From: a virus
Reading direction: 5' to 3' (one strand)
Length of the DNA: 64,000 nt
Virus record (IMG/VR): IMGVR_UViG_3300030099_005838
Part shown: piece after piece, positions 1 through 64,000 of the stretch
Position numbering within the stretch: the stretch's first letter is position 1
Layout of the letters: the number at the start of each line of letters is the position of its first letter
Program-made: the position numbers and the translations under genes
Notes under the pieces: model-generated
Seen by the model: only the letters and a program-made list of their open reading frames with translations
What the model was told of the DNA's origin: nothing
Databases searched by the model: none

Positions 1-4
1 TCAA

Positions 5-2485
5 TTGATGAAGTTGTACAATAAAGCTTTTAAGATGATGCCTAATAGTCCTGCACAAAAAAAAGTTAGAAAACAAATTGATGCTTTACGAAAAAAATTA
101 AAAATGAATGAGGAAACTTCAAAGATAAAAAAAGTAATTGGAGTATTTGGTGGTAGATTTCAGCCTTTTCATCCTGGTCATTTAGCAACATATAAATGGT
201 TAGCATCAAAGGTTGACGAAGCATATATAACAACATCCAACATCAAACAACCACCAAGACATCCAATGGATTTCAAAGAGAAAGTAAGACATATGGTAAA
301 GATGGGTATTCCAAAGAATAGAATAATACAAGAAAAAACACCTTATGTTGCTGTAAATCTTTTGAAAAAATTTAATGCTGATACAACAGCTGTGGTGTAT
401 GCATTTGGACAGAAGGATGCTGGTAGATTAAAAGGTGGTACTAAAAAAGATGGTAGTAAAACATACTATCAAGACTTTAATCAGAACAAAAATAATTTAC
501 AGGGATATGAAACTCATGGTTACATATTGACTGCACCACAGCAAGGTAATCTTAGTGGGACAAAGATGAGAGATTTATTAGGAAACCCAAAGTATAGTGA
601 TGATGAAAGACAGAAGACATTTAAGAAGACATTCAAATATTTCGATAAGGGTATATACAATATGATGACAAATAAATTTAAAAAATTATTTGAAACAATT
701 GATATATCCGAAGATTTGATAAAAGAATTTTTATTAGAATATAGTGATAGTTTAAAAGGAAATTTAGATGATGGCCCTTCAACCTATTATCAAACTTTAA
801 ATGCGTATGAAAAAACATCTAAGGAATGGTTAGATAGTATTTACAAAAAAGAGGGATGGAAGGTTGTTGATTACGCTGTCAGAAATAATATTATAAAACC
901 AGAAGAAAATGTTGCAAAAGCTGTAGAAGACCATACTAGAAGAAAACCAGGACAAAAACATTACAATTCTGTACCACTAACTTATATGGATCATGGAACA
1001 CAAGGTGGTTCTAATACGGCTGTTAATAAATATAAAAAACATTTGGATGACGTTGTAGGCCCAATTGGTTGGCAGGTGATTGATTGGATGGGAACATCTG
1101 CGGCAATTGATAATATAATAGGAAGTGTATTTGCGGCTGGTGCAAGTGCGGAAATAGATAAAAGTTTCTTAGATACTATAGATTTAGACAACATCGAATT
1201 TTTAGAAGAAAAAACATTCTCTAAAGAATGGTGGAAAAAAGAATTGATGTTAGAGGGTGGAGCATATGGACATTTAAATCATCCATTTGATGATAAAAAA
1301 TTGACATTTTCAGATTTTAAGAAACTAATTATTAATACACTACAAGGTAAACTTGATAAAGAAGGACCGGTTACAGAAAAAACTGATGGACAGAATATAA
1401 TGATAAGTTGGAAAAACGACAAACTTATCGCAGCAAGAAACAAAGGACACATCAAAAACTTTGGTGCTAATGCTTTAGATGCCAATGGTATTAAGAATAT
1501 GTTTTCTGGTAGAGGTGACATAGAGAAAGCCTTTGTCACCGCAATGAATGATTTAACTAAAGCTTTAAAGGGTTTAAGTAAGAAACAAAAAGACAAAATA
1601 TTTGGTGAAGGTAAAAGATTTATGTCTTTAGAGGTTATGTATCCTGCTACATCAAATGTAATACCTTATGATAAATCTCTACTGCAATTTCATGGAACTA
1701 TAGAGTATGATGAATTTGGCTCTCCTATTGGAGAAAATAGAGAAAGTGCTAGGGTGTTGGCTGGTATGATAAAACAAATAAATCAAGACATACAAAAAAC
1801 TTATACAATAACGAAACCATTTGTTGCTAATCTACCACAGGTTAAAGATTTCAGTAAGAGACAGAGTTACTTTTTAGGTAAATTGAAAAAATTACAAAGT
1901 GAATATAAGTTAAAAGATACCGACACTTTGGCTGATTACCATCAAGCATATTGGATGGAGTATATTTATAATGGTGGAAAACAAACAGATTACAAACATC
2001 CTGATAATAGAATTTTGATGAAATTAACAAAGAGATGGGCGTTCTTTGATAAGTCATATAAGATACCACAAATTAGAAAAGATTTAGAAAAGTATCCGAA
2101 GTTTTTAGATTGGGTTTTGAGCACTGATAAGATGAATCATGCTAAACTACAAAAAGAACATATTAGGGATTGGGAAGTTCTCTTCTTTGAGTTGGGTGCA
2201 GAGATATTAAAAAATATGAGTGACTTTATTGCAGCAAATCCATCTGAGGCAGCTCAAAAAATTAGGAAGGATTTGGTGGGTACAATCAACAAAGTTAAAA
2301 AGTCTAAAGACCCAAAAGTATTGAACACATTAAAAGTTCAGTTAGATAGACTAAAAGCCTTAGGTGGATTAGATGCGGTTGTTCCATCGGAAGGGGTTAC
2401 ATTTGTTTATAAAGGTAAACTCTACAAATACACAGGAGCATTCGCACCAGCAAATCAAATTTTGGGTATGTTAAAATTCGTATAG
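5..2485 (+). CDS. Multidomain protein: N-terminal HIGH-motif nucleotidyltransferase (cytidylyltransferase-like) domain, unknown middle domain, C-terminal DUF6267-like domain with a KxDG ligase-type motif; possibly 5'-truncated by the window edge
   Basis: GVFGGRFQPFHPGH (HxGH motif) and late 'SGTKMR' (KMSKS-like S-T-x-x-R). C-terminal part starts EGGAYGHLNHPFDD and contains VTEKTDGQN. The frame is open back to the window start. Confidence 0.65.
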   Translation: MMKLYNKAFKMMPNSPAQKKVRKQIDALRKKLKMNEETSKIKKVIGVFGGRFQPFHPGHLATYKWLASKVDEAYITTSNIKQPPRHPMDFKEKVRHMVKMGIPKNRIIQEKTPYVAVNLLKKFNADTTAVVYAFGQKDAGRLKGGTKKDGSKTYYQDFNQNKNNLQGYETHGYILTAPQQGNLSGTKMRDLLGNPKYSDDERQKTFKKTFKYFDKGIYNMMTNKFKKLFETIDISEDLIKEFLLEYSDSLKGNLDDGPSTYYQTLNAYEKTSKEWLDSIYKKEGWKVVDYAVRNNIIKPEENVAKAVEDHTRRKPGQKHYNSVPLTYMDHGTQGGSNTAVNKYKKHLDDVVGPIGWQVIDWMGTSAAIDNIIGSVFAAGASAEIDKSFLDTIDLDNIEFLEEKTFSKEWWKKELMLEGGAYGHLNHPFDDKKLTFSDFKKLIINTLQGKLDKEGPVTEKTDGQNIMISWKNDKLIAARNKGHIKNFGANALDANGIKNMFSGRGDIEKAFVTAMNDLTKALKGLSKKQKDKIFGEGKRFMSLEVMYPATSNVIPYDKSLLQFHGTIEYDEFGSPIGENRESARVLAGMIKQINQDIQKTYTITKPFVANLPQVKDFSKRQSYFLGKLKKLQSEYKLKDTDTLADYHQAYWMEYIYNGGKQTDYKHPDNRILMKLTKRWAFFDKSYKIPQIRKDLEKYPKFLDWVLSTDKMNHAKLQKEHIRDWEVLFFELGAEILKNMSDFIAANPSEAAQKIRKDLVGTINKVKKSKDPKVLNTLKVQLDRLKALGGLDAVVPSEGVTFVYKGKLYKYTGAFAPANQILGMLKFV

Positions 2486-2494
2486 GAGTAGGTT

Positions 2495-3019
2495 ATGGGA
2501 TATAGTAAAGAATCAGAAAGACAAAACAAAGTTTTAGGTGATTTATTATCTGGTAGAGAACCAGACAAAAGAGTTATGATTGGTTACGAGGGTAAAGGAA
2601 AAGAAAAGGGTGATGTAATACCAAAGATGACTGAATTAATGCAAGATGTTAGGATGCCTTTATTTTGTCCTTCTTGTAAGAAAGTAATGAAAAAAAGATT
2701 AGACGATAAAATGTGGAGACTCTACGAACATTGCTTTGATTGTCAATTAGATTTTGAACACAAACTTAGACTTGAAGGAAAGTATGATGAGTGGGAAAAA
2801 CAAAAAGTTAAAGAAAATAAAATATCTTTTTTAAAAGAGCAGATACAGGCAATAAAAGAATGGAAAGATATGAAAGCACCCGAATGGTATAACAATATCG
2901 GTGTCAATTATCCCGAATTGGAAAAAGAAACTTGGAATGTAGATACAGAAAAGATAAAGTCTATGGCTGATGAAGCATTAGAGAAATTTGAAGAAACCCT
3001 TAACGAATTGGAGAATTAG
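2495..3019 (+). CDS. Hypothetical protein with a CxxC...CxxC zinc-finger-like motif
   Basis: FCPSCKK...HCFDC; AGGAG upstream of the ATG. Confidence 0.6.
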   Translation: MGYSKESERQNKVLGDLLSGREPDKRVMIGYEGKGKEKGDVIPKMTELMQDVRMPLFCPSCKKVMKKRLDDKMWRLYEHCFDCQLDFEHKLRLEGKYDEWEKQKVKENKISFLKEQIQAIKEWKDMKAPEWYNNIGVNYPELEKETWNVDTEKIKSMADEALEKFEETLNELEN

Positions 3020-3021
3020 TT

Positions 3022-3333
3022 ATGAAACTTTGGAAAGTAATATTAGGAATCTTTGGACTAGTTGGTGGCTTATTTGCCGCTAAGCAGGTAAAAAGTAAAG
3101 AAGTTCAGAAACTTAAAAAAGTTATTGAGGAAAACAAAAAAGAAGAGAAGAAAGTAGAAAAGCAAATCAAAGAATTAGAGGAAGCTAAGACTGCATCCAG
3201 AAGAGAAATAGGTAATATGAAAAGAAAACTAACTATCTCTAAAAAGAAAACTAAAAAGATGGAAGAAGTTTATGAAAATGATGAAGTCGAATCTGCTGAA
3301 GATTTTTTAAGAAAGTTTGCAAAGAGTAAATAA
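3022..3333 (+). CDS. N-terminally membrane-anchored coiled-coil protein (i-spanin-like topology)
   Basis: Hydrophobic VILGIFGLVGGLFAA followed by K/E-rich coiled coil; GGAG upstream. Confidence 0.5.
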   Translation: MKLWKVILGIFGLVGGLFAAKQVKSKEVQKLKKVIEENKKEEKKVEKQIKELEEAKTASRREIGNMKRKLTISKKKTKKMEEVYENDEVESAEDFLRKFAKSK

Positions 3334-3334
3334 T

Positions 3335-3691
3335 ATGAAGTATATCTGGATATTACTTCTAACACCTCTTTTAGCACAAACAACTTTTACAGAGGCAGAA
3401 GCTTTAGAAATGATTAAAGCACGTGATGCTCAATGGGAAGGTAAGATTGAAAAAGCTGATTCTTTAATTTCATCACAAAAAGTATTAATTAGTGATTATG
3501 AATCTTTAATAGAAAAATTTGAAGAATCTTCTAATGTCGATTCATTACTGATAGAAGCTAAAGATTCTCAGATCAAATTACTGAAAGCACGTGACGAAAT
3601 GAATGAAAAGTTGGTAGAGTTAGTTGAACCAAAGTGGTATGAGAATCAATATCTTTGGTTATTTATTGGATTTATTTTAGGGAAGATATAA
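3335..3691 (+). CDS. Exported/membrane coiled-coil protein (signal peptide plus C-terminal TM segment)
   Basis: Likely ATG at 3335 (MKYIWILLLTPLLAQ); C-terminus YLWLFIGFILGKI; stop overlaps the terminase ATG. Confidence 0.5.
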   Translation: MKYIWILLLTPLLAQTTFTEAEALEMIKARDAQWEGKIEKADSLISSQKVLISDYESLIEKFEESSNVDSLLIEAKDSQIKLLKARDEMNEKLVELVEPKWYENQYLWLFIGFILGKI

Positions 3692-5268
3692 TGAAACCTG
3701 CACCATTAAAAGAAGTAATCAAAAAAGAATATGTGAAATGTGCAAAAGATCCAGCATATTTTCTTAAAAAGTATTGTGTGGTTCAACATCCAATGAAGGG
3801 TAAAGTCCCTTTTCATCTTTGGGATTTTCAAGAAAAATCACTGCAGACTTTTGAAGACCACAGGTTTAATATCATACTAAAGGCTCGTCAGTTAGGATTA
3901 TCAACACTAACTGCCGGATATTCTTTGTGGATGATGACGTTTGGACAGGACAAAAATATACTAGTAATCGCTACTAAACAAGATACTGCAAAAAATTTAG
4001 TCACTAAAGTAAGAGTAATGCACGCCAATTTACCCTCTTGGTTGAAACAGAATTGTGTTGAGGATAACAAACTATCTCTAAGATACAAAAATGGTTCACA
4101 GATTAAAGCGGTCTCAAGCGGAGAAGATTCTGGTCGTTCTGAGGCTCTTTCATTATTAATATTGGATGAGGCCGCTTTCATTGATAAGATTGAACCAATA
4201 TGGGCAGCCGCTTCACAGACATTATCTACTGGTGGGCAATGTATTGCACTATCTACTCCAAATGGTGTGGGTAATTGGTTTCACAAAACTTGGGTAGGTG
4301 CAGAAGATGGAACAAATGATTGGAACTTTATTAGATTACATTGGAATCTACATCCTGAAAGAAATGATGAGTGGAGGGGTGAGCAAGATAAACTATTAGG
4401 TCCTTCATTAGCAGCACAAGAGTGTGATTGTGATTTCATCACTTCTGGTCAAACAGTAGTCGATGGTGTAATACTAGAGGAGTATAAACAAACACATACT
4501 AATAATCCTTTAGAAAAAAGAGGAATCGATAGTAACTTTTGGGTATGGCAACCTGCTAACTATACAAAAGATTACATTGTATCTGCTGATGTAAGTAGGG
4601 GTGATGGAACAGATTATTCCGCTTTTCATGTTATGGATGTAGAAACTATGGAGCAGGTAGCAGAATATAAAGGTAAGTTATCAACAAAAGATTTTGGTAA
4701 TATGTTAGTCAACACCGCTACAGAATATAACAATGCATTATTAGTTATTGAGAATAACAATATTGGGTGGGCGGCAATACAACAGGTAATCGATAGAGGA
4801 TATGAGAACCTATTTTATACAAGTAAAGATTTACAATACGTGGATACAGAAAAACAAATAAATAATAGATATAGAACACAAGACCGAAATATGGTACCTG
4901 GTTTTTCTATGACAATGAAAACCAGACCTTTGGTAATCGCTAAATTAGAAGAATATTTTAGAGAAAAGTCAGTAATTGTTCGTTCAAATCGATTAATTGA
5001 TGAACTTTTTGTATTTATATATAATAACAATAAAGCCGAAGCTATGCAGGGGTATAATGACGATTTAGTTATGAGTTTTGCTATCTGTCTTTGGGTGAGG
5101 GATACTGCATTAAGATTGAAACAAGAAGGTATCGACTTACAGAAAAAAGCACTAAGTGGTGTAGCAACACAAATGTTACCTCAGACACCAACGGAAAAGA
5201 AAGACACTTGGGAAATGGAAGTGGGTCCGAATGGTGAAAAAGAAAGAATAGACTGGCTATTAGGATAA
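3691..5268 (+). CDS. Terminase large subunit (T4 gp17-like)
   Basis: Walker A ILKARQLGLST, Walker B LLILDEAAFI, coupling motif STPNG, RNase H-like nuclease SADVSRGDG and late DDLVMS; likely start is the ATG at 3691. Confidence 0.95.
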   Translation: MKPAPLKEVIKKEYVKCAKDPAYFLKKYCVVQHPMKGKVPFHLWDFQEKSLQTFEDHRFNIILKARQLGLSTLTAGYSLWMMTFGQDKNILVIATKQDTAKNLVTKVRVMHANLPSWLKQNCVEDNKLSLRYKNGSQIKAVSSGEDSGRSEALSLLILDEAAFIDKIEPIWAAASQTLSTGGQCIALSTPNGVGNWFHKTWVGAEDGTNDWNFIRLHWNLHPERNDEWRGEQDKLLGPSLAAQECDCDFITSGQTVVDGVILEEYKQTHTNNPLEKRGIDSNFWVWQPANYTKDYIVSADVSRGDGTDYSAFHVMDVETMEQVAEYKGKLSTKDFGNMLVNTATEYNNALLVIENNNIGWAAIQQVIDRGYENLFYTSKDLQYVDTEKQINNRYRTQDRNMVPGFSMTMKTRPLVIAKLEEYFREKSVIVRSNRLIDELFVFIYNNNKAEAMQGYNDDLVMSFAICLWVRDTALRLKQEGIDLQKKALSGVATQMLPQTPTEKKDTWEMEVGPNGEKERIDWLLG

Positions 5269-5278
5269 GGAATAAATT

Positions 5279-7096
5279 ATGGCTGATACAACATTTTTAG
5301 GAAGATTAAAAAGATTATTTTCTACTAACGCTATAGTTAGAAACGTTGGTGGAAGAAAATTGAAAGTTGTAGACACAGGAAAGCTTCAATCAGTAGCTAA
5401 AAACAGTTTGGTGGATAGATACCAAAAATTGTACTCGAACATGCAAAGTTATGGATATAACGAGCTGTTACAAGTTCAACAACTAAGATTAGGTTTGTTT
5501 AGAGATTATGAGTCTATGGATTCTGATGCGATTATTGCATCTGCACTAGATATTTATTCTGACGAGTCTACTATGAAGAACGAGTATGGTAAAGTTCTTT
5601 CCATCAATACGACAAATGATAATATACATGATATATTACATAACCTTTTTTATGATATCATTAACATAGAGTTTAATCTTTGGCCATGGATTCGTAATAT
5701 GAACAAGTATGGTGACTTCTTTCTCAAATTAGAAGTCAATGAAAAATATGGTGTAACAAATGTTATGCCTTTATCACCATATGATACCGCTAGATATGAA
5801 GGACATGATCCTGAAAATCCTAATTTGGTTCAGTTTGAATACATCCCCCAATCAGCCGGTGGAAGTCACGGTGCAAGACATACCAAAAGGGATAGAGAAA
5901 TCACTATGTTCGAAAATTATGAGGTAGCACACTTTAGATTACTATCTGATTCCAACTATGTTCCTTATGGTCGTTCTATTTTAGAGGGCGGTAGAAAGGT
6001 ATGGAAACAAATGAGTCTAATGGAAGATGCTATGTTGATACATAGGATAATGAGAGCACCTGAGAAAAGAGTATTCAAATTAGATATTGGTAACATACCA
6101 CCAGCAGAGGTTGACAACTTTATGCAACAGGCTATGACCAAAATGAAGAAAGCACCTGTGATGGATGAGAAGACTGGTGAGTACAATCTTAGATATAACA
6201 TACAGAATCTTACAGAGGATTTCTTCCTACCTGTTCGTGGTGGAGATAGTGGAACAAATATAGATACCTTACAAGGACTTACTTACGAAGCGGTTGATGA
6301 CATTGAATATTTGAAAAATAAGTTGTTGGCCTCATTACATGTACCTAAAGCATTTTTAGGATATGAAGAGGGTTTGGGTTCGAAAGCTACATTAGCCGCA
6401 GAGGATGTAAGATTTGCTAGAACAATTGAAAGAATACAAAGAATTGTAACGAGTGAGTTATCAAAAATAGCGGTAGTTCATTTGTATGCACAAGGATTTA
6501 GAGACCAGGATTTAGTTAACTTTGAATTAAACCTAACCAATCCATCAACAATATATGAGCAGGAAAAGATAGAATTGTGGAACAATAAAACATCTCTTGC
6601 AGATTCTATGTTAAGAGATGGATTAGTATCATCCGAATGGGTTTATAAGAATGTATTTAAATTCTCAGATGAAGACATAAAACAAATGGATGAACAAATA
6701 GTATTTGACTATAAGACTAAATTCAGAAGACAACAGATTGAGGCTGAAGGTAATGACCCTGCAAAAAGTGGACAATCACAAGGTACACCATCTGATTTGG
6801 CTATGGGTAGAAGTGGACATGAGTTAGATGATGAAGGTGGTTCACCTGAAGGTGGTTTTGAAGGTGCCGGAAGACCAAAGGAAGCAAATAAGTATAGTAA
6901 AGATAGTGGTGCAAGGGGTAGAGATCCATTGGGAGCACATGATATGAAGAAAGCCTACAGCACACAATCATTATCAAAGTACGAAAATGTTTTAAAACAT
7001 TTAGGGAGTACAGGAAAATCATTATTAAGTGAGAGTAGTGAGGTTGAAGAGGAGTATAAATCCGAAGTAAACTCTCTTATTACTAATAAAAATTGA
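5279..7096 (+). CDS. Portal protein (T4 gp20-like)
   Basis: DYESMDSD..IASALDIYSDE, MEDAMLIHRIMRAPEKRVF..DIGN, EDFFLPVRGG, DDIEYLKNKL..SLHVP; directly follows the terminase. Confidence 0.95.
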   Translation: MADTTFLGRLKRLFSTNAIVRNVGGRKLKVVDTGKLQSVAKNSLVDRYQKLYSNMQSYGYNELLQVQQLRLGLFRDYESMDSDAIIASALDIYSDESTMKNEYGKVLSINTTNDNIHDILHNLFYDIINIEFNLWPWIRNMNKYGDFFLKLEVNEKYGVTNVMPLSPYDTARYEGHDPENPNLVQFEYIPQSAGGSHGARHTKRDREITMFENYEVAHFRLLSDSNYVPYGRSILEGGRKVWKQMSLMEDAMLIHRIMRAPEKRVFKLDIGNIPPAEVDNFMQQAMTKMKKAPVMDEKTGEYNLRYNIQNLTEDFFLPVRGGDSGTNIDTLQGLTYEAVDDIEYLKNKLLASLHVPKAFLGYEEGLGSKATLAAEDVRFARTIERIQRIVTSELSKIAVVHLYAQGFRDQDLVNFELNLTNPSTIYEQEKIELWNNKTSLADSMLRDGLVSSEWVYKNVFKFSDEDIKQMDEQIVFDYKTKFRRQQIEAEGNDPAKSGQSQGTPSDLAMGRSGHELDDEGGSPEGGFEGAGRPKEANKYSKDSGARGRDPLGAHDMKKAYSTQSLSKYENVLKHLGSTGKSLLSESSEVEEEYKSEVNSLITNKN

Positions 7097-7105
7097 TGAC
7101 ACTTA

Positions 7106-7113
7106 TATTTATA
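7106..7113 (+). promoter_or_regulatory. TATTTATA intergenic motif (candidate late-promoter -10 element)
   Basis: The same octamer (TATTTAT[A/T]) lies in intergenic gaps at 7106, 10798, 11686, 14659, 17921, 19852, 43045, 43447, 46111, 47838 and 57448. Confidence 0.55.
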
Positions 7114-7149
7114 TATGAAGTACTATACAAAAACGATTGGAGTTCGTAA

Positions 7150-8007
7150 ATGAGTAATAAAATAAAGCACTCAAAAATAAAGAATACTGCTATTCTTTTT
7201 GAGCTATTAACAAGACAGATCACAGTTGATGTACTCAATGATAAAGAGGGAGAAGCTGTAGGTATGTTGAAAAAATATTTTTCACCAAAATCGCAACTTG
7301 GTAAAGAATATGAATTATATAAAATTTTAAATACTGAAAAGTACAGTAATGATAGTAAGGCTAATCACCTTATAGAAGCCGTTGTAAAGGCATACAAAGG
7401 CATCAATAAAAAACAATTAAAAAACGAAAAGTATAATCTTGTCAAAGAAATCAAAAATAATTACGATGTAAATGACTTTTTTAATGCAAGAATTCCAAAT
7501 TATAAAGTACATGCTTCAATATACAAATTATTTGAGTCAGTTTACACACAAGATCCTAAAGAAGAAACCGAAAGTAGGTTTACTATTATAGAAAATATCA
7601 CTAAAAAGTCAATTTCCGTAAAGAGAAAAGACAAAAAAGTCTTAGAAAACTACAAAAAGCAAGAAAAAGACTTGAGATTACTTACTTACACAGTATTGGT
7701 TGAAAAATTCAACAAGAAGTATAAGAAACTTACTGAAAGTCAAAGAGACTTACTAAGAAAGTATATCTACAACATATCTAACACCAACTCTTTAAAAGAG
7801 TTTATTGAAAAAGAATCTATTCAAATCAAAAAACAACTCCAATCGTTTTTGCCCAAGATAGATGATAAGGTTACTAAGATAAAATTAACAGAGGCTATCA
7901 ATCAAATAGGTAATCTTTTGAAAGGTAGAATAGTTGAGGATAATCAAGTGGTAGCTTTAATGAGATATTATCAATTAGTTAGGGAGCTCAAGGATGTCTC
8001 TAAGTAA
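7150..8007 (+). CDS. Hypothetical protein (head-gene region)
   Basis: 285-aa ORF with GGAG and TATTTATA upstream; no catalytic motif recognised. Confidence 0.6.
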   Translation: MSNKIKHSKIKNTAILFELLTRQITVDVLNDKEGEAVGMLKKYFSPKSQLGKEYELYKILNTEKYSNDSKANHLIEAVVKAYKGINKKQLKNEKYNLVKEIKNNYDVNDFFNARIPNYKVHASIYKLFESVYTQDPKEETESRFTIIENITKKSISVKRKDKKVLENYKKQEKDLRLLTYTVLVEKFNKKYKKLTESQRDLLRKYIYNISNTNSLKEFIEKESIQIKKQLQSFLPKIDDKVTKIKLTEAINQIGNLLKGRIVEDNQVVALMRYYQLVRELKDVSK

Positions 8008-8416
8008 ACTCAAAGAATACATAAGAGAAATTATTAAAGACGAACTAGAAGAAGCGTCTACATCGGCCAATGTTCCTGGTTATCAGACACCCTTTGCATT
8101 TTCTGACCCAAAGAAAGATAAGAAGAAGAAAAAGAAAAGGGATTTAGGTTCAACTGGCTATAATTATGTTAGTGAGGGTAAGTATCACGATTATAGAAAC
8201 GATGAAACTTTAACACCAAAACAAAAGATTGGTAAGTCTATGAGAGAGATTAGAGATAGTCTCAACAATTTAGATAAAGTAGTAAAAATGAATGTACGTT
8301 TGAAGAATGAACTAAATGTAGATTCTAGGTCATATTGGAAAAATACACATAAGGCTTTGAATAAAATTAGTGAGAGGTTAGTAAAACTAGCGAACAAAGT
8401 AGGACAGTTAAAGTAA
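7994..8416 (+). CDS. Hypothetical protein (head-gene region)
   Basis: 140-aa ORF overlapping the upstream gene; EEASTSANVPGYQTPFAF motif. Confidence 0.55.
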   Translation: MSLSKLKEYIREIIKDELEEASTSANVPGYQTPFAFSDPKKDKKKKKKRDLGSTGYNYVSEGKYHDYRNDETLTPKQKIGKSMREIRDSLNNLDKVVKMNVRLKNELNVDSRSYWKNTHKALNKISERLVKLANKVGQLK

Positions 8417-8427
8417 CTGAGGTCACT

Positions 8428-8613
8428 ATGCCATTCGAAGATAAAAAGAAGTCCTATATGGACACGCTTTTTAGTATCTCAACTTTGTTGAAAAGATGGC
8501 AGGTTGAAATATCTAAAAAGGACATAGATAAGAATTACATGATTAGAAGACTTAACCAATGGATAGAACAATTGGAAAGTCTGAAAACAGAAATAATGAT
8601 GGAGAAAGACTAA
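8428..8613 (+). CDS. Hypothetical protein
   Basis: 61-aa ORF with GAGG upstream; stop overlaps the next ATG. Confidence 0.5.
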   Translation: MPFEDKKKSYMDTLFSISTLLKRWQVEISKKDIDKNYMIRRLNQWIEQLESLKTEIMMEKD

Positions 8614-9257
8614 TGATTTCCCTACTAGAAATTGCAAAAAGCATCAATGAAGTTGATGACGACAAAATCATCAAGTATAGGGATGAGGAAGGTGAATCTC
8701 AAGAAATGCCAGCCAGTTCTGCAAAAAAACTCCCTAAAGATCATCCGGCAAAGATAGCTTATGATACGATGGGTAAATATGATGATTATCAGGACAAAAA
8801 AGATGATAGTGAAAAGGATGCCGGTGGTAAGTTAGGTGGTGGCGATTTCGATAGAGATATGGGTGATGATACAAAAGATGACAACGCAGAAAGTGATGAT
8901 GTGGAAATATCAGATGCTAACTCTGGTCCTATTGATAGAGATGATATTATGGATATGTTGAAGAACGATTCTGAGATAATGGATAAGATAGGCACAGGGG
9001 ATGATGAGGATTTATATTGGGATGGCATGGATTTAGTAAGTTCAAAGTTTGATGATGCTACAGTAGCATCCATACCCGATGATGCTAATATGACTTTAGG
9101 AGATTTGAAAAAACAGATAATGGATTATGAAGAAGATATGGATGAGACTAAAACAATAAACGGAGTTAAGTATAAACCAATCAAAGAAGAAAAGAAAAAA
9201 TCTAATCCTCGTGTATTAAAAGAGATTTATGATAGAACATTTAGGAGTCTAAAATGA
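8613..9257 (+). CDS. Acidic hypothetical protein, possible internal head protein
   Basis: Likely ATG at 8613 (TAATG overlap); very D/E-rich; immediately before the prohead protease. Confidence 0.5.
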   Translation: MISLLEIAKSINEVDDDKIIKYRDEEGESQEMPASSAKKLPKDHPAKIAYDTMGKYDDYQDKKDDSEKDAGGKLGGGDFDRDMGDDTKDDNAESDDVEISDANSGPIDRDDIMDMLKNDSEIMDKIGTGDDEDLYWDGMDLVSSKFDDATVASIPDDANMTLGDLKKQIMDYEEDMDETKTINGVKYKPIKEEKKKSNPRVLKEIYDRTFRSLK

Positions 9258-9856
9258 AACAATTAATAGTAGATTACCTACCATTTGAAGTAGGGCCCGA
9301 CCAAATAAATGAGGCCATGAAAGAAAACAACGGAAAGTTAGTTGTTCGTGGTGTGTTACAAAGAGCTGACACTAAGAATCAGAATGGTAGAGTGTATCCT
9401 AAAGATATTCTAATGAGAGAGGCTAAAAAGTATTCCGAAGGTTTCGTAAAACAAAAAAGAGCTATGGGTGAATTAGACCATCCTGAATCATCTGTTGTTA
9501 ATCTACAGAATGTATCTCATAATATTACAGAGATGGCATTTAATGGAGATGATTTAGTTGGAACTGTTGAGATACTTACCACACCAAGTGGTAATATTTT
9601 AAGAGAGTTATTTAAGAATGGAATTAAACTTGGTATTTCTTCTCGTGGTATGGGTTCTGTTTCTCCGATGAATGAGAATGGTGCTCAGGAGGTGGGTGAT
9701 GATTTTGAACTGATTGCTTTTGATTTCGTAAGTAATCCATCTACACATGGGGCTTTCTTATATCCAATGAATGAAAGTGTTGATAAGAGTACACCTATTC
9801 GTGATAGTAAGTATGGAAAGGTTGAAGCAGTTATCAATGATATATTAAGGGGATAA
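9254..9856 (+). CDS. Prohead core protease (T4 gp21-like)
   Basis: GVLQRADTKNQNGRVYP, GELDHP, LGISSRGMGS, DFVSNPSTHGA motifs. Confidence 0.93.
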   Translation: MKQLIVDYLPFEVGPDQINEAMKENNGKLVVRGVLQRADTKNQNGRVYPKDILMREAKKYSEGFVKQKRAMGELDHPESSVVNLQNVSHNITEMAFNGDDLVGTVEILTTPSGNILRELFKNGIKLGISSRGMGSVSPMNENGAQEVGDDFELIAFDFVSNPSTHGAFLYPMNESVDKSTPIRDSKYGKVEAVINDILRG

Positions 9857-9858
9857 TA

Positions 9859-10095
9859 ATGAAAGAAATTATTGAAATTAATGGTAAGAAGTACAGAAGA
9901 GTCGAACAAGCTAAAAATAAATATGGCTCTTATGGAAAAAACAGATATGTAATAACCATGAAGTTCGGAGACAAAATGCAATATCAAGGCGAAATGGCCT
10001 TAAATGCAGATAGTGAAGCGGAAGCAAGGAAAATTTATTCAAAACAATCAAAGTCTGGTGGTAAAGGAATTGTCAGTATTAAAAGGGTTGGTTAA
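9859..10095 (+). CDS. Hypothetical protein
   Basis: 78-aa ORF tightly packed between neighbours. Confidence 0.5.
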   Translation: MKEIIEINGKKYRRVEQAKNKYGSYGKNRYVITMKFGDKMQYQGEMALNADSEAEARKIYSKQSKSGGKGIVSIKRVG

Positions 10096-10794
10096 ATGCC
10101 AGCTAAATCCAAACAACAACAGAAGTTTATGGGGTTAGTTAGGGCAGTTCAGAAAGGTGAGGTGCCTAAAAGTAAGGTATCCAATGCAATCAAAAAGGTA
10201 GCTAAAAGTATGAAGAAGAAAGAAGTTGAAAAGTATGCTTCTACTAAACATAAGAATTTACCTCAAAAGGTAAGTGAAGCACCTGATGATTTTATCGATA
10301 AGAATTTATCACCTGAAGAATTGTTGATAAGAAAGAAGAAGTATATGCATGAACGTAAACTAAATGAACTCACTCCACAACAGGCTATAAGTATACAAGT
10401 CACTACTGCTATTGATAGATGTGATAAAATTATTAAAGACCTTATCAAAAACGAAGTTGCTAGGAGAGATAAAAAGAAGGCTTTAGAACTTATGAAACTT
10501 TACAAAAAATATTGGGTGGAGTTTTCATCAAGAGCCAAATCTGCTAATCCACTTAAAGAAAATATAAATGAGGTAAAAGATCCAGATGTAATAGCAAAAA
10601 TTAGAGATGTTGTGAAGAATAAACAAAATAAAGTGATAAAGGATCCGGTTACAAAAAGAAATATGAGAATGGATGGGTTTTCAGCATCTGCAATAATACA
10701 GGTGTATGATGCAATCAACACATCAAACAAAAAGAAATTTGCAAAATTACCATTACTAAAAATGCAAAGTATTGCGTTTAAATTTGTGAAATAG
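10096..10794 (+). CDS. Hypothetical protein with a DUF3008-like N-terminus
   Basis: MPAKSKQQQKFMG N-terminus resembles small MPAKS..QQ domains; remainder unknown. Confidence 0.5.
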   Translation: MPAKSKQQQKFMGLVRAVQKGEVPKSKVSNAIKKVAKSMKKKEVEKYASTKHKNLPQKVSEAPDDFIDKNLSPEELLIRKKKYMHERKLNELTPQQAISIQVTTAIDRCDKIIKDLIKNEVARRDKKKALELMKLYKKYWVEFSSRAKSANPLKENINEVKDPDVIAKIRDVVKNKQNKVIKDPVTKRNMRMDGFSASAIIQVYDAINTSNKKKFAKLPLLKMQSIAFKFVK

Positions 10795-10820
10795 ATATAT
10801 TTATATCTAAGGAGAATATT

Positions 10821-11441
10821 ATGATTAAACTAAAAGATTTATTGAAAGAAACTATTACACAAGGTGGTGTGGTATCACGTAATCCTTGGATAAAAGAGCA
10901 GGATGATACTCCGAAGATTAATGTCAAAGAGTTGGTATCTCAGATTAACAATTTTAATAAACTTGGTGAGGCAATTACTGGTAAGGATAGTTTGAAAGGT
11001 ATAGCAGAAACCTTATCTTCTATTGCAGAAGGTGCAGCACAACACACTCTATCTGAGACAGATGATATGTTCGATAAAGTTACAGTTAGTCGTAATATGA
11101 AAGAACTTACAACACTATCAAAACAGTTTGGTAAAGTTGCTAGTGAAGCAAATTCACTACAAGAAAGAATGACTGGTTTGTATGAGGATATGGGGCACAT
11201 CTTAAATCGCTATTATGAAATCAATGAAACTCATGTGTATGGACATGATGATGAAGATTCAGAAGAAATGGATGAAGCAGATAAAATGATGTTTAGAGAA
11301 GAAGATGATTACAAAGCATTCTTCAAAAAAGCAATGAAAAAATTCAATGTATCTAATATTGAAGATATGGATTCAGATGAGAAAAAAGATTTCTTCAACT
11401 ATGTGGATAGAAACTATAAGGCAAAAAACGAAAAAGACTAA
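10821..11441 (+). CDS. Hypothetical protein, possible internal head protein
   Basis: MIKLKDLLKE N-terminus; AAGGAG and TATTTATA upstream. Confidence 0.55.
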   Translation: MIKLKDLLKETITQGGVVSRNPWIKEQDDTPKINVKELVSQINNFNKLGEAITGKDSLKGIAETLSSIAEGAAQHTLSETDDMFDKVTVSRNMKELTTLSKQFGKVASEANSLQERMTGLYEDMGHILNRYYEINETHVYGHDDEDSEEMDEADKMMFREEDDYKAFFKKAMKKFNVSNIEDMDSDEKKDFFNYVDRNYKAKNEKD

Positions 11442-11450
11442 GAGGTAAAT

Positions 11451-11678
11451 ATGTCAATAAAGGTTGTCGTAAAGAATAATAATTACGAAAAAGCTCTCAG
11501 TATATTCAAACGTAAGGTAAAAGAATCAGGTATTCTATATGAATTGAGAGAAAGAGAACACTATAAAAAACCATCTATGCTTAAAAAAGAGATGAAAAAT
11601 AAAGCAAAAGCCCGTAATCATTGGAAAAAAGTCAAACTTTTAGAAGAAGATTCATACAAAAAGGGTAGAAAATTCTAA
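11451..11678 (+). CDS. rpsU: Ribosomal protein bS21 (phage-encoded)
   Basis: 75 aa, basic; V.V.NNNYEKALSIFKRKVKESGILYELREREHYKKPS matches the S21 pattern (ALxxFKRK...ELRxRExYxKPS). Confidence 0.9.
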   Translation: MSIKVVVKNNNYEKALSIFKRKVKESGILYELREREHYKKPSMLKKEMKNKAKARNHWKKVKLLEEDSYKKGRKF

Positions 11679-11708
11679 TTTCTTATATTTATATATATCA
11701 AAACTAAA

Positions 11709-11790
11709 TACACCGTTCCTACCTATACGGTGTAACCGAATGTAATAATTCTATTATAGTTCCCAATAACTATACTAAATCCTAAATAGG
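11709..11790 (+). promoter_or_regulatory. Multi-hairpin leader upstream of the scaffold/capsid operon
   Basis: TACACCGT(11709-16)/ACGGTGTA(11727-34); TATAGTT(11755-61)/AACTATA(11768-74); CCT-AAAT-AGG(11781-90) overlapping the SD. Confidence 0.45.
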
Positions 11791-11799
11791 AGAATAATA

Positions 11800-12906
11800 A
11801 TGGATGATCTCTTAAAAGAAGCGATTGCCGACGCTAAAGCAGTTCGTGAAACAGCTTTAGAAAATGCAAAGATGGCTTTAGAAGAGGCTTTCACACCTAA
11901 ACTTCAGAATATGTTGTCTAAGAAAATCCAAATGGAAATGGAAGATGAAGATGAAATGAAGGAAGGTGAACACGAAGATGAGATGGAAGAAAGAGCACAT
12001 GATGACGATATGGAAGAAAGATCTATGATGAAAGCAGGTGAAGAGGATGAGATGGAGGAAAGAGCACACGATGATGATATGGAAGAAAGATCTATGATGA
12101 AAGCTGGTGAAGAAGATGAAATGGATGAGTCTAACGTAATCGAAATCGATGGTGTTAAGTATGCACCAGTTGTTTCCGAAGAAGAAGATGAAGAAGAGAT
12201 GGAAGAAAGATCTATGATGAAAGCTGGTGAAGAAGACGAAATGGATGAAGATGCAGATCTTGATCTTGAGGCTGTTATCAAAGAGTTAGAATCAGAAATT
12301 AATGAGGAAGAGGAAGAAGAGATGGATGAAACTGTCGATGAAAACGATGTATCCTCAGGAATCGGAAAATCTGATAATAAAGTTGATAAGAAAGCTGGTG
12401 ATTCTTCAGGTATCGGAAGCGATGGAAAAGCAAAACTCAAAGAAGGTGAAGATAAAGAAGATATGGAAGAAGATATTGATCTTGAAGAAGTATTGAAAGC
12501 ACTTTCTGAGGAAGAAGAGGAAGAAAAAGAAATGGATGAAGTTTCTGAATTGAAATCTTCTTTAGAAGAACATCGTAACGTAATCGAAGACCTTCGTGAA
12601 AAGCTAAATGAAGTTAACTTGCTAAATGCTAAACTTCTATTCACAAACAAACTATTCAGAAAGTATGGTTTGAATAACGAACAGAAGATGAAAGTCGTTG
12701 AGCAATTCGATAGAGCTAGTAACCTTAGAGAAGTCAAGTTAGTTTACTCTACACTTGGTGAGTCTTTTGGTGCTAGAAAGAATGAAATAAATGAATCTAA
12801 AGGAGCTGCTTCCAAACCAGTCGCCTCAACCAAATCTGAAAAGAAAGTAATTTCTGAAGGAAATGATTTGAGAGATAGGTTTAAGAAGTTGGCAAACATC
12901 CTTTAA
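11800..12906 (+). CDS. Prohead core scaffold protein (T4 gp22-like)
   Basis: Very acidic, coiled-coil, directly upstream of the major capsid gene; C-terminal NEVNLLNAKLLFTNKLF...DRFKKLANIL. Confidence 0.8.
   Translation: MDDLLKEAIADAKAVRETALENAKMALEEAFTPKLQNMLSKKIQMEMEDEDEMKEGEHEDEMEERAHDDDMEERSMMKAGEEDEMEERAHDDDMEERSMMKAGEEDEMDESNVIEIDGVKYAPVVSEEEDEEEMEERSMMKAGEEDEMDEDADLDLEAVIKELESEINEEEEEEMDETVDENDVSSGIGKSDNKVDKKAGDSSGIGSDGKAKLKEGEDKEDMEEDIDLEEVLKALSEEEEEEKEMDEVSELKSSLEEHRNVIEDLREKLNEVNLLNAKLLFTNKLFRKYGLNNEQKMKVVEQFDRASNLREVKLVYSTLGESFGARKNEINESKGAASKPVASTKSEKKVISEGNDLRDRFKKLANIL
11980..12250 (+). repeat. In-frame 69-bp tandem repeat in the scaffold gene (two full copies plus a displaced partial copy)
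   Basis: EMEERAHDDDMEERSMMKAGEED at 11980 and 12049; EMEERSMMKAGEEDEMDE again near 12197. Confidence 0.85.
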
Positions 12907-12923
12907 TAATTGGGAGACATAAA

Positions 12924-14591
12924 ATGTCAAATTTCGATAATCTCGATCAATTGATGAATGGGCATAACCCTCATCAAGAGCTCCTATCACAGACTCGTAA
13001 GTTAGTAGATAAGTGGGAGCCAACCGGATTGTTAGACGATATGACTGATTCCACTAAGAAAACAGGTATGGCTGTTCTTTTAGAAAACCAGGCGACTCAG
13101 CTTATTAAAGAAGCTTCAGGTACAGGTACTGGTGGATCTAGAGAAGAATGGTCTGGTGTTGCTTTACCATTGGTTCGTAGAATCTTTGGTGAGATTTCAG
13201 CACAAGAGTTTGTTAGTGTTCAGCCAATGAACCTACCTTCTGGTCTTATATTTTATCTAGATTTCAAATATGGTTCTGCTAACCAAGCAAATCACTCTCA
13301 AAATACAGATGTATTTGGTGTGACTTCAGGTTCAGGCGATCCTAATCAAGGTCTTTACGGAGCTGGTAAATCTGGATATTCAATTAACGATAAAGTAACT
13401 GCAATTCAGTTGTCAGGTTCTGCTGTTGCGAATGCAGTATTCACAGTAACACACCCGACATGGAAAGAGTTAGAATTTGAACCAGATTTGAGTGCTTCTT
13501 TATCCGCTGGTAACTTATCTAAGTTAACAGTTGATTCAGATGCTTTTACCAATCCTGATACCGAAGGTATTAAGGCTTGGGAAGTAAGTGGTTCATTTAT
13601 TGATGCTATTTTCCCTCAGTATACAAGTATCGCTGCAAATGGTGATGTATCTTTTATAGTACAACACGGTGAAACACATTCTGCTGATGATAACATTACT
13701 ATACTGAACTCAACTGCTACAGCATCTGTGCTTTATCATCAACAGCCAACTGCGACCGCACGTGGTGATTTCGAACAAAGTTCATTCACCGTACCTGGTC
13801 CAGCTGCTGCAGATGATTTACAGATTCCTGAAGTAGACATTCAGTTAAGATCAATTCCAATTGTTGCTAAAACTCGTAAGTTGAAAGCAGTATGGACTCC
13901 TGAGTTAGCTCAAGACCTTAATGCTTATCACTCTGTCGATGCAGAAGCTGAGTTGACAGCAATGTTAAGTGAATACATCGCAATGGAAATCGATTTAGAA
14001 ATCCTTGATATGTTACACTTGAATGCAGTTGCTAAAACAGCTTACTGGTCAGCTAAGGTTGGATTTGAGTATGATGGAAGTGGAACAGGTGCACCTGCTT
14101 GGACACAAGTAAGTGGAGCTTCTAATGCTTATACTAAGTCTTCTTGGTATCAGACATTAGGTATTAAGATACAATCTGTTTCTAATGCTATTCATCAGAA
14201 AACACTACGTGGTGGTGCTAATTTTGTTGTTGTTTCACCTGAAACTGCTACAATCTTAGAATCCGTAAGTGGATATCTAGCAAACACTGGTGATGCATCT
14301 GCTAAGACATATGCAATGGGTGTTGAAGCTGTTGGTTCAATCAATAACAGATATACTGTTTATAAGAACCCTTACATGCTAAACAACGATATACTTGTTG
14401 GTTTCAGAGGAAGTAATTTCTTAGAAACTGGTGCTGTATATGCTCCATATGTACCAATGATTATGACTCCATTAGTATACGATCCTCAGAACTTCACACC
14501 TCGTCGTGGAGTAATGACTCGATATGCAAAGAAGATGGTCCGTCCAGAATTCTATGGAAAAGTCATTGTTGCAGACATCGACCAAGTTTAA
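12924..14591 (+). CDS. Major capsid protein (T4 gp23-like)
   Basis: LPLVRRIF, VSVQPMNLPSGLIFYLDF, AKTRKLKAVWTPELAQDLNAYHSVDAEAEL, GAVYAPYVP, GVMTRYA. Confidence 0.96.
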   Translation: MSNFDNLDQLMNGHNPHQELLSQTRKLVDKWEPTGLLDDMTDSTKKTGMAVLLENQATQLIKEASGTGTGGSREEWSGVALPLVRRIFGEISAQEFVSVQPMNLPSGLIFYLDFKYGSANQANHSQNTDVFGVTSGSGDPNQGLYGAGKSGYSINDKVTAIQLSGSAVANAVFTVTHPTWKELEFEPDLSASLSAGNLSKLTVDSDAFTNPDTEGIKAWEVSGSFIDAIFPQYTSIAANGDVSFIVQHGETHSADDNITILNSTATASVLYHQQPTATARGDFEQSSFTVPGPAAADDLQIPEVDIQLRSIPIVAKTRKLKAVWTPELAQDLNAYHSVDAEAELTAMLSEYIAMEIDLEILDMLHLNAVAKTAYWSAKVGFEYDGSGTGAPAWTQVSGASNAYTKSSWYQTLGIKIQSVSNAIHQKTLRGGANFVVVSPETATILESVSGYLANTGDASAKTYAMGVEAVGSINNRYTVYKNPYMLNNDILVGFRGSNFLETGAVYAPYVPMIMTPLVYDPQNFTPRRGVMTRYAKKMVRPEFYGKVIVADIDQV

Positions 14592-14616
14592 TTGAATATC
14601 AATTAATCTTATTCTT

Positions 14617-14648
14617 AAAAAGGGGAAGTGTTTACTTCCCCTTTTTTT
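14617..14648 (+). terminator. Rho-independent terminator after the major capsid gene
   Basis: GGGGAAGT-gttt-ACTTCCCC stem-loop followed by T7 and preceded by A5. Confidence 0.85.
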
Positions 14649-14697
14649 GTTTCTTATATATTTATTATTGAATATGTATATCTTTTAGGAGAAAATA

Positions 14698-15858
14698 ATG
14701 GAAGCGATTTGGCCAGGTAGTAGTTCATTTGCAAGTGGACAAACACCATATGGATTTTACGATAGCGATACTGAATTTTCAGGTTCAGGTAATCACTCTG
14801 TAGATAAGTTTGCAAATTGGGCAGCAAAAAGATTAGGGTTTCCTATAATTGCGATAGAATTACAAGATGTTCAATTCTATGCATGTTACGAAGAGGCAAT
14901 TACAGAATACTCAGCACAAGTAAATCAATTTAATATCAAAGATAATATATTATCTTTACAAGGACAATCCACAGGTTCAAATATCACACATACAAAGGTA
15001 ACACCAACCTTTGGTAGAACTATACAATTATCAGAACAGTATGGTTCAGAGGCAGGTGTTGGTGGAACTATAGATTTTAAAAGTGGTTCAATAAACATAG
15101 TAAGTGGTTCTCAGGTTTATGACCTAAATGCATGGGCTACAGTAAGTGAAAGTGTTGCACAATCAGGTTCCGGCATAGAAATTAGAAAAGTTTTCTATGA
15201 AGGTTCACCGGCAATCACTCGATACTTCGATCCATACGCTGGTACGGGAGATGGTTCATATAATATGTTAGATAATTTTGGATGGGGTAATTACTCACCT
15301 GCAGTACAATTTATGATGATGCCGATGTATGCAGATTTGTTAAAAGTACAGGCGATAGAGTTCAACGACCAAATAAGAAAGTCTGCATATTCATTTGAGT
15401 TGGTAAATAATAAACTAAGAATTTTTCCACCCCCAACTTCTAATTATAAATTACACTTCAAATACTTACTCAAAGATGATAGGAATAATACTGCTCAAGG
15501 AAAAACAACCGGCGTGGTTTCTGATATTTCAAACGCACCTTACGATAATATGGAGTTTAAATTTATAAACGATGTCGGTAAACAATGGATAAAAAAGTAT
15601 GGTTTGGCTTTATGCAAAGAATTATTAGGAACTATAAGAAGTAAATATGCATCTTTACCCATACCAAACTCAGAAGTTAATCTAGATGGTGATACTTTAA
15701 GAACAGAGGCATCTACAGAGAAGGAATTGTTAATGACTCAGTTAAGAGAAATTTTAGAACAGACAAGTAGAAAAGCATTGTTAGAAGCTGATAAGGAAGA
15801 AGCACAACATCTACAAGAAAAACTACAGAAAGTTCCGTACCCAATTTACATAGGATAA
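14698..15858 (+). CDS. Neck/head-tail adaptor protein (gp13-like)
   Basis: First gene after the capsid terminator, upstream of gp14/gp15-like genes; IAIELQDVQF..CYEEAITEYS; C-terminal LPIPNSEVNLDG..LRTEA. Confidence 0.65.
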   Translation: MEAIWPGSSSFASGQTPYGFYDSDTEFSGSGNHSVDKFANWAAKRLGFPIIAIELQDVQFYACYEEAITEYSAQVNQFNIKDNILSLQGQSTGSNITHTKVTPTFGRTIQLSEQYGSEAGVGGTIDFKSGSINIVSGSQVYDLNAWATVSESVAQSGSGIEIRKVFYEGSPAITRYFDPYAGTGDGSYNMLDNFGWGNYSPAVQFMMMPMYADLLKVQAIEFNDQIRKSAYSFELVNNKLRIFPPPTSNYKLHFKYLLKDDRNNTAQGKTTGVVSDISNAPYDNMEFKFINDVGKQWIKKYGLALCKELLGTIRSKYASLPIPNSEVNLDGDTLRTEASTEKELLMTQLREILEQTSRKALLEADKEEAQHLQEKLQKVPYPIYIG

Positions 15859-15862
15859 TAAA

Positions 15863-16351
15863 ATGGCAGGAAGATTTTTACCTCAAAAGGACGTCGACCT
15901 TATAACAAGAATAACAAAAGAGCTTGTTGGTGATAAGAAAAATAGTAAAGATGGTATTATTAATCAGGAAGTAGTCATCTATAAACCATCACTGCAGGAA
16001 TCTGCAACTAACATGTATGGTGAAGCTGCTGGTGGTAACAAAGTTTACAAAAATGGTGTTCAGATGAATTGTCTAATAAATGCATCAGATTTCGATTATA
16101 ATCAGGATGACTTTAGTGTTGATAATAGACAGACAGTAGAATTCTCATTTTTGAGACAATCTTTTATAGATGCTAGTATGGTATTAGAAATAGGTGATTT
16201 AATAGATTGGAACTACGGATATTTTGAGATTGGTTCAATAAATGAGAACCAGTTGATTGGTGGTATGTTTGAACAAAATTATTCGGTTGTAGCAACATCC
16301 TTTTTAGTGAGAAAAAGTTCTGTACAAATAGAAAGAGTTAGGAGTATTTAA
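15863..16351 (+). CDS. Neck/head-closure protein (gp14-like)
   Basis: Position and size; NMYGE, LEIGDLIDWN..YFEI pattern. Confidence 0.55.
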   Translation: MAGRFLPQKDVDLITRITKELVGDKKNSKDGIINQEVVIYKPSLQESATNMYGEAAGGNKVYKNGVQMNCLINASDFDYNQDDFSVDNRQTVEFSFLRQSFIDASMVLEIGDLIDWNYGYFEIGSINENQLIGGMFEQNYSVVATSFLVRKSSVQIERVRSI

Positions 16352-17892
16352 TGGCTCGTGAAAAACCAATACCACGTTCAAGAAGAAAAGATTTTAATCG
16401 TGGTTTTAAAAGATCTAGAAACGATGATGAAGTAAAAAACTTTTCAATTGGTCTAACCGATATAGATGCAACAATTATGTTTTATTTCAATAATGTCATT
16501 AAACCACAAGTTGCAGAAAATGGTGAAATCATTAAAGTTCCGATTATGTATGCAAACCCTGAAAGATGGTCGATGGTTCAGAAAAAAGGTTTCCTATACG
16601 ATAATAAAAAACAATTAATAATTCCTCTTATTGCATTCAAAAGAACTTCAATAGAAAAAGATAATGATTTGACTGTCGATAAGTTAAACCCACAGGACCC
16701 ACAGCTACAATATACCTTTCAAAAACAATACTCGGATAAAAATAGATATGATAAATTTTCTGTTCAACAGGGACTAAACCCTACCAGAGAATTATACGCA
16801 GTACCTGTTCCTGATTATGTAAAACTTTCATATGATTTTGTCATATGGACTTCATATACGGAACAAATGAATTCCATTGTTGAAAAATTAATTTATTCAG
16901 AAGGTGCTTATTGGGGGGAAGATGGTAAGTTTAAGTTTAGAACACAGATAGACAATTATACAGATGCTAGTGAAATAAATATAAATCAAGAAAGAATTAT
17001 AAAAACCACATTTAGTGTTACAATGAACGGTTATCTCATACCGGAGGAGTTCAGCAAGGTGGTTACAACCCAAAAGAAACTAACACCTAAAAGAATACTA
17101 ATAGGTGATGATGTATCTATTGATTTGGGAGCAATAACTAAGACAGGACAAGATGTAAATATAACAGTACAAAAAGCAGCTGGTGCAGGTGGTGGTGGTT
17201 TAGAGAATCCTATCAATTTTGTGGCAGGAACAGGAGTAACAATAGGTGGTGGTTCAACATTTGATGGAACATCCGAAGGTAATTTCAGTTTTAGTATAGG
17301 CCAGGCAGTCGATACAACAAGCACGGTGCAGTTTGCAAATGTATCTGCTTCTAGTACAATTCACGTCGGTCCAACGTCATTTGAAATATCACAAAGGGAT
17401 GATGGTAAAGCTCAAGTAAATACTGATTGGGTAGTATTAGGTAACATTATTGCTGAAAACTATATAGTCTCGTCATCTGTTACTCATATGACAACTTCTT
17501 TTGCAAGTGGTTCGAATATATTTGGTGATAGTTTAGATGATACACATAGGTTTACGGGTTCAATGAATGTGACAGGTTCTCTTACTGTAAATGGTGTCGC
17601 TACAACAACAACTAATGATTATCTTCGAAAAAACTTTGTTAAAAAAGCAACTTCGATAACTGTACCTTCTACTGCAAGTTTTACTGCAATTACCGCATCT
17701 GCACCTAGTGGTGTTACAGCCACAAATGAACAAGACTTTTTGTTTTTTATAAATGGTCAGTATATGGAACATGATGCATTGACAATCAAACAAACAGGTT
17801 CAACATTTCTACTACTCGTTGATAATAGTAGTATTGGTTATGATTTAGAAACCGATGACGAAATAATTGCTCAAGGTAAATTTAATTCCTAA
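16351..17892 (+). CDS. Tail-completion/sheath-terminator protein (gp15-like N-terminal half) fused to a fibre-like C-terminal extension
   Basis: IKVPIMYANPERW, PVPDYVKLSYDFVIWTSYTEQMNSIVE; C-terminal half carries the SSSVTH...FGDSLDDTHRFTGS module shared with the fibre genes. Confidence 0.65.
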   Translation: MAREKPIPRSRRKDFNRGFKRSRNDDEVKNFSIGLTDIDATIMFYFNNVIKPQVAENGEIIKVPIMYANPERWSMVQKKGFLYDNKKQLIIPLIAFKRTSIEKDNDLTVDKLNPQDPQLQYTFQKQYSDKNRYDKFSVQQGLNPTRELYAVPVPDYVKLSYDFVIWTSYTEQMNSIVEKLIYSEGAYWGEDGKFKFRTQIDNYTDASEININQERIIKTTFSVTMNGYLIPEEFSKVVTTQKKLTPKRILIGDDVSIDLGAITKTGQDVNITVQKAAGAGGGGLENPINFVAGTGVTIGGGSTFDGTSEGNFSFSIGQAVDTTSTVQFANVSASSTIHVGPTSFEISQRDDGKAQVNTDWVVLGNIIAENYIVSSSVTHMTTSFASGSNIFGDSLDDTHRFTGSMNVTGSLTVNGVATTTTNDYLRKNFVKKATSITVPSTASFTAITASAPSGVTATNEQDFLFFINGQYMEHDALTIKQTGSTFLLLVDNSSIGYDLETDDEIIAQGKFNS

Positions 17893-17931
17893 ATTCCACT
17901 TTTCTTTTACCATTTCTTTATATTTATTTAT

Positions 17932-18210
17932 ATGAGGAAAAGACATTGGAAGAATCGAAAAAATAGACCTTGTCCGGATTGTGGAAAAGTATTAACGTAC
18001 TCTAGAAAAGATTCTTTTGATAGAGCAGTTGGTAATAATTCAGTTTGTAAATCTTGTGCCCAATCAGATAGAAAGCTTACTATGGATACGATTCACAAAA
18101 TGAAACAACCTAAAACTACGCAACATAAGAAAAGAATATCTAAATCTATTTCAAGTTGGTGGGTAGATAGGAAAGAAAAAGAGATGACATATGGCACTAA
18201 TACACAGTAG
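17932..18210 (+). CDS. Small zinc-ribbon protein with a NUMOD3-like basic helix
   Basis: CPDCG...CKSC; KMKQPKTTQHKKRISKS; TATTTAT motif immediately upstream. Confidence 0.5.
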   Translation: MRKRHWKNRKNRPCPDCGKVLTYSRKDSFDRAVGNNSVCKSCAQSDRKLTMDTIHKMKQPKTTQHKKRISKSISSWWVDRKEKEMTYGTNTQ

Positions 18211-19438
18211 GCAATTAAATCCGAAATTAACTGGTTCATTTACCGTAAGTGGTTCACTTTCTGTAAACCAAAGAGAACTTGACTTAGTAACTGTAAGTCG
18301 TGACCAAGTGCTAAAATTTAATGGTAGTAAGTTTGTGGCTGCAGATGAAGGTACAACATTCGTATTTACTATAGCCGATTTTGACACCAACGATGGAACA
18401 AGTCCACAATTAATAGGAACGGGATCGTGGAAAGCAGTAGGTGCTTTGACATTTACCGCGACATATAATAATGGCCCACCTGATGGACATAGCGGTGGAG
18501 CTGAAGGTGCTCCTAAAATAACATCAATTATTGATGGTTCAACAAGTGGTTCTGATATGTTTCCTTTGAGTTCAAGTTTTTCATCAGGTACCAATAGTAG
18601 AGCAATTATGTTTCCACCGAATAGTAGTGATGATATTAGATTCAGATTGTTTGCATCGGCCGGTAGTGATACATCTAATAGTTTTTCCGACCAACGAATA
18701 TTCTTTTTTAATCAGTTTGTTTTTGGAGATTTGAGTAAAAATAGCGGATTTAATCAGGCTGATATTAGAACACTAGCTTCAGCAAATAGTGTAACATCAA
18801 ATGATACAACGAGAACAATAAGTGTATCCATCGGTAGTTCGAATTTCTTAAATTTTGCACATAGAACCGGTGACACTAATGTTACACAGGTATACTGTGG
18901 CTCAGACCCAAATAGATTAACAGTAGCAATGGATAGAACCGATGCTACAACCAAAACACCTTTAAGAGAAACAGTAAGTTATCTGAATACTGCAGGTAAA
19001 ACTGAAAACTTTTTTGTATATGCAAGTAAGTTACAAAACATCGATGCACATTCTACTACATTTGTAACCAGTACTTCATCACAAATTAAAAATTATATCT
19101 ATTGGGGAACCGGTTCTTCTTGGACTAATAACGAAACCAATGTTGAGGGATTGACGAACAAAAGCACAACATTAGACGATGGTTCTGTGACAGGTAACAC
19201 ACTATCAGTTGGTTCATTTACAAACCAATTCGTAATAGTTGCAATACCAGCGAGATATGGAGATAATGATACAGACTATCAACTGAAGGATAATAGCACA
19301 AATCTTCCTTTTAGTTTTAACCAACAGTCTGATGTCACAGTCACTAATGCTGTTGGATTTCAGGAAGATTATAGTGTGTATAGGTCGACTAATCAATTAA
19401 CAATGACTAATGCAACTGTATTGATAGATACAGTATAA
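18191..19438 (+). CDS. Putative virion structural protein (S/T/G-rich, beta-rich)
   Basis: 415 aa; starts MALIHSRQLNPKLTGSFTVSGS; lies in the structural cluster. Confidence 0.5.
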   Translation: MALIHSRQLNPKLTGSFTVSGSLSVNQRELDLVTVSRDQVLKFNGSKFVAADEGTTFVFTIADFDTNDGTSPQLIGTGSWKAVGALTFTATYNNGPPDGHSGGAEGAPKITSIIDGSTSGSDMFPLSSSFSSGTNSRAIMFPPNSSDDIRFRLFASAGSDTSNSFSDQRIFFFNQFVFGDLSKNSGFNQADIRTLASANSVTSNDTTRTISVSIGSSNFLNFAHRTGDTNVTQVYCGSDPNRLTVAMDRTDATTKTPLRETVSYLNTAGKTENFFVYASKLQNIDAHSTTFVTSTSSQIKNYIYWGTGSSWTNNETNVEGLTNKSTTLDDGSVTGNTLSVGSFTNQFVIVAIPARYGDNDTDYQLKDNSTNLPFSFNQQSDVTVTNAVGFQEDYSVYRSTNQLTMTNATVLIDTV

Positions 19439-19448
19439 GGAAAGTAAA

Positions 19449-19838
19449 ATGAGTGTAAAAGTAACAGGACAATTTGTACCAGCTGGTGATTTTTCAATAG
19501 TAGATGGAAAAGACATATCGGGTAATATAACCGGTAGTGCAGTCAGTGCTAGTGGAACTGCTTCGTTTGGTGCTTTAAATTTAGACACATTGTTTAGATA
19601 TGGTAGTAGTATCTGGCAGGAATCAAGTGGTACAAATACATTTACTGGTTCGAAGTTTACATTTAAATCAAGCGACTCTACTGATTTATTAAGGGTACAC
19701 AATAGTAATGATGAATTAGTTTTCAGAGTAGGTGATGGATTTGTTGTATTGAATGCTCAATCATCACCACCTACAGCGGTTTCAGGAGGAATTTATTACG
19801 ATACAGATGATGAATGGTATCTTGGATTCGATTCATAA
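19449..19838 (+). CDS. Putative virion structural protein
   Basis: 129 aa; carries a variant SASGTASFG of the fibre spacer motif. Confidence 0.5.
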   Translation: MSVKVTGQFVPAGDFSIVDGKDISGNITGSAVSASGTASFGALNLDTLFRYGSSIWQESSGTNTFTGSKFTFKSSDSTDLLRVHNSNDELVFRVGDGFVVLNAQSSPPTAVSGGIYYDTDDEWYLGFDS

Positions 19839-19889
19839 TTTAAAAAACTGATATTTATAATTAGATGATATCATTTAGGGAGAAGTAAA

Positions 19890-21515
19890 ATGGCAAATTG
19901 GAAAAAAGTAATTGTAAGTGGTTCTGCTGCAGAACTCGCTTCTTTGCAATTAGACACTGCGTTACCAGTAGCACAGGGTGGTATTGGTGCAACATCTTTG
20001 ACGGATAAAGCGGTTCTAATATCGCAAGATAGTGGGACTGATGCAGTAGGTTCACTTGCCTTATCGAGTAATGGAAGTTTAATAATAGGTGGTACTAGTG
20101 GCCCTGCCGTAGAAGCAGCTAGTGATTTAGCTGGTTCAGGTTTAGCAGCAACCACAGGTGATGGGACTCTAGCTTTATCAATTGGTGCAGGAACTGGTAT
20201 AGATGTTGCAGCAGACGCAATCTCAGTTGATGTATCCGACTTTATGACAAATGGTTCTAACAATAGAATTGTTACGGCTACTGGTGCTGATGCAATGAAT
20301 GCAGAAGCAAATCTTACCTTTGATGGTAGTGGGTTAAGTGTTACAGGACATGTAAGTGCAAGTGGTAATATGAGCGGTTCTGCGTCGTCCACAGGTTCTT
20401 TTGGTAGATTACAAACCGCAGGTGCATCGGAAATTGGAGGCAATCTCACTCAAAAGGGTGGTACTTTTCTAATAGAGAGTTCTAATATACCAACAATAAA
20501 GAGTTTGTCTGGTCATCCATTAGTCATAGACCAAAGAAATCCTGTTGCTCCAACCGCAATATACAATCAGTTGAGATTCAATTCTTCTTTTGGTGCAGAA
20601 TTAAGACAATTTTCTACAACTCTCAAACTTTCTAACTCAACAGGTAATGCAAATTATTGGAAATTTGAACAAAACACTTTATCCACACCAGACGGAGTGG
20701 GAAATGTTAGTGGTTCAGCGACTTCAACCGGTTCATTTGGATTTATTACAGGTTCGAAAATTCAAGGTACTTTCTTAGGTGACGGTAATGCATTAGATTT
20801 GAGTTCAAATTCAACAATAGGTAGTAATATTTTCAGTACAGTAGCAGTCTCTGGACAATCAAATATAGTAGCAGATAGTAACTCCGACACACTAACACTA
20901 GCTGAATCTACAGGTTTAGGAATAACTACAAATGCAGGAAATGATACCGTAACATTCGCATTAGATTCTGCACAGACTACAATACAAACTATTTTTAATA
21001 CAGGATTAATTGTTGGTAGAGCTTCAGGTGATACAACAATAGATTTTACTGCAGATGATGTCATTGTGTTCGATGCAGGTGCTTCGGAAAAAATGAGAGT
21101 GGATACATCTGGTGTAGATATTACGGGTGCCTTAACGGTTAGTACTAATGCAACAATACAAGGTGACTTGGTTGTAAATGGAAGTACGACAACTTTATCA
21201 ACAACTAATTTAGCAGTTGGAGACCAATTCATATTCGCAGCAACCGGTTCTGCGGGTTCTAATGTGGATGCTGGATTGGTAGTACAAAGTGGTTCGGCAG
21301 CAAATACAGGTTCAGCTTTTTATCATGATATAAATTCACAAAGATGGGCAGTTGCAAAAACAGTAGCATCAAATGCTGTAGCAGTAACTCCTAACCAATT
21401 TGTTGGAACAATAACTTTAAATTCAAACCCACCATCAGATTCAGATGGTGAGTATGGTGTCGGCGAAATGTGGATAGAAACCGATACACAGGATATCTTT
21501 ATTAGAACAGGTTAA
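19890..21515 (+). CDS. Fibre-like virion protein
   Basis: MANWKKVIVSGS N-terminus shared with the 2925-aa protein; two SGSxxSTGSFG spacers; G/S/T/A-rich. Confidence 0.6.
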   Translation: MANWKKVIVSGSAAELASLQLDTALPVAQGGIGATSLTDKAVLISQDSGTDAVGSLALSSNGSLIIGGTSGPAVEAASDLAGSGLAATTGDGTLALSIGAGTGIDVAADAISVDVSDFMTNGSNNRIVTATGADAMNAEANLTFDGSGLSVTGHVSASGNMSGSASSTGSFGRLQTAGASEIGGNLTQKGGTFLIESSNIPTIKSLSGHPLVIDQRNPVAPTAIYNQLRFNSSFGAELRQFSTTLKLSNSTGNANYWKFEQNTLSTPDGVGNVSGSATSTGSFGFITGSKIQGTFLGDGNALDLSSNSTIGSNIFSTVAVSGQSNIVADSNSDTLTLAESTGLGITTNAGNDTVTFALDSAQTTIQTIFNTGLIVGRASGDTTIDFTADDVIVFDAGASEKMRVDTSGVDITGALTVSTNATIQGDLVVNGSTTTLSTTNLAVGDQFIFAATGSAGSNVDAGLVVQSGSAANTGSAFYHDINSQRWAVAKTVASNAVAVTPNQFVGTITLNSNPPSDSDGEYGVGEMWIETDTQDIFIRTG

Positions 21516-21530
21516 TTATAGAGGTTTTAT

Positions 21531-21737
21531 ATGGCTTTAAAAACAAGAGGTGGAATAAACATAGTAGGAAAGGAAGCTTATGTTCATCCACTTGAATTAG
21601 AGGATTTGGAATTTTTAATCAAAATGATTGCAAATACAAGTCATAAAGGTAGTGACATTGGTATGGTTATCAAAGTCACAGAAAAATTAAAAAAAGAGTA
21701 TGATGAAATAATTCAGATAAATACTCAAAAATCTTAA
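21531..21737 (+). CDS. Small hypothetical protein between fibre genes (possible chaperone)
   Basis: 68 aa, GAGG upstream; function inferred from position only. Confidence 0.45.
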   Translation: MALKTRGGINIVGKEAYVHPLELEDLEFLIKMIANTSHKGSDIGMVIKVTEKLKKEYDEIIQINTQKS

Positions 21738-21738
21738 T

Positions 21739-21779
21739 GTTGGCCCGTAAGGGAAGTGGGCTCATAAAGAGTAACCAAC
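21739..21779 (+). ncRNA. Candidate three-way-junction structured RNA leader of the 2925-aa fibre gene
   Basis: GTTGG/CCAAC closing stem, CCC-GTAA-GGG GNRA hairpin, (G)CTC-ATAAA-GAG(T) hairpin; GC-rich island just before the AGGAG SD. Confidence 0.45.
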
Positions 21780-21799
21780 CACGATTAGGAGTAAAGTAA

Positions 21800-24700
21800 A
21801 TGCCAAGTTGGAAAAAAGTAATAACATCTGGAAGTAATGCTGCACTGAATCACATAACTTCTTCCGGTAACATAAGTGGTTCGGCAACCTCAACAGGTTC
21901 GTTTGGCCAGTTAGACTTACTTAGTAAGGGAAGTTTAAGAATTAATCAAGGTGGTCGTGGTGACGAGGGTTCTGGAAATAACAATGGTATAACTTTATTT
22001 CAATCGACCACATTTACAGGTAATTTAACTACTACTGCTAATCTCTTCAGTCGTATTTTTGATGACAATAAATTAGTTTTAGCAAACCATTTTAATAACG
22101 CTGGTGGTGGGATATCCTTACGGACAATGGCTGGTGGCTCTCAAAACTCAGCTATTGATATAGCTGGAAATACAGGCATAACTACAATAAATAAAGGACT
22201 TGTAGTAAGAGACTCAGCAACAATAAACACCGATTTAATAGTTACAGGAAGTATAAGTGGTTCGTCATCCTCAACGGGTTCATTCAGTAGGGCAGAAATA
22301 GCTGGTACAGGTAAATTTGGTAAGATAGGTATCAATGTATCAAATCCAGGTGAAGCATTAGAAATCAATGCTGGTAAATTAAAATTCTCAGGTCATGCCT
22401 CAGGTTTCGGAGCAGGGATGATCGGAATGACATCCAATTTTTTAGCACTGGTTGGTGGTTCTAACGGTATAGTGATAAATGGTGATAGCAACGGACTAGA
22501 TAAAAATAGCTTTACATTCACTGCTGCAAAAATAAGTGGCTCATCAACCTCAACTGGTTCTTTTGGTAGACTGGAACTTGGACAATCAAATGGTGCTCCA
22601 ATGGCAGTATATGGAAATGTTGGTACTGCAGGTATAAGACTTGAAAATTATAAAGGCTATCTTGAAATTGATCCTCACACTTCCACAGTTAACATAACTT
22701 CAAATAAAAATGAGATACAATTTCAGAATAGAATTGGCGCCAGATTTGGAATTACAGGCTACTCAACTAGTGATTTAGTATTTTTTACAAATAGTGGGAA
22801 TACAACTCATGCAACTTTTAGTCCTACAACCGGAACATCATTTACGCAAAATATAACAGGTAGTGGAAACTTAGAGATAGCTGGAAACATAAGTGGTTCA
22901 TCAACCTCAACTGGTTCGTTTGGTATGGGGTATTTCAACCAATTAGGAATATTAAATAAAAATCCATCTATACAGACTTCAGATGCTGATGATTTGGTTA
23001 TTGGGGATGGTGCTAGTGGAGTAAGTAGAGGAATCACTATATTCACAAGTGCTGGTAATAGTCTTGGCTCAATTCGTTTTAGTGACGACACAAGTGGAAG
23101 TTCAAGAAGAAGAGGTGAAATAAGATATGACCATGCTGATGATACCTTAACATTAGCAGCTAGTAAGACTGAGGTATTGGAAATTACTAGTGGTGGTGGA
23201 TTAGAAGTATTAACTGGAAACATAAGTGGTTCATCAACATCAACTGGTTCGTTTGGCACACTCGAAACACATGCTAATTCATCTAGTTCCTTTGGTGGTA
23301 GATTGAAAATAACGGGTGATATTATACCAGAAAATGATAATAAATGGAGATTAGGAGTTCTTGCTGGTTTTGGTGCTTGGAAGGAAATTCATAGTTATCA
23401 ACTTAATTTAAACAATGGAACTATAACAGGTCAAAATGGTGGTGATATTCATTTAAAAGCTGGTAGCGGCCCCACCGGTCAGTTATTTTTAGCAAGAAGT
23501 GGTGGTGGTAATGGTGTAGGAGTTCATACAAATTCACCTAATAGTAATACATTTCATGTAGCGGCATCAGGTGGTATTTTTTCAGAAAACAACATAAGTG
23601 GTTCAGCAGGTTCAACTGGTTCGTTTGGTTCAGTCCACACATCGGGCCAAATAGGAATACAAACAACTGCACCAAAGAAAGCTCTTACGGTTAAAGCAAG
23701 CGGTAACGATGATGGAATAGCACTTCTTGCAAGTAATGGTCAATTTGCTGCTCTTCTTCACCAACAAGACAATGATGCCGGAATGTTAAGATTACATGAT
23801 GATTCTTCAACCACAAAAATTGCTTTTAATGCTGATGATGGAGCTGATTCCTTCATTAACAATGGTGGAAGCTTTGGCATCGGCACCACAAGTCCAGATG
23901 GGTTAGTACATGCCTTTAGTGGAAATGCATCTCAAACAGCAAATGCGGCTGCAAATCAACTAATTGCAGAAAATAACACAAATGCTGGTGTCTCTATTTT
24001 GTCAGGTACAAGTCATAGTGGTGCAATATATTTTGGAGATTCTGGTAATGCTAAAATAGGAACTATAATTTATGACCACGGAGATGAACAGTTAAGGATT
24101 GGAGTAAACGATGCTGTTATTTTAACATTAACGGATTCAAAAATAAGTGGTTCATCAACCTCAACTGGTTCGTTTGGAAAGTTGTCTGTTGGCAGTGGTA
24201 ATATCACAACTTCAGGTAATATGGTACTTGATGCAGATGGTGCACAGATTAGATTGCAGGATGGTGGAACAGAGTTTGGTAGGATAAGTAGAGTCTCTTC
24301 GGACCTGGTTATAAAATCAATAAGTAATAATAATGATATATTGTTTAAAGGAGTCGATGGTGGTGGTACAATAACTGCACTACAGTTGGATATGTCAGAG
24401 GGTGGTAATGCAATATTTAGTGGGAATGCTACTGTACCTGGAACTTTAGCAGTTGATACCAATACATTATATGTAGATTCTTCAGCAAATAAAGTTGGAA
24501 TAAAAAGAATTGATCCCCAGTTCGAATTGGATGTTATCGGTGATATAAGAGCTACTGGTGATGTCATTGCAAAAAGGTATGTAATTAGTTCTTCTGTAAG
24601 TCACATTACATCAAGTTTCTCAAGTGGCTCAACAATTTTTGGTGATACTATCGCCGATACACATCGGTTCACAGGCTCGTTGAGTGTAACTGGCAGTGGT

Positions 24701-27700
24701 GATAAAGTTTTTGAAGTTGCATCTTTTTCAGGTGCGGTGCCAAGATTTAGAATAGATAATGATGCTACCAATACAATTGGTATCAATACAACTCCATCAA
24801 CAGGTTTGGTTGCTATAAGGTCGACTGGTAATGACGCTAATCAACTTTCTTTTCTAAACGGAGCTGGTACACATACAGGTGGATTCTATGATGCGGGTGG
24901 AAGATTAATATTACAATTAAAAAATTCAAGTGGTGCTACAAAGGTAAATATTGAACCCGGCGGTGATTCATATTTTAATGGTGGCAATGTCGGCATCGGT
25001 ATCACAAGTCCCGAAGGTTTATTACATATCTTTACTGCAGATGCCTCAATCGCACCAAATGTTGATGCGGATGAATTAGTTGTAGAGAATAGCGGTAATG
25101 CTGGTATTTCTATATTAAGTGGAAACACTTCTAATGGTGCTATATACTTTGGTGATGCTCAAGACAATAATATAGGTATGATTGATTATGACCATGCACT
25201 TAATAAAATTTCTCTTACGGCTGGTGCTACAACTCTTCCTGTATTTTCAGTTACAAGTAACACTGCAGAGTTTGGTCCTACTGTACTAAAAGTAAGTGGT
25301 TCATCAACCTCAACTGGATCGTTTGGTTCGTTGGTTATTTCCGATGCTATTCAAGGAGGTGGGAATGTTAAAGGTGGAGACTTTCAAATTAGTGCAAATG
25401 ATTTAGTAGTAGACGGTTTGGCAAATGCCACAGAAAGAGGTTTAGTGATTAAACATAGTGGTATGACTAGCAATACGGTTTCCTTAGTTCAAGATGCGAA
25501 CAATTCAAGGGGTGAATTGAATACAAAAAACAGGTCACTTTTTATTCAGGCAGGAACTGATGGTTTTGGTTCTGGTGAGAGGTTTAGAATATTGGTGAAC
25601 CAAATCGCGAGTCAAGATATTTTAAATGATGGAACAGTATTATTTCCTGTTGCTAATCAAAAAATAAGTGGTTCATCAAGCTCAACGGGGTCGTTTGGGC
25701 ATTTATTTATTGGACATAAAACTGGAAATGGTCATGCTAAGATAAGACTTTCGGCCGAAGCAGATACTAGTGGTGAAAGAGCGATAGAATTTTTTGAAGG
25801 TTCATTTAACAGATGGAGAATAGCTAATAGGGGAGCTAATGGTAATTTTAATATAGAAAGAAGTACAGATGGTACTACATTTGAATCCACACCTGTTTTG
25901 AGTATAGAAAAATCAAGTGGAAATGTAGAATTTCCTGTTGCTAATCAAAAAATAAGTGGTTCAGCAACATCAACCGGTTCTTTTGGTAGAATTGATGTAG
26001 CAGGTAAATTGTTTGTAGGTGGTTCTGAAGTGGGTGCTGGTGGCGGTGGTGGTAGCGCGGATAACTTGGGTAATCATACTGCAACACAAGATTTAGATTT
26101 AAATAGTAAATCAATTAAAAATATAATTCACATTACAGGTAGTGGAAACATAAGTGGTTCTACAACAACCACAGCATCATTTGGAAGTTTACAACTTCAT
26201 GGAAAAACAATACACACCACTAAGGCAAGTAAGGTTGGATTAGGTACAACTAACCCGTTAGGAAATAAACTACACATTCATGTTGGTGATTCTGGCACAG
26301 ATACAGTCACAACAAACAGTAGTTTAGTAATAGAAAGTAATACAAACAACTTTATACAAATGTTGAATCCAAACGGAAACAATAGTGGTATTATATTTGG
26401 TGAGCATAATGATATAGATATTGCAAGTATATTACATGACGGTGGGGATAACTCATTAAGATTTAATGTTGCAGCTGCAGAAAGAATTAGAATAAACGGT
26501 TCAGGTAATGTCGGCATCGGCACAACAAGTCCTTCTAAAACATTTCATGTCTACGCAAATGTATCAAGCGATTATGCCGCTCTCGTAGAAAACGACCAGG
26601 CAACAAGCGGACATGGACTACAAATACATAGTGATGGTAATGGAAGTGGAACAATACTATTTGATGTAGATGCCGCTGGCTCAAGTAGATTTAGAGTCAG
26701 AGGTGATGGTAGTGTATTGGTTGGATTTACAACATCTCAAGCTGAAAAGTTAGCCGTCAATGGTGATTTCAGAGCAACTGGAAACATAAGCGGTTCATCA
26801 ACCTCAACCGGTTCGTTCGGACATGTAATGCAAGATGGTAAAGGTTTACCACCACAATTTACAACAGGAAGTTCTATATTCATTGGTGAAAATGCTGGTG
26901 CTTCTGATGATGGTTCTAATAATAGAAATATCGGAATTGGTAAAAATGCTTTAGACGCTGCTACTACAGGACATTTAAACATCGCTATTGGTGATGATGC
27001 TCTAACTGATGTTACAACAGGAAATCATAATGTAGCAATAGGATTTGAATCACAAAAAGATACGACAGGTGGAAATAATACATCTGTTGGATATAACTCA
27101 TTAGAATTTAACACTTCAGGAAATAACAATGTCGCCATAGGTTATGCTGCTGCGGGTGGATTTACTTATTCCGGAGCTGATAATGTTGCTATAGGATTTG
27201 CGGCACTTGGTGGAAATAATGTGTCAGGAGATTTTAATATTGCTATTGGGAAACAGGCATTATATGCTAATACTACTGCAGATGACAATCTGGCAATTGG
27301 AGACTTTGCACTTACCAGTGTAGGTACAGATGCTAACTCTAGTAGAAATCTTGCAATAGGTTCTGAAGCACTAAGACATATTGTATATACTGCTGGTTCA
27401 AGTGGTTTCAACAATACTGCTTTAGGTTGGAACGCAGGAACAAGGTTTGGAGATAATGCAGGAAACTTAACAAGTGCAAGTTATGGTGTATATATCGGAC
27501 ACACAACTTATCCACTTGAAAATAATTCATATAACGAAATATTAATAGGTAGTCAAGTAAGGGGTAAAGGTTCAAATACGGCTACAATAGGTGATGGTAA
27601 CATTACAGACATTTATTTGAGTCAAGACCAAGGTGCAACTGTTCATACAGGTAATGTGAGTGGTTCAGCAACTTCAACTGGATCGTTTGGTAGAGTTTTC

Positions 27701-30577
27701 TCTGCAGATGATATTGAGTTGAAGGGTAATGCGGTAATTTTCAATATTTCAGATGGTTTTGTAACAAACGCTGGCGGAGCAATGACCATACAAGGAACTG
27801 GTAATGTGGTATTGGATGCTGGAGCTGGTGCTGATGAAGTTACATTAACAACAACATCACTTACAACAACAGTACCCTTTACAGGTTCAAGTGCTACATT
27901 TTCAGATAATGTAGAAATAATAAGCAGTAATGCATCAAATACAAAATTATTAATTGAAAATAACCATGCAAGTGCAAACGCTTTATTGCAGATTGATTCT
28001 TCAAATGATAGAGATTCAGTTATTCAATTACTTGAAAATGGTACTGCAAAATGGGATATAAGAAATGATGGTAATGATTCTGATAAATTAAAAATATCTG
28101 ATGATGGTCTTGTTAGAGTTACCTTAGATCAATCAGGTCAATTCGGCATCGGCACCACAAGTCCTCAAAAAGATTTACATCTTCATCAAAACAACAGTAA
28201 TACATTATTTGAAGCGCTTACAATCCGAACCAACTCAGCCGGAGAAGGATTAACTTTAGGTATTAATTCTACAAACGATGGATTTATTACCAGTCAAGTG
28301 GGTACAGCTCTAAGATTAGCTGGTGATAGTCAATCATATGCAACCGGTCATTTGTTGATTTACTCTGGCTCTGGTGATATAGAAGCCGTCAAAGGAAACA
28401 TAAGTGGTTCATCAACCTCAACCGGTTCGTTTGGAAAACTATTAGGTGATGGTAGTGATTTAACAGGTATAACTTCTTTCGCTGGTTCAGCCGGAACTGA
28501 AACATCTTTTAGTGGCTCAGCAGCCTCAACTGGTTCGTTTGGTGCAATAGGAATATTGACTCCTCCTACAAAACCATTTCACATAAATTCTTCAGGTGTA
28601 CACAGACCTATGCTTATTAAGTCTACAGGAGATCAAAATACGTTTATCGTAATGGATTCTAATAGGTCTGGTGCTGCATCTTTTACGGGTGGTATTGTTG
28701 GAAAATGGAACGGAACAGAAGTTTCATCTATCTATTTCAGAACTGGTGCTGATACAACAAATAAAGACGACGGATACATATCATTTCAAACTGCTGGCGA
28801 CGGTTCAGCATCTGAAAGAATGATAATTACAACTGGCGGAAAAGTTGGAATCGGAGGTCAATCACATGCAAATGTTGATGGCCTACTTCATGTTCATACC
28901 GGTACTGCAGGTTCTGTAACTTCTCCAGCTGTCGCAGATGATTTAGTTGTAGAAAATAGTGATCATGCAGGAATATCGATATTATCACCAGATGATAAAT
29001 TTGGAACATTAGGCTTCGGTAGTCCATCAGACTCAATAGCGGCTATGGTAAGATTCGATGAAGCCAATAAACGAATGATTATTGGAACAGTTGAAGGAAC
29101 AAGTGCTGGAAACATAAGGTTTGTTGTTGGAAATGAAACTACTGCTGCAGAAATTGATAGCAGTAAAAATTTAACATTATTTGGAAACATAAGCGGCTCA
29201 TCAACCTCAACTGGTTCTTTTGGTTCATTGGTTGTTGCTGATAAAGTACAAGGTGATTTAACAGTTGTTGGTAATGTAGTGGCTGAACAATACATTATAT
29301 CATCTTCTGTGACTCATCTGACTCAATCGTTTAGTAGTGGTTCAACCATATTTGGTGATACTTCAGATGATACCCATCGATTCACAGGTTCATTAAATGT
29401 TGATGGAAATATACAAAGCACTTCAGGTGATAATTTAAGTATCGGTACATCTTGGTCACCCGCTGGAACTTATGGAGTAGGCCGCTTTCATGGAGCACAT
29501 AACGGTGGTGGTACTCGTGTTATGTTCAGTAATGCTAATAGTAGTGTTAGATACGGTATTGTCATGCATGGTTCAGATACAGGAACTGCCGATAAGTTAG
29601 GCATCGGTTTGTTACTGAATGAGAATGCTACTTTTGCAAATGCATCTCCAGCAATGACGATAGATTCTAGTAAAAACATCGGGATGGGAACTCAAAGTCC
29701 TTCCACTAAACTGCATGTTTTTAGTTCAGGAAATGGTGGAATAGAAATAGATGGTTCAGGTGGTGCTCCAACACTATTTTTTGATATTCCTGGTAATGAA
29801 CAAGGAAGAATTTACTTTCAAGAAGATGATACACTACTCGGTGGTATAGTTTATGAGACAACAAGCACAGATTATTTGTCTTTTAGAGTAGGAGGTTCAA
29901 GTGCTAATGTTGAAAGACTTCGTATCACAGGTGATAATAAGATAAGTGGTTCAGCAACCTCAACTGGTTCGTTTGGTTCAGTTGAATCTGCTGGAAATAG
30001 TAGAATAAAAGGATTATTAAATGTTGAGGGTTCAAATGGTTTTGCAATAGGTTCACTTGCAGATGTAAAGAGAATTGATTCTGCAGGAAGTAGTAATAAT
30101 ACATTTAGATTCTTAGCAGCTAACGGACAATTTACAGGTATACATGCCAAACAGGCACTTTTTACTGATAATGTTATAGTCGCTGGTAACGTAAGCGGTT
30201 CAGCAACCTCAACTGGTTCGTTTGGTGCATTATCCGTACCTGGTCAGGCCACCATAGGTAGTGTGGTAGAAGCGTCTTCTATTATGTATAAAGAAAATGT
30301 CAAACAGATAGAAAGTCCATTAGAAAAGATAACAAAACTTCGTGGTGTAGAATTTGATTATAAAAAAACTAACGAACATAGTATAGGTATGATTGCAGAA
30401 GAAGTAAATGAAATATTTCCTGAACTTGTTGCAAAAAATGAGGATGGGGATGTAACTGCAATGTCTTACACAAGAATGACTGCGGTGTTATTAGAAGCAG
30501 TAAAAGAATTATCTGCTGAAGTCAAAGAACTTAGGAAACTTAATAATTATAGTAAATCAGGAGATAAAAAGAAATGA
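21800..30577 (+). CDS. Giant modular fibre-like protein with a C-terminal Peptidase_S74-type intramolecular chaperone
   Basis: About 18 SGSxxSTGSFG spacers; YadA-head-like NxAIGxxAL repeats (~26860-27640); C-terminus SSIMYKENV...LRGVEFDYK...GMIAEEV...PELV...LLEAVKEL. Confidence 0.8.
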   Translation: MPSWKKVITSGSNAALNHITSSGNISGSATSTGSFGQLDLLSKGSLRINQGGRGDEGSGNNNGITLFQSTTFTGNLTTTANLFSRIFDDNKLVLANHFNNAGGGISLRTMAGGSQNSAIDIAGNTGITTINKGLVVRDSATINTDLIVTGSISGSSSSTGSFSRAEIAGTGKFGKIGINVSNPGEALEINAGKLKFSGHASGFGAGMIGMTSNFLALVGGSNGIVINGDSNGLDKNSFTFTAAKISGSSTSTGSFGRLELGQSNGAPMAVYGNVGTAGIRLENYKGYLEIDPHTSTVNITSNKNEIQFQNRIGARFGITGYSTSDLVFFTNSGNTTHATFSPTTGTSFTQNITGSGNLEIAGNISGSSTSTGSFGMGYFNQLGILNKNPSIQTSDADDLVIGDGASGVSRGITIFTSAGNSLGSIRFSDDTSGSSRRRGEIRYDHADDTLTLAASKTEVLEITSGGGLEVLTGNISGSSTSTGSFGTLETHANSSSSFGGRLKITGDIIPENDNKWRLGVLAGFGAWKEIHSYQLNLNNGTITGQNGGDIHLKAGSGPTGQLFLARSGGGNGVGVHTNSPNSNTFHVAASGGIFSENNISGSAGSTGSFGSVHTSGQIGIQTTAPKKALTVKASGNDDGIALLASNGQFAALLHQQDNDAGMLRLHDDSSTTKIAFNADDGADSFINNGGSFGIGTTSPDGLVHAFSGNASQTANAAANQLIAENNTNAGVSILSGTSHSGAIYFGDSGNAKIGTIIYDHGDEQLRIGVNDAVILTLTDSKISGSSTSTGSFGKLSVGSGNITTSGNMVLDADGAQIRLQDGGTEFGRISRVSSDLVIKSISNNNDILFKGVDGGGTITALQLDMSEGGNAIFSGNATVPGTLAVDTNTLYVDSSANKVGIKRIDPQFELDVIGDIRATGDVIAKRYVISSSVSHITSSFSSGSTIFGDTIADTHRFTGSLSVTGSGDKVFEVASFSGAVPRFRIDNDATNTIGINTTPSTGLVAIRSTGNDANQLSFLNGAGTHTGGFYDAGGRLILQLKNSSGATKVNIEPGGDSYFNGGNVGIGITSPEGLLHIFTADASIAPNVDADELVVENSGNAGISILSGNTSNGAIYFGDAQDNNIGMIDYDHALNKISLTAGATTLPVFSVTSNTAEFGPTVLKVSGSSTSTGSFGSLVISDAIQGGGNVKGGDFQISANDLVVDGLANATERGLVIKHSGMTSNTVSLVQDANNSRGELNTKNRSLFIQAGTDGFGSGERFRILVNQIASQDILNDGTVLFPVANQKISGSSSSTGSFGHLFIGHKTGNGHAKIRLSAEADTSGERAIEFFEGSFNRWRIANRGANGNFNIERSTDGTTFESTPVLSIEKSSGNVEFPVANQKISGSATSTGSFGRIDVAGKLFVGGSEVGAGGGGGSADNLGNHTATQDLDLNSKSIKNIIHITGSGNISGSTTTTASFGSLQLHGKTIHTTKASKVGLGTTNPLGNKLHIHVGDSGTDTVTTNSSLVIESNTNNFIQMLNPNGNNSGIIFGEHNDIDIASILHDGGDNSLRFNVAAAERIRINGSGNVGIGTTSPSKTFHVYANVSSDYAALVENDQATSGHGLQIHSDGNGSGTILFDVDAAGSSRFRVRGDGSVLVGFTTSQAEKLAVNGDFRATGNISGSSTSTGSFGHVMQDGKGLPPQFTTGSSIFIGENAGASDDGSNNRNIGIGKNALDAATTGHLNIAIGDDALTDVTTGNHNVAIGFESQKDTTGGNNTSVGYNSLEFNTSGNNNVAIGYAAAGGFTYSGADNVAIGFAALGGNNVSGDFNIAIGKQALYANTTADDNLAIGDFALTSVGTDANSSRNLAIGSEALRHIVYTAGSSGFNNTALGWNAGTRFGDNAGNLTSASYGVYIGHTTYPLENNSYNEILIGSQVRGKGSNTATIGDGNITDIYLSQDQGATVHTGNVSGSATSTGSFGRVFSADDIELKGNAVIFNISDGFVTNAGGAMTIQGTGNVVLDAGAGADEVTLTTTSLTTTVPFTGSSATFSDNVEIISSNASNTKLLIENNHASANALLQIDSSNDRDSVIQLLENGTAKWDIRNDGNDSDKLKISDDGLVRVTLDQSGQFGIGTTSPQKDLHLHQNNSNTLFEALTIRTNSAGEGLTLGINSTNDGFITSQVGTALRLAGDSQSYATGHLLIYSGSGDIEAVKGNISGSSTSTGSFGKLLGDGSDLTGITSFAGSAGTETSFSGSAASTGSFGAIGILTPPTKPFHINSSGVHRPMLIKSTGDQNTFIVMDSNRSGAASFTGGIVGKWNGTEVSSIYFRTGADTTNKDDGYISFQTAGDGSASERMIITTGGKVGIGGQSHANVDGLLHVHTGTAGSVTSPAVADDLVVENSDHAGISILSPDDKFGTLGFGSPSDSIAAMVRFDEANKRMIIGTVEGTSAGNIRFVVGNETTAAEIDSSKNLTLFGNISGSSTSTGSFGSLVVADKVQGDLTVVGNVVAEQYIISSSVTHLTQSFSSGSTIFGDTSDDTHRFTGSLNVDGNIQSTSGDNLSIGTSWSPAGTYGVGRFHGAHNGGGTRVMFSNANSSVRYGIVMHGSDTGTADKLGIGLLLNENATFANASPAMTIDSSKNIGMGTQSPSTKLHVFSSGNGGIEIDGSGGAPTLFFDIPGNEQGRIYFQEDDTLLGGIVYETTSTDYLSFRVGGSSANVERLRITGDNKISGSATSTGSFGSVESAGNSRIKGLLNVEGSNGFAIGSLADVKRIDSAGSSNNTFRFLAANGQFTGIHAKQALFTDNVIVAGNVSGSATSTGSFGALSVPGQATIGSVVEASSIMYKENVKQIESPLEKITKLRGVEFDYKKTNEHSIGMIAEEVNEIFPELVAKNEDGDVTAMSYTRMTAVLLEAVKELSAEVKELRKLNNYSKSGDKKK

Positions 30578-33500
30578 CGATGTTCATATCAAGTTCATCA
30601 ACCTCAACTGGATCTTTTGGCTTAGCACAATCAGAATTTGTACAGCATAGAGTTTTAAAAGGTTGGTATCAAGGTAATAATATATATGATTTACCAAGTG
30701 GCGGTAGTGCAGGAATTAGGATTGCACCACCAACACCCGCGAGTGGTAACAGCTCCCTACCTATTCAATTTACCAACAATGCTGTCCAAATACAAAGAAG
30801 TCATAATACTCTTAGATTGGAGGCTTTTCAAGGATCCGTTGCAATATATGACACACTTAATACAGAAACAATTGCTACATTTGGTAGAAGTGGCCTTACT
30901 TTTAGTTTGGGAAGCATATCAGGTATTACTCATGTATCAGCTAGCGGTAATATAAGTGGTTCATCAACCTCAACTGGTTCGTTTGGTACATTACGAGTTG
31001 GTACTAATGTAGGAAGTTTATCTTCAGGTTTAGTATTTGGAGATGGTGATACTGGTTTCTACGAACATGCTGACGATGATGTATTTTTCAAAAGAGGTGG
31101 TAATACTGTATTTAGAGCAAATACATCTTCACAATTAGACTTTGGTGTTCAACATTTATTTTTTAATACAACTGGTGGTTTTTTTATTACTACAGGAGCT
31201 GGTAGTGCAGCAGCACCAAACTATGTATTCAGAGGTGACCAAGATACAGGTATGTTCCGTATTGATGCCGATAGACTTGGTTTTAGTGCTGGTGGAGCAT
31301 TACAATTAGAAATATCTTCAAATAAAATAAGTGGTTCAGCAGCCTCGACTGGTTCATTTGGAAGAATAGAGGTACATTCTAATACTGGTTCGTTTGCACA
31401 TATTGAAAATTCTTCAAATATCAGAACTGCAAAATTATCGTTGACTGGCGGAGGTGGTGGAGACACTACATTTGTAGTAACAAATTTTGGCGGTGGTAAT
31501 TTATTGACATTGACAAATGCTGCAACATCTATACTATATGATGGTAGGCACGGACAATCTGTCGCGGGTTTATATTTTAATGTAAATAATACAGCTATGT
31601 TGGGTAACTTGGCATCATCCGCAACAGTACCAGCATTTAAATTTAAAGGTGATACAGATACAGGATTAGGTCGTGCAGATTCAAATCAATTATCATTAAT
31701 TACAGGTGGTGTAGAAGCTTTAAGGGTAACAGAAACATTGATAAGTGGTTCAGCAACCTCAACCGGTTCGTTTGGTGAGTTACAAGTCAGAGGTGCTGGT
31801 CAAGAAAAAATAAGTTTATTTGGAAATGCACAACAATTTATAAACTTTGGTGATGCCGCAGATAGTAATACTGGTATGATACAATATGACCATAATAATA
31901 ATCAGTTTCAATTTTATGCTAATGCTACAAATATATTAAGAGTTTTAGGTAGTGGATTTGTATTACCTTCTTCTAATGAAGGTGTTAGTTTAGGTTCGAC
32001 ATCCCTCAAATGGAAAGAATTGGTAGTAAATCATGTAAGTGCAAGTGGTAACATAAGTGGTTCAGCAACCTCAACAGGTTCGTTTGGTAAAATTGTAATT
32101 CCGATGCAAGGAAACAATGTTGCATTTGAGGCTCTAAATGGTAATTTTTCAGTAGCTAATACTATATTCCAACATTCAGCAAATGGTGGTAATCTACAAT
32201 TTGGTTCACAAACTGCTGGATTCTTCCATTCGCTTGGTAAAGTTTTTACAAGAAAAGATGGTGGATACGGAGACGGTGGTGATGAGGCATTTAAAGCCAC
32301 AGACCATCCTGTTGCTGCTGGTTTTTGGGTTGATTCTGCTGGTAATATGCAATTTGGACATGATAATGGAGCTGGAGTTAGAAATACTGTACAGATGATG
32401 ACTTTAGGGCCACAAACTGGACATGCTTCTGGTAGTCTATTAGTATCTGGTAGTATTATAGCTAAAGAGGGAGACGTAAGTGGTTCAGCGACCTCAACCG
32501 GTTCGTTTGGAGTCATTCAAAATCCAAGTGGTTTGTTTTTAGGTAGTACAAATGCCGCACATCAGTTTAGTCAAATAACTTCTACCAATCATCTATTCAT
32601 CGGAGCTGGTGCATCAACAGTTCAAATGCAAAATGATTTAATTCCTGATGGTAATGGAAGTCAAGACTTAGGTTCAACCCTCAGAAACTTTAATCAAATT
32701 TTTGCTAGAACAAAAGTTACTGGTTCATCAATTTCAACTGGTTCGTTTGGTTCGGTTTTTATTAAAAATCAAAGTAATTTACAATTTGGAAGCATAAACA
32801 CAAGAATCAGAGGTGATAATAGTAATAATGTGATTACATTTATGACAAACAATACCGAAAGGGTTCGTATCAATGATGATGGAGTGGGAATCGGTGGTGA
32901 TCCTGTTGCTTCCAATGGACTCACAATACATGCTGTAAATCCAGGTTTAACCCTACGGTCATCCAACACGACAGGTGCGTGTAAGTTAAGATTTGCGGAT
33001 ACCGGTGATGCTGATATAGGAATGATTGAATATGGTCATTCTTCTAACGCTATGGTATTCAGTACAGGTGATGCAGAAGCATTCAGATTGGATACAAATC
33101 AAAATGCTATTTTTGGTGGTAGTAAAATAAGTGGTTCAGCAACCTCAACCGGTTCGTTTGGTGAGCTACAAATTCATGATAAGATTGGAATCAATACTGC
33201 TGATGCTGGTGCCGTAAGTCCTGCAAGTCCACATACTGGTGCGAAAACAGGATTGATGGAAATAAAGGCTAAGAGTAGTGGTGGTGATGCAGCTTTATTA
33301 ATAAGAAGATTTGAGGGTGATGGTGCTTATGGAATGGATCTGTGGACAGACACAAATGCAGCTGATAGTTATATCGATCAAAGAGGTGGGATATCAGGTG
33401 CACAGTTATACATTAGAACAGCAACACATACTAGTGCTGTAAATGCAGCAATATTCGATCATGTAGGAAATGTTGAGTTTCCAAGTGCAACAACAATAAG

Positions 33501-36500
33501 TGGTTCAGCAACCTCAACCGGTTCATTTGGTAATGTCTACGTTGGAAAGGGTGGTGCTCAATTTCAAAATACTAAATTCGCTGTAGTTGATAACAATAGC
33601 ACAGAATACGCTCCGATGGGTGGTAGTTCAAATACTGCAAATGCTATGATTCAGTTTACTAATACAAATACTTCTGCTACTGCTCCACATTCCTTAATAC
33701 ATTTCAGATTGGATAAGAGTGGTGGTGATGGTTATGTAGGATTTATGACATCTACCTCAACAGGTAATATAGAACACTTTGTTGTTGGTAATCAGGTTGA
33801 TGGAGAAATCATCAGAGGGGCAAGTGGAGGCAACGTTGGTATTGGAGATTCGAATCCATCTGGTAAGCTTGTTGTTTCTGGTTCAGGTACTATAAACCTA
33901 CATATAGATAATAGTGGAACTGGTGATACCGGTTTATTAGGAAAGCGTAATGCAACCTCTATATTTGGAATGTTCGATGATGCTAGTGATAGTAAACTAA
34001 GAATAGTAAATTATCAAGCAGAACCGATTGAATTTAGTGTGGATAGGGGTGGTACTGAAACCATTGTGATGACAATGATGAATTCAGGCAGAGTCGGTAT
34101 TGGAAATACAAGTCCTGAGAGTATCTTAGATGTCAGCGGTTCGAATTCATTTGGACAATTACAGATACGTGATGGTAATAATAGTATTTACAGAAGATTT
34201 TTTGTATCAGCATCAGGTGCTCATGGTTTAGGAACATTACACATTCAAAATAGAGCATTTCCTGGCAGTGGAACAGGTGATGTCTACACCCATTTCAAAA
34301 GTAGTGTAGCAGGCGGTACAACTCGAATGAATGTTATGATAGATGGTAAGTTAGGATTAGGAACTACAGATACAGTTCCTGAACAGGCTATACACATTAA
34401 AGCTGCTAATCCAAAGATACAATTTCAAGATACAAGCGTTAGTAATTTAAAACACGTATTATCTGGCGGTGATGGTGATGCTGGTATGGCTTATGAAGCA
34501 GATGTAAATAATGTCGGTGCTGGTTATCACGCATTCAAAATGGGTGGTGCTGAAAGAATTAGATTTATTGAAAACGGTAGTGTTGGCATCGCAGATACTA
34601 GTCCTGCACAACCATTAGTAGTAAGTGGTAGTAGTAAAGGATTGTTATCAGTTGGATTAGCTGGTGGTGGTTCAAGAGTCACTATTGGTGATACCTCTAT
34701 GGATAGTGCACTACATATGAGAAGAAGTAGTAACGGTGCAGCCGATGTTCAAGTTTTACAATTAGGTAGCTCTCTCCATGTGGGTGCTACGAGCAACGTT
34801 ATAAATACCTTGATTCAATCGAATACTTCAGTATTAACAGTTGGTTCAAGCAAAGTGACTTCAAATGCTTCTATTGAACCTACTGCGGATGCTTCATTCA
34901 ACTTAGGTGCTGCAGATAAAAGATGGGCGAATATATTCTCTGCTGACCTTCAACTATCTAATGAGGGAACTGAAGGAAATGAAGTTGATGGAACAACAGG
35001 TTCTTGGACAATTCAGGAAGGTGAAGATGACTTATATTTATTGAATAGAAAGAATGGTAAAAAATACAAGTTTAAACTTGAGGAGATAACCTAATGGCAA
35101 TAACCACCAAAAAATTAATAGCTGAAGAATACGTTGTATCCTCTTCGGTAACCCTAATGACCCAATCATTTGCCAGTGGTTCAACTGTATTTGGTGACTC
35201 CTTAGATGATACCCATAGAATGACTGGTTCTCTATTTGTTAGTGGTGGAATATCAACCGATGGTAGTGCTGGTGGAACTGCCACATTTAAAGGAACTTCA
35301 GCACAATCCACATTGAATCTCCAAACTTCTGTAAGTAATTTTGTTGTAGGGTTGTCAAACTCATCTGGTAGACTTGATTTAAGACCTGGTGGTTCAACAG
35401 CACTAACAGTAATTAATTCAGGTAATGTCGGCATCGGAAATACAAGTCCTGGTGCTAAACTAACAATCGGTGGCTCATCTTCATCAGGATTACATGACAT
35501 CAGATTGGAAAACTCATCTGCTCAAATTAAGATAGGAGTAGCAGGTGGTGGTAGTGATATTGTTAGTTCAGCTGTGGCTGGTGACTTTATCATCTCAAAT
35601 GTTACTGGTGGAACAAAGAGTATATTGTTTGGTATCGGAACATCTGAACATATGCGTGTTGACCATTCAGGTAATATCGGCATCGGACAATCAAGTCCTT
35701 CACATCCACTAGATGTCGCTGGTGTTATCAGAACAACTGGTACAGGTACAAATTCTTCGGTTCGCCTTAATAATACAACTAGCAGTACAGGTAATGAATG
35801 GCAGTTGTACAGTTATAATAATGGCGATTTTAGTATTTACGAAACAAGCGACAGGTTATACATAAAGAGTAATGGCAATATCGGCATCGGGGAAACAAGT
35901 CCAGACCAAAAACTTCATATAAAAGCAGCAACACAAATGAGACTTGAAAGGGCAAGTGTCGCCTCTTACGATACTCTTATAGATAATTTAGTCACAGGAG
36001 ATACGGCTGATTTGACATTTCAAGCTCAAACATCAGATACAGGATTTTTATTTCAATCTAAAAATAGTAGTGGTACACAGATTAACGCACTAGCCATAAA
36101 TGAGGCAGGTAAAGTCGGCATCGGGACCACAAATCCAGATGCAAGTTTACATATATCCTCATCAGTCGGTTCTTCAACCTCATCACTGCATATCGAAGGT
36201 AGTGGTTCTTCTGTTGTCGCAGTCGATGGAACACAAGGAAGATTATTCTCAATAACAGACGAATTATCAGGTAGTTTATTTAGTGCAAACACAATATCTG
36301 GTTTGCCTGTAATAGAGGCTTTCTCAGATAATAAGGTAACATTAGGCCCGTTTAGTAAACCTATTACAGTTACATCTACAGGAAACATAAGTGGTTCAGC
36401 AACATCAACTGGTTCGTTTGGTTCGTTGGTTGTAGCTGATAAGGTTCAAGGTAATTTAGTAGCTAGTGGGAACATAACCACAGGGGGACAGATACTAAGT

Positions 36501-39500
36501 CCAGGTGGTTCAAACATAGCATTAAATCCAAATACTGGTTTGGTTACAATTGCTAATAATTTACAACTTTCAGGATATGTACAAGCGGCTGGTAATTTAG
36601 TAAGTACAGGAGCAAATGCAAAAATAAGTGGTTCATCAACCTCAACTGGTTCGTTTGGTAATGTTTTTGTCAGAGATGAGATTGAAATAACCGATTCAAA
36701 CACAGCAATATGTGAAGGTAATAATAATTCCGTAAGATTGAAAACCAATAACGGCTACATAGAGATAGGACCACAAAATTCTACACTAGCACATATCTAT
36801 ACTGATAGAAACCAGGGTTTCTTTTTCAATAGGGCTATAGGTGTTCATAATAACAAAATATACGTGGGAGACTTTGGTTCAGAAATAATAACAATAGATC
36901 CGGATGTTTCAGGTGGTAGTCCAAAAATAAGTGGTTCAGCATCTTCAACCGGTTCGTTTGGTAAGGTGAGTGTTGGAACTGCAAATCCGAAGTTCGCACA
37001 TTTAAATGTTGAGGGTGATATTGCATTGGGAACATATGCTGCAAACATGAATCGTAGAATTGGTTTACAAAGAAGTGATGGTGGTGGTTGGTCAAATACA
37101 CCACATATAACTTTTTCCACCGATGGTGGTGCTGATGCGAGTATCAAATTTTCAGTAATAGATTCAGGTGTAGCCGGATATGCTGATGCTGTGGTGATTG
37201 ATAAGTCTGGCAATGTCGGCATCGGAGAAACAAGTCCTTCTGTACCACTTCATGTTTCAGGTGATGGAGGTGCTAGTGATCCACTAGCAACAATGTTACT
37301 AGAATCAACATCAAATCATGGTGGATTGGTAATCAATGCACCTGCAAGCAAACAAACTCACCTTAGATTCCAAAACAATGGTTCTTTAAAATGGCAAATA
37401 AGGTCGCCGTTTCATGATGGTACAAATCCAGATTCTTTAAGAATCTATAGTTGGACGTACGGTGGTGATGTTATGGTATTTAAAAATGATGGCAATGTCG
37501 GCATTGGAACAAATAATCCTGTACAAAAACTTCATCTTCACGGTGGAAGCATGTACATGCAAACCGGACAAAATATTACATGGAATAATGGCGATGTTCA
37601 AATAGGAGCTATAAGTGGTTTTCACTTTAGAATACAAACATATACTGGCTCTTCACTAACAGAAAAAATGCGTGTTACGTCAGGTGGTAATGTCGGCATC
37701 AACACATCAAGTCCTTCAGCCAAATTGCATGTATCTGGCGCGGCCTCAACTACAGCCACATTAATTGAAGGACGTACTAATGGCAACGTTCCAATTCTTC
37801 ATATCAAAGACAAAGCAGATATGTTTGTTGCTATGTTTGAGGGTCAGAGAGCTGGTGATACTGGAGCTGTAGTTTCTATTTATCATAATCCAACAACATC
37901 ACAAGAAACCAACAGAACAATGTTAAACTTTCAAATGAATGATGATGGTGATAACAGAACTACTTATGCTCAACTTTTTTCCGGCATTGATGATCACACA
38001 GATGGTACAGAGGATGGTAATTTACAAATTAAGACAGTTGAAAATGGCACTCTAACTGAACAAATGACAATTAATTCAACGGGTGTGGGCATCGGAGAAA
38101 CTAGCCCATCATTCCCATTAGATGTTGTAAAGTCTGCTAATACAGGTGATCCATTAACACAAGCAACTGCTTATCAACTAGGTATAAGAAATTCAAACGG
38201 AAATTCAGGTGCCGCTACTTCTATAGCATTTGGACATGAGACTTTTGATTTCTCAGCTTTCATTAGTGCTCTAAGAACTAGCTCAGGTAATCACCCAACT
38301 GCTGATTTGACATTTGGTGCTAGGCCATCCGATAACGCTACTTTTGTTGAGAGAATGCGTATAGTTGGTGCATCAGGCAATGTCGGCATCGGCGAAAATA
38401 GTCCTTCAGCTAAACTACAAATCAAAGGTGGTGGTATAACCGTATCTGGCTCTAATGATACAAGTCCAATACAGGCAATGTTAATCAAAACAAGTGCGGC
38501 TTCATCACAAGGATTAATCGGAGTCGAAGGTAATACCGCGGGTGCTTTTATAACAGGTACAGTTGCTAGGGCTATGGTTGTGGCATCAAGTGCTAGTGGT
38601 ACAGCACTACAATTAGGTGCCGCTGGTTCAGTTGGATTAACAATGTTATCAAATGGTGATATAGGTATCAATGATACAAGCCCATCATTTAAATTAGATG
38701 TAAATGGAACAGGTAGATTTACTGGAAATGTTGCACTTTCAGGTGATAATGCTCAATTATCAATAGGCCATACTGGAGAAACTCATTGGGGAACTGGATT
38801 TGATATTTTAGAAGTCGGTCACTCTATGGCATTGTTCTGTGAGACCGCTGATGGAGCTGATAGAAATGCTTTTGTAGCAAACAATTTATATGCTGATGGT
38901 GATGGATTAAAAAGACATTATACTGATCAAACTGTAAGTATACTTTTAAGAGCTGGTTTTATAGCATTTAGAACAGATGCAAGTGGAACTGCTGGAGCAG
39001 TATTTACACCAAGTGAAAGAATGAGAATTACTGAAGATGGCAATGTCGGCATCGGGACTACAAGTCCTGTAGGACTTTTAACATTATACGATCCAGCAAG
39101 TGGTGATAATAAATTAAGATTTCAAAATTCAACTACTGGAGTCACAACTAGTGATGGAAGTAGAATTGGATTGAATGGTGCTGAACTTTTTATTAATAAT
39201 ATAGAAAGTTCTAATATAAAAATTTATACAGGTAGTACACAAACTCAAGGTATAACCATTGATAGTTCAGGTAAAGTCGGCATCGGGATCACAAGTCCTA
39301 CAGGTAAATTGCAAGTAGCAGGTGATATAGTAATCGCTCAAGGAAGTAAATTAAAAGAACCAGATGGTAATGCATACATATCATTTGATTCAAGTTATCA
39401 CATAACAGGTTCATCTGCTGGTGATATAGTATTTGATATCGATAACAATGGTAATGAAACAAATAGTTTTCTTAGAATAACCAAAGATAATCAAGCAACT

Positions 39501-40885
39501 GAGCTAATGAGAGTTCAAGAAAATGGCAATGTCGGCATCGGCACAAATAATCCTGATGTTAAATTTCACGTATTTGATAGTAGCGCTCTAAGTGTTGAAT
39601 TTGAAAGTAGTACAGGTAATGTAGATTTAACAATCAATTCAGGAACAGATGGCGCAGTTGAAAAATCAAGTATTCTTCTTCAAGCTAACAGCTCAAACAA
39701 ATGGGAAATACTAAAGACAACTAGCGATAACTTTCAGATTTACGATTATGGTCGTTCAGCGGGTGTGTTAGATATTATTTCTAATGGCAATATGGGATTA
39801 ATGGCTGATGGTGGAAATGTCGGCATCGGCACCACAAGTCCTGATACAAAACTTCATTTAGCAGATAGTAGCGATGTATATTTAACATTAGAATCTACTC
39901 ATGCATCAACACCTGAAGAAGCAGCAATTAAGTATAGTAATTCTTCTACTTCGGCAAATTATTGGTGGGCTGGATTAAATCAATCAGATGATTACTCATT
40001 GGCTTATGGAACTTCTTTTAGTGGAGCTAATACTAGATTTTTAGTTACTGAAACGGGCAATGTCGGAATCGGAGTTACAGATCCTGATAGTGCTTTAGAA
40101 GTAAAATCATCAGATGATACTTTCTTAAAGGTTTCTACTGGAAATGATACATTTCATGCTAGAATAAAAGCCAGTATTTCAAACGATACTCCAATGCAAA
40201 TGACAGGTATTAGCGGTCATGCTTGGATGAAACAGAGAGGTGGTGATGGTGAAGTAACATTCTTGACTAACGGTGGAAATGAAAGAATGCGTATAGATGG
40301 TTCAGGCAATGTCGGCATCGGCACCACAAATCCTGGTGCTACATTAGATATTTTAGGTCCAAGTGATGGTGTAAATTTAAGATTAAGTGATGTAGCTGGT
40401 AATTCTACAACAAAAGAAGCTCGTATAGGTGTGAGACACTATACAGAAGCTGAAGAAGATACTGCTTTAATGTATGCTCAATCTGGTAATGGAACTTCTG
40501 CAGTCTATATTGGTGGTGGAACAGGTGTGATGAATGCTGTAGAACTTATTGGTTTCGTAACTGCAGCTACTGATACTACTTTATCTGGAACTACAAGAAT
40601 GGTTATTGATAGTGGAGGTAAAGTCGGCATAAATCATGACAGTCCTAGTGCAGTATTGGAAGTAAAAGGTCAGACGGGGGTATCAAGTACTGCTCTTATC
40701 ACACACGGTTTAGTTCAGATGAAGACAACTCATAATGATAGTAGTGAATTAAGACACCAATTCTCTATGGGTGGTGCATCTGATCCAGGCAGTTACAATA
40801 TTTATCAAGGAAATGCCTCTACAATCGGTGTTCATTTAGATGCAGGAGATGATTCCTTTTTCCTAAATAGTGTCGGTATCGGTGG
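23870..40885 (+). repeat. Dispersed in-frame repeat family GG(C/T)AATGTCGGCATCGG..AC.ACAAGTCC (GNVGIGTTSP)
   Basis: About 20 copies, mostly in the 2175-aa gene (e.g. near 24984, 26503, 35419, 37209, 38376, 39039, 39524, 39815, 40305). Confidence 0.88.
30574..35094 (+). CDS. Giant modular fibre-like protein
   Basis: About 9 SGSxxSTGSFG spacers; C-terminus RWANIFSADLQLSNEG...GSWTIQEGEDDLYLLNRKNGKKYKF, typical of marine phage fibre ends. Confidence 0.75.
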   Translation: MTMFISSSSTSTGSFGLAQSEFVQHRVLKGWYQGNNIYDLPSGGSAGIRIAPPTPASGNSSLPIQFTNNAVQIQRSHNTLRLEAFQGSVAIYDTLNTETIATFGRSGLTFSLGSISGITHVSASGNISGSSTSTGSFGTLRVGTNVGSLSSGLVFGDGDTGFYEHADDDVFFKRGGNTVFRANTSSQLDFGVQHLFFNTTGGFFITTGAGSAAAPNYVFRGDQDTGMFRIDADRLGFSAGGALQLEISSNKISGSAASTGSFGRIEVHSNTGSFAHIENSSNIRTAKLSLTGGGGGDTTFVVTNFGGGNLLTLTNAATSILYDGRHGQSVAGLYFNVNNTAMLGNLASSATVPAFKFKGDTDTGLGRADSNQLSLITGGVEALRVTETLISGSATSTGSFGELQVRGAGQEKISLFGNAQQFINFGDAADSNTGMIQYDHNNNQFQFYANATNILRVLGSGFVLPSSNEGVSLGSTSLKWKELVVNHVSASGNISGSATSTGSFGKIVIPMQGNNVAFEALNGNFSVANTIFQHSANGGNLQFGSQTAGFFHSLGKVFTRKDGGYGDGGDEAFKATDHPVAAGFWVDSAGNMQFGHDNGAGVRNTVQMMTLGPQTGHASGSLLVSGSIIAKEGDVSGSATSTGSFGVIQNPSGLFLGSTNAAHQFSQITSTNHLFIGAGASTVQMQNDLIPDGNGSQDLGSTLRNFNQIFARTKVTGSSISTGSFGSVFIKNQSNLQFGSINTRIRGDNSNNVITFMTNNTERVRINDDGVGIGGDPVASNGLTIHAVNPGLTLRSSNTTGACKLRFADTGDADIGMIEYGHSSNAMVFSTGDAEAFRLDTNQNAIFGGSKISGSATSTGSFGELQIHDKIGINTADAGAVSPASPHTGAKTGLMEIKAKSSGGDAALLIRRFEGDGAYGMDLWTDTNAADSYIDQRGGISGAQLYIRTATHTSAVNAAIFDHVGNVEFPSATTISGSATSTGSFGNVYVGKGGAQFQNTKFAVVDNNSTEYAPMGGSSNTANAMIQFTNTNTSATAPHSLIHFRLDKSGGDGYVGFMTSTSTGNIEHFVVGNQVDGEIIRGASGGNVGIGDSNPSGKLVVSGSGTINLHIDNSGTGDTGLLGKRNATSIFGMFDDASDSKLRIVNYQAEPIEFSVDRGGTETIVMTMMNSGRVGIGNTSPESILDVSGSNSFGQLQIRDGNNSIYRRFFVSASGAHGLGTLHIQNRAFPGSGTGDVYTHFKSSVAGGTTRMNVMIDGKLGLGTTDTVPEQAIHIKAANPKIQFQDTSVSNLKHVLSGGDGDAGMAYEADVNNVGAGYHAFKMGGAERIRFIENGSVGIADTSPAQPLVVSGSSKGLLSVGLAGGGSRVTIGDTSMDSALHMRRSSNGAADVQVLQLGSSLHVGATSNVINTLIQSNTSVLTVGSSKVTSNASIEPTADASFNLGAADKRWANIFSADLQLSNEGTEGNEVDGTTGSWTIQEGEDDLYLLNRKNGKKYKFKLEEIT

Positions 40886-41621
40886 GGCACCAGGTCACAC
40901 AGGATTAGATGTAAGTGCTGGACATATTTCAGTAGATACTGCTTTCAGTATAAAATTAGATGGACCAACCGGTGGTGACTCCATTTCATCACCTTCTTCT
41001 AACACATTACAATTTATGACTGGTGGTGCTAAAAGATTGATTATCAATAATACACAAATAAGTGGTTCACAACACTCAACTGGTTCGTTTGGTGTTGTAC
41101 GGGCAGGTAATGGTGGTCCTCATGACCCTTCTTATCAATTTGGTGGTAACAGCGACGGTTTCTTCCACGATATATCTGCACCAGGTGAAGGTATTAAGTT
41201 AATGGTAAATAATGCAAATGAAGCATTGTTTGCAAATGGTGGTGACTTCCATGCTGATGGTGATGTTATTTCAAACTCGTCAACAATATCCGATTCTGTA
41301 TTTAAAACAGATGTAACAACGATAAGTTCTGCAGTAAACAAAGTTAAACAGCTAAGAGGTGTCAGTTTTAAATGGTTAAAAGGAAAAAGATCTGGTTCAG
41401 CTGATCTAGGTGTTATTGCACAAGAGGTTGAACCAGTATTACCTGAGATTGTTAAAACAAGACCACTACCGTTATGGCAAGATAAAGACCCGGAAATATC
41501 TGGTTCTTTTAAAACAGTTGATTACGAAAAATTAACTGCAGTCTTAATAGAAAGTGTTAAAGAACAACAAACAAAATTAGAACAACTTGAAGCGGAAATA
41601 GAAAAGTTGAAAGGTGGATAA
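35094..41621 (+). CDS. Giant modular fibre-like protein with a C-terminal Peptidase_S74-type chaperone
   Basis: Many GNVGIGTTSP units; C-terminus SDSVFKTDV...LRGVSFKW...GVIAQEVEPVLPEIV...VDYEKLTAVLIESVKEQQ. Confidence 0.8.
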   Translation: MAITTKKLIAEEYVVSSSVTLMTQSFASGSTVFGDSLDDTHRMTGSLFVSGGISTDGSAGGTATFKGTSAQSTLNLQTSVSNFVVGLSNSSGRLDLRPGGSTALTVINSGNVGIGNTSPGAKLTIGGSSSSGLHDIRLENSSAQIKIGVAGGGSDIVSSAVAGDFIISNVTGGTKSILFGIGTSEHMRVDHSGNIGIGQSSPSHPLDVAGVIRTTGTGTNSSVRLNNTTSSTGNEWQLYSYNNGDFSIYETSDRLYIKSNGNIGIGETSPDQKLHIKAATQMRLERASVASYDTLIDNLVTGDTADLTFQAQTSDTGFLFQSKNSSGTQINALAINEAGKVGIGTTNPDASLHISSSVGSSTSSLHIEGSGSSVVAVDGTQGRLFSITDELSGSLFSANTISGLPVIEAFSDNKVTLGPFSKPITVTSTGNISGSATSTGSFGSLVVADKVQGNLVASGNITTGGQILSPGGSNIALNPNTGLVTIANNLQLSGYVQAAGNLVSTGANAKISGSSTSTGSFGNVFVRDEIEITDSNTAICEGNNNSVRLKTNNGYIEIGPQNSTLAHIYTDRNQGFFFNRAIGVHNNKIYVGDFGSEIITIDPDVSGGSPKISGSASSTGSFGKVSVGTANPKFAHLNVEGDIALGTYAANMNRRIGLQRSDGGGWSNTPHITFSTDGGADASIKFSVIDSGVAGYADAVVIDKSGNVGIGETSPSVPLHVSGDGGASDPLATMLLESTSNHGGLVINAPASKQTHLRFQNNGSLKWQIRSPFHDGTNPDSLRIYSWTYGGDVMVFKNDGNVGIGTNNPVQKLHLHGGSMYMQTGQNITWNNGDVQIGAISGFHFRIQTYTGSSLTEKMRVTSGGNVGINTSSPSAKLHVSGAASTTATLIEGRTNGNVPILHIKDKADMFVAMFEGQRAGDTGAVVSIYHNPTTSQETNRTMLNFQMNDDGDNRTTYAQLFSGIDDHTDGTEDGNLQIKTVENGTLTEQMTINSTGVGIGETSPSFPLDVVKSANTGDPLTQATAYQLGIRNSNGNSGAATSIAFGHETFDFSAFISALRTSSGNHPTADLTFGARPSDNATFVERMRIVGASGNVGIGENSPSAKLQIKGGGITVSGSNDTSPIQAMLIKTSAASSQGLIGVEGNTAGAFITGTVARAMVVASSASGTALQLGAAGSVGLTMLSNGDIGINDTSPSFKLDVNGTGRFTGNVALSGDNAQLSIGHTGETHWGTGFDILEVGHSMALFCETADGADRNAFVANNLYADGDGLKRHYTDQTVSILLRAGFIAFRTDASGTAGAVFTPSERMRITEDGNVGIGTTSPVGLLTLYDPASGDNKLRFQNSTTGVTTSDGSRIGLNGAELFINNIESSNIKIYTGSTQTQGITIDSSGKVGIGITSPTGKLQVAGDIVIAQGSKLKEPDGNAYISFDSSYHITGSSAGDIVFDIDNNGNETNSFLRITKDNQATELMRVQENGNVGIGTNNPDVKFHVFDSSALSVEFESSTGNVDLTINSGTDGAVEKSSILLQANSSNKWEILKTTSDNFQIYDYGRSAGVLDIISNGNMGLMADGGNVGIGTTSPDTKLHLADSSDVYLTLESTHASTPEEAAIKYSNSSTSANYWWAGLNQSDDYSLAYGTSFSGANTRFLVTETGNVGIGVTDPDSALEVKSSDDTFLKVSTGNDTFHARIKASISNDTPMQMTGISGHAWMKQRGGDGEVTFLTNGGNERMRIDGSGNVGIGTTNPGATLDILGPSDGVNLRLSDVAGNSTTKEARIGVRHYTEAEEDTALMYAQSGNGTSAVYIGGGTGVMNAVELIGFVTAATDTTLSGTTRMVIDSGGKVGINHDSPSAVLEVKGQTGVSSTALITHGLVQMKTTHNDSSELRHQFSMGGASDPGSYNIYQGNASTIGVHLDAGDDSFFLNSVGIGGAPGHTGLDVSAGHISVDTAFSIKLDGPTGGDSISSPSSNTLQFMTGGAKRLIINNTQISGSQHSTGSFGVVRAGNGGPHDPSYQFGGNSDGFFHDISAPGEGIKLMVNNANEALFANGGDFHADGDVISNSSTISDSVFKTDVTTISSAVNKVKQLRGVSFKWLKGKRSGSADLGVIAQEVEPVLPEIVKTRPLPLWQDKDPEISGSFKTVDYEKLTAVLIESVKEQQTKLEQLEAEIEKLKGG

Positions 41622-41624
41622 AAA

Positions 41625-42311
41625 GTGGCCTTACAATACAATCCAAAAATAATAACAAAAGGTTTGGTTATGAACTTAGATACTGCCGATAAAAACAGTT
41701 ATCCTGGTTCGGGTACGACTTGGACAGATTTATGTGGAAATGGTTTTAATGCAACGGTAGGTAGCAGTGTAAGTTTCCAGACAGTTCATGGTGGAGTTCT
41801 CCGAACATTGAATTCAGAAACTAACACTAATCAAAAGATAGAATCCGTTGGTTCTATAAATATTGCTGCATGGAATAAGTACACCTTTGAAATATGGTTT
41901 AAGAATAACGGTTCACAAGGAGGTGATTGTAGTGCATTTGGTTTTGACAATGGGAGTCAAACCAGCTATGGTGCGCGATATCAAGGTTCACAAGTTCAAA
42001 CTTGGATAAATGGAACTTTGGACTTTGGATTAAGTTTCACTGCAGATACAGCAATTCAACAAATAGTAATAACCGGAGATGGACAAACATTCAAGTTGTA
42101 CAAAAATTCTCTCTTGGCAACAACTAAAACTGCAGATGTAACAAATACAGGTCCAGATATACAAAGATTTCATATGAATTCAGATACAAGGACATCTTCT
42201 AACAATGGATATAATGGTGACTATGCAATATGTAGAATGTATAATGAAGTCCTAACACCAACTGAAATAAAACAAAATTACGATGTAAATCGTCCAAGAT
42301 TTGGAGATTAA
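41625..42311 (+). CDS. LamG/concanavalin A-like lectin-fold virion protein
   Basis: GLVMNLDTADKNSYPGSGTTWTDL...YTFEIWFK...CRMYNEVLTPTEIKQNY..RFG. Confidence 0.7.
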   Translation: MALQYNPKIITKGLVMNLDTADKNSYPGSGTTWTDLCGNGFNATVGSSVSFQTVHGGVLRTLNSETNTNQKIESVGSINIAAWNKYTFEIWFKNNGSQGGDCSAFGFDNGSQTSYGARYQGSQVQTWINGTLDFGLSFTADTAIQQIVITGDGQTFKLYKNSLLATTKTADVTNTGPDIQRFHMNSDTRTSSNNGYNGDYAICRMYNEVLTPTEIKQNYDVNRPRFGD

Positions 42312-42313
42312 TT

Positions 42314-43018
42314 ATGGGAGTAGCAAGTAATCCATCAATAGTAAAGTCAGGCCTTATAGGATTTTACGATGCAGTTGCAACAGGTTCCTCTGCAAGCACC
42401 TGGCAGGATTTATCAGGCAACAGTAATAATATCACGTTATCAGGTACTCCTACTATGGCTTCTTATAATCAACAATCCATTATGCATTTGGAAAAGGAAG
42501 ATGGTCAATACGGTACATTTGGTAGTAACCTGTTTTCTGGTTTGACTACTATGACAGCTAATTTTTGGGTACGATTTGAACAAGTTCAAAGTAGTGCTAC
42601 TACACCCTACTATCAATTACTAATTTTTGAAACATGTTGTTGGATAGCACAATATGGAGGAAAGATAGGAATAGATTTATCTGATGGTAGTTGGTTCGAT
42701 GGTAATGGTGGAACTAATACAGGTGCACAAATAGACGATGGTGGAAGCAATATAACAACAGGTAAGTGGTATAATCCATGTTTTACTTGGGGTGGTACTA
42801 CAGTTAATTGTTACATGAATGGTGAACATCAAAGGTCAAGAACCACAACCGGCGTCGATACTTTAGGTTCAGGAACGACACCAAGAAGAATTGCTTTTAG
42901 GGGAGCGAATACTCAATTTGATGGTGACCTTACTATAATTCAGTTGTACAATAAGACATTAAGTGCTAAAGAGGTGAGACAAAATTATAATGCATTTAAA
43001 GGCAGATTTGGATTATAA
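42314..43018 (+). CDS. LamG/concanavalin A-like lectin-fold virion protein
   Basis: GLIGFYDA..WQDLSGN..MTANFWVR..WYNPCFTW..YMNG..IQLYNKTLSAKEVRQNYNAFKGRFGL. Confidence 0.75.
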   Translation: MGVASNPSIVKSGLIGFYDAVATGSSASTWQDLSGNSNNITLSGTPTMASYNQQSIMHLEKEDGQYGTFGSNLFSGLTTMTANFWVRFEQVQSSATTPYYQLLIFETCCWIAQYGGKIGIDLSDGSWFDGNGGTNTGAQIDDGGSNITTGKWYNPCFTWGGTTVNCYMNGEHQRSRTTTGVDTLGSGTTPRRIAFRGANTQFDGDLTIIQLYNKTLSAKEVRQNYNAFKGRFGL

Positions 43019-43085
43019 AAAAACATTTTTTTTTGTATTTGAGATATTTATTTAATAGTTATTAATAACCAAATAGGAGTTACAA

Positions 43086-43397
43086 ATGTCAGAAATTAAA
43101 TTTTCAGAGGAAGAGCTAAAGTCTCTTCAGGATTTAAGTCAAAAATATCAAGCAATTCAAGCAGGATTCGGACAAGCTAAAGTTCAAAAGATGGTTTTAG
43201 AACAACAGATGGATAATTTAGAGGAAGCAGAATCCAAGCTAGAATCTGATTGGGTTGAAAATCAAGAAACTGAAAGGTCTTTAGTTGCAGAACTTACTGA
43301 GAAGTATGGTCCTGGTACATTAAATCCTGAAACAGGAGTTTTCGTACCTACACCGCAGCCTGAAGCTCAACCAGAAGTTGTAGAAGAAGAATCATAA
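43086..43397 (+). CDS. Hypothetical coiled-coil protein upstream of the sheath gene
   Basis: 103 aa; AGGAG SD and its own candidate promoter. Confidence 0.6.
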   Translation: MSEIKFSEEELKSLQDLSQKYQAIQAGFGQAKVQKMVLEQQMDNLEEAESKLESDWVENQETERSLVAELTEKYGPGTLNPETGVFVPTPQPEAQPEVVEEES

Positions 43398-43423
43398 AAA
43401 AATAAAATAAATTTCTAGCGAAA

Positions 43424-43454
43424 TTGTATTTGGGAAAATTAAATTATATTTATA
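43424..43454 (+). promoter_or_regulatory. Bipartite promoter TTGTAT-N17-TAnTTA
   Basis: Identical spacing at 43033/43056, 43424/43447, 57425/57448 and 61854/61877, all intergenic and upstream of genes. Confidence 0.6.
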
Positions 43455-43488
43455 TATAATCTAATTTCTAAATTTAAGGAGAAAACAC

Positions 43489-45996
43489 ATGGCAGAGAGA
43501 ATAGTCAGTCCAGGTGTATTTACTCGTGAAAGGGATTTATCTTTCTTACCAACTGGTGTAGCAAATATTGACGCAGTAATTGTAGGTCCAACTCTAAAAG
43601 GGCCTTCTTTTGTACCGACTCAAGTTACATCAATGACAGAGTTTGAAAGTGTGTTCGGTTCTTTTTCGAGTGATATCTATACACCATATACCGTTAATGA
43701 ATACCTACGATCAGCCGGTTCGGTTAAAGTAGTGAAAGTAGGATATTTAGGTGGTTACAAAGTTTCAGGTTTTAATTTAGTTGTATCACAATCTGAAGCA
43801 CCAGGAAGACATCCAAATATGGTAGTTGCAACATTTTTACCAGCAATAAATAATGTTGGTGGTTCATTAAGTGGTTCTTTAGAACATACTGATACGGGTG
43901 GTAATCGGCGTGCACACGGGTCTGCAAGTAAATTCGATCTCACTATAAACGGTACAAATGCAACCGCAAGTTTAAGTAATTTAACAATACTGGAATCAGG
44001 CGGAGGCACTACGTCTAACTTTTTTGCAGAACAGATACCCGATATAGCTACGGGAAAGAAGATTGGTTCTACTGATGCTCCAGCTTACATATACAAACAT
44101 TTCAGAAGTAATATAGCTGATTTGAATAGTCTTATCACACCATCAGGTAGTTTAAGAATAGAAAACTTCTCTGTCGCAAGTGGATATGACTTTACGTCAG
44201 GCACGGAAACTATAACTGAAAATAATAACAGTATTGATATTACTATAACAGGTAATAGTGATGCCACAAATGCTAGAACACCTTACATTCAAGATCAGAA
44301 TGGGACTAATTTATTCAAAATTTATACCAGAGCCGATGGTACTGAGACAAATAATCATTACGTTATGATTCGTGATGTTAAAAAGCCATCTAATTCTAAT
44401 TCAAGTCCTGAGTTTGCTGAATTCGGATTACAACTGTATGATTTAAGTGCAAATCTTATGGAATCATTCAACAAATTGAATTTAGATCCTGATTCACCTA
44501 ATTTCATTGCAAAAGTAATTGGTGACCAATTTCAGAAAGTTGATAATGAAGGTAATGTGACAATGTATGGAAATTATCCTAATCTTGCAAGACATATCAG
44601 AATCGGTGATTATGATGAGGAAGCATTTAAGTCAAATAAGACTTCACAGCCAATGGGATTTGCTGCTATATTAGATCCAGTCAAATCCTCTGCCCTAATC
44701 CAAGTTCCTACCGCTTCTTTTTCACTAAAACAGGTGGATTTCAGACAGGATGTGAATCAGTATTTAGAAGAAGCTCCTTATGGGTTTAAGATAGATGAAA
44801 GATTTCACGACGAATCATCACTTCTTGCTAATAGAGCACTTATGGCTCCAATACCTAAGACTGAGAGTGTAGGTGGTAATGTTGCATTCAGTCTATTGAA
44901 TATGAAAGGATTTGGAAGTGCAACGACATCTCCAAGTGATACAACTCTTACAGCTGAGAATTCAAATTGGGCTACTGAGTCAATATTTTTGAGTGTATCA
45001 TCATCTGTTAAACAGATGAAGTTTGCAGTTCCATTTCAACATGGATTTGATGGTATAGATCCTGCAAGAGCTCTCAATACTGGTAATGCAATAACATCTG
45101 CTAATTCAATGGGATTTGATTGTTCAACAACAACCGCTAGTGGTTCTGTCGCCTACAAAAGAGCAATTAACGCAGTATCGAATCCAGATGAAATAGATAT
45201 AAATATGTTAGTGACACCAGGTATGGTACATAGTTTACACTCACCCGTAACAAATCATGCTATCAATAAAATTGAAAGTCGTGGTGATGCATTTTATGTG
45301 ATGGATGGTTCAGGATATAGTGCAAATGTAAATACCGCAGTGAACGATGTCGCAACATTGGATACCAATTTTGTAGCTAGTTATTATCCTTGGGTTAAGA
45401 TAGATGATCCAGGCAGGGCTGGTAATATGGTTTGGGTTCCGCCTTCAGTTGTAATCCCTGGTGTGATAGCATTTACCGATAGGGTAGCACATGAATGGTT
45501 CGCACCTGCTGGTTTAAATAGAGGTGGATTATCTAGTGTAAGGATGGCCAAAAAGAAATTAACTCACACCGATAGGGATACACTCTATGAAGGAAGAGTT
45601 AATCCAATCGCAACATTTCCAGGTCAGGGGGTTGTGGTATTTGGACAAAAGACACTACAGGCTAAACCATCTGCTTTAGATAGAATCAATGTAAGAAGAT
45701 TGTTGATTAGACTGAAGAAGTTCATCGCCTCATCAAGTAGATTCTTAGTATTCGAACAAAATGATTCATCTACAAGATCCAGATTCTTAAATATTGTAAA
45801 TCCATTTTTGGAATCAGTACAAGCAAATAGTGGTTTGAGTGCATTCAAAGTTGTTATGGATGATTCGAATAATACTCCAGACGTAATTGATAGAAATCAA
45901 TTAGTAGGACAAATATTCATTCAACCAACAAGAACTGCAGAGTTTATTGTACTTGACTTTACAGTATTACCAACTGGTGCAGCATTTCCTGAATAA
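43489..45996 (+). CDS. Contractile tail sheath protein (T4 gp18-like)
   Basis: MAERIVSPGVFTRERD, GPTLKGP, EWFAPAGLNRG, LYEGRVNPI, GQKTLQ..PSALDRINVRRLL, IFIQPTRTAEFIVLDF. Confidence 0.96.
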   Translation: MAERIVSPGVFTRERDLSFLPTGVANIDAVIVGPTLKGPSFVPTQVTSMTEFESVFGSFSSDIYTPYTVNEYLRSAGSVKVVKVGYLGGYKVSGFNLVVSQSEAPGRHPNMVVATFLPAINNVGGSLSGSLEHTDTGGNRRAHGSASKFDLTINGTNATASLSNLTILESGGGTTSNFFAEQIPDIATGKKIGSTDAPAYIYKHFRSNIADLNSLITPSGSLRIENFSVASGYDFTSGTETITENNNSIDITITGNSDATNARTPYIQDQNGTNLFKIYTRADGTETNNHYVMIRDVKKPSNSNSSPEFAEFGLQLYDLSANLMESFNKLNLDPDSPNFIAKVIGDQFQKVDNEGNVTMYGNYPNLARHIRIGDYDEEAFKSNKTSQPMGFAAILDPVKSSALIQVPTASFSLKQVDFRQDVNQYLEEAPYGFKIDERFHDESSLLANRALMAPIPKTESVGGNVAFSLLNMKGFGSATTSPSDTTLTAENSNWATESIFLSVSSSVKQMKFAVPFQHGFDGIDPARALNTGNAITSANSMGFDCSTTTASGSVAYKRAINAVSNPDEIDINMLVTPGMVHSLHSPVTNHAINKIESRGDAFYVMDGSGYSANVNTAVNDVATLDTNFVASYYPWVKIDDPGRAGNMVWVPPSVVIPGVIAFTDRVAHEWFAPAGLNRGGLSSVRMAKKKLTHTDRDTLYEGRVNPIATFPGQGVVVFGQKTLQAKPSALDRINVRRLLIRLKKFIASSSRFLVFEQNDSSTRSRFLNIVNPFLESVQANSGLSAFKVVMDDSNNTPDVIDRNQLVGQIFIQPTRTAEFIVLDFTVLPTGAAFPE

Positions 45997-46013
45997 TAGG
46001 GGAGTACTAAAAT

Positions 46014-46041
46014 AAAGGGGAGTTTTACTCCCCTTTTTTTT
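46014..46041 (+). terminator. Rho-independent terminator after the sheath gene
   Basis: GGGGAGT-ttt-ACTCCCC followed by T8; a second copy of the 5' arm (AGGGGAGTA) lies at 45998-46006. Confidence 0.8.
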
Positions 46042-46151
46042 ATTCTAAAAAACTATGAAAAAACTAAGAATGAAAATAACATTCATTTGAATGATTTTTC
46101 AATTTCCTTATATTTATATATGAGAATTAAATTATTAATAGGAGAACTGAA

Positions 46152-46640
46152 ATGCCAGACTTAATCGATCCTTCAGAAATTATGTTCACTCCTTTTGAAC
46201 CTAAACTAAAGAATAGGTTCATTATGTACATAGAAGGGATTCCTGCATATATAATTAAAAGTGGAAACAGACCTAATATTCAATTTGAAGAAATAGTTTT
46301 AGATCATATCAACGTACAGAGATATGTAAAAGGAAAAGGTGTCTGGCAACCATTGGATATAATGTTATACGACCCAATTGTACCAAGTGGTGCACAATCT
46401 GTAATGGAATGGGTAAGATTATCACATGAATCCGTAACTGGTAGAGATGGATATTCAGACTTCTATAAAAAAGATGTTACTTTTAATATGTTAGGTCCTG
46501 TCGGAGATAAAGTAGAAGAGTGGACTTTGAAAGGTGCTTATATCGCTAATGCGAATTTCGGAACAATAGATTGGTCTGTAAATGAATCAGCTGATATAAC
46601 ACTAACACTTAGATACGACTACGCTATCCTACAATTCTAA
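46152..46640 (+). CDS. Tail tube protein (T4 gp19-like)
   Basis: 162 aa after the sheath gene; EPKLKNRF, GKGVWQPLDIMLYDP, EWVRLSHE..TGRDGY..FYKKD, EEWTLKGAY, ITLTLRYDYA. Confidence 0.92.
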   Translation: MPDLIDPSEIMFTPFEPKLKNRFIMYIEGIPAYIIKSGNRPNIQFEEIVLDHINVQRYVKGKGVWQPLDIMLYDPIVPSGAQSVMEWVRLSHESVTGRDGYSDFYKKDVTFNMLGPVGDKVEEWTLKGAYIANANFGTIDWSVNESADITLTLRYDYAILQF

Positions 46641-46649
46641 GGAGTTTAT

Positions 46650-46859
46650 ATGAGTTTTTTAAGGGAAATGCTTAGCAGTGATGCGAAGATTTCAAGTAAA
46701 AGATTTGTCGGTTTTATGGCATTCTTTATGTTAATATGTAGTTGGGGTGCTGATACCTTTTCTGCATTTGAGGTAAAAGATAAGATATTAGAATGTTTTA
46801 TGTACATTTCAGTCGTTGGACTGGGTGTTACAGCTGCCGAAAAATTTGGTAAAAAATAG
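46650..46859 (+). CDS. Small two-TM membrane protein (holin-like)
   Basis: ISSKRFVGFMAFFMLICSW and FMYISVVGLGVTAAEKFGKK hydrophobic segments, basic C-terminus. Confidence 0.45.
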   Translation: MSFLREMLSSDAKISSKRFVGFMAFFMLICSWGADTFSAFEVKDKILECFMYISVVGLGVTAAEKFGKK

Positions 46860-46891
46860 TTATAGTTCTTAATTCAATATAGGAGTCAATT

Positions 46892-47635
46892 ATGGCTGAG
46901 AATAAGTTTCCCACAGAGGTGGTTAGTCTGCCCTCAAAGGGATTGTTGTACCCTAAAGAGAGCCCTCTTTCAAGCGGTGAAATAGAAATAAAATATATGA
47001 CAGCAAGAGAAGAAGATATACTTACCTCTGCAAACCTAATTAAGAAAGGAATTGTCATAGATAAATTACTAGAATCTTTGATTGTTAATAAACAAATAAA
47101 AGTAGATGAGTTATTGGTTGGAGACAAAAATGCTGTTCTAATTGCATCACGAATATTAGCATACGGAAAAGATTATACAGTTACATATATGGGTAAAGAG
47201 GTGAAGGTTGATTTAACCAAATTAAAAGATAAAAAGATGAATGAGAAGTCAATCAGTAATGGTAACTTCTTTGAAATGGAATTACCTGCAACCAAAAGAA
47301 AGATAGGATTTAAACTACTTACTGCAGGAGATGAAAAGGAAATAGATAAAGAGGTAAAAGGTTTGGAAAAAATTGGTGGTGGTGTGACATATACATTAAC
47401 CACAAGATTTAAACATCAGATAACATCGGTAGATGGAAATCCAGATGTTAAACATATCAGAGACTTTGTAGACAATGAATTCTTATCACGTGATTCAATC
47501 GCTTTCAGAGAGTATGTTGATAAGATTACTCCTGATGTTGATATGAATTGGGAATACACAGATGATGAAGGCGAAAGGAGAAGATTTACGGTCCCAATGA
47601 CCGTTTCGTTTCTTTGGCCTTCCGTTAGAGTATAA
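46892..47635 (+). CDS. Baseplate hub assembly / tail assembly chaperone (T4 gp26-like)
   Basis: LPSKGLLY, IKYMTAREEDIL, GDKNAVLIASRILAYG, REYVDKITPDVD, ends FLWP. Confidence 0.8.
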   Translation: MAENKFPTEVVSLPSKGLLYPKESPLSSGEIEIKYMTAREEDILTSANLIKKGIVIDKLLESLIVNKQIKVDELLVGDKNAVLIASRILAYGKDYTVTYMGKEVKVDLTKLKDKKMNEKSISNGNFFEMELPATKRKIGFKLLTAGDEKEIDKEVKGLEKIGGGVTYTLTTRFKHQITSVDGNPDVKHIRDFVDNEFLSRDSIAFREYVDKITPDVDMNWEYTDDEGERRRFTVPMTVSFLWPSVRV

Positions 47636-47828
47636 GAAAGAAATACACGAACAAATATTTCAGATAAGCTTCAATTCACAGGGTATGTTTTCTTTTACAG
47701 AGATGTACAACATGCCTATATATCTACGCACATTTTACTTTAAAAGACTACAGAAACATTTCAAAGAACAGGCTGCCGAATATGAAAAAGCTCGTAGTGG
47801 AGCATCAAAGCCTTCATTTAAAAAGTAG
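47601..47828 (+). CDS. gp51-like small ORF in the +1 frame overlapping the 3' end of the gp26-like gene; no start codon in its first 28 codons
   Basis: Translates PFRFFGLPLEYKKEIHEQIFQISFNSQGMFSFTEMYNMPIYLRTFYFKRLQKHFKEQAAEYEKARSGASKPSFKK*; YNMPIYLR resembles the gp51 'ENMMPWER' motif; absent from the ORF track. Confidence 0.55.
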   Translation, partial: PFRFFGLPLEYKKEIHEQIFQISFNSQGMFSFTEMYNMPIYLRTFYFKRLQKHFKEQAAEYEKARSGASKPSFKK

Positions 47829-47882
47829 ATTAGTTGATATTTATTATTGAACCCATCTAAAAAATTTACACGGAGATAATTT

Positions 47883-48083
47883 ATGAAACTAACAGAACAG
47901 GGATTTTTAGATAAGCTATATCAAAAATGGAGAGATAAAAAGCTAAGCGGTACCGCAAAAAAAATGTTAGATACTAATCCTGAGCTGAAGAAAGCATTTA
48001 TTAATATTAATAAATCTAATCAACGTGCGATGGACATAATGTGTAAAAAATATCCAAACTTAAAAAACTGTCTTAAAAAGTAA
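47883..48083 (+). CDS. Hypothetical protein
   Basis: 66 aa; GGAG and TATTTATT upstream. Confidence 0.5.
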   Translation: MKLTEQGFLDKLYQKWRDKKLSGTAKKMLDTNPELKKAFININKSNQRAMDIMCKKYPNLKNCLKK

Positions 48084-48085
48084 TT

Positions 48086-49606
48086 ATGGCAATCACACCT
48101 GAAGAATACGAAAAGATGACTGTGCAACAGCAAAAAGCTGTTGATTTACAGAACAAGCTCAATGACAAAACCGAAGAGAATAATAGAAAGTTAGAAGAAC
48201 AAATACGACTTAAAAAAGAAGCTTTGGGTGTCGATGCTAGTACTGCAGATTTAAGTGCAAAAATTAACCAACTTAGCGGAACCTTATTAGGAAAATTATC
48301 TTCAATAACAAGTGAGGGTGCTAGTTTCTCAACAATGTTAGAAACCGCTGCACAAAGCGGCGACAAAGCATTGGTTAGTGCAGGTAACAATTTTGCAGAT
48401 TTGTTACTGAAAATAAATGAAGGTGGTATGAGTGCAAAAGATGTATTCGATGAATTAGAAAACACAGACTTTGGTGACTTTACTAAAAATGTTGAAGATT
48501 TAGCACAGGAACTTTCTAATTTACCCGGAATAGAAAAGGTATTTGAGGTAAAGGCAGAATTGTTTAATAATTTAGATAATGCGTTAGGTGGTACTTTGTC
48601 AACTGTACAATCAATATTGACTGCTGCAGGCCCAATTGCTGCACTATCAATAATCGTAGGACTAATAGTCAAAAAATTTATAGATGTTGCCAAACAAACC
48701 TTAGAGGTTAGAAGAAACTTAGGAGTGTCTGCAGTTGATGCATTAAAGTTATCCGGTAGAATGGAAGCCGCAGCGTTACAAACAAAGTTATTAGGTGGGG
48801 ACTCAGAAAAAGCCAAAGAACTTGTAACCGGATTAGTAACAGAGTTTGGAAATGTTGAGGAGGCATCAGCTTTATCAACTAAAAATATCGCAGACTTAAC
48901 AACCGAACTTGGTATAGGTGGTGGTGAGACAGCTAAACTGTTAAAGGTGTTATCAGACGTATCTGGTGAATCATTGGACACCCTTTCATCAACATTAGAG
49001 TTTGAAGCAAGTCTAGCAAGAGCAGAGGGAATACCTGTTGCAAAGGTTATGGCAGATGTCGCACAAAATGCAGATGCTTTTGCAAGAGCAGGTGCTGATG
49101 GTGCGGATGAGGTATTTAGAGCTGCTAGAGCCGCTGCTGATTTAGGAACTAACTTACAAACAGTTGAAGGCGTTATGGATAACTTGGTTGATATTGAGGG
49201 TTCACTAACAAAAGAGATGGAAGCAGAAGCGTTGATAGGTAGACAATTAAATTTAGATAGGGCAAGACAACTCGCACAGGCAAATGACCAACAAGGAGTT
49301 ATTGACGAAATTATTGCTCAGGTTGGTGGGCCAGAAGCATTCGCTAGATTAGGTAGGATAGAGCAAGGGGCATTAGCAGATGTATTTGGTTTATCAGTTG
49401 GACAGTTAGCACCATTTTTAGGAGCTAATGCCGGTGGGGGTGGTGGAGCTGTTGCGACACCACAGGTTGCAAAAGATTCTCTTACTGCAGCGAATAATAC
49501 TAATGATATACTTAGTAAGGAGCATGGTAAGAACCAAGAAAGACATGAAGAATTATTAGGTGCAGTTCAGGATTTAACCAGAGCTACTAAGAGGGCATAT
49601 GCATAA
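48086..49606 (+). CDS. Tape-measure-like protein
   Basis: A/L/E/G-rich helical composition; EMEAEALIGRQLNLDRARQLA; lies between the tube/chaperone and baseplate genes. Confidence 0.65.
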   Translation: MAITPEEYEKMTVQQQKAVDLQNKLNDKTEENNRKLEEQIRLKKEALGVDASTADLSAKINQLSGTLLGKLSSITSEGASFSTMLETAAQSGDKALVSAGNNFADLLLKINEGGMSAKDVFDELENTDFGDFTKNVEDLAQELSNLPGIEKVFEVKAELFNNLDNALGGTLSTVQSILTAAGPIAALSIIVGLIVKKFIDVAKQTLEVRRNLGVSAVDALKLSGRMEAAALQTKLLGGDSEKAKELVTGLVTEFGNVEEASALSTKNIADLTTELGIGGGETAKLLKVLSDVSGESLDTLSSTLEFEASLARAEGIPVAKVMADVAQNADAFARAGADGADEVFRAARAAADLGTNLQTVEGVMDNLVDIEGSLTKEMEAEALIGRQLNLDRARQLAQANDQQGVIDEIIAQVGGPEAFARLGRIEQGALADVFGLSVGQLAPFLGANAGGGGGAVATPQVAKDSLTAANNTNDILSKEHGKNQERHEELLGAVQDLTRATKRAYA

Positions 49607-52236
49607 TGGCACTAAAGGATATAAGAACAAACTTAGAAAATTATAAGTTCGGTATTTCCGATCCTCAGAGAATTGATGCCCAAATAGAAGGTGGTGTTGA
49701 CTTCTTTGATGATTTAGAGGGTGGGGTAATCAAAGGGTTCACAACTAAAGTCGTTGCAGGTGAACACCAAACAGAATATAGAAAGTTCTATGAGGGAACT
49801 CCAGTAGGCCCCCGTAGTCATAGTGGTACTTACTATGCAGATTTAAATCCTATAGCAAGTAGAGAATCAATCTATAGGGATGAATCAGGTAATTATGTCC
49901 TACCAGATACGGGTGTAAATACAAATCCACCTGGTACAGAGAGTGGTATACTAAAATTCACACCACCACAGACCACTTTGAGCTTAGAAGATGGATTCCC
50001 TAATCCTATTTTGAATTACATCGATAATGCAAGAAAGTTACAAAATAGTCAGACATTATTAGACCCTCTTACTTTTACAACAGAACTTGGGCCATTATAT
50101 ACTAGTGAAATATCTATTGGTAGATCACCACAATTAATCGTACAACCTAGTTTAGCAAGACCTAATTTTACACAACCTGCGGTTAATTGGACATTTTTAA
50201 ATTCACCTAATCAGCAATTTACAGAAACTTTAGATGGTGTGACACATAGTTCTTTGGTTGATACATTGCTTACTTTCGAACCTGAAGGTGATTTGTTTGG
50301 ACAGTTTACAAAAGTACCTTCTGGTTTAAATGAGCAAAATAACTTTGGTATAGATACATTTAGAAATGTTGCAAATACAGGACCTGATGAGGGTAAGAAT
50401 CTACATCCAGTAATACTCAGACCGATAACATCAACATTTAATGAAAATAATGAGTTTACCAATTTGTTTGGTATACAAGAAATAAATAACACTTTTATAA
50501 CAGTATCATTGATAGATAAACAAAGACTACAAAAGGTATATGATAGAGATATTGAACAAGGTGAGATAATTATAGGTAAGCAAAAACAGTTACAGAGATT
50601 TAACACGAATATAAATACCAGAGTTTTACAACCGTTCTCTATTATCGGCATGGCAAACAACTTTGAAGACGCAACAGATATAGAGAAAACACCTTTCTAC
50701 AGTCCGCTAAGATATTCGGATACCGTTACTTTCACAGAAACATTTGAGACTACGGTTAGGGGACCAAGAGATTCATTTCAAGATACTGGAAATAATGAAT
50801 TTGGATTCTCAGAAGAAGAGGAAGAAACCATAACATATGAAGAATTAGTAACCAGAGAATTAAACTTTCCAGATGGTGCAGGGCAAAACTCTTTAGGTAG
50901 ATTATTTAAAAATAGAAGTTTATCAGTCGGTGCAATGATTGATGCCTATCCAAATAGATACAATAATCCAGAGGGTGTAGGAGAACTTAAAAGTTCCGCC
51001 CCAATTACAATTGATAAAGGTATCCCATCCTTTGTTGGTTCATCAACAGAATTAGCACAGAGAGATATAAATAAAGTTAGTAATAAGGTTGGTGGTAACT
51101 TTCACTCACAAACCAATGTATCTAATTTAGAAAGATATGCTACATTATCATACGGTATGTTAAGTAAAAAATTCAGTTATGAAAAAACATTATTCAGCCC
51201 ATCCGAAAAGTTAGAAAATGAAGAGATATATGAAAATACAGAAAAGGGTACGAGTCTAAAAGGTGATGGTAGAACTAATTTACTAGAAGTACAAAGATTC
51301 GCAGATAAGGGAGAAATAGCCGATAAGATTGGAAATCAAGGTAGTTTAAGAAAAGATATGACGCGAAAAGATTTGACATTAGGTTTTATCAAAGGTAGAA
51401 ATGATGGCGGTGATTCATTAAGTGATACAATAAATATGATAACCCCATTCAATACCGAACCATCCGATGTTAAAGGTGAAGAAGTTGATACCTTTGGAAT
51501 ATCAGGAGGTGAAGTTAAAGACTTTATTAAGTTTAGATTCTTCGATGTGATTGGACAAAGATACATTATACTTAGAGCAATACTTAGTGGTATCTCAGAT
51601 TCTATAACTACAGAATATGGTGAAGAAAAGTATATGGGTAGACCTGATAAACTGTATGTCTATAAGGGTGCTGATAGGGATGTTTCATTTACATTTAAAC
51701 TATACCCAAAGACTAAACAAGAACTACCTGTTCTGATAGAAAAGCTTGATTATGTCGTTGGTTTATGTTATCCAACATATACAACAAATAATCGCATGAG
51801 AACTCCTTTTATGGAATTAACAATTGGAGATATGTTTGTAGATGCACCTGGCATACTAAGAAGTGTTAATGTTACTGTTGAAGATAACACAACTTGGGAA
51901 ATAGACGCCGGATTACAATTTCCAAAACATATAAGTGTAGCATGTCAGTTTAGATACATTGGTTCAGGTGACCTAATAACAGCAAGAGCAAACTCAGATG
52001 GAGCATTACCGGTTCACTATGGTGGTATCAGAAGAACTCCTAATAGTTTAACAAAATTCTATCAAGGAAACGGCGTAGAAGAAAACCAACAAAGTGCATT
52101 AGGTAGGGCAGTAGATGCCTACTTAGGTGATACTGGTTTTGTAAATATAATAACTGAATTTGCAGATGATCCCGTAGACTTTTTTGAGGATGCATTAGAA
52201 AGTCTTGGTAGCACATTTAAAGGGTGGTTATCATGA
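49606..52236 (+). CDS. Baseplate protein with a C-terminal tube-initiator-like (gp48/gp54-type) domain
   Basis: DFIKFRF..LRAILSGISDS..KYMGRPDKLYVYKGADRDVSFTFKLYP..PFMELTIGDMF..PGIL.SV..TVEDNTTWEI. Confidence 0.65.
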   Translation: MALKDIRTNLENYKFGISDPQRIDAQIEGGVDFFDDLEGGVIKGFTTKVVAGEHQTEYRKFYEGTPVGPRSHSGTYYADLNPIASRESIYRDESGNYVLPDTGVNTNPPGTESGILKFTPPQTTLSLEDGFPNPILNYIDNARKLQNSQTLLDPLTFTTELGPLYTSEISIGRSPQLIVQPSLARPNFTQPAVNWTFLNSPNQQFTETLDGVTHSSLVDTLLTFEPEGDLFGQFTKVPSGLNEQNNFGIDTFRNVANTGPDEGKNLHPVILRPITSTFNENNEFTNLFGIQEINNTFITVSLIDKQRLQKVYDRDIEQGEIIIGKQKQLQRFNTNINTRVLQPFSIIGMANNFEDATDIEKTPFYSPLRYSDTVTFTETFETTVRGPRDSFQDTGNNEFGFSEEEEETITYEELVTRELNFPDGAGQNSLGRLFKNRSLSVGAMIDAYPNRYNNPEGVGELKSSAPITIDKGIPSFVGSSTELAQRDINKVSNKVGGNFHSQTNVSNLERYATLSYGMLSKKFSYEKTLFSPSEKLENEEIYENTEKGTSLKGDGRTNLLEVQRFADKGEIADKIGNQGSLRKDMTRKDLTLGFIKGRNDGGDSLSDTINMITPFNTEPSDVKGEEVDTFGISGGEVKDFIKFRFFDVIGQRYIILRAILSGISDSITTEYGEEKYMGRPDKLYVYKGADRDVSFTFKLYPKTKQELPVLIEKLDYVVGLCYPTYTTNNRMRTPFMELTIGDMFVDAPGILRSVNVTVEDNTTWEIDAGLQFPKHISVACQFRYIGSGDLITARANSDGALPVHYGGIRRTPNSLTKFYQGNGVEENQQSALGRAVDAYLGDTGFVNIITEFADDPVDFFEDALESLGSTFKGWLS

Positions 52237-52523
52237 GATATAAAACTTCTAGAATATTAAAAGATGGTGAGGGAAACAGATATTACAGGCCAACTATAAT
52301 TCCAAACATCCCATTGAGTGACTCTGATGTATTTATTAATCCAAGATCAGGTGAACGGTTAGATTCTTTGGCACAAAGGTTTTACGGAGACTCAACACTA
52401 TGGTGGATAATTGCAAAAGCAAATGAATTAACGAATGGGGTTATTGGTTTGAATCCAGAAGAAAAGCTTAGAATACCTACAAAGATACAACCTATTTTGG
52501 AGAGTCTAAGAAGGAGCTCATAA
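52233..52523 (+). CDS. LysM-type baseplate protein (gp53-like / tail protein X)
   Basis: GERLDSLAQRFYGDSTLWWIIAKAN..LRIP; likely start is the ATG at 52233. Confidence 0.85.
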   Translation: MRYKTSRILKDGEGNRYYRPTIIPNIPLSDSDVFINPRSGERLDSLAQRFYGDSTLWWIIAKANELTNGVIGLNPEEKLRIPTKIQPILESLRRSS

Positions 52524-52524
52524 A

Positions 52525-55500
52525 ATGTCTACTTTCGAAAGAAATATTCATCCTAACATTCAGACAGAATTAAATAATAGAGAAATACTATCAGAGGGTA
52601 GGCCACGCCGCGAAGCCGGTGATACGGGAGCTACAGGTAATATATCATTTGCGGATATGGCATCGAGAACCACATACTCCATTATGGTAACAAACTATGG
52701 ACATTCAAGTCAAAACATAAATAAAGGTATCGCAGGTGGTGAATTTTTTGAGAATAAAAATGAAGACGGGAGTGCTGGAGAACTATTTGAAACATTGAAT
52801 GGTTTTAGATTTCCAGAAGGCGATGGTACATATAGAAATACCATTGCAGGTGGTGGTGTAGGAATAAGACCTATATGTGGTATAAAATCAATTGTTATGG
52901 AATTCCTAAATGCAAATGGGGTTAGGAAGGCTACGGTTAATTGGAGTGCACCATCGATTGATTCTCTTGAAGAATTCAAAGATTTCCTCAGAGTAGGTAC
53001 TGCGGTTGCATTACAATTTGGTTGGGTGTGGCCAACGCGAAACGACCTCACAGTAGACAATAAAACCTTTATAATAGTAAATAAAGAAACTAATCGAATA
53101 GAGGTTGACCAAACAATATTAACAAATCCTTATGCTGGTATAATCGAATCTAAAGGTAATATGGATGCATTAGGTGGTTTCGTTTCAAACTTTAGTTCTA
53201 AGCTTAGGGATGATGGTGGATTTGATTGTGAAACAATCATAACAGGTTTTGGTATTTCATTTTTACAAGATGTTGGTGCGATGGAGAGTGGTGCAGAAAT
53301 CACACTAAGACTTCAAGATGAAGTAAGAAATGCGTTACAAGATTACGAAGGTAATTATTCAGATGTGGTGAACACATTAGGTAATTCACTAAGAGATGCG
53401 GGTATATTTTCTGAAGACGATGAGAACTCTTTGGTTGAGGCCATAGCGTATAATGATTTATTTCATGCTGTATTGAATTTAGACTCGATATGTAAGGAAC
53501 TGATGGGTATAGAGTCGGAAAAACAAGAACAGGAAGATATCAATTTTGTTGACGATTTAGCATCACGTTTCGAGAGAGGTGAAATTACACAAGAAGAATT
53601 TGAACAAGGTTTAGATAATGATGGTAATGATGATTTGACTGCACAGTCTGGTGGAGGTGTAGAAAGAACGGATAGTGGATACGGAGATGCGATAGAAGGG
53701 ATGTTTAAGATAGACTCTACAGCTGCAAATATGTTTAGTATATCCAAAGAAGTCAAAATTACTCCTCACAATCAAAGATGGAATAAGAATTACAAATATA
53801 AAGAAGGTGACATAATCACCGACTCTGATGTTTATGTCAGATGGGGTTGGTTAGAAGATAACGTCTTTTCTAAGTACTTAGCTATAGTTGACGATAGTAA
53901 TGATGTTCTTTTGGATTTCAGAAGTATTCAGGATTTTAAAAATCCGATAATATCAAACTACGTTTCATATAATCAAGAAATGAAACCAAAGGATTTTTCG
54001 AAGGTATTTTGGGCATCTTCTAATTGGAGCTTCAATGCGGCCGACTTTGACGATGAGGTAAATCAGAAGCCTGAAAAGGAAACGAAACTCATGGGAATTC
54101 TAAAATATAACTATAGAACCGGAGAAGTTTTCACAATAGGTAGAATGATAGATTTAGCAAACAAATTAAATCAGAAATTGAGTTCTTTCAGAGAGTTTCA
54201 GGATAATCAGAATCCAAATTTTGGTAGAATTAGAAATATGTTTGTAAATGTTAGTGCTGTTCAAGAAGCATTTGGATTCGACACAACTACTAGAAATAAT
54301 TTAGATAGTCAAGGTTTTTTGAAGGAAAAACCTGTACCACAAAGTTTGAAATCAGCAGTCGATAAATTGATTGGATATTTACAAGACTCATTATACGGTG
54401 TTCCTGACTTGATGTTGGAATCCGAAGCGGCAAGATACTCGATAGTAGATAAATCCATTGAAGCATCAGGAAATACAAAAGCTTACACCACAAAAACTAG
54501 TGCTGGACAAATTATAAAAAACGGATTATTTAGATTCGAAAGTTTTTCAAAAAACAGTATCGTTAAAAATCAAAACTTAGAGTTCAACATACCCGATAAA
54601 TTGGGTAGTGCAGCTTTCTTAAATGCAGGTGGTAGTCTTAGTACTAAAGGTAATACTGAGGAAGAAAAATTTATGAAAATTACCAAAGCGGATGGATTTC
54701 CTGCAAATTCATTCTTACCAAATCCAATCAAAAACCCGAAATCAGGTGTAGATAAAGCAAATCCTAATAGAACTTTGAAGAATCAAGATAATGACAAATT
54801 TGTTTACTATGGCGGATTAGTTGAACTAAAAGATTGGAAAAAAATTCCTTTGAAAAGTTCCCATGATAAAAATATTTCCTCTAAAGAATTTATAGGGCCG
54901 GCGGTTCCAAAAGAGGGTATGTATATAGATGCAATAACCGATGAGATAATTAGCATTACTAAAAATGAAGATGGCTCACATTCATCAGCTATAGTTGATG
55001 AAGCTGCGATGTATCTTATCGATCAAAGTAGGGAGAATAACTGGTTAGAATGTATAAAATTAGATTCTAAATACGAACCTTTATTAAAAAAGATTTTCAC
55101 CCAAACAGGAGTATCTGCAACACAGAGTGTTCGCGATCCGATAAATGAGTGGGCTAATCTAAGTTTGGAGATAGATGGTATAGGAGGATTGAGACCAAGA
55201 ACAATGTTAAACGTCAGTTACTTACCTCGTAAATATAATCTAGAAATATTTACAGAGGATGAGGTAAGTTTGGGTCCATGCTTCTATTTTAATATAACCA
55301 GCCTTACACAGAAAATAGATGATTCCGGTTGGACTACAAGTTTCGATACTATTATGAGAATAAATGATGTAGCATTTGATTACGCAGCAGAATCGGGAGT
55401 GTTTAACACCACTAATGCGATAGACTCTCTTTCAAGACAGTTTAAAGGTGCAAAACCTGAGTCACTTGTGGATAAGTTAAAAAAGATATTAGAACCTCTG

Positions 55501-56532
55501 GCAAAAGCTAAACAGAAGTTTGATAAATTTATGGCAGATGCAGAAGAATACCAGTTAGATTTACAGAATGCATCATCTAATCTTGACTCAAATAGAGCCG
55601 CTCCATACACCGAAGCATATCAAAGGTATAAAGGCAAAAAGGATATAGAGGAGATTGGAGACTTTGCCGATTCTGAATTGGATAATATGTTAATAGGTTT
55701 GGATGAGCTTGAGTTATTCGATGTTGACGAGTCAGGTGATGTAGTTGGATTTGAAACAGAGGTATATGAAGATGAAGATAAAGAAAAGTTTGCAGGGGTG
55801 AGAGGATTGATGCAATTTTTCAGAGAGGGTGCTCAGGCTTTAGGAACTGCAGGACAGGTAGCAACAATCCCACTTAGTGTTCTTTATGATAGCGTCAAAG
55901 ATGGACTTTTTGTAGAAGATCCAAATGCAAAAAAAGTTGAAAATTTAGCTGACGGAGACTCCTCAACACAAAGTGCTGGTAATAAAGAAATAGATATACC
56001 CACTGCAGAAAATATACAACAACAGAATGATAGACTTTCTACCTTTTCACAGATAAGAAATTTGATAAAACAACAAGCTACTAATGTAGCAAATGTTGCA
56101 AACAATGTTGGACAACAACTACAAACTGAAGTAGGATTATTAGCAGGTAGTGGAAATACTCCACAAAGACAATTAGAAACTATCAAAATTAGAGCTGATA
56201 AGGTATTAGATAGATTGGGATTATCAAGATTACCAGACGGTAGTGTGCAAGAATTATTAAAAGATGTGGATGTATTTGTTTCTACCGGTGAAGTAAAAAC
56301 GAGTTTAGCCACTGGAAAATTTGCTAGAGTTTATAGTGGTAGAGGTACAGCTAACACTTTTAATTTTGAAAATGAAGATGTTCCTATATCATTTTCCTTA
56401 GAAGAAGTCGAGGGAACTCCATTTAATTCAGAACAGGAAGCATTAAATTCTATATCTGACGAGAGTAGTATTTTCGTAGAAATAGTTAAGAACAATTTGA
56501 TTATAGAAGCAGAGGGCTTCTATAATACATAA
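52525..56532 (+). CDS. Large baseplate hub-like protein
   Basis: Follows the LysM gene; GIKSI..RKATVNW..LRVGTAVALQFGW; hub-type LSLEIDGIGGL..YLP..FNITSLTQKIDDSGWTT segment, then an acidic extension. Confidence 0.55.
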   Translation: MSTFERNIHPNIQTELNNREILSEGRPRREAGDTGATGNISFADMASRTTYSIMVTNYGHSSQNINKGIAGGEFFENKNEDGSAGELFETLNGFRFPEGDGTYRNTIAGGGVGIRPICGIKSIVMEFLNANGVRKATVNWSAPSIDSLEEFKDFLRVGTAVALQFGWVWPTRNDLTVDNKTFIIVNKETNRIEVDQTILTNPYAGIIESKGNMDALGGFVSNFSSKLRDDGGFDCETIITGFGISFLQDVGAMESGAEITLRLQDEVRNALQDYEGNYSDVVNTLGNSLRDAGIFSEDDENSLVEAIAYNDLFHAVLNLDSICKELMGIESEKQEQEDINFVDDLASRFERGEITQEEFEQGLDNDGNDDLTAQSGGGVERTDSGYGDAIEGMFKIDSTAANMFSISKEVKITPHNQRWNKNYKYKEGDIITDSDVYVRWGWLEDNVFSKYLAIVDDSNDVLLDFRSIQDFKNPIISNYVSYNQEMKPKDFSKVFWASSNWSFNAADFDDEVNQKPEKETKLMGILKYNYRTGEVFTIGRMIDLANKLNQKLSSFREFQDNQNPNFGRIRNMFVNVSAVQEAFGFDTTTRNNLDSQGFLKEKPVPQSLKSAVDKLIGYLQDSLYGVPDLMLESEAARYSIVDKSIEASGNTKAYTTKTSAGQIIKNGLFRFESFSKNSIVKNQNLEFNIPDKLGSAAFLNAGGSLSTKGNTEEEKFMKITKADGFPANSFLPNPIKNPKSGVDKANPNRTLKNQDNDKFVYYGGLVELKDWKKIPLKSSHDKNISSKEFIGPAVPKEGMYIDAITDEIISITKNEDGSHSSAIVDEAAMYLIDQSRENNWLECIKLDSKYEPLLKKIFTQTGVSATQSVRDPINEWANLSLEIDGIGGLRPRTMLNVSYLPRKYNLEIFTEDEVSLGPCFYFNITSLTQKIDDSGWTTSFDTIMRINDVAFDYAAESGVFNTTNAIDSLSRQFKGAKPESLVDKLKKILEPLAKAKQKFDKFMADAEEYQLDLQNASSNLDSNRAAPYTEAYQRYKGKKDIEEIGDFADSELDNMLIGLDELELFDVDESGDVVGFETEVYEDEDKEKFAGVRGLMQFFREGAQALGTAGQVATIPLSVLYDSVKDGLFVEDPNAKKVENLADGDSSTQSAGNKEIDIPTAENIQQQNDRLSTFSQIRNLIKQQATNVANVANNVGQQLQTEVGLLAGSGNTPQRQLETIKIRADKVLDRLGLSRLPDGSVQELLKDVDVFVSTGEVKTSLATGKFARVYSGRGTANTFNFENEDVPISFSLEEVEGTPFNSEQEALNSISDESSIFVEIVKNNLIIEAEGFYNT

Positions 56533-56540
56533 GGGATGTA

Positions 56541-57422
56541 ATGGCACAGACAACAACAGATAATAGTTCAGAAGTAACCACAGTTAACACAACTGTGGAA
56601 CTAAATAGGCAAAAGATTTTTAAGATAAATGAGTCTAAGAAATCAGATACTGCGATTGTCGATTCGTTGATTAAAAGTATCAATAATAAAACCGATAGAG
56701 TTGAAACTGGTTTTTTTGCCGAGCAAAATGAATTTGTGTATAGAAAGGGAAGAAGACCGGTTAAGAAAGGAACACCTTATCATATACATTACACCACAGA
56801 TTTAAAGATATATTATATGACAAGACTTCAACATTCACAAATACTTTCGGAGTTGATTACGAGAGTTTCCAATCTCAGTACCACAGAAATTTATAATAGA
56901 TTAAATCCGCAACAATCTATGATTTTAAAACCCACAATTGTCATACCAGATATAGAGGATTATAAGAAAGAATATATAAAAAGGTACTTTGCTAAAAAAA
57001 CAAATGAAAAGTCAAATATATTTGAAATATCCGAAAAAGACTTTCAAAGGTCTCCACTTTACGATTACGCGGAATTGAACTGGTTTATAAAAGGAGATAG
57101 ACAGCTAGTAAAAGAAACAAATATAATTTCTATCAATATGGCTATTGGAGAATATAACTTTCCTGGTTTGAAAAAAGTCATACCTGAATTTCAGTATTAT
57201 AGAGAACAGGAGGGTTTGAATAAAAAAGAAAATATTGAGAGAAAACTTCAACCTATGATGGGGCAAAATACAACATCAACCACACAGAGTCAAACTGGCC
57301 AACAACAACAACAAAGTAATCTACCATCACCACCATCAGGCTATGGAGCCGGTACACAAGCACCTCCAACTACAGGTGGCTCAGCAGGTACAGGCGGTGG
57401 TGGCGGAGGCGGCTCATATTAA
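56541..57422 (+). CDS. Hypothetical protein with a low-complexity Q/P/G C-terminal tail
   Basis: 293 aa; YHIHY, IKRYFAKKTN; ends QQQQQSNLPSPPSGYG...GGGGGGGSY. Confidence 0.55.
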   Translation: MAQTTTDNSSEVTTVNTTVELNRQKIFKINESKKSDTAIVDSLIKSINNKTDRVETGFFAEQNEFVYRKGRRPVKKGTPYHIHYTTDLKIYYMTRLQHSQILSELITRVSNLSTTEIYNRLNPQQSMILKPTIVIPDIEDYKKEYIKRYFAKKTNEKSNIFEISEKDFQRSPLYDYAELNWFIKGDRQLVKETNIISINMAIGEYNFPGLKKVIPEFQYYREQEGLNKKENIERKLQPMMGQNTTSTTQSQTGQQQQQSNLPSPPSGYGAGTQAPPTTGGSAGTGGGGGGGSY

Positions 57423-57476
57423 ATTTGTATTTGAGTTTTTAACGTAATATTTATAATAAAATCAAAGGTTATATAA

Positions 57477-58169
57477 ATGAAAAGTCAAGTCTTAGACAAA
57501 GGCTTTATTGAAGTTGTTGATTCATTAGGAGATGATTTAACAGTTGTCAATTCAGCCCGAGTATCATTCGGTAAAAGAAAAACAAAGTTCGATAAATCAG
57601 ATGAAAGATTAGTTCGTTATCTAGCAAAACATAAACACTATTCTCCATTCAGACATCTACAGGTTCAGTTCCATATAAAAGCACCTGAGTTTGTGATGAG
57701 ACAATGGTATAAGCATGTCGTTGGCATCGAAACATCATCATCTAGTTCTACGAAAGACCATGCATGGAATGAGATAAGTGGTAGGTATGTACCTGTTGAG
57801 GACTTCTATGTACCAGAAGTTTACAGAGCACAATCTGAAGATAATAAACAAGCATCAGAGGGTGAGGTGGAGAATCAATCAGATGCTCAGAAACTATGGA
57901 TGGATGCACATTGGTATGTCGTTGGCTTCTACAATGATTTATTAGAGATGGGTATGGCAAAGGAACAGGCCAGAGCTATTCTACCTTTATCACAATACAC
58001 AGAAGTTTATTGGACAGCATCATTTCAGGCGGTTATGAATTTCATAGAGTTACGAAATGAAAAAACCTCACAATGGGAAATACAAGAATATGCAAAAGTA
58101 TTGTTAGAACAAATGAAAGAAGTGTTTCCAAAAACAACTGAACTATGGAGTGAAGCCCACAATTGGTAA
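57477..58169 (+). CDS. thyX: Flavin-dependent thymidylate synthase ThyX
   Basis: GDDLTVVNSARVSFG, HYSPFRH, APEFVMRQWYKH, WNEISGRY, KEQARAILP, LRN..SQWEIQEYA. Confidence 0.92.
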   Translation: MKSQVLDKGFIEVVDSLGDDLTVVNSARVSFGKRKTKFDKSDERLVRYLAKHKHYSPFRHLQVQFHIKAPEFVMRQWYKHVVGIETSSSSSTKDHAWNEISGRYVPVEDFYVPEVYRAQSEDNKQASEGEVENQSDAQKLWMDAHWYVVGFYNDLLEMGMAKEQARAILPLSQYTEVYWTASFQAVMNFIELRNEKTSQWEIQEYAKVLLEQMKEVFPKTTELWSEAHNW

Positions 58170-59455
58170 TAGTTGAATCTCAAAAAGAATGGGATGATTT
58201 TTTAGATAAGTTTAAATCAACTTCATCATTGATTGTACCTGTACAATGTGATGATAATAAACACCCTCTTACCACAAACTTATGTCTATTATATGTTGTT
58301 GAATTAGAAGACACTTTTGAGTATATTCTGCCTTTCAATCACACAGATACAATAAACTTAGATGTAGATTTATTAGGAGAGTTAGAAACAGATGAATCCG
58401 TATTCACTTATGATAAGAAAAAGTTGGCACATTTTCTCAAACTAAAAAATGTAAAAGACTTACAGATGTTGAAGTATCTGAAAAAGAATGAACCTTTGGT
58501 GATAGAGGATACCTTAACTAATGCACATGAACATTTTCATAGAATAAATTGGGGTAGGGAAAATCTAAATTGTGTCATACCTATTCTGAAACATTTACAG
58601 GCATGTAGAAAGGTTGTTGATATAGTTAAGAAATGTGTAATGTACAATACAGATGAACCTTATGATACCTATAATAATATCGTATTAGATAATCTACAAC
58701 GCATAGAGAGTAATGGATTACAAACTACAGATGGTATGGTTTATTCAGAATACAATCCCTACACTGCTACAGGTCGGCCATCTAATAGATTCGGTGGTTT
58801 GAATTTTGCAGCATTGAATAAAAAAGACGGGAGTCGTAAAAAGTTTATAAGTAGGTTCGGTGGTAAAGGTATGTTGGTTGAGATGGATTACGATGCTTAC
58901 CATTTAAGATTAATAGGCGATGTGATAGGTTACAAATTCCCTAATGGTTCTGTACATGAGCATATGGCGAAGTTCTATGGGGTTGGGTATGATGAGAGTA
59001 AAGGATTATCGTTTCAGTATTTGTACGGACACATACCTGAAGAGGTGTTGAAAATCAATCCATTCTTCGAAAAAGTACAGAAATATATAGATAAAGTTTG
59101 GTACACATTTAAAAAGGATAAATTTATATTATCTGATATTTATAATAAGAAGATATTTATGGAAAATCTGTCAGATATGAATAAGAATAAACTATTTAAT
59201 TATCTTATTCAGCTAACAGAAACAGAAAACAATATGAAGGTATTATCTAAACTGATACCAAATATAGACAACTTCAAAAGTAGATTAGTTCTTTACAACT
59301 ACGATAGTTTTCTGTTTGATTTTCACATAGAAGATGGTGTTGATTTTTTGAAGAGGGTTAAAGATGCTATCGAAGATGATGGTAAGTTTCCTGTTAAAAT
59401 AGCAAAAGGTTGGAACTATCATGAAATGGAAGATATAACGGAGAAGTTCAAATGA
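58163..59455 (+). CDS. Small family-A DNA polymerase-like protein
   Basis: YNPYTATGRPSN; motif A LVEMDYDAYHLRLI; motif B ESKGLSFQYLYG; motif C LVLYNYDSFLFD. Confidence 0.75.
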   Translation: MVIVESQKEWDDFLDKFKSTSSLIVPVQCDDNKHPLTTNLCLLYVVELEDTFEYILPFNHTDTINLDVDLLGELETDESVFTYDKKKLAHFLKLKNVKDLQMLKYLKKNEPLVIEDTLTNAHEHFHRINWGRENLNCVIPILKHLQACRKVVDIVKKCVMYNTDEPYDTYNNIVLDNLQRIESNGLQTTDGMVYSEYNPYTATGRPSNRFGGLNFAALNKKDGSRKKFISRFGGKGMLVEMDYDAYHLRLIGDVIGYKFPNGSVHEHMAKFYGVGYDESKGLSFQYLYGHIPEEVLKINPFFEKVQKYIDKVWYTFKKDKFILSDIYNKKIFMENLSDMNKNKLFNYLIQLTETENNMKVLSKLIPNIDNFKSRLVLYNYDSFLFDFHIEDGVDFLKRVKDAIEDDGKFPVKIAKGWNYHEMEDITEKFK

Positions 59456-61446
59456 TTACAGACTTGAATAAAATATTAGTCGAATGGGCTTACCAGGTTA
59501 AAAATGGTAAACCAAATCACAAAAGTACCAGAGATTTAATTGTATTGGATTCTGTGTTAAAGGACTTCGGATGGAACTTGGTTGAAAGAAATGAATTAGT
59601 AAATAATTTAACAGAGGTAGATATAGTCAAAAATAAAGATAGTGGTAATATCTATACAGTTCAAAATGTTAATAAAGATAAACATACACTCATCAAAAAG
59701 AATGCTTCTGAAGATGATATAAAAAAGATAGAGAAAGATAAAGAAGATAAACCTGAAAAGAAAAACATCACTAAGGATTTTGCATCCGAAATAGATAATG
59801 AGTATTACAGTAAAGAAGTCATACCAAGTGATGAAGAGTATGAAAAAACAAAACCACCTCAGTTACAGTTGAAAGAAGGAGCTGAACCTCTAAAATTTAG
59901 TGATGAGGAGATTGAATTTCTATCAGGTAATTATCCTAAAAAATATGTTAAGGTGTTAGAGAGGATTATGAACACTCAAAAAACTGGCACATTTGAACCC
60001 AATATTAAAAGTTTTACTGATGCTGCTGGTGCAGGACAAATATCATCTACTGCAGGGGAAATTTTAAGTATGATGACAATATCAATGACGGATGAACAAA
60101 TGGGTTTACTAGAACAAAAATTAGGAGAACATTTTGATAATATAGATGATTCAATGTTCAAAAAAGGTTCTAAAAAAAGTAAATTAATAATTGATAGAGA
60201 TTGGTTTGAGTCATCAAAAGGAGCTCGTATTACTACACATAGTAGATACGATGATATGTATGGAAAAGGGAATTGGAAAGTAACTGCTTCTTCATGGGAT
60301 ACTAAAAACGATGTGAGGGCTATGGGATTTGATTACTCTAAAAAAGGATTTTCAACTGATGCTTTTTTCAGACTTGATGTTAATGGTGAACAATTATTAG
60401 ATGAAGTTTCTTTCAAAAAAGATTTAGAAATTACACTTGCACAACCATCCGTATCTACTGCTCTAAAATGGACATTGACTGATGAAGAAAAAGCAGAATA
60501 TGATGATATGGTTAAACAGTTGGAACAAAAAGACGAAAATGGAAAAGACTTAATAAGAGGTAAAAAAAGAACTGAGTTAAACGCAAAAAAGAAAGAATTG
60601 TTGAATAAAAATATCGATATGTTAGGAGAGGGAAATCCTAAATTAGCTTCTAAAAAAGAACTTGACAATGCAATAAATATATTGGATAATATAACTGATG
60701 AACAACTAACTAAACTACAAAATCTTTCTGATGATGAAATAGAAAAATCTAAAGTAGATGCCAAAGGAAAAATATATCTGAAAAAAATGTCTGAATTATT
60801 GAAGAATATTGAACCACCAATGAGTAGGGAAAAACTACAACAGATAGAAAAAACTAAAGCTGTAAAAAACACCAAAAAAGCTGCATCTTTATTTAGTAAG
60901 GCATTAGGTAACAATGGTGATGATGCCATGAAAAAAGCATATCAAGACCACATAGGTATCGTCAAAAAAATGGGTGACCAATTTATTAAAAATCTTATAG
61001 ATGTGCCTGAACTTTATGACGGTGTTATGTCGGATGTGAGAAAAAAATTCCCTTTAAAAAGTTTACTAGAAGGTGAGGAACGTATGTGTTTTGGGGGAGT
61101 TACTGCAGATGAGATAGTTTCTAAAGAAATATTTGGTACTGATAATTATGATGAAATAGAACAGAAACTAAAAGTATTACCACCAGACCCAAGTAAAAAA
61201 GGTGATACAAAATATGAAAAGTTTAGGTTGGGTTATCAAGCAGAAGCAGGTGGAAAAGAGGTAATAGTCGCAGATATGTATGTTAGACAAAGAGGATTAG
61301 GCTATTCAGAGTCACCTAATTTCTCTATGGAAATTGCAGATGATTTTAAAGAAGAAATAGTAAAAACAAATCAAAAACTTGGAAGAGAAATATACGATCC
61401 ATATGTAGGTGCGAAATCATTTATTAAAAAATATGGAAATGAATAA
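59452..61446 (+). CDS. Large K/E/D-rich hypothetical protein
   Basis: 664-aa ORF; MITDLNKILVEW N-terminus; no recognised catalytic motif. Confidence 0.55.
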   Translation: MITDLNKILVEWAYQVKNGKPNHKSTRDLIVLDSVLKDFGWNLVERNELVNNLTEVDIVKNKDSGNIYTVQNVNKDKHTLIKKNASEDDIKKIEKDKEDKPEKKNITKDFASEIDNEYYSKEVIPSDEEYEKTKPPQLQLKEGAEPLKFSDEEIEFLSGNYPKKYVKVLERIMNTQKTGTFEPNIKSFTDAAGAGQISSTAGEILSMMTISMTDEQMGLLEQKLGEHFDNIDDSMFKKGSKKSKLIIDRDWFESSKGARITTHSRYDDMYGKGNWKVTASSWDTKNDVRAMGFDYSKKGFSTDAFFRLDVNGEQLLDEVSFKKDLEITLAQPSVSTALKWTLTDEEKAEYDDMVKQLEQKDENGKDLIRGKKRTELNAKKKELLNKNIDMLGEGNPKLASKKELDNAINILDNITDEQLTKLQNLSDDEIEKSKVDAKGKIYLKKMSELLKNIEPPMSREKLQQIEKTKAVKNTKKAASLFSKALGNNGDDAMKKAYQDHIGIVKKMGDQFIKNLIDVPELYDGVMSDVRKKFPLKSLLEGEERMCFGGVTADEIVSKEIFGTDNYDEIEQKLKVLPPDPSKKGDTKYEKFRLGYQAEAGGKEVIVADMYVRQRGLGYSESPNFSMEIADDFKEEIVKTNQKLGREIYDPYVGAKSFIKKYGNE

Positions 61447-61847
61447 TGAGAACACAATTACTATGTACATTTGCAATTAGGTCTCGTATCGAAGACATCA
61501 CTAGAATTATTATGGAATGTAATGATATACTATACAATAAAATATATGTATTTGAAAATCTAAATGACGATAGTCAATTAATCTGTACATATAATGTTTC
61601 ATATGAGGATGGACATTTATCAGAGGATATTCCTAACACTATATCTTTACATAGAAAGAAGCAAACAAACACATTGTATTCAATTAATGCACTTAATGAG
61701 GTTATCAGAAGTCTAAACAATGGTGTGTTAGATAAAAAGTTTCCTGTACCTTGGGAACAATACAGTAATACCTTACTACTTACAAACGAAAATGGCCTCA
61801 ATAAAATCCCAACAAAACTTTATCGAATTATTAACACGAAAGCGTAA
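61446..61847 (+). CDS. Hypothetical protein
   Basis: 133 aa; MRTQLLCTF...ISLHRKKQTNTLYSINALNE. Confidence 0.6.
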   Translation: MRTQLLCTFAIRSRIEDITRIIMECNDILYNKIYVFENLNDDSQLICTYNVSYEDGHLSEDIPNTISLHRKKQTNTLYSINALNEVIRSLNNGVLDKKFPVPWEQYSNTLLLTNENGLNKIPTKLYRIINTKA

Positions 61848-61943
61848 AAAAAATTGTATTTAACTAAAAAGTTATATACTTATTATTGGTTACGATAGTA
61901 ACTTAAAATTAACAATTAACAAATTATATTAGGAGAATAACAA

Positions 61944-62702
61944 ATGGATATTAATTCTATTCGCAAGCGTCTTAATCAATTACAGACAACAAATAATAGA
62001 ACATCAAACTTATGGAAACCACAACCAGGTAAACAGGTGATTCGTGTGGTGCCTTACTTACACAATAAAGATAATCCTTTTATCGAATTGTTTTTTCATT
62101 TTGGTTTGAATAATAAATCCTATCTTTCACCTATTTCATTTGGTCGTCCAGACCCAATTGAAGAGTTTGCTCAGAAATTAAAACAGAGTGGTAACAGAGA
62201 AGAGTATCAGATGGCTCGTAAGTTAGAAGCTAAGATGAGAACTTTTGCACCTGTTATTGTTCGTGGTGAGGAAACGCAAGGTGTTCGTTTTTGGGGATTT
62301 GGTAAAACTGTTTACCAAGAACTACTTTCAGTAATCGCAGATCCAGACTATGGTGATATTACCGATCCTGTAAATGGTCGTGATGTATCAGTAGAGTTTA
62401 TAACTGCTGAAGAGAGTGGTGCTTCTTTTCCAAAGACATCAATTCGTGTAAAACCAAATCAAACTCCAATCGTTAGTGATAAAGCTCAACTTGAAAACAT
62501 ATTGGAAAACCAAAAAGACATTACTGAATTATATCAGGAAAGGTCTTACGAAGAACTTACAGAAGTTCTGAATGAATGGTTGAATCCTGATGATTCCTCT
62601 GTTGAAGAATCAAAAGAAGAAACCGTTGCTCCAGCTTCTCTAGCAACATCTACTTCTGTAGAAGATGCTAGTTCCGCATTTGACGAGTTATTCAGTAAGT
62701 AA
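61944..62702 (+). CDS. Single-stranded DNA-binding protein (T4 gp32-like)
   Basis: WKPQPGK..IR.VP, YLSPISFGRPDPIEEF, VIVRGEE..GVRFWGFGKTVY, DYGDITDP..GRD, acidic tail ending FDELFSK; upstream of the recombinase. Confidence 0.85.
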   Translation: MDINSIRKRLNQLQTTNNRTSNLWKPQPGKQVIRVVPYLHNKDNPFIELFFHFGLNNKSYLSPISFGRPDPIEEFAQKLKQSGNREEYQMARKLEAKMRTFAPVIVRGEETQGVRFWGFGKTVYQELLSVIADPDYGDITDPVNGRDVSVEFITAEESGASFPKTSIRVKPNQTPIVSDKAQLENILENQKDITELYQERSYEELTEVLNEWLNPDDSSVEESKEETVAPASLATSTSVEDASSAFDELFSK

Positions 62703-62707
62703 TCACT

Positions 62708-62772
62708 AAGTGGGTGTTGAAGCCAACACTAATAAAACCGAGTGTGTGATATAAAGCCGGACACACCCACTT
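62708..62772 (+). promoter_or_regulatory. Structured intergenic element between SSB and the recombinase
   Basis: 10-bp AAGTGGGTGT/ACACCCACTT outer stem; alternative GTGTTG-aagc-CAACAC and GTGTGT/ACACAC pairings. Confidence 0.45.
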
Positions 62773-62788
62773 TTAATTGGAGAAAGAT

Positions 62789-63886
62789 ATGTCAGTAAAT
62801 GACGAATTAGCAGGAGTCTTAGCAGACTCTTTAAATAAAAAGTTCAAAGACTACAAAGTAGCATACTTTTTGGATGGTGTTCAAGAAACACCTACAGATA
62901 TCAAAGAGTTTATATCTACAGGTTCAACAATGTTAGATTTAGCAATTTCAAATCGCCCTAATGGTGGTATTGCAGTTGGTAGAATTACGGAGTTGAATGG
63001 TTTAGAGAGTAGTGGTAAATCTTTGGTTGGTGCTCATCTTCTAAAAGAAACTCAAAAGAAAGGTGGTGTTGCAGTCTACATAGATACTGAGACTGCGGTT
63101 AGTGAAGATTTCTTAGAGGTTATTGGAGTGGATATAAATAATATGTTGTATCTACATTTAGAAACAGTAGAAGATATATTCGAAGCCATTGAAGAGATTG
63201 TTACTAAAGTAAGAGAATCCGATAAAGATAGACTTGTAACCATTTTAGTAGATTCACTTGCGGCAGCAACTACTAAGGTAGAGTTAGAAGCTGACTTTGA
63301 CAAAGATGGTTGGGCTACATCAAAGGCTATTGTGATTTCTAAAGCTATGAGAAAGATTACTCAGATGATTGGTAGACAGAGAATAGCTTTAGTATTTACA
63401 AATCAGTTGAGAGTAAAGTTGGGTGCTATGTTTGGAGACCCATACACTACTTCAGGTGGTAAGGCTCTTCCATTTCACGCATCTACCAGAATCCGTTTGA
63501 AGAACAAAGGACAGATAAAGGATACCAAAAAGAATGTAATTGGTATGACTATTCTGGCACAGGTTATTAAAAACAGATTAGGTCCTCCACTTAGAAAGGC
63601 TGAGTTTCCACTCTACTTTGAAAGCGGTGTAGATGATGAGGGTAGTTGGTTGAAGGTTCTCAAAGACCACAAGCTTGTAAAGGTTGGTGGTTCGTGGTAT
63701 ACTATGGTAAACCATAATGGTGAGGAAATAAAATTCCAATCTAAGGATTGGGCAGAAAAGTTGGAAGATGAAGAGTTCAAAGAACATTGTTATAAACTTA
63801 TCTGCGATAAGGTTATACTGAAATACAGTAAAGCAGATTTAGGTATTGATGATGTAGTGGTTACAGACGAGGTATTAGGTGACTAA
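62789..63886 (+). CDS. uvsX: RecA/UvsX-family recombinase
   Basis: ISTGSTMLDLAI, GRITELNGLESSGKS (Walker A), VYIDTE, ILVDSLAA, VFTNQLR, SGGKALPFHAS; likely ATG at 62789 after GGAG. Confidence 0.93.
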   Translation: MSVNDELAGVLADSLNKKFKDYKVAYFLDGVQETPTDIKEFISTGSTMLDLAISNRPNGGIAVGRITELNGLESSGKSLVGAHLLKETQKKGGVAVYIDTETAVSEDFLEVIGVDINNMLYLHLETVEDIFEAIEEIVTKVRESDKDRLVTILVDSLAAATTKVELEADFDKDGWATSKAIVISKAMRKITQMIGRQRIALVFTNQLRVKLGAMFGDPYTTSGGKALPFHASTRIRLKNKGQIKDTKKNVIGMTILAQVIKNRLGPPLRKAEFPLYFESGVDDEGSWLKVLKDHKLVKVGGSWYTMVNHNGEEIKFQSKDWAEKLEDEEFKEHCYKLICDKVILKYSKADLGIDDVVVTDEVLGD

Positions 63887-64000
63887 TCCTCGATACTTAT
63901 CGATACTTAAAGAAATCAAAGATAAAGGTGGTGAACTTCAATCTACAGAGCCGAACGATAAGGTATTGATTATAGATGGCCTAAATACATTTATCAGATG
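63879..64000 (+). CDS. 5'-3' exonuclease / phage RNase H (N-terminal fragment, runs off the window)
   Basis: GTG at 63879 gives MTNPRYLSILKEIKDKGGELQSTEPNDKVLIIDGLNTFIR; LIIDGxN is the FEN/PIN-like first motif. Confidence 0.7.
   Translation, partial: MTNPRYLSILKEIKDKGGELQSTEPNDKVLIIDGLNTFIR

What the first reader, a model, noticed from the sequence alone, without database searches (positions are those of the whole stretch)
20370..41093. DNA-level conserved ~35-bp 'joint' repeats divide ~21 kb of fibre genes into exchangeable cassettes
Seen: about 33 copies of ATAAGTGGTTCA(G/T)CAACCTCAAC(T/C)GGTTCGTTTGG, always in frame, across four separate ORFs. The blocks between them (roughly 35-300 aa) are often mutually unrelated. 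Synonymous choices are shared across copies (AGT-GGT-TCA, ACC-TCA, and TCG in TCG-TTT-GG although this AT-rich genome otherwise favours TCA/TCT), which protein-level selection alone would not impose. Inference: the repeats are homogenised crossover points that let receptor-binding modules be inserted, deleted or swapped by recombination (the phage encodes UvsX and gp32 in this window). That would be a combinatorial adhesin-shuffling system needing no dedicated recombinase or reverse transcriptase.
Basis: partly seen in the sequence, partly recalled or inferred. Interest (0 to 1): 0.8.

Follow-up and report, generated by a model that had tools for sequence, protein, structure and literature searches.

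The report
Codon-locked recombination joints in phage fibres
Four giant tail-fibre genes of an uncultured marine T4-like phage are cut into modules by a nearly invariant in-frame 35-base sequence, and related phages carry the same modules gained, lost or reordered at these sequences, so this is a large new example of the known motif-guided shuffling of phage host-recognition proteins.

Summary
There are 33 in-frame, same-strand copies of a 35-nt motif encoding [IV]SGS[AS]TSTGSFG in four fibre ORFs (19890-41621). Same-residue codon identity inside the motif is 0.70 against 0.38 expected; the flanks match expectation. The rare codons TCG and ACC dominate.

- Other contigs share single fibre blocks at 80-98% nt, often in a different order. 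Their backbones range from 82-87% nt identity to none detectable.
- Of 67 homology breakpoints, 35 lie at this joint (9% expected).
- Another 15 lie at a second codon-locked joint, GNVGIGTTSP (GTC-GGC-ATC-GG).
- Five junctions in relatives join blocks that are non-adjacent in the window, and the overlap is exactly a joint.
- Contigs identical to the window for 11-16 kb diverge at the joints at 29942 and 23886.

Limits: most contigs of this phage population are colinear and 99.98-100% identical, so this is exchange on an evolutionary or population timescale, not a programmed diversity generator. The enzyme and the rate are inferred.

The principle is already known from T-even phages (Tétart 1996/1998; Trojet 2011). 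New here are the motif families, the scale, the synonymous-site locking and the exchange across diverged phages. Other first-stage notes of this scan flagged the same stretch and the second joint.

The parts
19890..21515 (+). Fibre-locus ORF1 (541 aa) with two degenerate SGS joints
   Evidence: no Pfam or PHROG hit; the identical protein is on 24 or more contigs
21800..30577 (+). Fibre ORF2 (2925 aa): 18 SGS joints, 6 GIG joints, C-terminal Peptidase_S74 chaperone
30574..35094 (+). Fibre ORF3 (1506 aa): starts with a joint at codon 5, 9 SGS joints, 3 GIG joints, cyanophage-like fibre tip at the C-terminus
35094..41621 (+). Fibre ORF4 (2175 aa): 4 SGS joints, 14 GIG joints, C-terminal Peptidase_S74
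20370..20404 (+). SGS joint, 9 mismatches to consensus
20706..20740 (+). SGS joint, 6 mismatches
21872..21906 (+). SGS joint, 2 mismatches; homology breakpoint
22253..22287 (+). SGS joint, 7 mismatches
22532..22566 (+). SGS joint; homology breakpoint
22889..22923 (+). SGS joint; left edge of the 3-module difference to G002, and a G004 junction
23222..23256 (+). SGS joint; homology breakpoint
23594..23628 (+). SGS joint; homology breakpoint
24143..24177 (+). SGS joint; right edge of the 3-module difference to G002, and right edge of the 97.7% block shared with G004
25292..25326 (+). SGS joint; homology breakpoint
25664..25698 (+). SGS joint; part of a perfect 33-nt direct repeat, 25643-25675 = 25931-25963
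25952..25986 (+). SGS joint; homology breakpoint
26150..26184 (+). SGS joint, degenerate (9 mismatches)
26786..26820 (+). SGS joint; junction in G001
27656..27690 (+). SGS joint; homology breakpoint
28400..28434 (+). SGS joint; junction in G004
28508..28542 (+). SGS joint; homology breakpoint
29189..29223 (+). SGS joint
29942..29976 (+). SGS joint; switch point of the near-identical population variants L188 and L189
30191..30225 (+). SGS joint; right partner of the L188/L189 module loss; junction in G001
30586..30620 (+). SGS joint at codons 5-16 of ORF3 (7 mismatches); junction in G001
30952..30986 (+). SGS joint
31327..31361 (+). SGS joint
31741..31775 (+). SGS joint
32053..32087 (+). SGS joint; left edge of a joint-to-joint block shared with L040 (84%)
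32476..32510 (+). SGS joint; right edge of that block, and left edge of a block shared with G004
32716..32750 (+). SGS joint, 6 mismatches; homology breakpoint
33127..33161 (+). SGS joint
33496..33530 (+). SGS joint; homology breakpoint
36387..36421 (+). SGS joint; homology breakpoint
36624..36658 (+). SGS joint
36927..36961 (+). SGS joint
41058..41092 (+). SGS joint before the S74 module of ORF4
23867..23896 (+). GIG joint (..FGIGTTSP); the L192 variant diverges here; left edge of the 97.7% block shared with G004
24983..25012 (+). GIG joint
26228..26257 (+). GIG joint (diverged)
26504..26533 (+). GIG joint; junction in G001
28136..28165 (+). GIG joint; junction in G004
29672..29701 (+). GIG joint (NIGMGTQSP); junction in G001
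33829..33858 (+). GIG joint
34087..34116 (+). GIG joint; homology breakpoint
34576..34605 (+). GIG joint; homology breakpoint
35421..35450 (+). GIG joint; homology breakpoint
35874..35903 (+). GIG joint
36108..36137 (+). GIG joint; homology breakpoint nearby
37209..40343 (+). Array of 11 GIG joints about 90 codons apart; G codons at 37218, 37500, 37695, 38088, 38385, 38664, 39048, 39279, 39534, 39822, 40314
   Evidence: breakpoints at 37208, 37488-37510 and 37678
17449..17570 (+). Third conserved element (SSVT..SGSTxFGDxxDDTHxFTGS), copy inside the gp15-like ORF
24623..24687 (+). Third element, partial copy; breakpoints at 24681 and 24700
29282..29400 (+). Third element, internal to ORF2; breakpoint at 29303
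35118..35246 (+). Third element forming the N-terminus of ORF4; breakpoint at 35157
61944..62702 (+). gp32-like single-strand DNA-binding protein (presumed recombination machinery; inferred)
62777..63886 (+). UvsX-like recombinase (presumed recombination machinery; inferred)

Best explanation
The fibres are chains of structurally autonomous modules. Each module boundary carries a short conserved peptide: [IV]SGSxTSTGSFG, and in a second class GNVGIGTTSP. The DNA encoding these boundary peptides is kept almost identical among all copies in the genome and across a whole community of marine myoviruses. Every copy has the same orientation and codon phase, so a homologous exchange between any two copies gives an in-frame fibre with a module deleted, duplicated, inserted or swapped. 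The two copies may lie in one genome, in sister genomes during replication, or in co-infecting phages.

The exchange is most likely carried out by the phage's general recombination machinery (UvsX, gp32 and partners), by strand invasion or by annealing after a break. Repeated crossovers and heteroduplex repair within the joints in turn homogenise them. That explains the frozen synonymous sites, rare codons included.

Shown: the copies, their phase, the synonymous-site excess, breakpoints and junctions at joints in relatives and in near-identical population variants, and module sharing across diverged backbones.

Inferred: the enzyme, homogenisation as the cause of the codon locking, selection for recombinogenicity, and receptor binding by the modules.
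For: Copies and phase. 33 in-frame direct copies and no inverted ones.

Codon locking. Codon identity is 0.70 against 0.38 expected in the motif, with flanks at expectation. TCG is 23/33 against 4% background, and ACC is 18/24 against 10-13%. The GIG joint is locked on the rare codons GTC-GGC-ATC (GGC 18/23 against 6-10%). The same DNA motif occurs in 49 IMG/VR loci. In a set of 201 instances unbiased for third positions, 6.3-7.0 of 9 codons match the consensus, against 4.8 expected.

Breakpoints. 35 of 67 breakpoints lie at SGS joints (P=1.6e-19) and 15 of 67 at GIG joints (P=3e-4). In pairs that do not involve the window, 10 of 30 HSP ends lie at a joint in both sequences.

Junctions. In five cases, blocks non-adjacent in the window abut in a relative with the overlap equal to the joint. 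One is a 1216-nt, three-module difference to G002, bounded by the joints at 22889 and 24143.

Exchange across lineages. G003's backbone is 45-63% aa identical and G004's is undetectable, yet their fibre blocks are 89-98% nt identical to the window's.

Population variants.
- L188 and L189 are 100% and 99.9% identical to the window over 13800-29925. They lack exactly the 83-aa module between the joints at 29942 and 30191, and are different downstream.
- L192 is identical to 23886 and diverges inside a GIG joint.

Other support.
- No homolog covers more than 38% of ORF3 residues 1-1000.
- One module, modelled with its two joints (AF2, pLDDT 78), is a beta-roll with both joints at pLDDT below 50, outside the fold.
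- UvsX and gp32 are present.
- Recombination in or near conserved motifs is documented for T-even adhesins (PMC3157838).
Against: - More than 20 contigs of the same phage from different samples are colinear at 99.98-100% identity. Events are therefore rare.
- About a quarter of breakpoints (17 of 67) are at neither joint class.
- BLAST alignments tend to run into conserved motifs, which inflates the count of ends at joints somewhat. An attraction zone of about 85 nt per joint would still cover only about 13% of the locus.
- In L188 the identity switch starts 16 nt upstream of the joint, so that particular crossover probably used the homologous upstream module plus the joint, not the joint alone.
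- Heterogeneity of joint variants among genomes is only moderate (P about 1e-3). Within-genome concerted evolution is therefore not clearly separated from direct selection on the sequence.
- 35 nt is near the lower limit of efficient T4 recombination (from memory: Singer et al. 1982).
- The comparisons rest on metagenome assemblies, and no read-level data could be obtained.
Confidence: 0.7

Rival explanations
1. Protein-structure filter only. Recombination happens anywhere, largely by illegitimate events. Only products joined at domain boundaries fold into working trimeric fibres, so surviving breakpoints pile up at the boundary peptide. The DNA identity of the joints plays no causal part.
For: The joints are conserved peptides at module edges, and the one modelled module folds on its own with the joints outside it. 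17 of 67 breakpoints are not at a joint. Most phage mosaic junctions in the literature are attributed to non-homologous events followed by selection (general knowledge).
Against: This does not explain the synonymous-site excess (0.70 against 0.38), which stops exactly at the motif edges. It does not explain the fixation of rare codons in two unrelated motifs. Junction overlaps equal the joint to the nucleotide.
Confidence: 0.13
2. Translation-level selection. The fixed rare codons (TCG, ACC; GTC-GGC-ATC) slow the ribosome at each module boundary so that the preceding module can fold or trimerise. The codon locking is then unrelated to recombination.
For: Both joint classes contain codons that are rare in this genome. 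The joints sit at module boundaries.
Against: Common codons are fixed too: TCA 88-91% against 30%, and AGT 84% against 33%. Any rare codon would serve for pausing, yet one specific codon is kept at each position. This reading does not account for the breakpoints. No consistent RNA structure is present (z-scores from -2.0 to +1.2, with different folds).
Confidence: 0.07
3. The joints are recognition sites for a dedicated enzyme that starts the exchange: a homing or nicking endonuclease, or a site-specific recombinase encoded elsewhere in the genome.
For: The core sequence is very strictly conserved, and two distinct GC-richer cores sit in an AT-rich genome. Many window ORFs have no assigned function.
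Against: No recombinase, invertase, homing-endonuclease or reverse-transcriptase family was found in about 35 ORFs scanned. All copies are direct, not inverted. Only 64 kb of the genome was available, so absence is not shown.
Confidence: 0.05
4. Assembly artefact. The mosaics and variants are chimeric metagenome contigs joined at shared repeats.
For: L183 switches from G004-like to window-like sequence inside a 113-nt identical stretch, shorter than the k=127 in its contig name. That could be a chimera. Several contigs end inside ORF2.
Against: The joints (35 nt) are far shorter than the final k-mer. The same L188/L189 junction was assembled independently from two samples. The permuted orders are seen in JGI, ENA and Tara assemblies made with different assemblers. 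The codon-locking result does not depend on assembly.
Confidence: 0.04

Closest known systems
Recombination at conserved motifs in T-even long-tail-fibre/adhesin genes (His boxes of gp37, glycine-rich motifs of gp38; Tétart et al. 1996/1998 as cited in Trojet et al. 2011, PMC3157838)
   Same: T4-type phage. Short conserved in-frame motifs separate variable segments of host-recognition proteins. [quoted passage not shown]
   Different: The motifs are unrelated. Here there are 33 + 23 copies over 21.7 kb rather than a handful in one domain. Whole modules of 36-1377 aa, apparently unrelated to one another, are exchanged rather than loops. Synonymous sites are frozen on rare codons. Exchange reaches phages with no detectable backbone similarity. 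No experimental crosses exist.
PeSL regulatory cassettes mediating modular shuffling in T4-type genomes (Arbiol et al. 2010, PMC2839356)
   Same: Short, repeated, conserved DNA elements in T4-type phages act as sites for homologous exchange. This gives insertions, deletions and replacements. Exchange between nearby direct copies can release mini-circles, a plausible route for moving a fibre module too (inference).
   Different: PeSLs are intergenic promoter and stem-loop units that move whole genes. The joints here are coding, in frame, without RNA structure, and move protein modules inside genes.
Botstein-type linker or boundary sequences, and collagen-like repeats between domains of Streptococcus thermophilus phage antireceptors (Duplessis and Moineau 2001, as cited in PMC5601072)
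   Same: Conserved short sequences at module or domain borders of phage genes, proposed as crossover points for host-range change.
   Different: A different sequence class, with few copies per gene. Synonymous-site locking was not described in the texts read.
Cassette-based antigenic variation (Neisseria pilE/pilS minicassettes, Borrelia vlsE with 17-bp direct repeats); from general knowledge
   Same: Variable segments interleaved with short conserved DNA that guides RecA-type exchange.
   Different: Those systems have silent donor cassettes and one expression site, and switch at high frequency within a clone. Here every cassette is expressed, no silent store exists in the window, and the population is mostly clonal.
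Shufflons and Cin/Gin/Min invertible fibre segments; diversity-generating retroelements
   Same: Alternative phage or plasmid adhesin C-termini generated at the DNA level.
   Different: These need inverted repeats plus a site-specific recombinase, or a reverse transcriptase with a template repeat. Neither was found here.

Membership tests
T-even conserved-motif fibre recombination (His box / gp38 GRM) | Short conserved in-frame motifs separating variable segments in T4-type fibre or adhesin genes | tested here: met
   T4-type backbone (gp20, gp23, gp17, gp18, gp15)
T-even conserved-motif fibre recombination (His box / gp38 GRM) | Recombinant junctions map in or next to the motifs | tested here: met
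   (comparative evidence, not crosses)
T-even conserved-motif fibre recombination (His box / gp38 GRM) | Sequence homology to gp37 His boxes or gp38 glycine-rich motifs | tested here: not met
   No gp37/gp38 family in Pfam, PHROG or NCBIfam scans; the peptide SGSxTSTGSFG is different
T-even conserved-motif fibre recombination (His box / gp38 GRM) | Chimeras obtained in phage crosses | not testable with these tools
   uncultured phage
Shufflon / invertible fibre segment | Inverted repeats flanking the segments | tested here: not met
   0 reverse-strand copies in the window and in four related contigs
Shufflon / invertible fibre segment | Site-specific recombinase next to the locus | tested here: not met
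   None found in about 35 ORFs of the 64-kb window; the rest of the genome was not seen
Diversity-generating retroelement | Reverse transcriptase gene near the variable gene | tested here: not met
   No RT family in the scans
PeSL-type shuffling cassette | Intergenic promoter plus terminator stem-loop | tested here: not met
   The joints are coding; folds are inconsistent, with z-scores from -2.0 to +1.2; no Rfam match
Fibres with intramolecular chaperone (Peptidase_S74) | C-terminal S74 domain above the Pfam gathering score | tested here: met
   ORF2 44.6 bits and ORF4 48.9 bits, cut-off 22
YadA-like head (Hep_Hag) repeat, for module 26786-27655 only | Left-handed beta-roll of NxAIGxxA repeats | tested here: inconclusive
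   Repeat consensus in alignment A1. AF2 pLDDT 77.6. Best PDB hits are YadA-type heads, but with E of 1.8e-3 or worse and TM 0.2-0.5. PF05658 is recorded on one homolog.

The most novel reading that the evidence does not exclude
The joints form a self-maintaining, community-wide linker code. Two or three mutually exclusive classes of in-frame DNA joints are kept identical by, and selected for, recombination. With them, diverged marine myoviruses draw on one shared library of fibre modules and assemble new fibres combinatorially, possibly by way of excised single-module circles. This would be a clear natural case of Botstein-type homologous linkers acting inside genes, with selection on DNA sequence for evolvability.
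Probability: 0.3. Interest if true: 0.85.

Novelty: new variant of a known kind. Interest (0 to 1): 0.62.

Why it matters
How phages change host range in nature, and whether phage mosaicism arises from homologous linkers or from random joining followed by selection, are long-running questions. This locus offers an unusually clean natural test.
- There are dozens of identical in-frame joints.
- The DNA-level signature cannot be explained by protein selection or codon bias.
- Module exchange is seen both between diverged phages and between near-identical genomes from Tara Oceans samples.

The phage is widespread: the identical fibre genes occur on dozens of contigs from many samples. Long-read metagenomes could therefore measure joint-to-joint exchange directly. 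The joints also suggest a natural design rule for building chimeric fibres in phage engineering against laboratory or environmental bacteria.

Tried and rejected
- Whole genome: none is held for this window.
- Megablast of the whole locus against 50,697 deposited phage genomes: no match.
- tblastn of a joint peptide: no match, probably because of low-complexity masking.
- A 41-nt joint query gave only two marginal hits (E=0.6). The one examined lies in a non-fibre gene of a Synechococcus phage and was judged chance.
- Literature: no paper contains STGSFG, GIGTTSP, GIGTTNP, VGIGTT or SGSATSTG. Two papers on marine myophage host-recognition islands and their structural variants do not describe such repeats.
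- RNA-structure reading: rejected. Folds are inconsistent with z-scores around 0, and there is no Rfam hit.
- Single-sequence AlphaFold of three short modules failed (pLDDT 36). Only the model built with an alignment was used.
- NCBIfam: no useful hit.
A pattern fixing only the Ser codon families was used instead.
- Dependence of codon locking on copy number: no clear trend, so this does not separate homogenisation from direct selection.

Full report
**What is there.** The window is part of an uncultured marine T4-type myovirus with 35.4% G+C. It encodes a T4-type terminase, portal, major capsid protein, gp15-like protein, sheath and tube. Between the gp15-like gene and the sheath gene lie four collinear ORFs: 19890-21515, 21800-30577 (2925 aa), 30574-35094 (1506 aa) and 35094-41621 (2175 aa). 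ORF2 and ORF4 end in a Peptidase_S74 intramolecular chaperone and hit tail-fibre PHROGs. ORF3 ends in a 77-aa tip homologous to the fibre tip of cyanopodovirus P-SCSP1u (PDB 8i4m, E=1e-16).

- The 35-nt motif has 24 copies at 3 or fewer mismatches, against none in 100 shuffles.
- It has 33 copies at 10 or fewer mismatches.
- All copies are on the + strand and in the reading frame of their ORF, and they encode [IV]SGS[AS]TSTGSFG.
- The blocks between copies are 36-1377 aa. Within the window they share almost no DNA similarity beyond the motif itself. Most short blocks show no BLASTP similarity; some long ones share weak repeat similarity.

**The DNA is more conserved than the protein requires.**
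- The last serine is TCG in 23 of 33 copies, against 4% of serine codons elsewhere in the window.
- The threonine at codon 5 is ACC in 18 of 24 cases, against 10-13%.
- AGT and TCA are each used in 84-91% of copies, against about 30%.
- For pairs of copies with the same residue, codon identity is 0.70 against 0.38 expected from codon usage of the same genes.
- In eight codons upstream and eight downstream, observed and expected values agree, so the excess stops at the motif edges.
- This holds beyond the window. The exact DNA motif occurs in 49 IMG/VR loci. In 201 instances collected with a pattern that leaves third positions free, 6.3-7.0 of 9 codons equal the consensus, against 4.8 expected.

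**Relatives show exchange at the joints.**
- Contigs G001 and G002 share the backbone at 82-87% nt identity.
- G003 shares it at 45-63% aa identity.
- G004 shows no backbone similarity in the 40 kb next to its fibres.
- All four nevertheless carry single fibre blocks 80-98% identical to the window's, often in another order.
- Using HSPs of at least 150 nt and 80% identity, and keeping only ends beyond which similarity really stops, I found 67 distinct breakpoints in 19890-41621.
- Thirty-five lie within 12 nt of an SGS joint, where 9% are expected (binomial P=1.6e-19).
- BLAST extension into the conserved motif can attract only ends that are already close, about 13% of the locus at most.
- In pairs that do not involve the window, 10 of 30 HSP ends lie at a joint in both sequences.

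**A second and a third joint class.**
- Most remaining breakpoints cluster at GNVGIGTTSP..LHV. This motif has 23 copies and is also codon-locked, on rare codons: GGC in 18 of 23 against 6-10%, ATC in 18 of 22 against 16-17%, and GTC in 14.
- Fifteen of the 67 breakpoints lie there (P=3e-4).
- A third element of about 100 nt (SSVT..SGSTxFGDxxDDTHxFTGS) occurs at 17449-17570, 24623-24687, 29282-29400 and 35118-35246, and also coincides with breakpoints.

**Junction signatures.** In five places two blocks that are far apart in the window are adjacent in a relative, and the two alignments overlap by exactly a joint.
- G002 11837-11874 joins window 22525-22923 to 24140-24428. This is a three-module, 1216-nt difference bounded by the joints at 22889 and 24143.
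- G001 5858-5900 is an SGS joint junction.
- G004 20450-20502 is an SGS joint junction.
- G001 5587-5632 is a GIG joint junction.
- G004 13429-13448 is a GIG joint junction.
- In addition, G001's second fibre gene begins with the ORF3-type N-terminal joint and continues into a module that the window carries in the middle of ORF2.

**Near-identical genomes differ at joints.**
- The identical ORF1, ORF3 and ORF4 proteins occur on dozens of contigs from Tara, ENA and JGI samples. Most of these contigs are colinear with the window at 99.98-100% identity.
- Variants L188 and L189, from two different runs, match window 13800-29925 without a mismatch (L188) or at 99.9% (L189). Their joint then leads straight into sequence 82% like the right flank of the joint at 30191. 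The 83-aa module between the two joints is missing, the S74 module is another allele, and the next gene is unrelated after its initial joint.
- The first differences in L188 start 16 nt before the joint, so that crossover probably used the homologous upstream module together with the joint. The structural difference itself is bounded by the two joints.
- L192 is identical to 23886 and diverges inside a GIG joint.
- L183, from the same sample, is 100% G004-like up to 23962 and window-like from 24076. The switch lies inside a 305-nt block bounded by a GIG and an SGS joint. It is either a natural recombinant or an assembly chimera.

**What the modules are.** No homolog among 5.8 billion proteins covers more than 38% of the first 1000 residues of ORF3, although pieces reach 91% identity. 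Most modules have few or no relatives in about 170 related loci. One module (26786-27655), modelled with a 17-sequence alignment, is a beta-roll of NxAIGxxA repeats (pLDDT 77.6, pTM 0.81). Both flanking joints score below 50 and lie outside the fold. The best structural matches are YadA-type adhesin heads, but they are weak.

**Mechanism.** The best reading is homologous exchange between joints by the phage's general recombination system; a UvsX-like recombinase and a gp32-like protein are in the window. Because orientation and phase are constant, every joint-by-joint exchange is in frame. Repeated crossovers and heteroduplex repair would homogenise the joints and so explain the frozen synonymous sites. 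This step is inferred. Variant frequencies differ only moderately among genomes, and locking does not depend on local copy number. Direct selection on the DNA sequence therefore cannot be separated from homogenisation.

Rivals were considered.
- A pure protein-boundary filter does not explain the synonymous signal.
- Rare-codon pausing does not explain the fixation of common codons.
- No consistent RNA fold or Rfam family was found.
- No dedicated recombinase or reverse transcriptase was found in the window.
- Assembly artefacts cannot produce the codon signal. They are also unlikely for 35-nt repeats, or for junctions recovered in independent assemblies.

[quoted passage not shown] Short repeated DNA cassettes mediate shuffling elsewhere in T4-type genomes (PMC2839356). 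Collagen-like repeats separate antireceptor domains in streptococcal phages (PMC5601072).

This locus works like those systems but is not a sequence member of them.
- The motifs are different and do not appear in the searchable literature.
- They are absent from deposited phage genomes.
- The scale, the codon locking, the multiple joint classes and the reach across diverged phages are new.
- It is not a shufflon or a DGR.

**Verdict.** This is a real feature. It is a new variant of a known kind.

Noticed in passing
window 34860-35091 (C-terminus of ORF3): The last 77 aa or so match the fibre tip of cyanopodovirus P-SCSP1u gp28 (PDB 8i4m, E=1e-16). They also match 'virion structural proteins' of many Synechococcus and Prochlorococcus myo- and podoviruses at 49-67% identity. 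This may be a shared receptor-binding tip or a hint at the host.
   Followed up: partly
L202 (NHHP01000001.1, MAG Candidatus Pelagibacter sp. TMED166) and L203 (bacterium TMED198): Two MAG contigs carry the joints. One of them is a 72-kb contig. Their backbones are 67-76% nt identical to the window. These are phage contigs binned into bacterial MAGs, which is either mis-binning or a weak hint at a SAR11 host, and it conflicts with the cyanophage-like tip.
   Followed up: partly
window 11451-11678: A 75-aa ORF encodes ribosomal protein S21 (Pfam PF01165, E=1.8e-14). It lies in the head-gene cluster, upstream of the major capsid gene (12924-14591).
   Followed up: partly
window 25643-25675 and 25931-25963: A perfect 33-nt direct repeat extends 21 nt upstream of two SGS joints and brackets one 96-codon module. 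This is consistent with a recent duplication, insertion or conversion tract.
   Followed up: partly
L189, corresponding to window 29741-29788: Ten mismatches are clustered in 48 nt inside an otherwise identical 16-kb stretch. This patch looks like a short gene-conversion tract, just downstream of the GIG joint at 29681.
   Followed up: no
window 16351-17892: The gp15-like tail-completion protein carries a copy of the third fibre element (17449-17570) in its C-terminal part. It may therefore bear a fibre-like extension, or serve as an attachment site that shares a module with ORF4's N-terminus.
   Followed up: no
window 41625-42311 and 42314-43018: Two tandem paralogous genes lie directly after the fibres. 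The second has a concanavalin-A-like lectin domain (Laminin_G_3, E=2e-16). They are possible accessory receptor-binding proteins.
   Followed up: no
window 5-2485: An 826-aa ORF has a cytidylyltransferase-like domain (PF01467, E=5e-10) and lies next to the packaging genes.
   Followed up: no
window 11935-12249: Tandem internal DNA repeats (about 125 nt, 84-87% identity) lie inside ORF 11800-12906, upstream of the capsid gene.
   Followed up: no
P0025 and P0043: Two homologs of ORF3 pieces are deposited as proteins of a 'Marine Group I thaumarchaeote' MAG, on a 10-kb contig. This is probably another mis-binned phage contig.
   Followed up: no

Follow-up and report, generated by a model that had tools for sequence, protein, structure and literature searches.

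Tail fibres determine which bacteria a phage infects. In shufflons and multiple-inversion systems (Min of p15B, Gin, Cin and the R64 shufflon), repeated crossover sites in host-recognition genes give rise to alternative C-termini, and these systems require inverted sites and a dedicated invertase. The modular theory of Susskind and Botstein reportedly proposed that short conserved DNA between modules of lambdoid phages, the 'boundary sequences', targets homologous recombination. The term 'boundary sequences' is used in PMC3233612. In T4-type phages, short conserved motifs (the His boxes of gp37 and the glycine-rich motifs of gp38) divide the hypervariable and modular host-recognition segments, and exchange in or near these motifs yields chimeric T-even fibres (Tetart et al., 1996/1998, as related in Trojet et al., 2011, PMC3157838). 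The mosaic adhesive trimer (MAT) fibres of Bdellovibrio and the phage fibres that carry an S74 chaperone have been described by Caulton et al., 2024 (PMC10769870; PDB 8OND, 8OML, 8OJN), a protein and structure study in which we found nothing on nucleotide-level motif locking.

Here we analyse a 64-kb stretch of viral DNA (the window), which comes from a far-T4-like marine myovirus and carries three giant tail-fibre genes, A, B and C. As in T-even gp37 and gp38, breakpoints lie on conserved motifs (9 of 11 joints) and the nucleotide spelling of the motifs is shared by the phages that exchange modules. Unlike in those genes, the motif is GNVGIGTTSP, the fold is probably that of β-helical modules, the phage belongs to the far-T4 marine group, copies number in the tens per gene rather than about five, and the evidence is comparative (a synonymous lock and the switch points of homology blocks) rather than drawn from crosses. 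Unlike the lambdoid boundary sequences, the joints lie inside an ORF and appear to encode a structural element, so that constraint would act on the protein as well as on the DNA. With the MAT fibres the locus shares the module and its motif, ERMRIxxxGN(V/L)G(I/L)GTxxPxxKLxV, a mosaic design, a C-terminal S74 chaperone (in genes A and C) and probably the trimeric β-helix; codon homogenisation in cellular fibre loci is about half that in viral loci. T-even fibre motifs and the boundary sequences of phages already exemplify the principle, which is unusually well documented here.

Results

By capsid protein, the closest cultured relatives of this phage are Microcystis phage Mel-JY01 and the Flavobacterium 'immuto' phages, which are only 47–51% identical. 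Gene C had no megablast match among cultured phages, and as a query it recovered few relatives (2 loci in viral contigs and 5 in metagenome contigs). The three fibre genes lie on the + strand: gene A (21800..30577, 2925 aa), gene B (30574..35094, 1506 aa) and gene C (35094..41621, 2175 aa). A Peptidase_S74 intramolecular chaperone domain (PF13884) is found at the C-terminus of A (aa 2827–2877, E 1.8e-11) and of C (aa 2066–2121, E 8e-13), and the same domain search found no match to PF13884 in B. Gene C matches the Bdellovibrio MAT fibre Bd2133 in the PDB (8OND, E 5e-8), and repeat modules also match 8OML (1e-5) and 8OJN, the motif lying inside the aligned regions. These sequence matches suggest a trimeric β-helix fold for the modules, and GNVGIGTTSPxxKL is a predicted recurring structural element of such a β-helical tail fibre; the GNVGIG modules are of the same type as those of S74-chaperone phage fibres and of Bdellovibrio MAT fibres. 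The window also encodes a gp32-like single-strand DNA-binding protein (61944..62702, + strand), which belongs to the recombination machinery of the phage itself, and a UvsX/RecA-family recombinase (62777..63886, + strand) that reaches almost to the window end. A Pfam and PHROGs scan of the ORFs of the 64-kb window detected no invertase, other site-specific recombinase, reverse transcriptase or homing endonuclease, and the window holds no tRNA genes.

Two repeat families share the locus, as a preliminary description of this DNA had stated: the SGS(S/A)TSTGSFG motif occurs 17, 7 and 4 times in genes A, B and C, and the strict GNVGIG-type motif, [V/I/F]GIGxxxP, 4, 2 and 14 times. The protein motif has 20 copies in all; the nucleotide word AATGTCGGCATCGG, earlier counted at about 20, has exactly 9. 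The word GTCGGCATCGG is present in 11 exact copies, and in 18 when up to one mismatch is allowed, all of them on the + strand and within 24989–40882, where none is expected by chance; the remainder of the 64-kb window, beyond the fibre genes, has no copy. The 20-mer GGCATCGGCACCACAAGTCC, previously noted at three places, is indeed exact at 23876, 28145 and 39822, and two more copies carry one mismatch.

The preference for C-ending V, G and I codons over those of the surroundings is likewise confirmed. Motif valines are GTC in 14/16 copies (xTC in 17/20 when the I and F variants are counted), the glycine is GGC in 17/20 and the isoleucine ATC in 17/20, compared with 10–14%, 6–10% and 15–17% in the background, taken from the 64-kb window, whose GC3 is 0.19–0.24. 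Given the codon usage of the fibre genes, the probability of at least 13/16 GTC-GGC-ATC triplets is ~4e-32. Where I or F takes the place of V, the third-position C is kept. Fixation on GC-rich codons, claimed earlier for the motif, holds for the V-G-I core but not for the invariant glycines that flank it, which have mixed codons (GGC 11, GGT 6 and GGA 2 at G(−2); GGA 8, GGC 7, GGG 4 and GGT 1 at G(+3)), and the N and H of the motif take AAT and CAT, which are not C-ending. The SGS family is likewise locked, including on the rare codons ACC (17/21) and TCG (22/28), so locking is not about GC as such. These data confirm that codon locking exists and is specific to the motif.

Outside the motif, the V-G, G-I and I-G dipeptides are written with GTT/GTA, GGT/GGA and ATA/ATT, common codons that led us to reject avoidance of codon pairs or k-mers. 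A foreign GC-rich origin was also rejected because flank GC3 matches expectation (0.16 observed, 0.17 expected); the synonymous identity of the flanks around the motif equals background. No description of the codon lock emerged from literature searches with the motif string or on the concerted evolution of fibre repeats.

To place the lock in a wider context, we used an unbiased degenerate scan of IMG/VR for the motif. Across phages, motif codons follow GC content. Within a locus the copies agree, with an excess synonymous identity of +0.20 at positions −2 to +5 (43/44 independent viral loci, P 1.6e-12) compared with only +0.013 in the flanks of the same loci, and the excess is limited to the ~30 nt of the motif. 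Synonymous identity is 0.54–0.81 within a locus versus 0.31–0.49 between loci matched for GC range, at positions −2 to +6 only; nowhere are P(+7) or L(+11) homogenised. The fixed word varies by lineage, GTTGGTATA, GTCGGTATC, GTAGGAATT and GTGGGCATC all being found; there is no universal DNA word but a separate version in each lineage. The AT-rich L055 locks the motif on its commonest codons, GTTGGTATA (10/13), as L016, L021 and L086 do on theirs, and GC-richer phages routinely spell it GTCGGCATC (5/5 in L115). Averaged over loci, core GC3 exceeds expectation by 0.11 (P 0.0025). Homogenisation in viral contigs is twice that in cellular genomes (0.20 vs 0.10, Mann-Whitney P 2e-4). Locking is general in the motif family across many phages, specific in form to each lineage, and weaker in cellular fibre genes.

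Relatives at saturated divergence retain the window's spelling. GTCGGCATC is common to the window and to its closer relatives L318 (16/30), L322 (8/12), L321 (5/7) and L258 (3/4), and it is also found in L134 and L126 despite a sheath identity of only 63–65%. The fibre genes of L318, L322, L321, L258 and L134 are scrambled mosaics of window modules: the blocks shared with L318 are 85–96% identical and their order is scrambled, and homology blocks change partner inside the GNVGIG motif and inside the SGS motif. At the demonstrated joint, a GNVGIGTTSP copy in gene A (26504..26533; all copies and joints are on the + strand), homology passes from one place in L318 on the left to another on the right, and in a three-way alignment the left side is 90% vs 30% identical to the two places and the right side 36% vs 82%, with the switch inside the motif. 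The GSFGIGTTSP copy at 23867..23896 marks the start of an L322 homology block, a second L322 block (92% identity) begins 13 nt upstream of the GNVGIGITSP copy at 24983..25012, and a GQFGIGTTSP copy lies at 28136..28165. Both gene B copies have the variant spelling GGT ATT: one (33829..33858) reads GTT GGT ATT, and at the other (GRVGIGNTSP, 34087..34116) an L318 block ends and an L134 block starts.

The block ends of gene C cluster at motifs. At the copy at 35421..35450 an L134 block starts (35421) and an L318 block ends (35452), and a block shared with L316/L317 starts at GNIGIGQSSP (35670..35699) and ends at GNIGIGETSP (35874..35903). The copy at 37209..37238 is also a joint, where two non-adjacent L258 blocks overlap; an L258 block ends at the copy at 37491..37520, an L318 block begins at the end of the motif at 38376..38405, and an L134 block (87% identity) begins directly after a degenerate copy, SVGIGGAPG, at 40866..40895. 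Other copies lie at 36108..36137 (GKVGIGTTNP), 38079..38108 (TGVGIGETSP), 39039..39068, 39270..39299, 39525..39554, 39813..39842 (with the exact 20-mer), 40056..40085 (a GGA variant) and 40305..40334. Joints on the SGS family lie at 25293..25326 (SGSSTSTGSFG, the overlap of two non-adjacent L318 blocks), 26807..26820 and 33493..33534 (SGSATSTGSFG), and in L134 a gene-C-like module is joined to a gene-B-like module at a motif position.

Among the non-collinear joints in the clade, 9/11 coincide with copies of the two motif families, and these families make up ~9–12% of the sequence (binomial P ~2e-7); most of the 11 come from the comparison of the window with L318, and independent events number perhaps 6–8 because several joints are two views of one rearrangement. 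Block ends within 25 nt of GNVGIG sites alone are moderately enriched (11/80 vs 4.1 expected, over 19.8 kb), genes A and B use the SGS motif, and the joint-based test is the cleaner one. In Logan contigs from four marine runs, joints and loose ends also lie at motif copies; these are k=31 contig ends at repeats and carry no information on live recombination.

Discussion

In this marine phage and its relatives, the codons of a repeated fibre motif are locked within the limits of the motif, in a spelling that is specific to the lineage and shared by relatives, and homology blocks switch inside the motifs. We consider it likely, with a probability of about 0.6, that the GNVGIG motifs act as short-homology joints for recombination and undergo concerted evolution, and that their GC-rich state is a lineage-specific outcome. 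A recombination joint was one of two roles that the preliminary description had suggested; the shared spelling, the switching of blocks in motifs and the motif-only homogenisation in 43/44 loci all favour it, and L318, L322, L321, L258 and L134 do keep the nucleotide motif. Freely varying GNVGIG codons, which that description had set against the idea, are a feature of distant phages only and not of the window's own clade.

A mechanism consistent with these data is that the ~30-nt coding sequence of the GNVGIG motif, and likewise SGS(S/A)TSTGSFG, would serve as a short-homology joint at which fibre modules could be swapped, reordered, gained and lost, both inside one genome and between co-infecting relatives. 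The motif would be the sole stretch common to otherwise unrelated modules, so that recombination and heteroduplex repair would be confined to it, and within one gene pool its synonymous sites would evolve in concert while the flanks drift, giving each lineage its own spelling. The present clade fixed the rare GC-rich GTC-GGC-ATC, and a slight bias of the process towards GC may have helped. Homology itself is likely to drive the exchanges, probably via UvsX/gp32 or template switching, and homogenisation may be either a cause or a by-product of such exchange.

Exact identity between the motif copies has a median of 10 nt and a maximum of 23 nt (at least 20 nt in only 8/190 pairs). Such tracts are shorter than RecA-type recombination usually needs, which suggests that events are rare or microhomology-mediated. 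The locked tract is also patchy in the window and sharply bounded, G(−2) and G(+3) being unhomogenised here as P(+7) and L(+11) are everywhere, a pattern not expected of a simple conversion tract. In addition, selection for in-register domain swaps could put joints at the motif without DNA homology. These points, and the small number of joints, weigh against the joint reading.

An unlikely alternative is a filter at the protein level, in which recombination is random or illegitimate, only chimeras joined at the motif, as the structural boundary, fold and persist, and the codon lock has a separate cause. It agrees with the shortness of the exact identity tracts and with the position of the joints on a conserved structural element, described as a β-helix capping loop (PMC10769870) and supported by the PDB matches, but it explains neither motif-only synonymous homogenisation with lineage-specific spellings nor the spelling shared by phages that share modules.

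Selection on translation is improbable. Rare GC-rich codons could impose a programmed pause at module boundaries for co-translational folding or trimer registration, or C-ending codons could make the decoding of invariant residues more accurate. Even in the capsid, sheath, tube and portal genes, the locked codons are rare (GTC 7%, GGC 4%, ATC 21%), and they recur at a fixed structural position; the rare ACC and TCG of the SGS motif and the raised mean core GC3 point the same way. However, a pause is not conserved, since the codons locked in many AT-rich phages are the ones that these phages use most, and the equally invariant G(+3), P(+7) and L(+11) are not locked. The optimal-codon or accuracy version fails because the locked codons are not those preferred by highly expressed genes such as those just named, and the AAT and CAT codons of the motif also speak against it.

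We regard as very improbable a sequence-specific DNA or RNA site within the coding sequence, be it a nuclease or recombinase target, a Chi-like site or a regulator. The fixed 11-nt word includes a direct repeat, TCGG-CA-TCGG, and is found on one strand and in fibre genes only, as such a site might be; yet the word changes between lineages while the phenomenon stays, and the 64 kb yielded no sign of a site-specific recombinase, a reverse transcriptase or a homing endonuclease. Unlike in shufflons, all 18 word matches are on the + strand, and copies that are all direct, with none inverted, exclude an invertase or shufflon mechanism, for which the Pfam and PHROGs searches of the window ORFs revealed no invertase. 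A Chi-like hotspot was rejected, the word being restricted to fibre genes within 64 kb, unlike Chi, and differing between lineages, as was a diversity-generating retroelement, given that the window has no RT domain and the repeats are conserved rather than variable. The protein-binding site, the second role suggested earlier, finds no support, given the variation of the word among lineages, the weaker effect in cellular genomes and the lack of a site-specific recombinase in the window. Finally, plain ancestry (an undecayed GC-rich founder) or codons dictated by peptide context would fit the survival of the third-position C from V to I to F and the routine use of GTCGGCATC in GC-richer phages, and is largely refuted by flanks at background synonymous identity and expected GC3, randomised adjacent G codons, common codons in the same dipeptides elsewhere and a spelling kept at saturated divergence.

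Recombination at the motifs would provide a sequence-readable rule for giant marine fibre genes, whose modules would be rebuilt by exchange at two codon-locked motifs. The lock could be used as a marker of module boundaries in annotation and to infer which uncultured phages have a common fibre gene pool, and the locked motifs may offer natural junctions for engineered chimeric fibres. Our results also advise caution, as runs of rare codons in repeats are not necessarily regulatory. A broader reading, possible though doubtful, is that the element serves trimeric fibre genes of phages and fibre-bearing bacteria generally as a dual-coded 'splice site', its spelling being a recombinational compatibility barcode that sets which genomes can swap receptor-binding modules; in some lineages, biased heteroduplex repair or selection for stabler short-homology pairing would have pushed it to rare GC-rich codons. 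If the barcode reading is true, fibre gene pools, and hence the evolvability of host range, would be readable from motif spelling in metagenomes.

Results

The neck genes and the sheath gene enclose three giant tail-fibre genes: A (2925 aa, 21800-30577), B (1506 aa, 30574-35094) and C (2175 aa, 35094-41621). Their GNVGIG repeats ([V/I/F]GIGxxxP, e.g. GNVGIGTTSP) had been described as about 20 copies fixed on the nucleotides GTC-GGC-ATC-GG. As a word the repeat is less uniform than this, the 14-mer occurring exactly nine times and the 11-mer GTCGGCATCGG 11 times exactly and 18 times at no more than one mismatch; the extended 20-mer is exact at all three sites named in the preliminary description. 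All GTCGGCATCGG matches lie on the + strand within the fibre genes, against a chance expectation of zero. Anchoring copies on the protein pattern [VIF]GIGxxxP yielded 20 copies, in which the C-ending codons are indeed fixed: valine is GTC in 14/16, glycine GGC in 17/20 and isoleucine ATC in 17/20. The shares of GTC, GGC and ATC in their codon families are 10%, 6% and 15% for the rest of the window, 14%, 10% and 17% across the fibre genes overall, and 7%, 4% and 21% in the genes for capsid, sheath, tube and portal. The probability of the GTC-GGC-ATC triplet in at least 13 of 16 copies is about 4e-32.

The expected difference between codons inside and outside the motif was found: V-G, G-I and I-G dipeptides elsewhere take common codons, so the lock is not explained by local codon context. 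Modules that separate the motifs are strongly diverged. In the flanks, synonymous identity is just what codon usage predicts, which shows that the motif copies are not recent duplicates. The lock does not extend across the invariant glycines that bracket it, G(-2) being encoded by GGC 11, GGT 6 and GGA 2 times and G(+3) by GGA 8, GGC 7, GGG 4 and GGT 1 times. Both gene B copies (33829-33858 and 34087-34116) are spelled differently (GGT ATT), a spelling also present in L316/L317 (loci from our database scans), and it may be a sign of modules acquired from a different gene pool.

The second repeat family, SGS(S/A)TSTGSFG, has 28 copies (window 21875-41095; e.g. 25295, 26789, 33499, 36390) locked on one spelling of ~36 nt, ATA AGT GGT TCA (G/T)CA ACC TCA ACY GGT TCG TTT GGT. 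Here rare codons stand beside common ones, with ACC in 17/21 threonines (background 13.5%) and TCG in 22/28 (background 4-6%), indicating that the lock is on an arbitrary spelling and not on GC content as such.

Relatives of the window keep the nucleotide spelling and swap modules at the motif, as a recombination joint had been proposed to do. GTC GGC ATC is present in L134 and L126, whose sheath identity is only 63-65%, and is kept by closer relatives found via gene B (16/30 motif copies in L318, 8/12 in L322, 5/7 in L321, 3/4 in L258). The fibre genes of relatives are mosaics of window modules: L318 has 14 blocks in common with the window, at 74-96% nucleotide identity and in scrambled order, and in L134 a gene C-like module (73% aa identity) stands directly upstream of a gene B-like module (55%), the change of partner falling at a motif position. 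Where window blocks are adjacent here and non-adjacent in the relative, they have 14-68 nt in common, and this stretch is one of the two motifs: GNVGIGTTSP at 26507-26544, GNVGIGETSP at 37208-37262, and SGS(S/A)TSTGSFG at 25293-25326, 25953-26020, 26807-26820 and 33493-33534. The switch is directly visible when 26504-26533 is aligned three ways: on the left flank, identity is 90% to one place in L318 and 30% to another, and on the right flank 36% and 82%, respectively.

When the clade was compared all-against-all, 9/11 non-collinear joints fell on the two motif families, which cover about one tenth of the sequence (binomial 2e-7); these 11 joints are few, most come from comparing the window with L318, and some show a single event from two sides. 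One of the only two joints off the families is a 245-nt insertion in L318 (709-954, against window 24428-24439), at neither motif. Most module-switch joints seen against L318 are held by the SGS family. In gene C, block ends of L134, L258, L316/L317 and L318 coincide with motif copies; over the whole locus, 11/80 block ends lie within 25 nt of GNVGIG sites against 4.1 expected, an enrichment that is only moderate, as the joints of genes A and B are mainly of the SGS family. A pure filter at the protein level, which would place joints at the same spots, is in our view improbable.

A Peptidase_S74 intramolecular chaperone lies at the C-terminal end of A and of C. Gene C is similar to the solved Bdellovibrio MAT fibres (8OND, E 5e-8), and the alignments span a common ERMRIxxxGN(V/L)G(I/L)GTxxPxxKLxV element; a related motif is described by Caulton et al. 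(PMC10769870) as a loop that caps the edges of the trimeric beta-helix. Gene A also contains degenerate N(I/V)A(I/L)G...AL...TTG repeats unlike both joint families (aa ~1710-1957, about nt 26930-27670), and this region aligns over about 300 aa with the upstream fibre ORF of L134 (30% identity). Directly after gene C, two adjacent paralogous genes (41625-42311 and 42314-43018) encode small proteins that both match PHROG 'virion structural protein' families, the second with a Laminin_G_3/concanavalin-A-like lectin domain (E 1.8e-16); both are candidates for adhesins at the fibre tip or for accessory receptor-binding proteins.

The IMG/VR scan used GNVGIGTT(S/T)P back-translated with full degeneracy, which leaves codon choice unbiased. 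Across the 434 motif copies in 120 loci, V, G and I codons follow contig GC content, and loci of 32-38% GC mostly use GTA/GTT, GGT and ATA/ATT. The GTC-GGC-ATC spelling is thus no universal DNA word, but the lock itself is general: copies within one locus agree, each locus having its own spelling, such as GTTGGTATA in 10/13 copies of L055, GTCGGTATC in 8/10 of L025, GTAGGAAT(T/A) in L084, GTGGGCATC in 4/5 of L070, and GGC and ATC in 6/7 each of L089 (32% GC).

Homogenisation was measured in the 44 loci with at least four copies, taking the host ORF's own codon usage as expectation. Between-copy synonymous identity exceeds expectation only at motif positions -4 to +6 and returns to it on either side, the invariant P(+7) and L(+11) included. 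The per-locus excess at -2 to +5 is +0.20 (positive in 43/44 loci, P 1.6e-12), against +0.013 in the flanks. In the motif only, identity is 0.54-0.81 within a locus and 0.31-0.49 between loci of the same GC class, so the spelling is lineage-specific and not a shared positional preference. Core GC3 is over-dispersed among loci: a GC-rich core is locked in the window (0.53 observed, 0.15 expected) and in the AT-rich loci L089 (0.64, 0.19) and L004 (0.56, 0.15), likewise in L082, L104 and L012, and an AT-rich one in L055 (0.06, 0.19), L086 and L021. The mean core GC bias is modest (+0.11, P 0.0025). Cellular genomes scanned with the same pattern gave an excess of +0.10, positive in 41/55 loci and half the viral strength (viral above cellular, P 2e-4). 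The cellular loci (L376-L495) are fibre genes of Patescibacteria, Bacteroidota, Bdellovibrionota and others, with homogenisation likewise restricted to the motif.

Codon-level selection on translation, through a rare-codon pause or through accuracy, is less probable still than a protein-level filter. A pause may operate in this clade but is not general, since in many AT-rich phages the motif is locked on the codons that they use most; selection for accuracy fails, as residues no less invariant are free, N and H take T-ending codons, and highly expressed genes favour codons other than the locked ones. A specific binding site at the word, as in the protein-binding site originally suggested, is unlikely because the word differs among lineages while the lock persists. 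The flanks, being at expectation, contradict descent from a GC-rich founder.

The window (35.4% GC) represents the structural region of a large myovirus of the T4 type, with terminase (3655-5268), portal (5279-7096), gp21-like prohead protease (9254-9856), major capsid protein (12924-14591), tail sheath (43489-45996), tail tube (46152-46640), thymidylate synthase (57477-58169), gp32-like single-strand-binding protein (61944-62702) and UvsX/RecA recombinase (62777-63886); no tRNA genes were found in its 64 kb. Capsid protein identities of 51% to Microcystis phage Mel-JY01 and 47% to Flavobacterium 'immuto' phages place it among the 'far-T4' marine phages. Near-complete gene C (35094-41621) was present in marine metagenome runs of several studies (2014-2018) and partial gene C in further runs up to 2025, indicating a wide marine distribution of the phage or of its fibre modules. 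Logan contigs mapped to the locus showed only repeat-induced contig ends. Shufflon-type and DGR-type mechanisms are excluded, since no invertase, integrase or reverse transcriptase was found within the window and all copies are direct.

Discussion

The most economical explanation of the codon lock is concerted evolution of a short-homology recombination joint. Because the motif is the sole sequence common to unrelated modules, strand exchange or template switching between them would start or resolve only there. Modules would be exchanged at the motif within one genome or between co-infecting relatives, and repeated exchange with heteroduplex repair would homogenise its silent sites across the pool of exchanging genomes, leaving module interiors to diverge. 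The winning spelling of each pool would be set by drift, perhaps plus GC bias, and the phage-encoded UvsX and gp32 are a plausible engine of exchange. Two observations count against a joint: exact identity tracts between motif copies are short (median 10 nt, maximum 23 nt), and the lock is patchy in the window, with G-2 and G+3 free. The explanation is further weakened by the protein-level filter, which would account for the position of the joints equally well. The lock may be a cause of exchange, through selection for exchangeability, or a consequence of it, through conversion.

The idea of conserved boundary sequences has a long history in modular phage evolution. In T-even phages, fibre and adhesin genes undergo exchanges within or near conserved motifs, according to the summary of Tetart et al. 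in PMC3157838. The present system is a further case of this kind, and its motif is another, very widespread one, in giant fibres of a far-T4 marine clade. Our literature search found no paper reporting its lineage-specific synonymous lock. Exchange at conserved motifs is already known; the present case adds quantitative evidence for such a lock.
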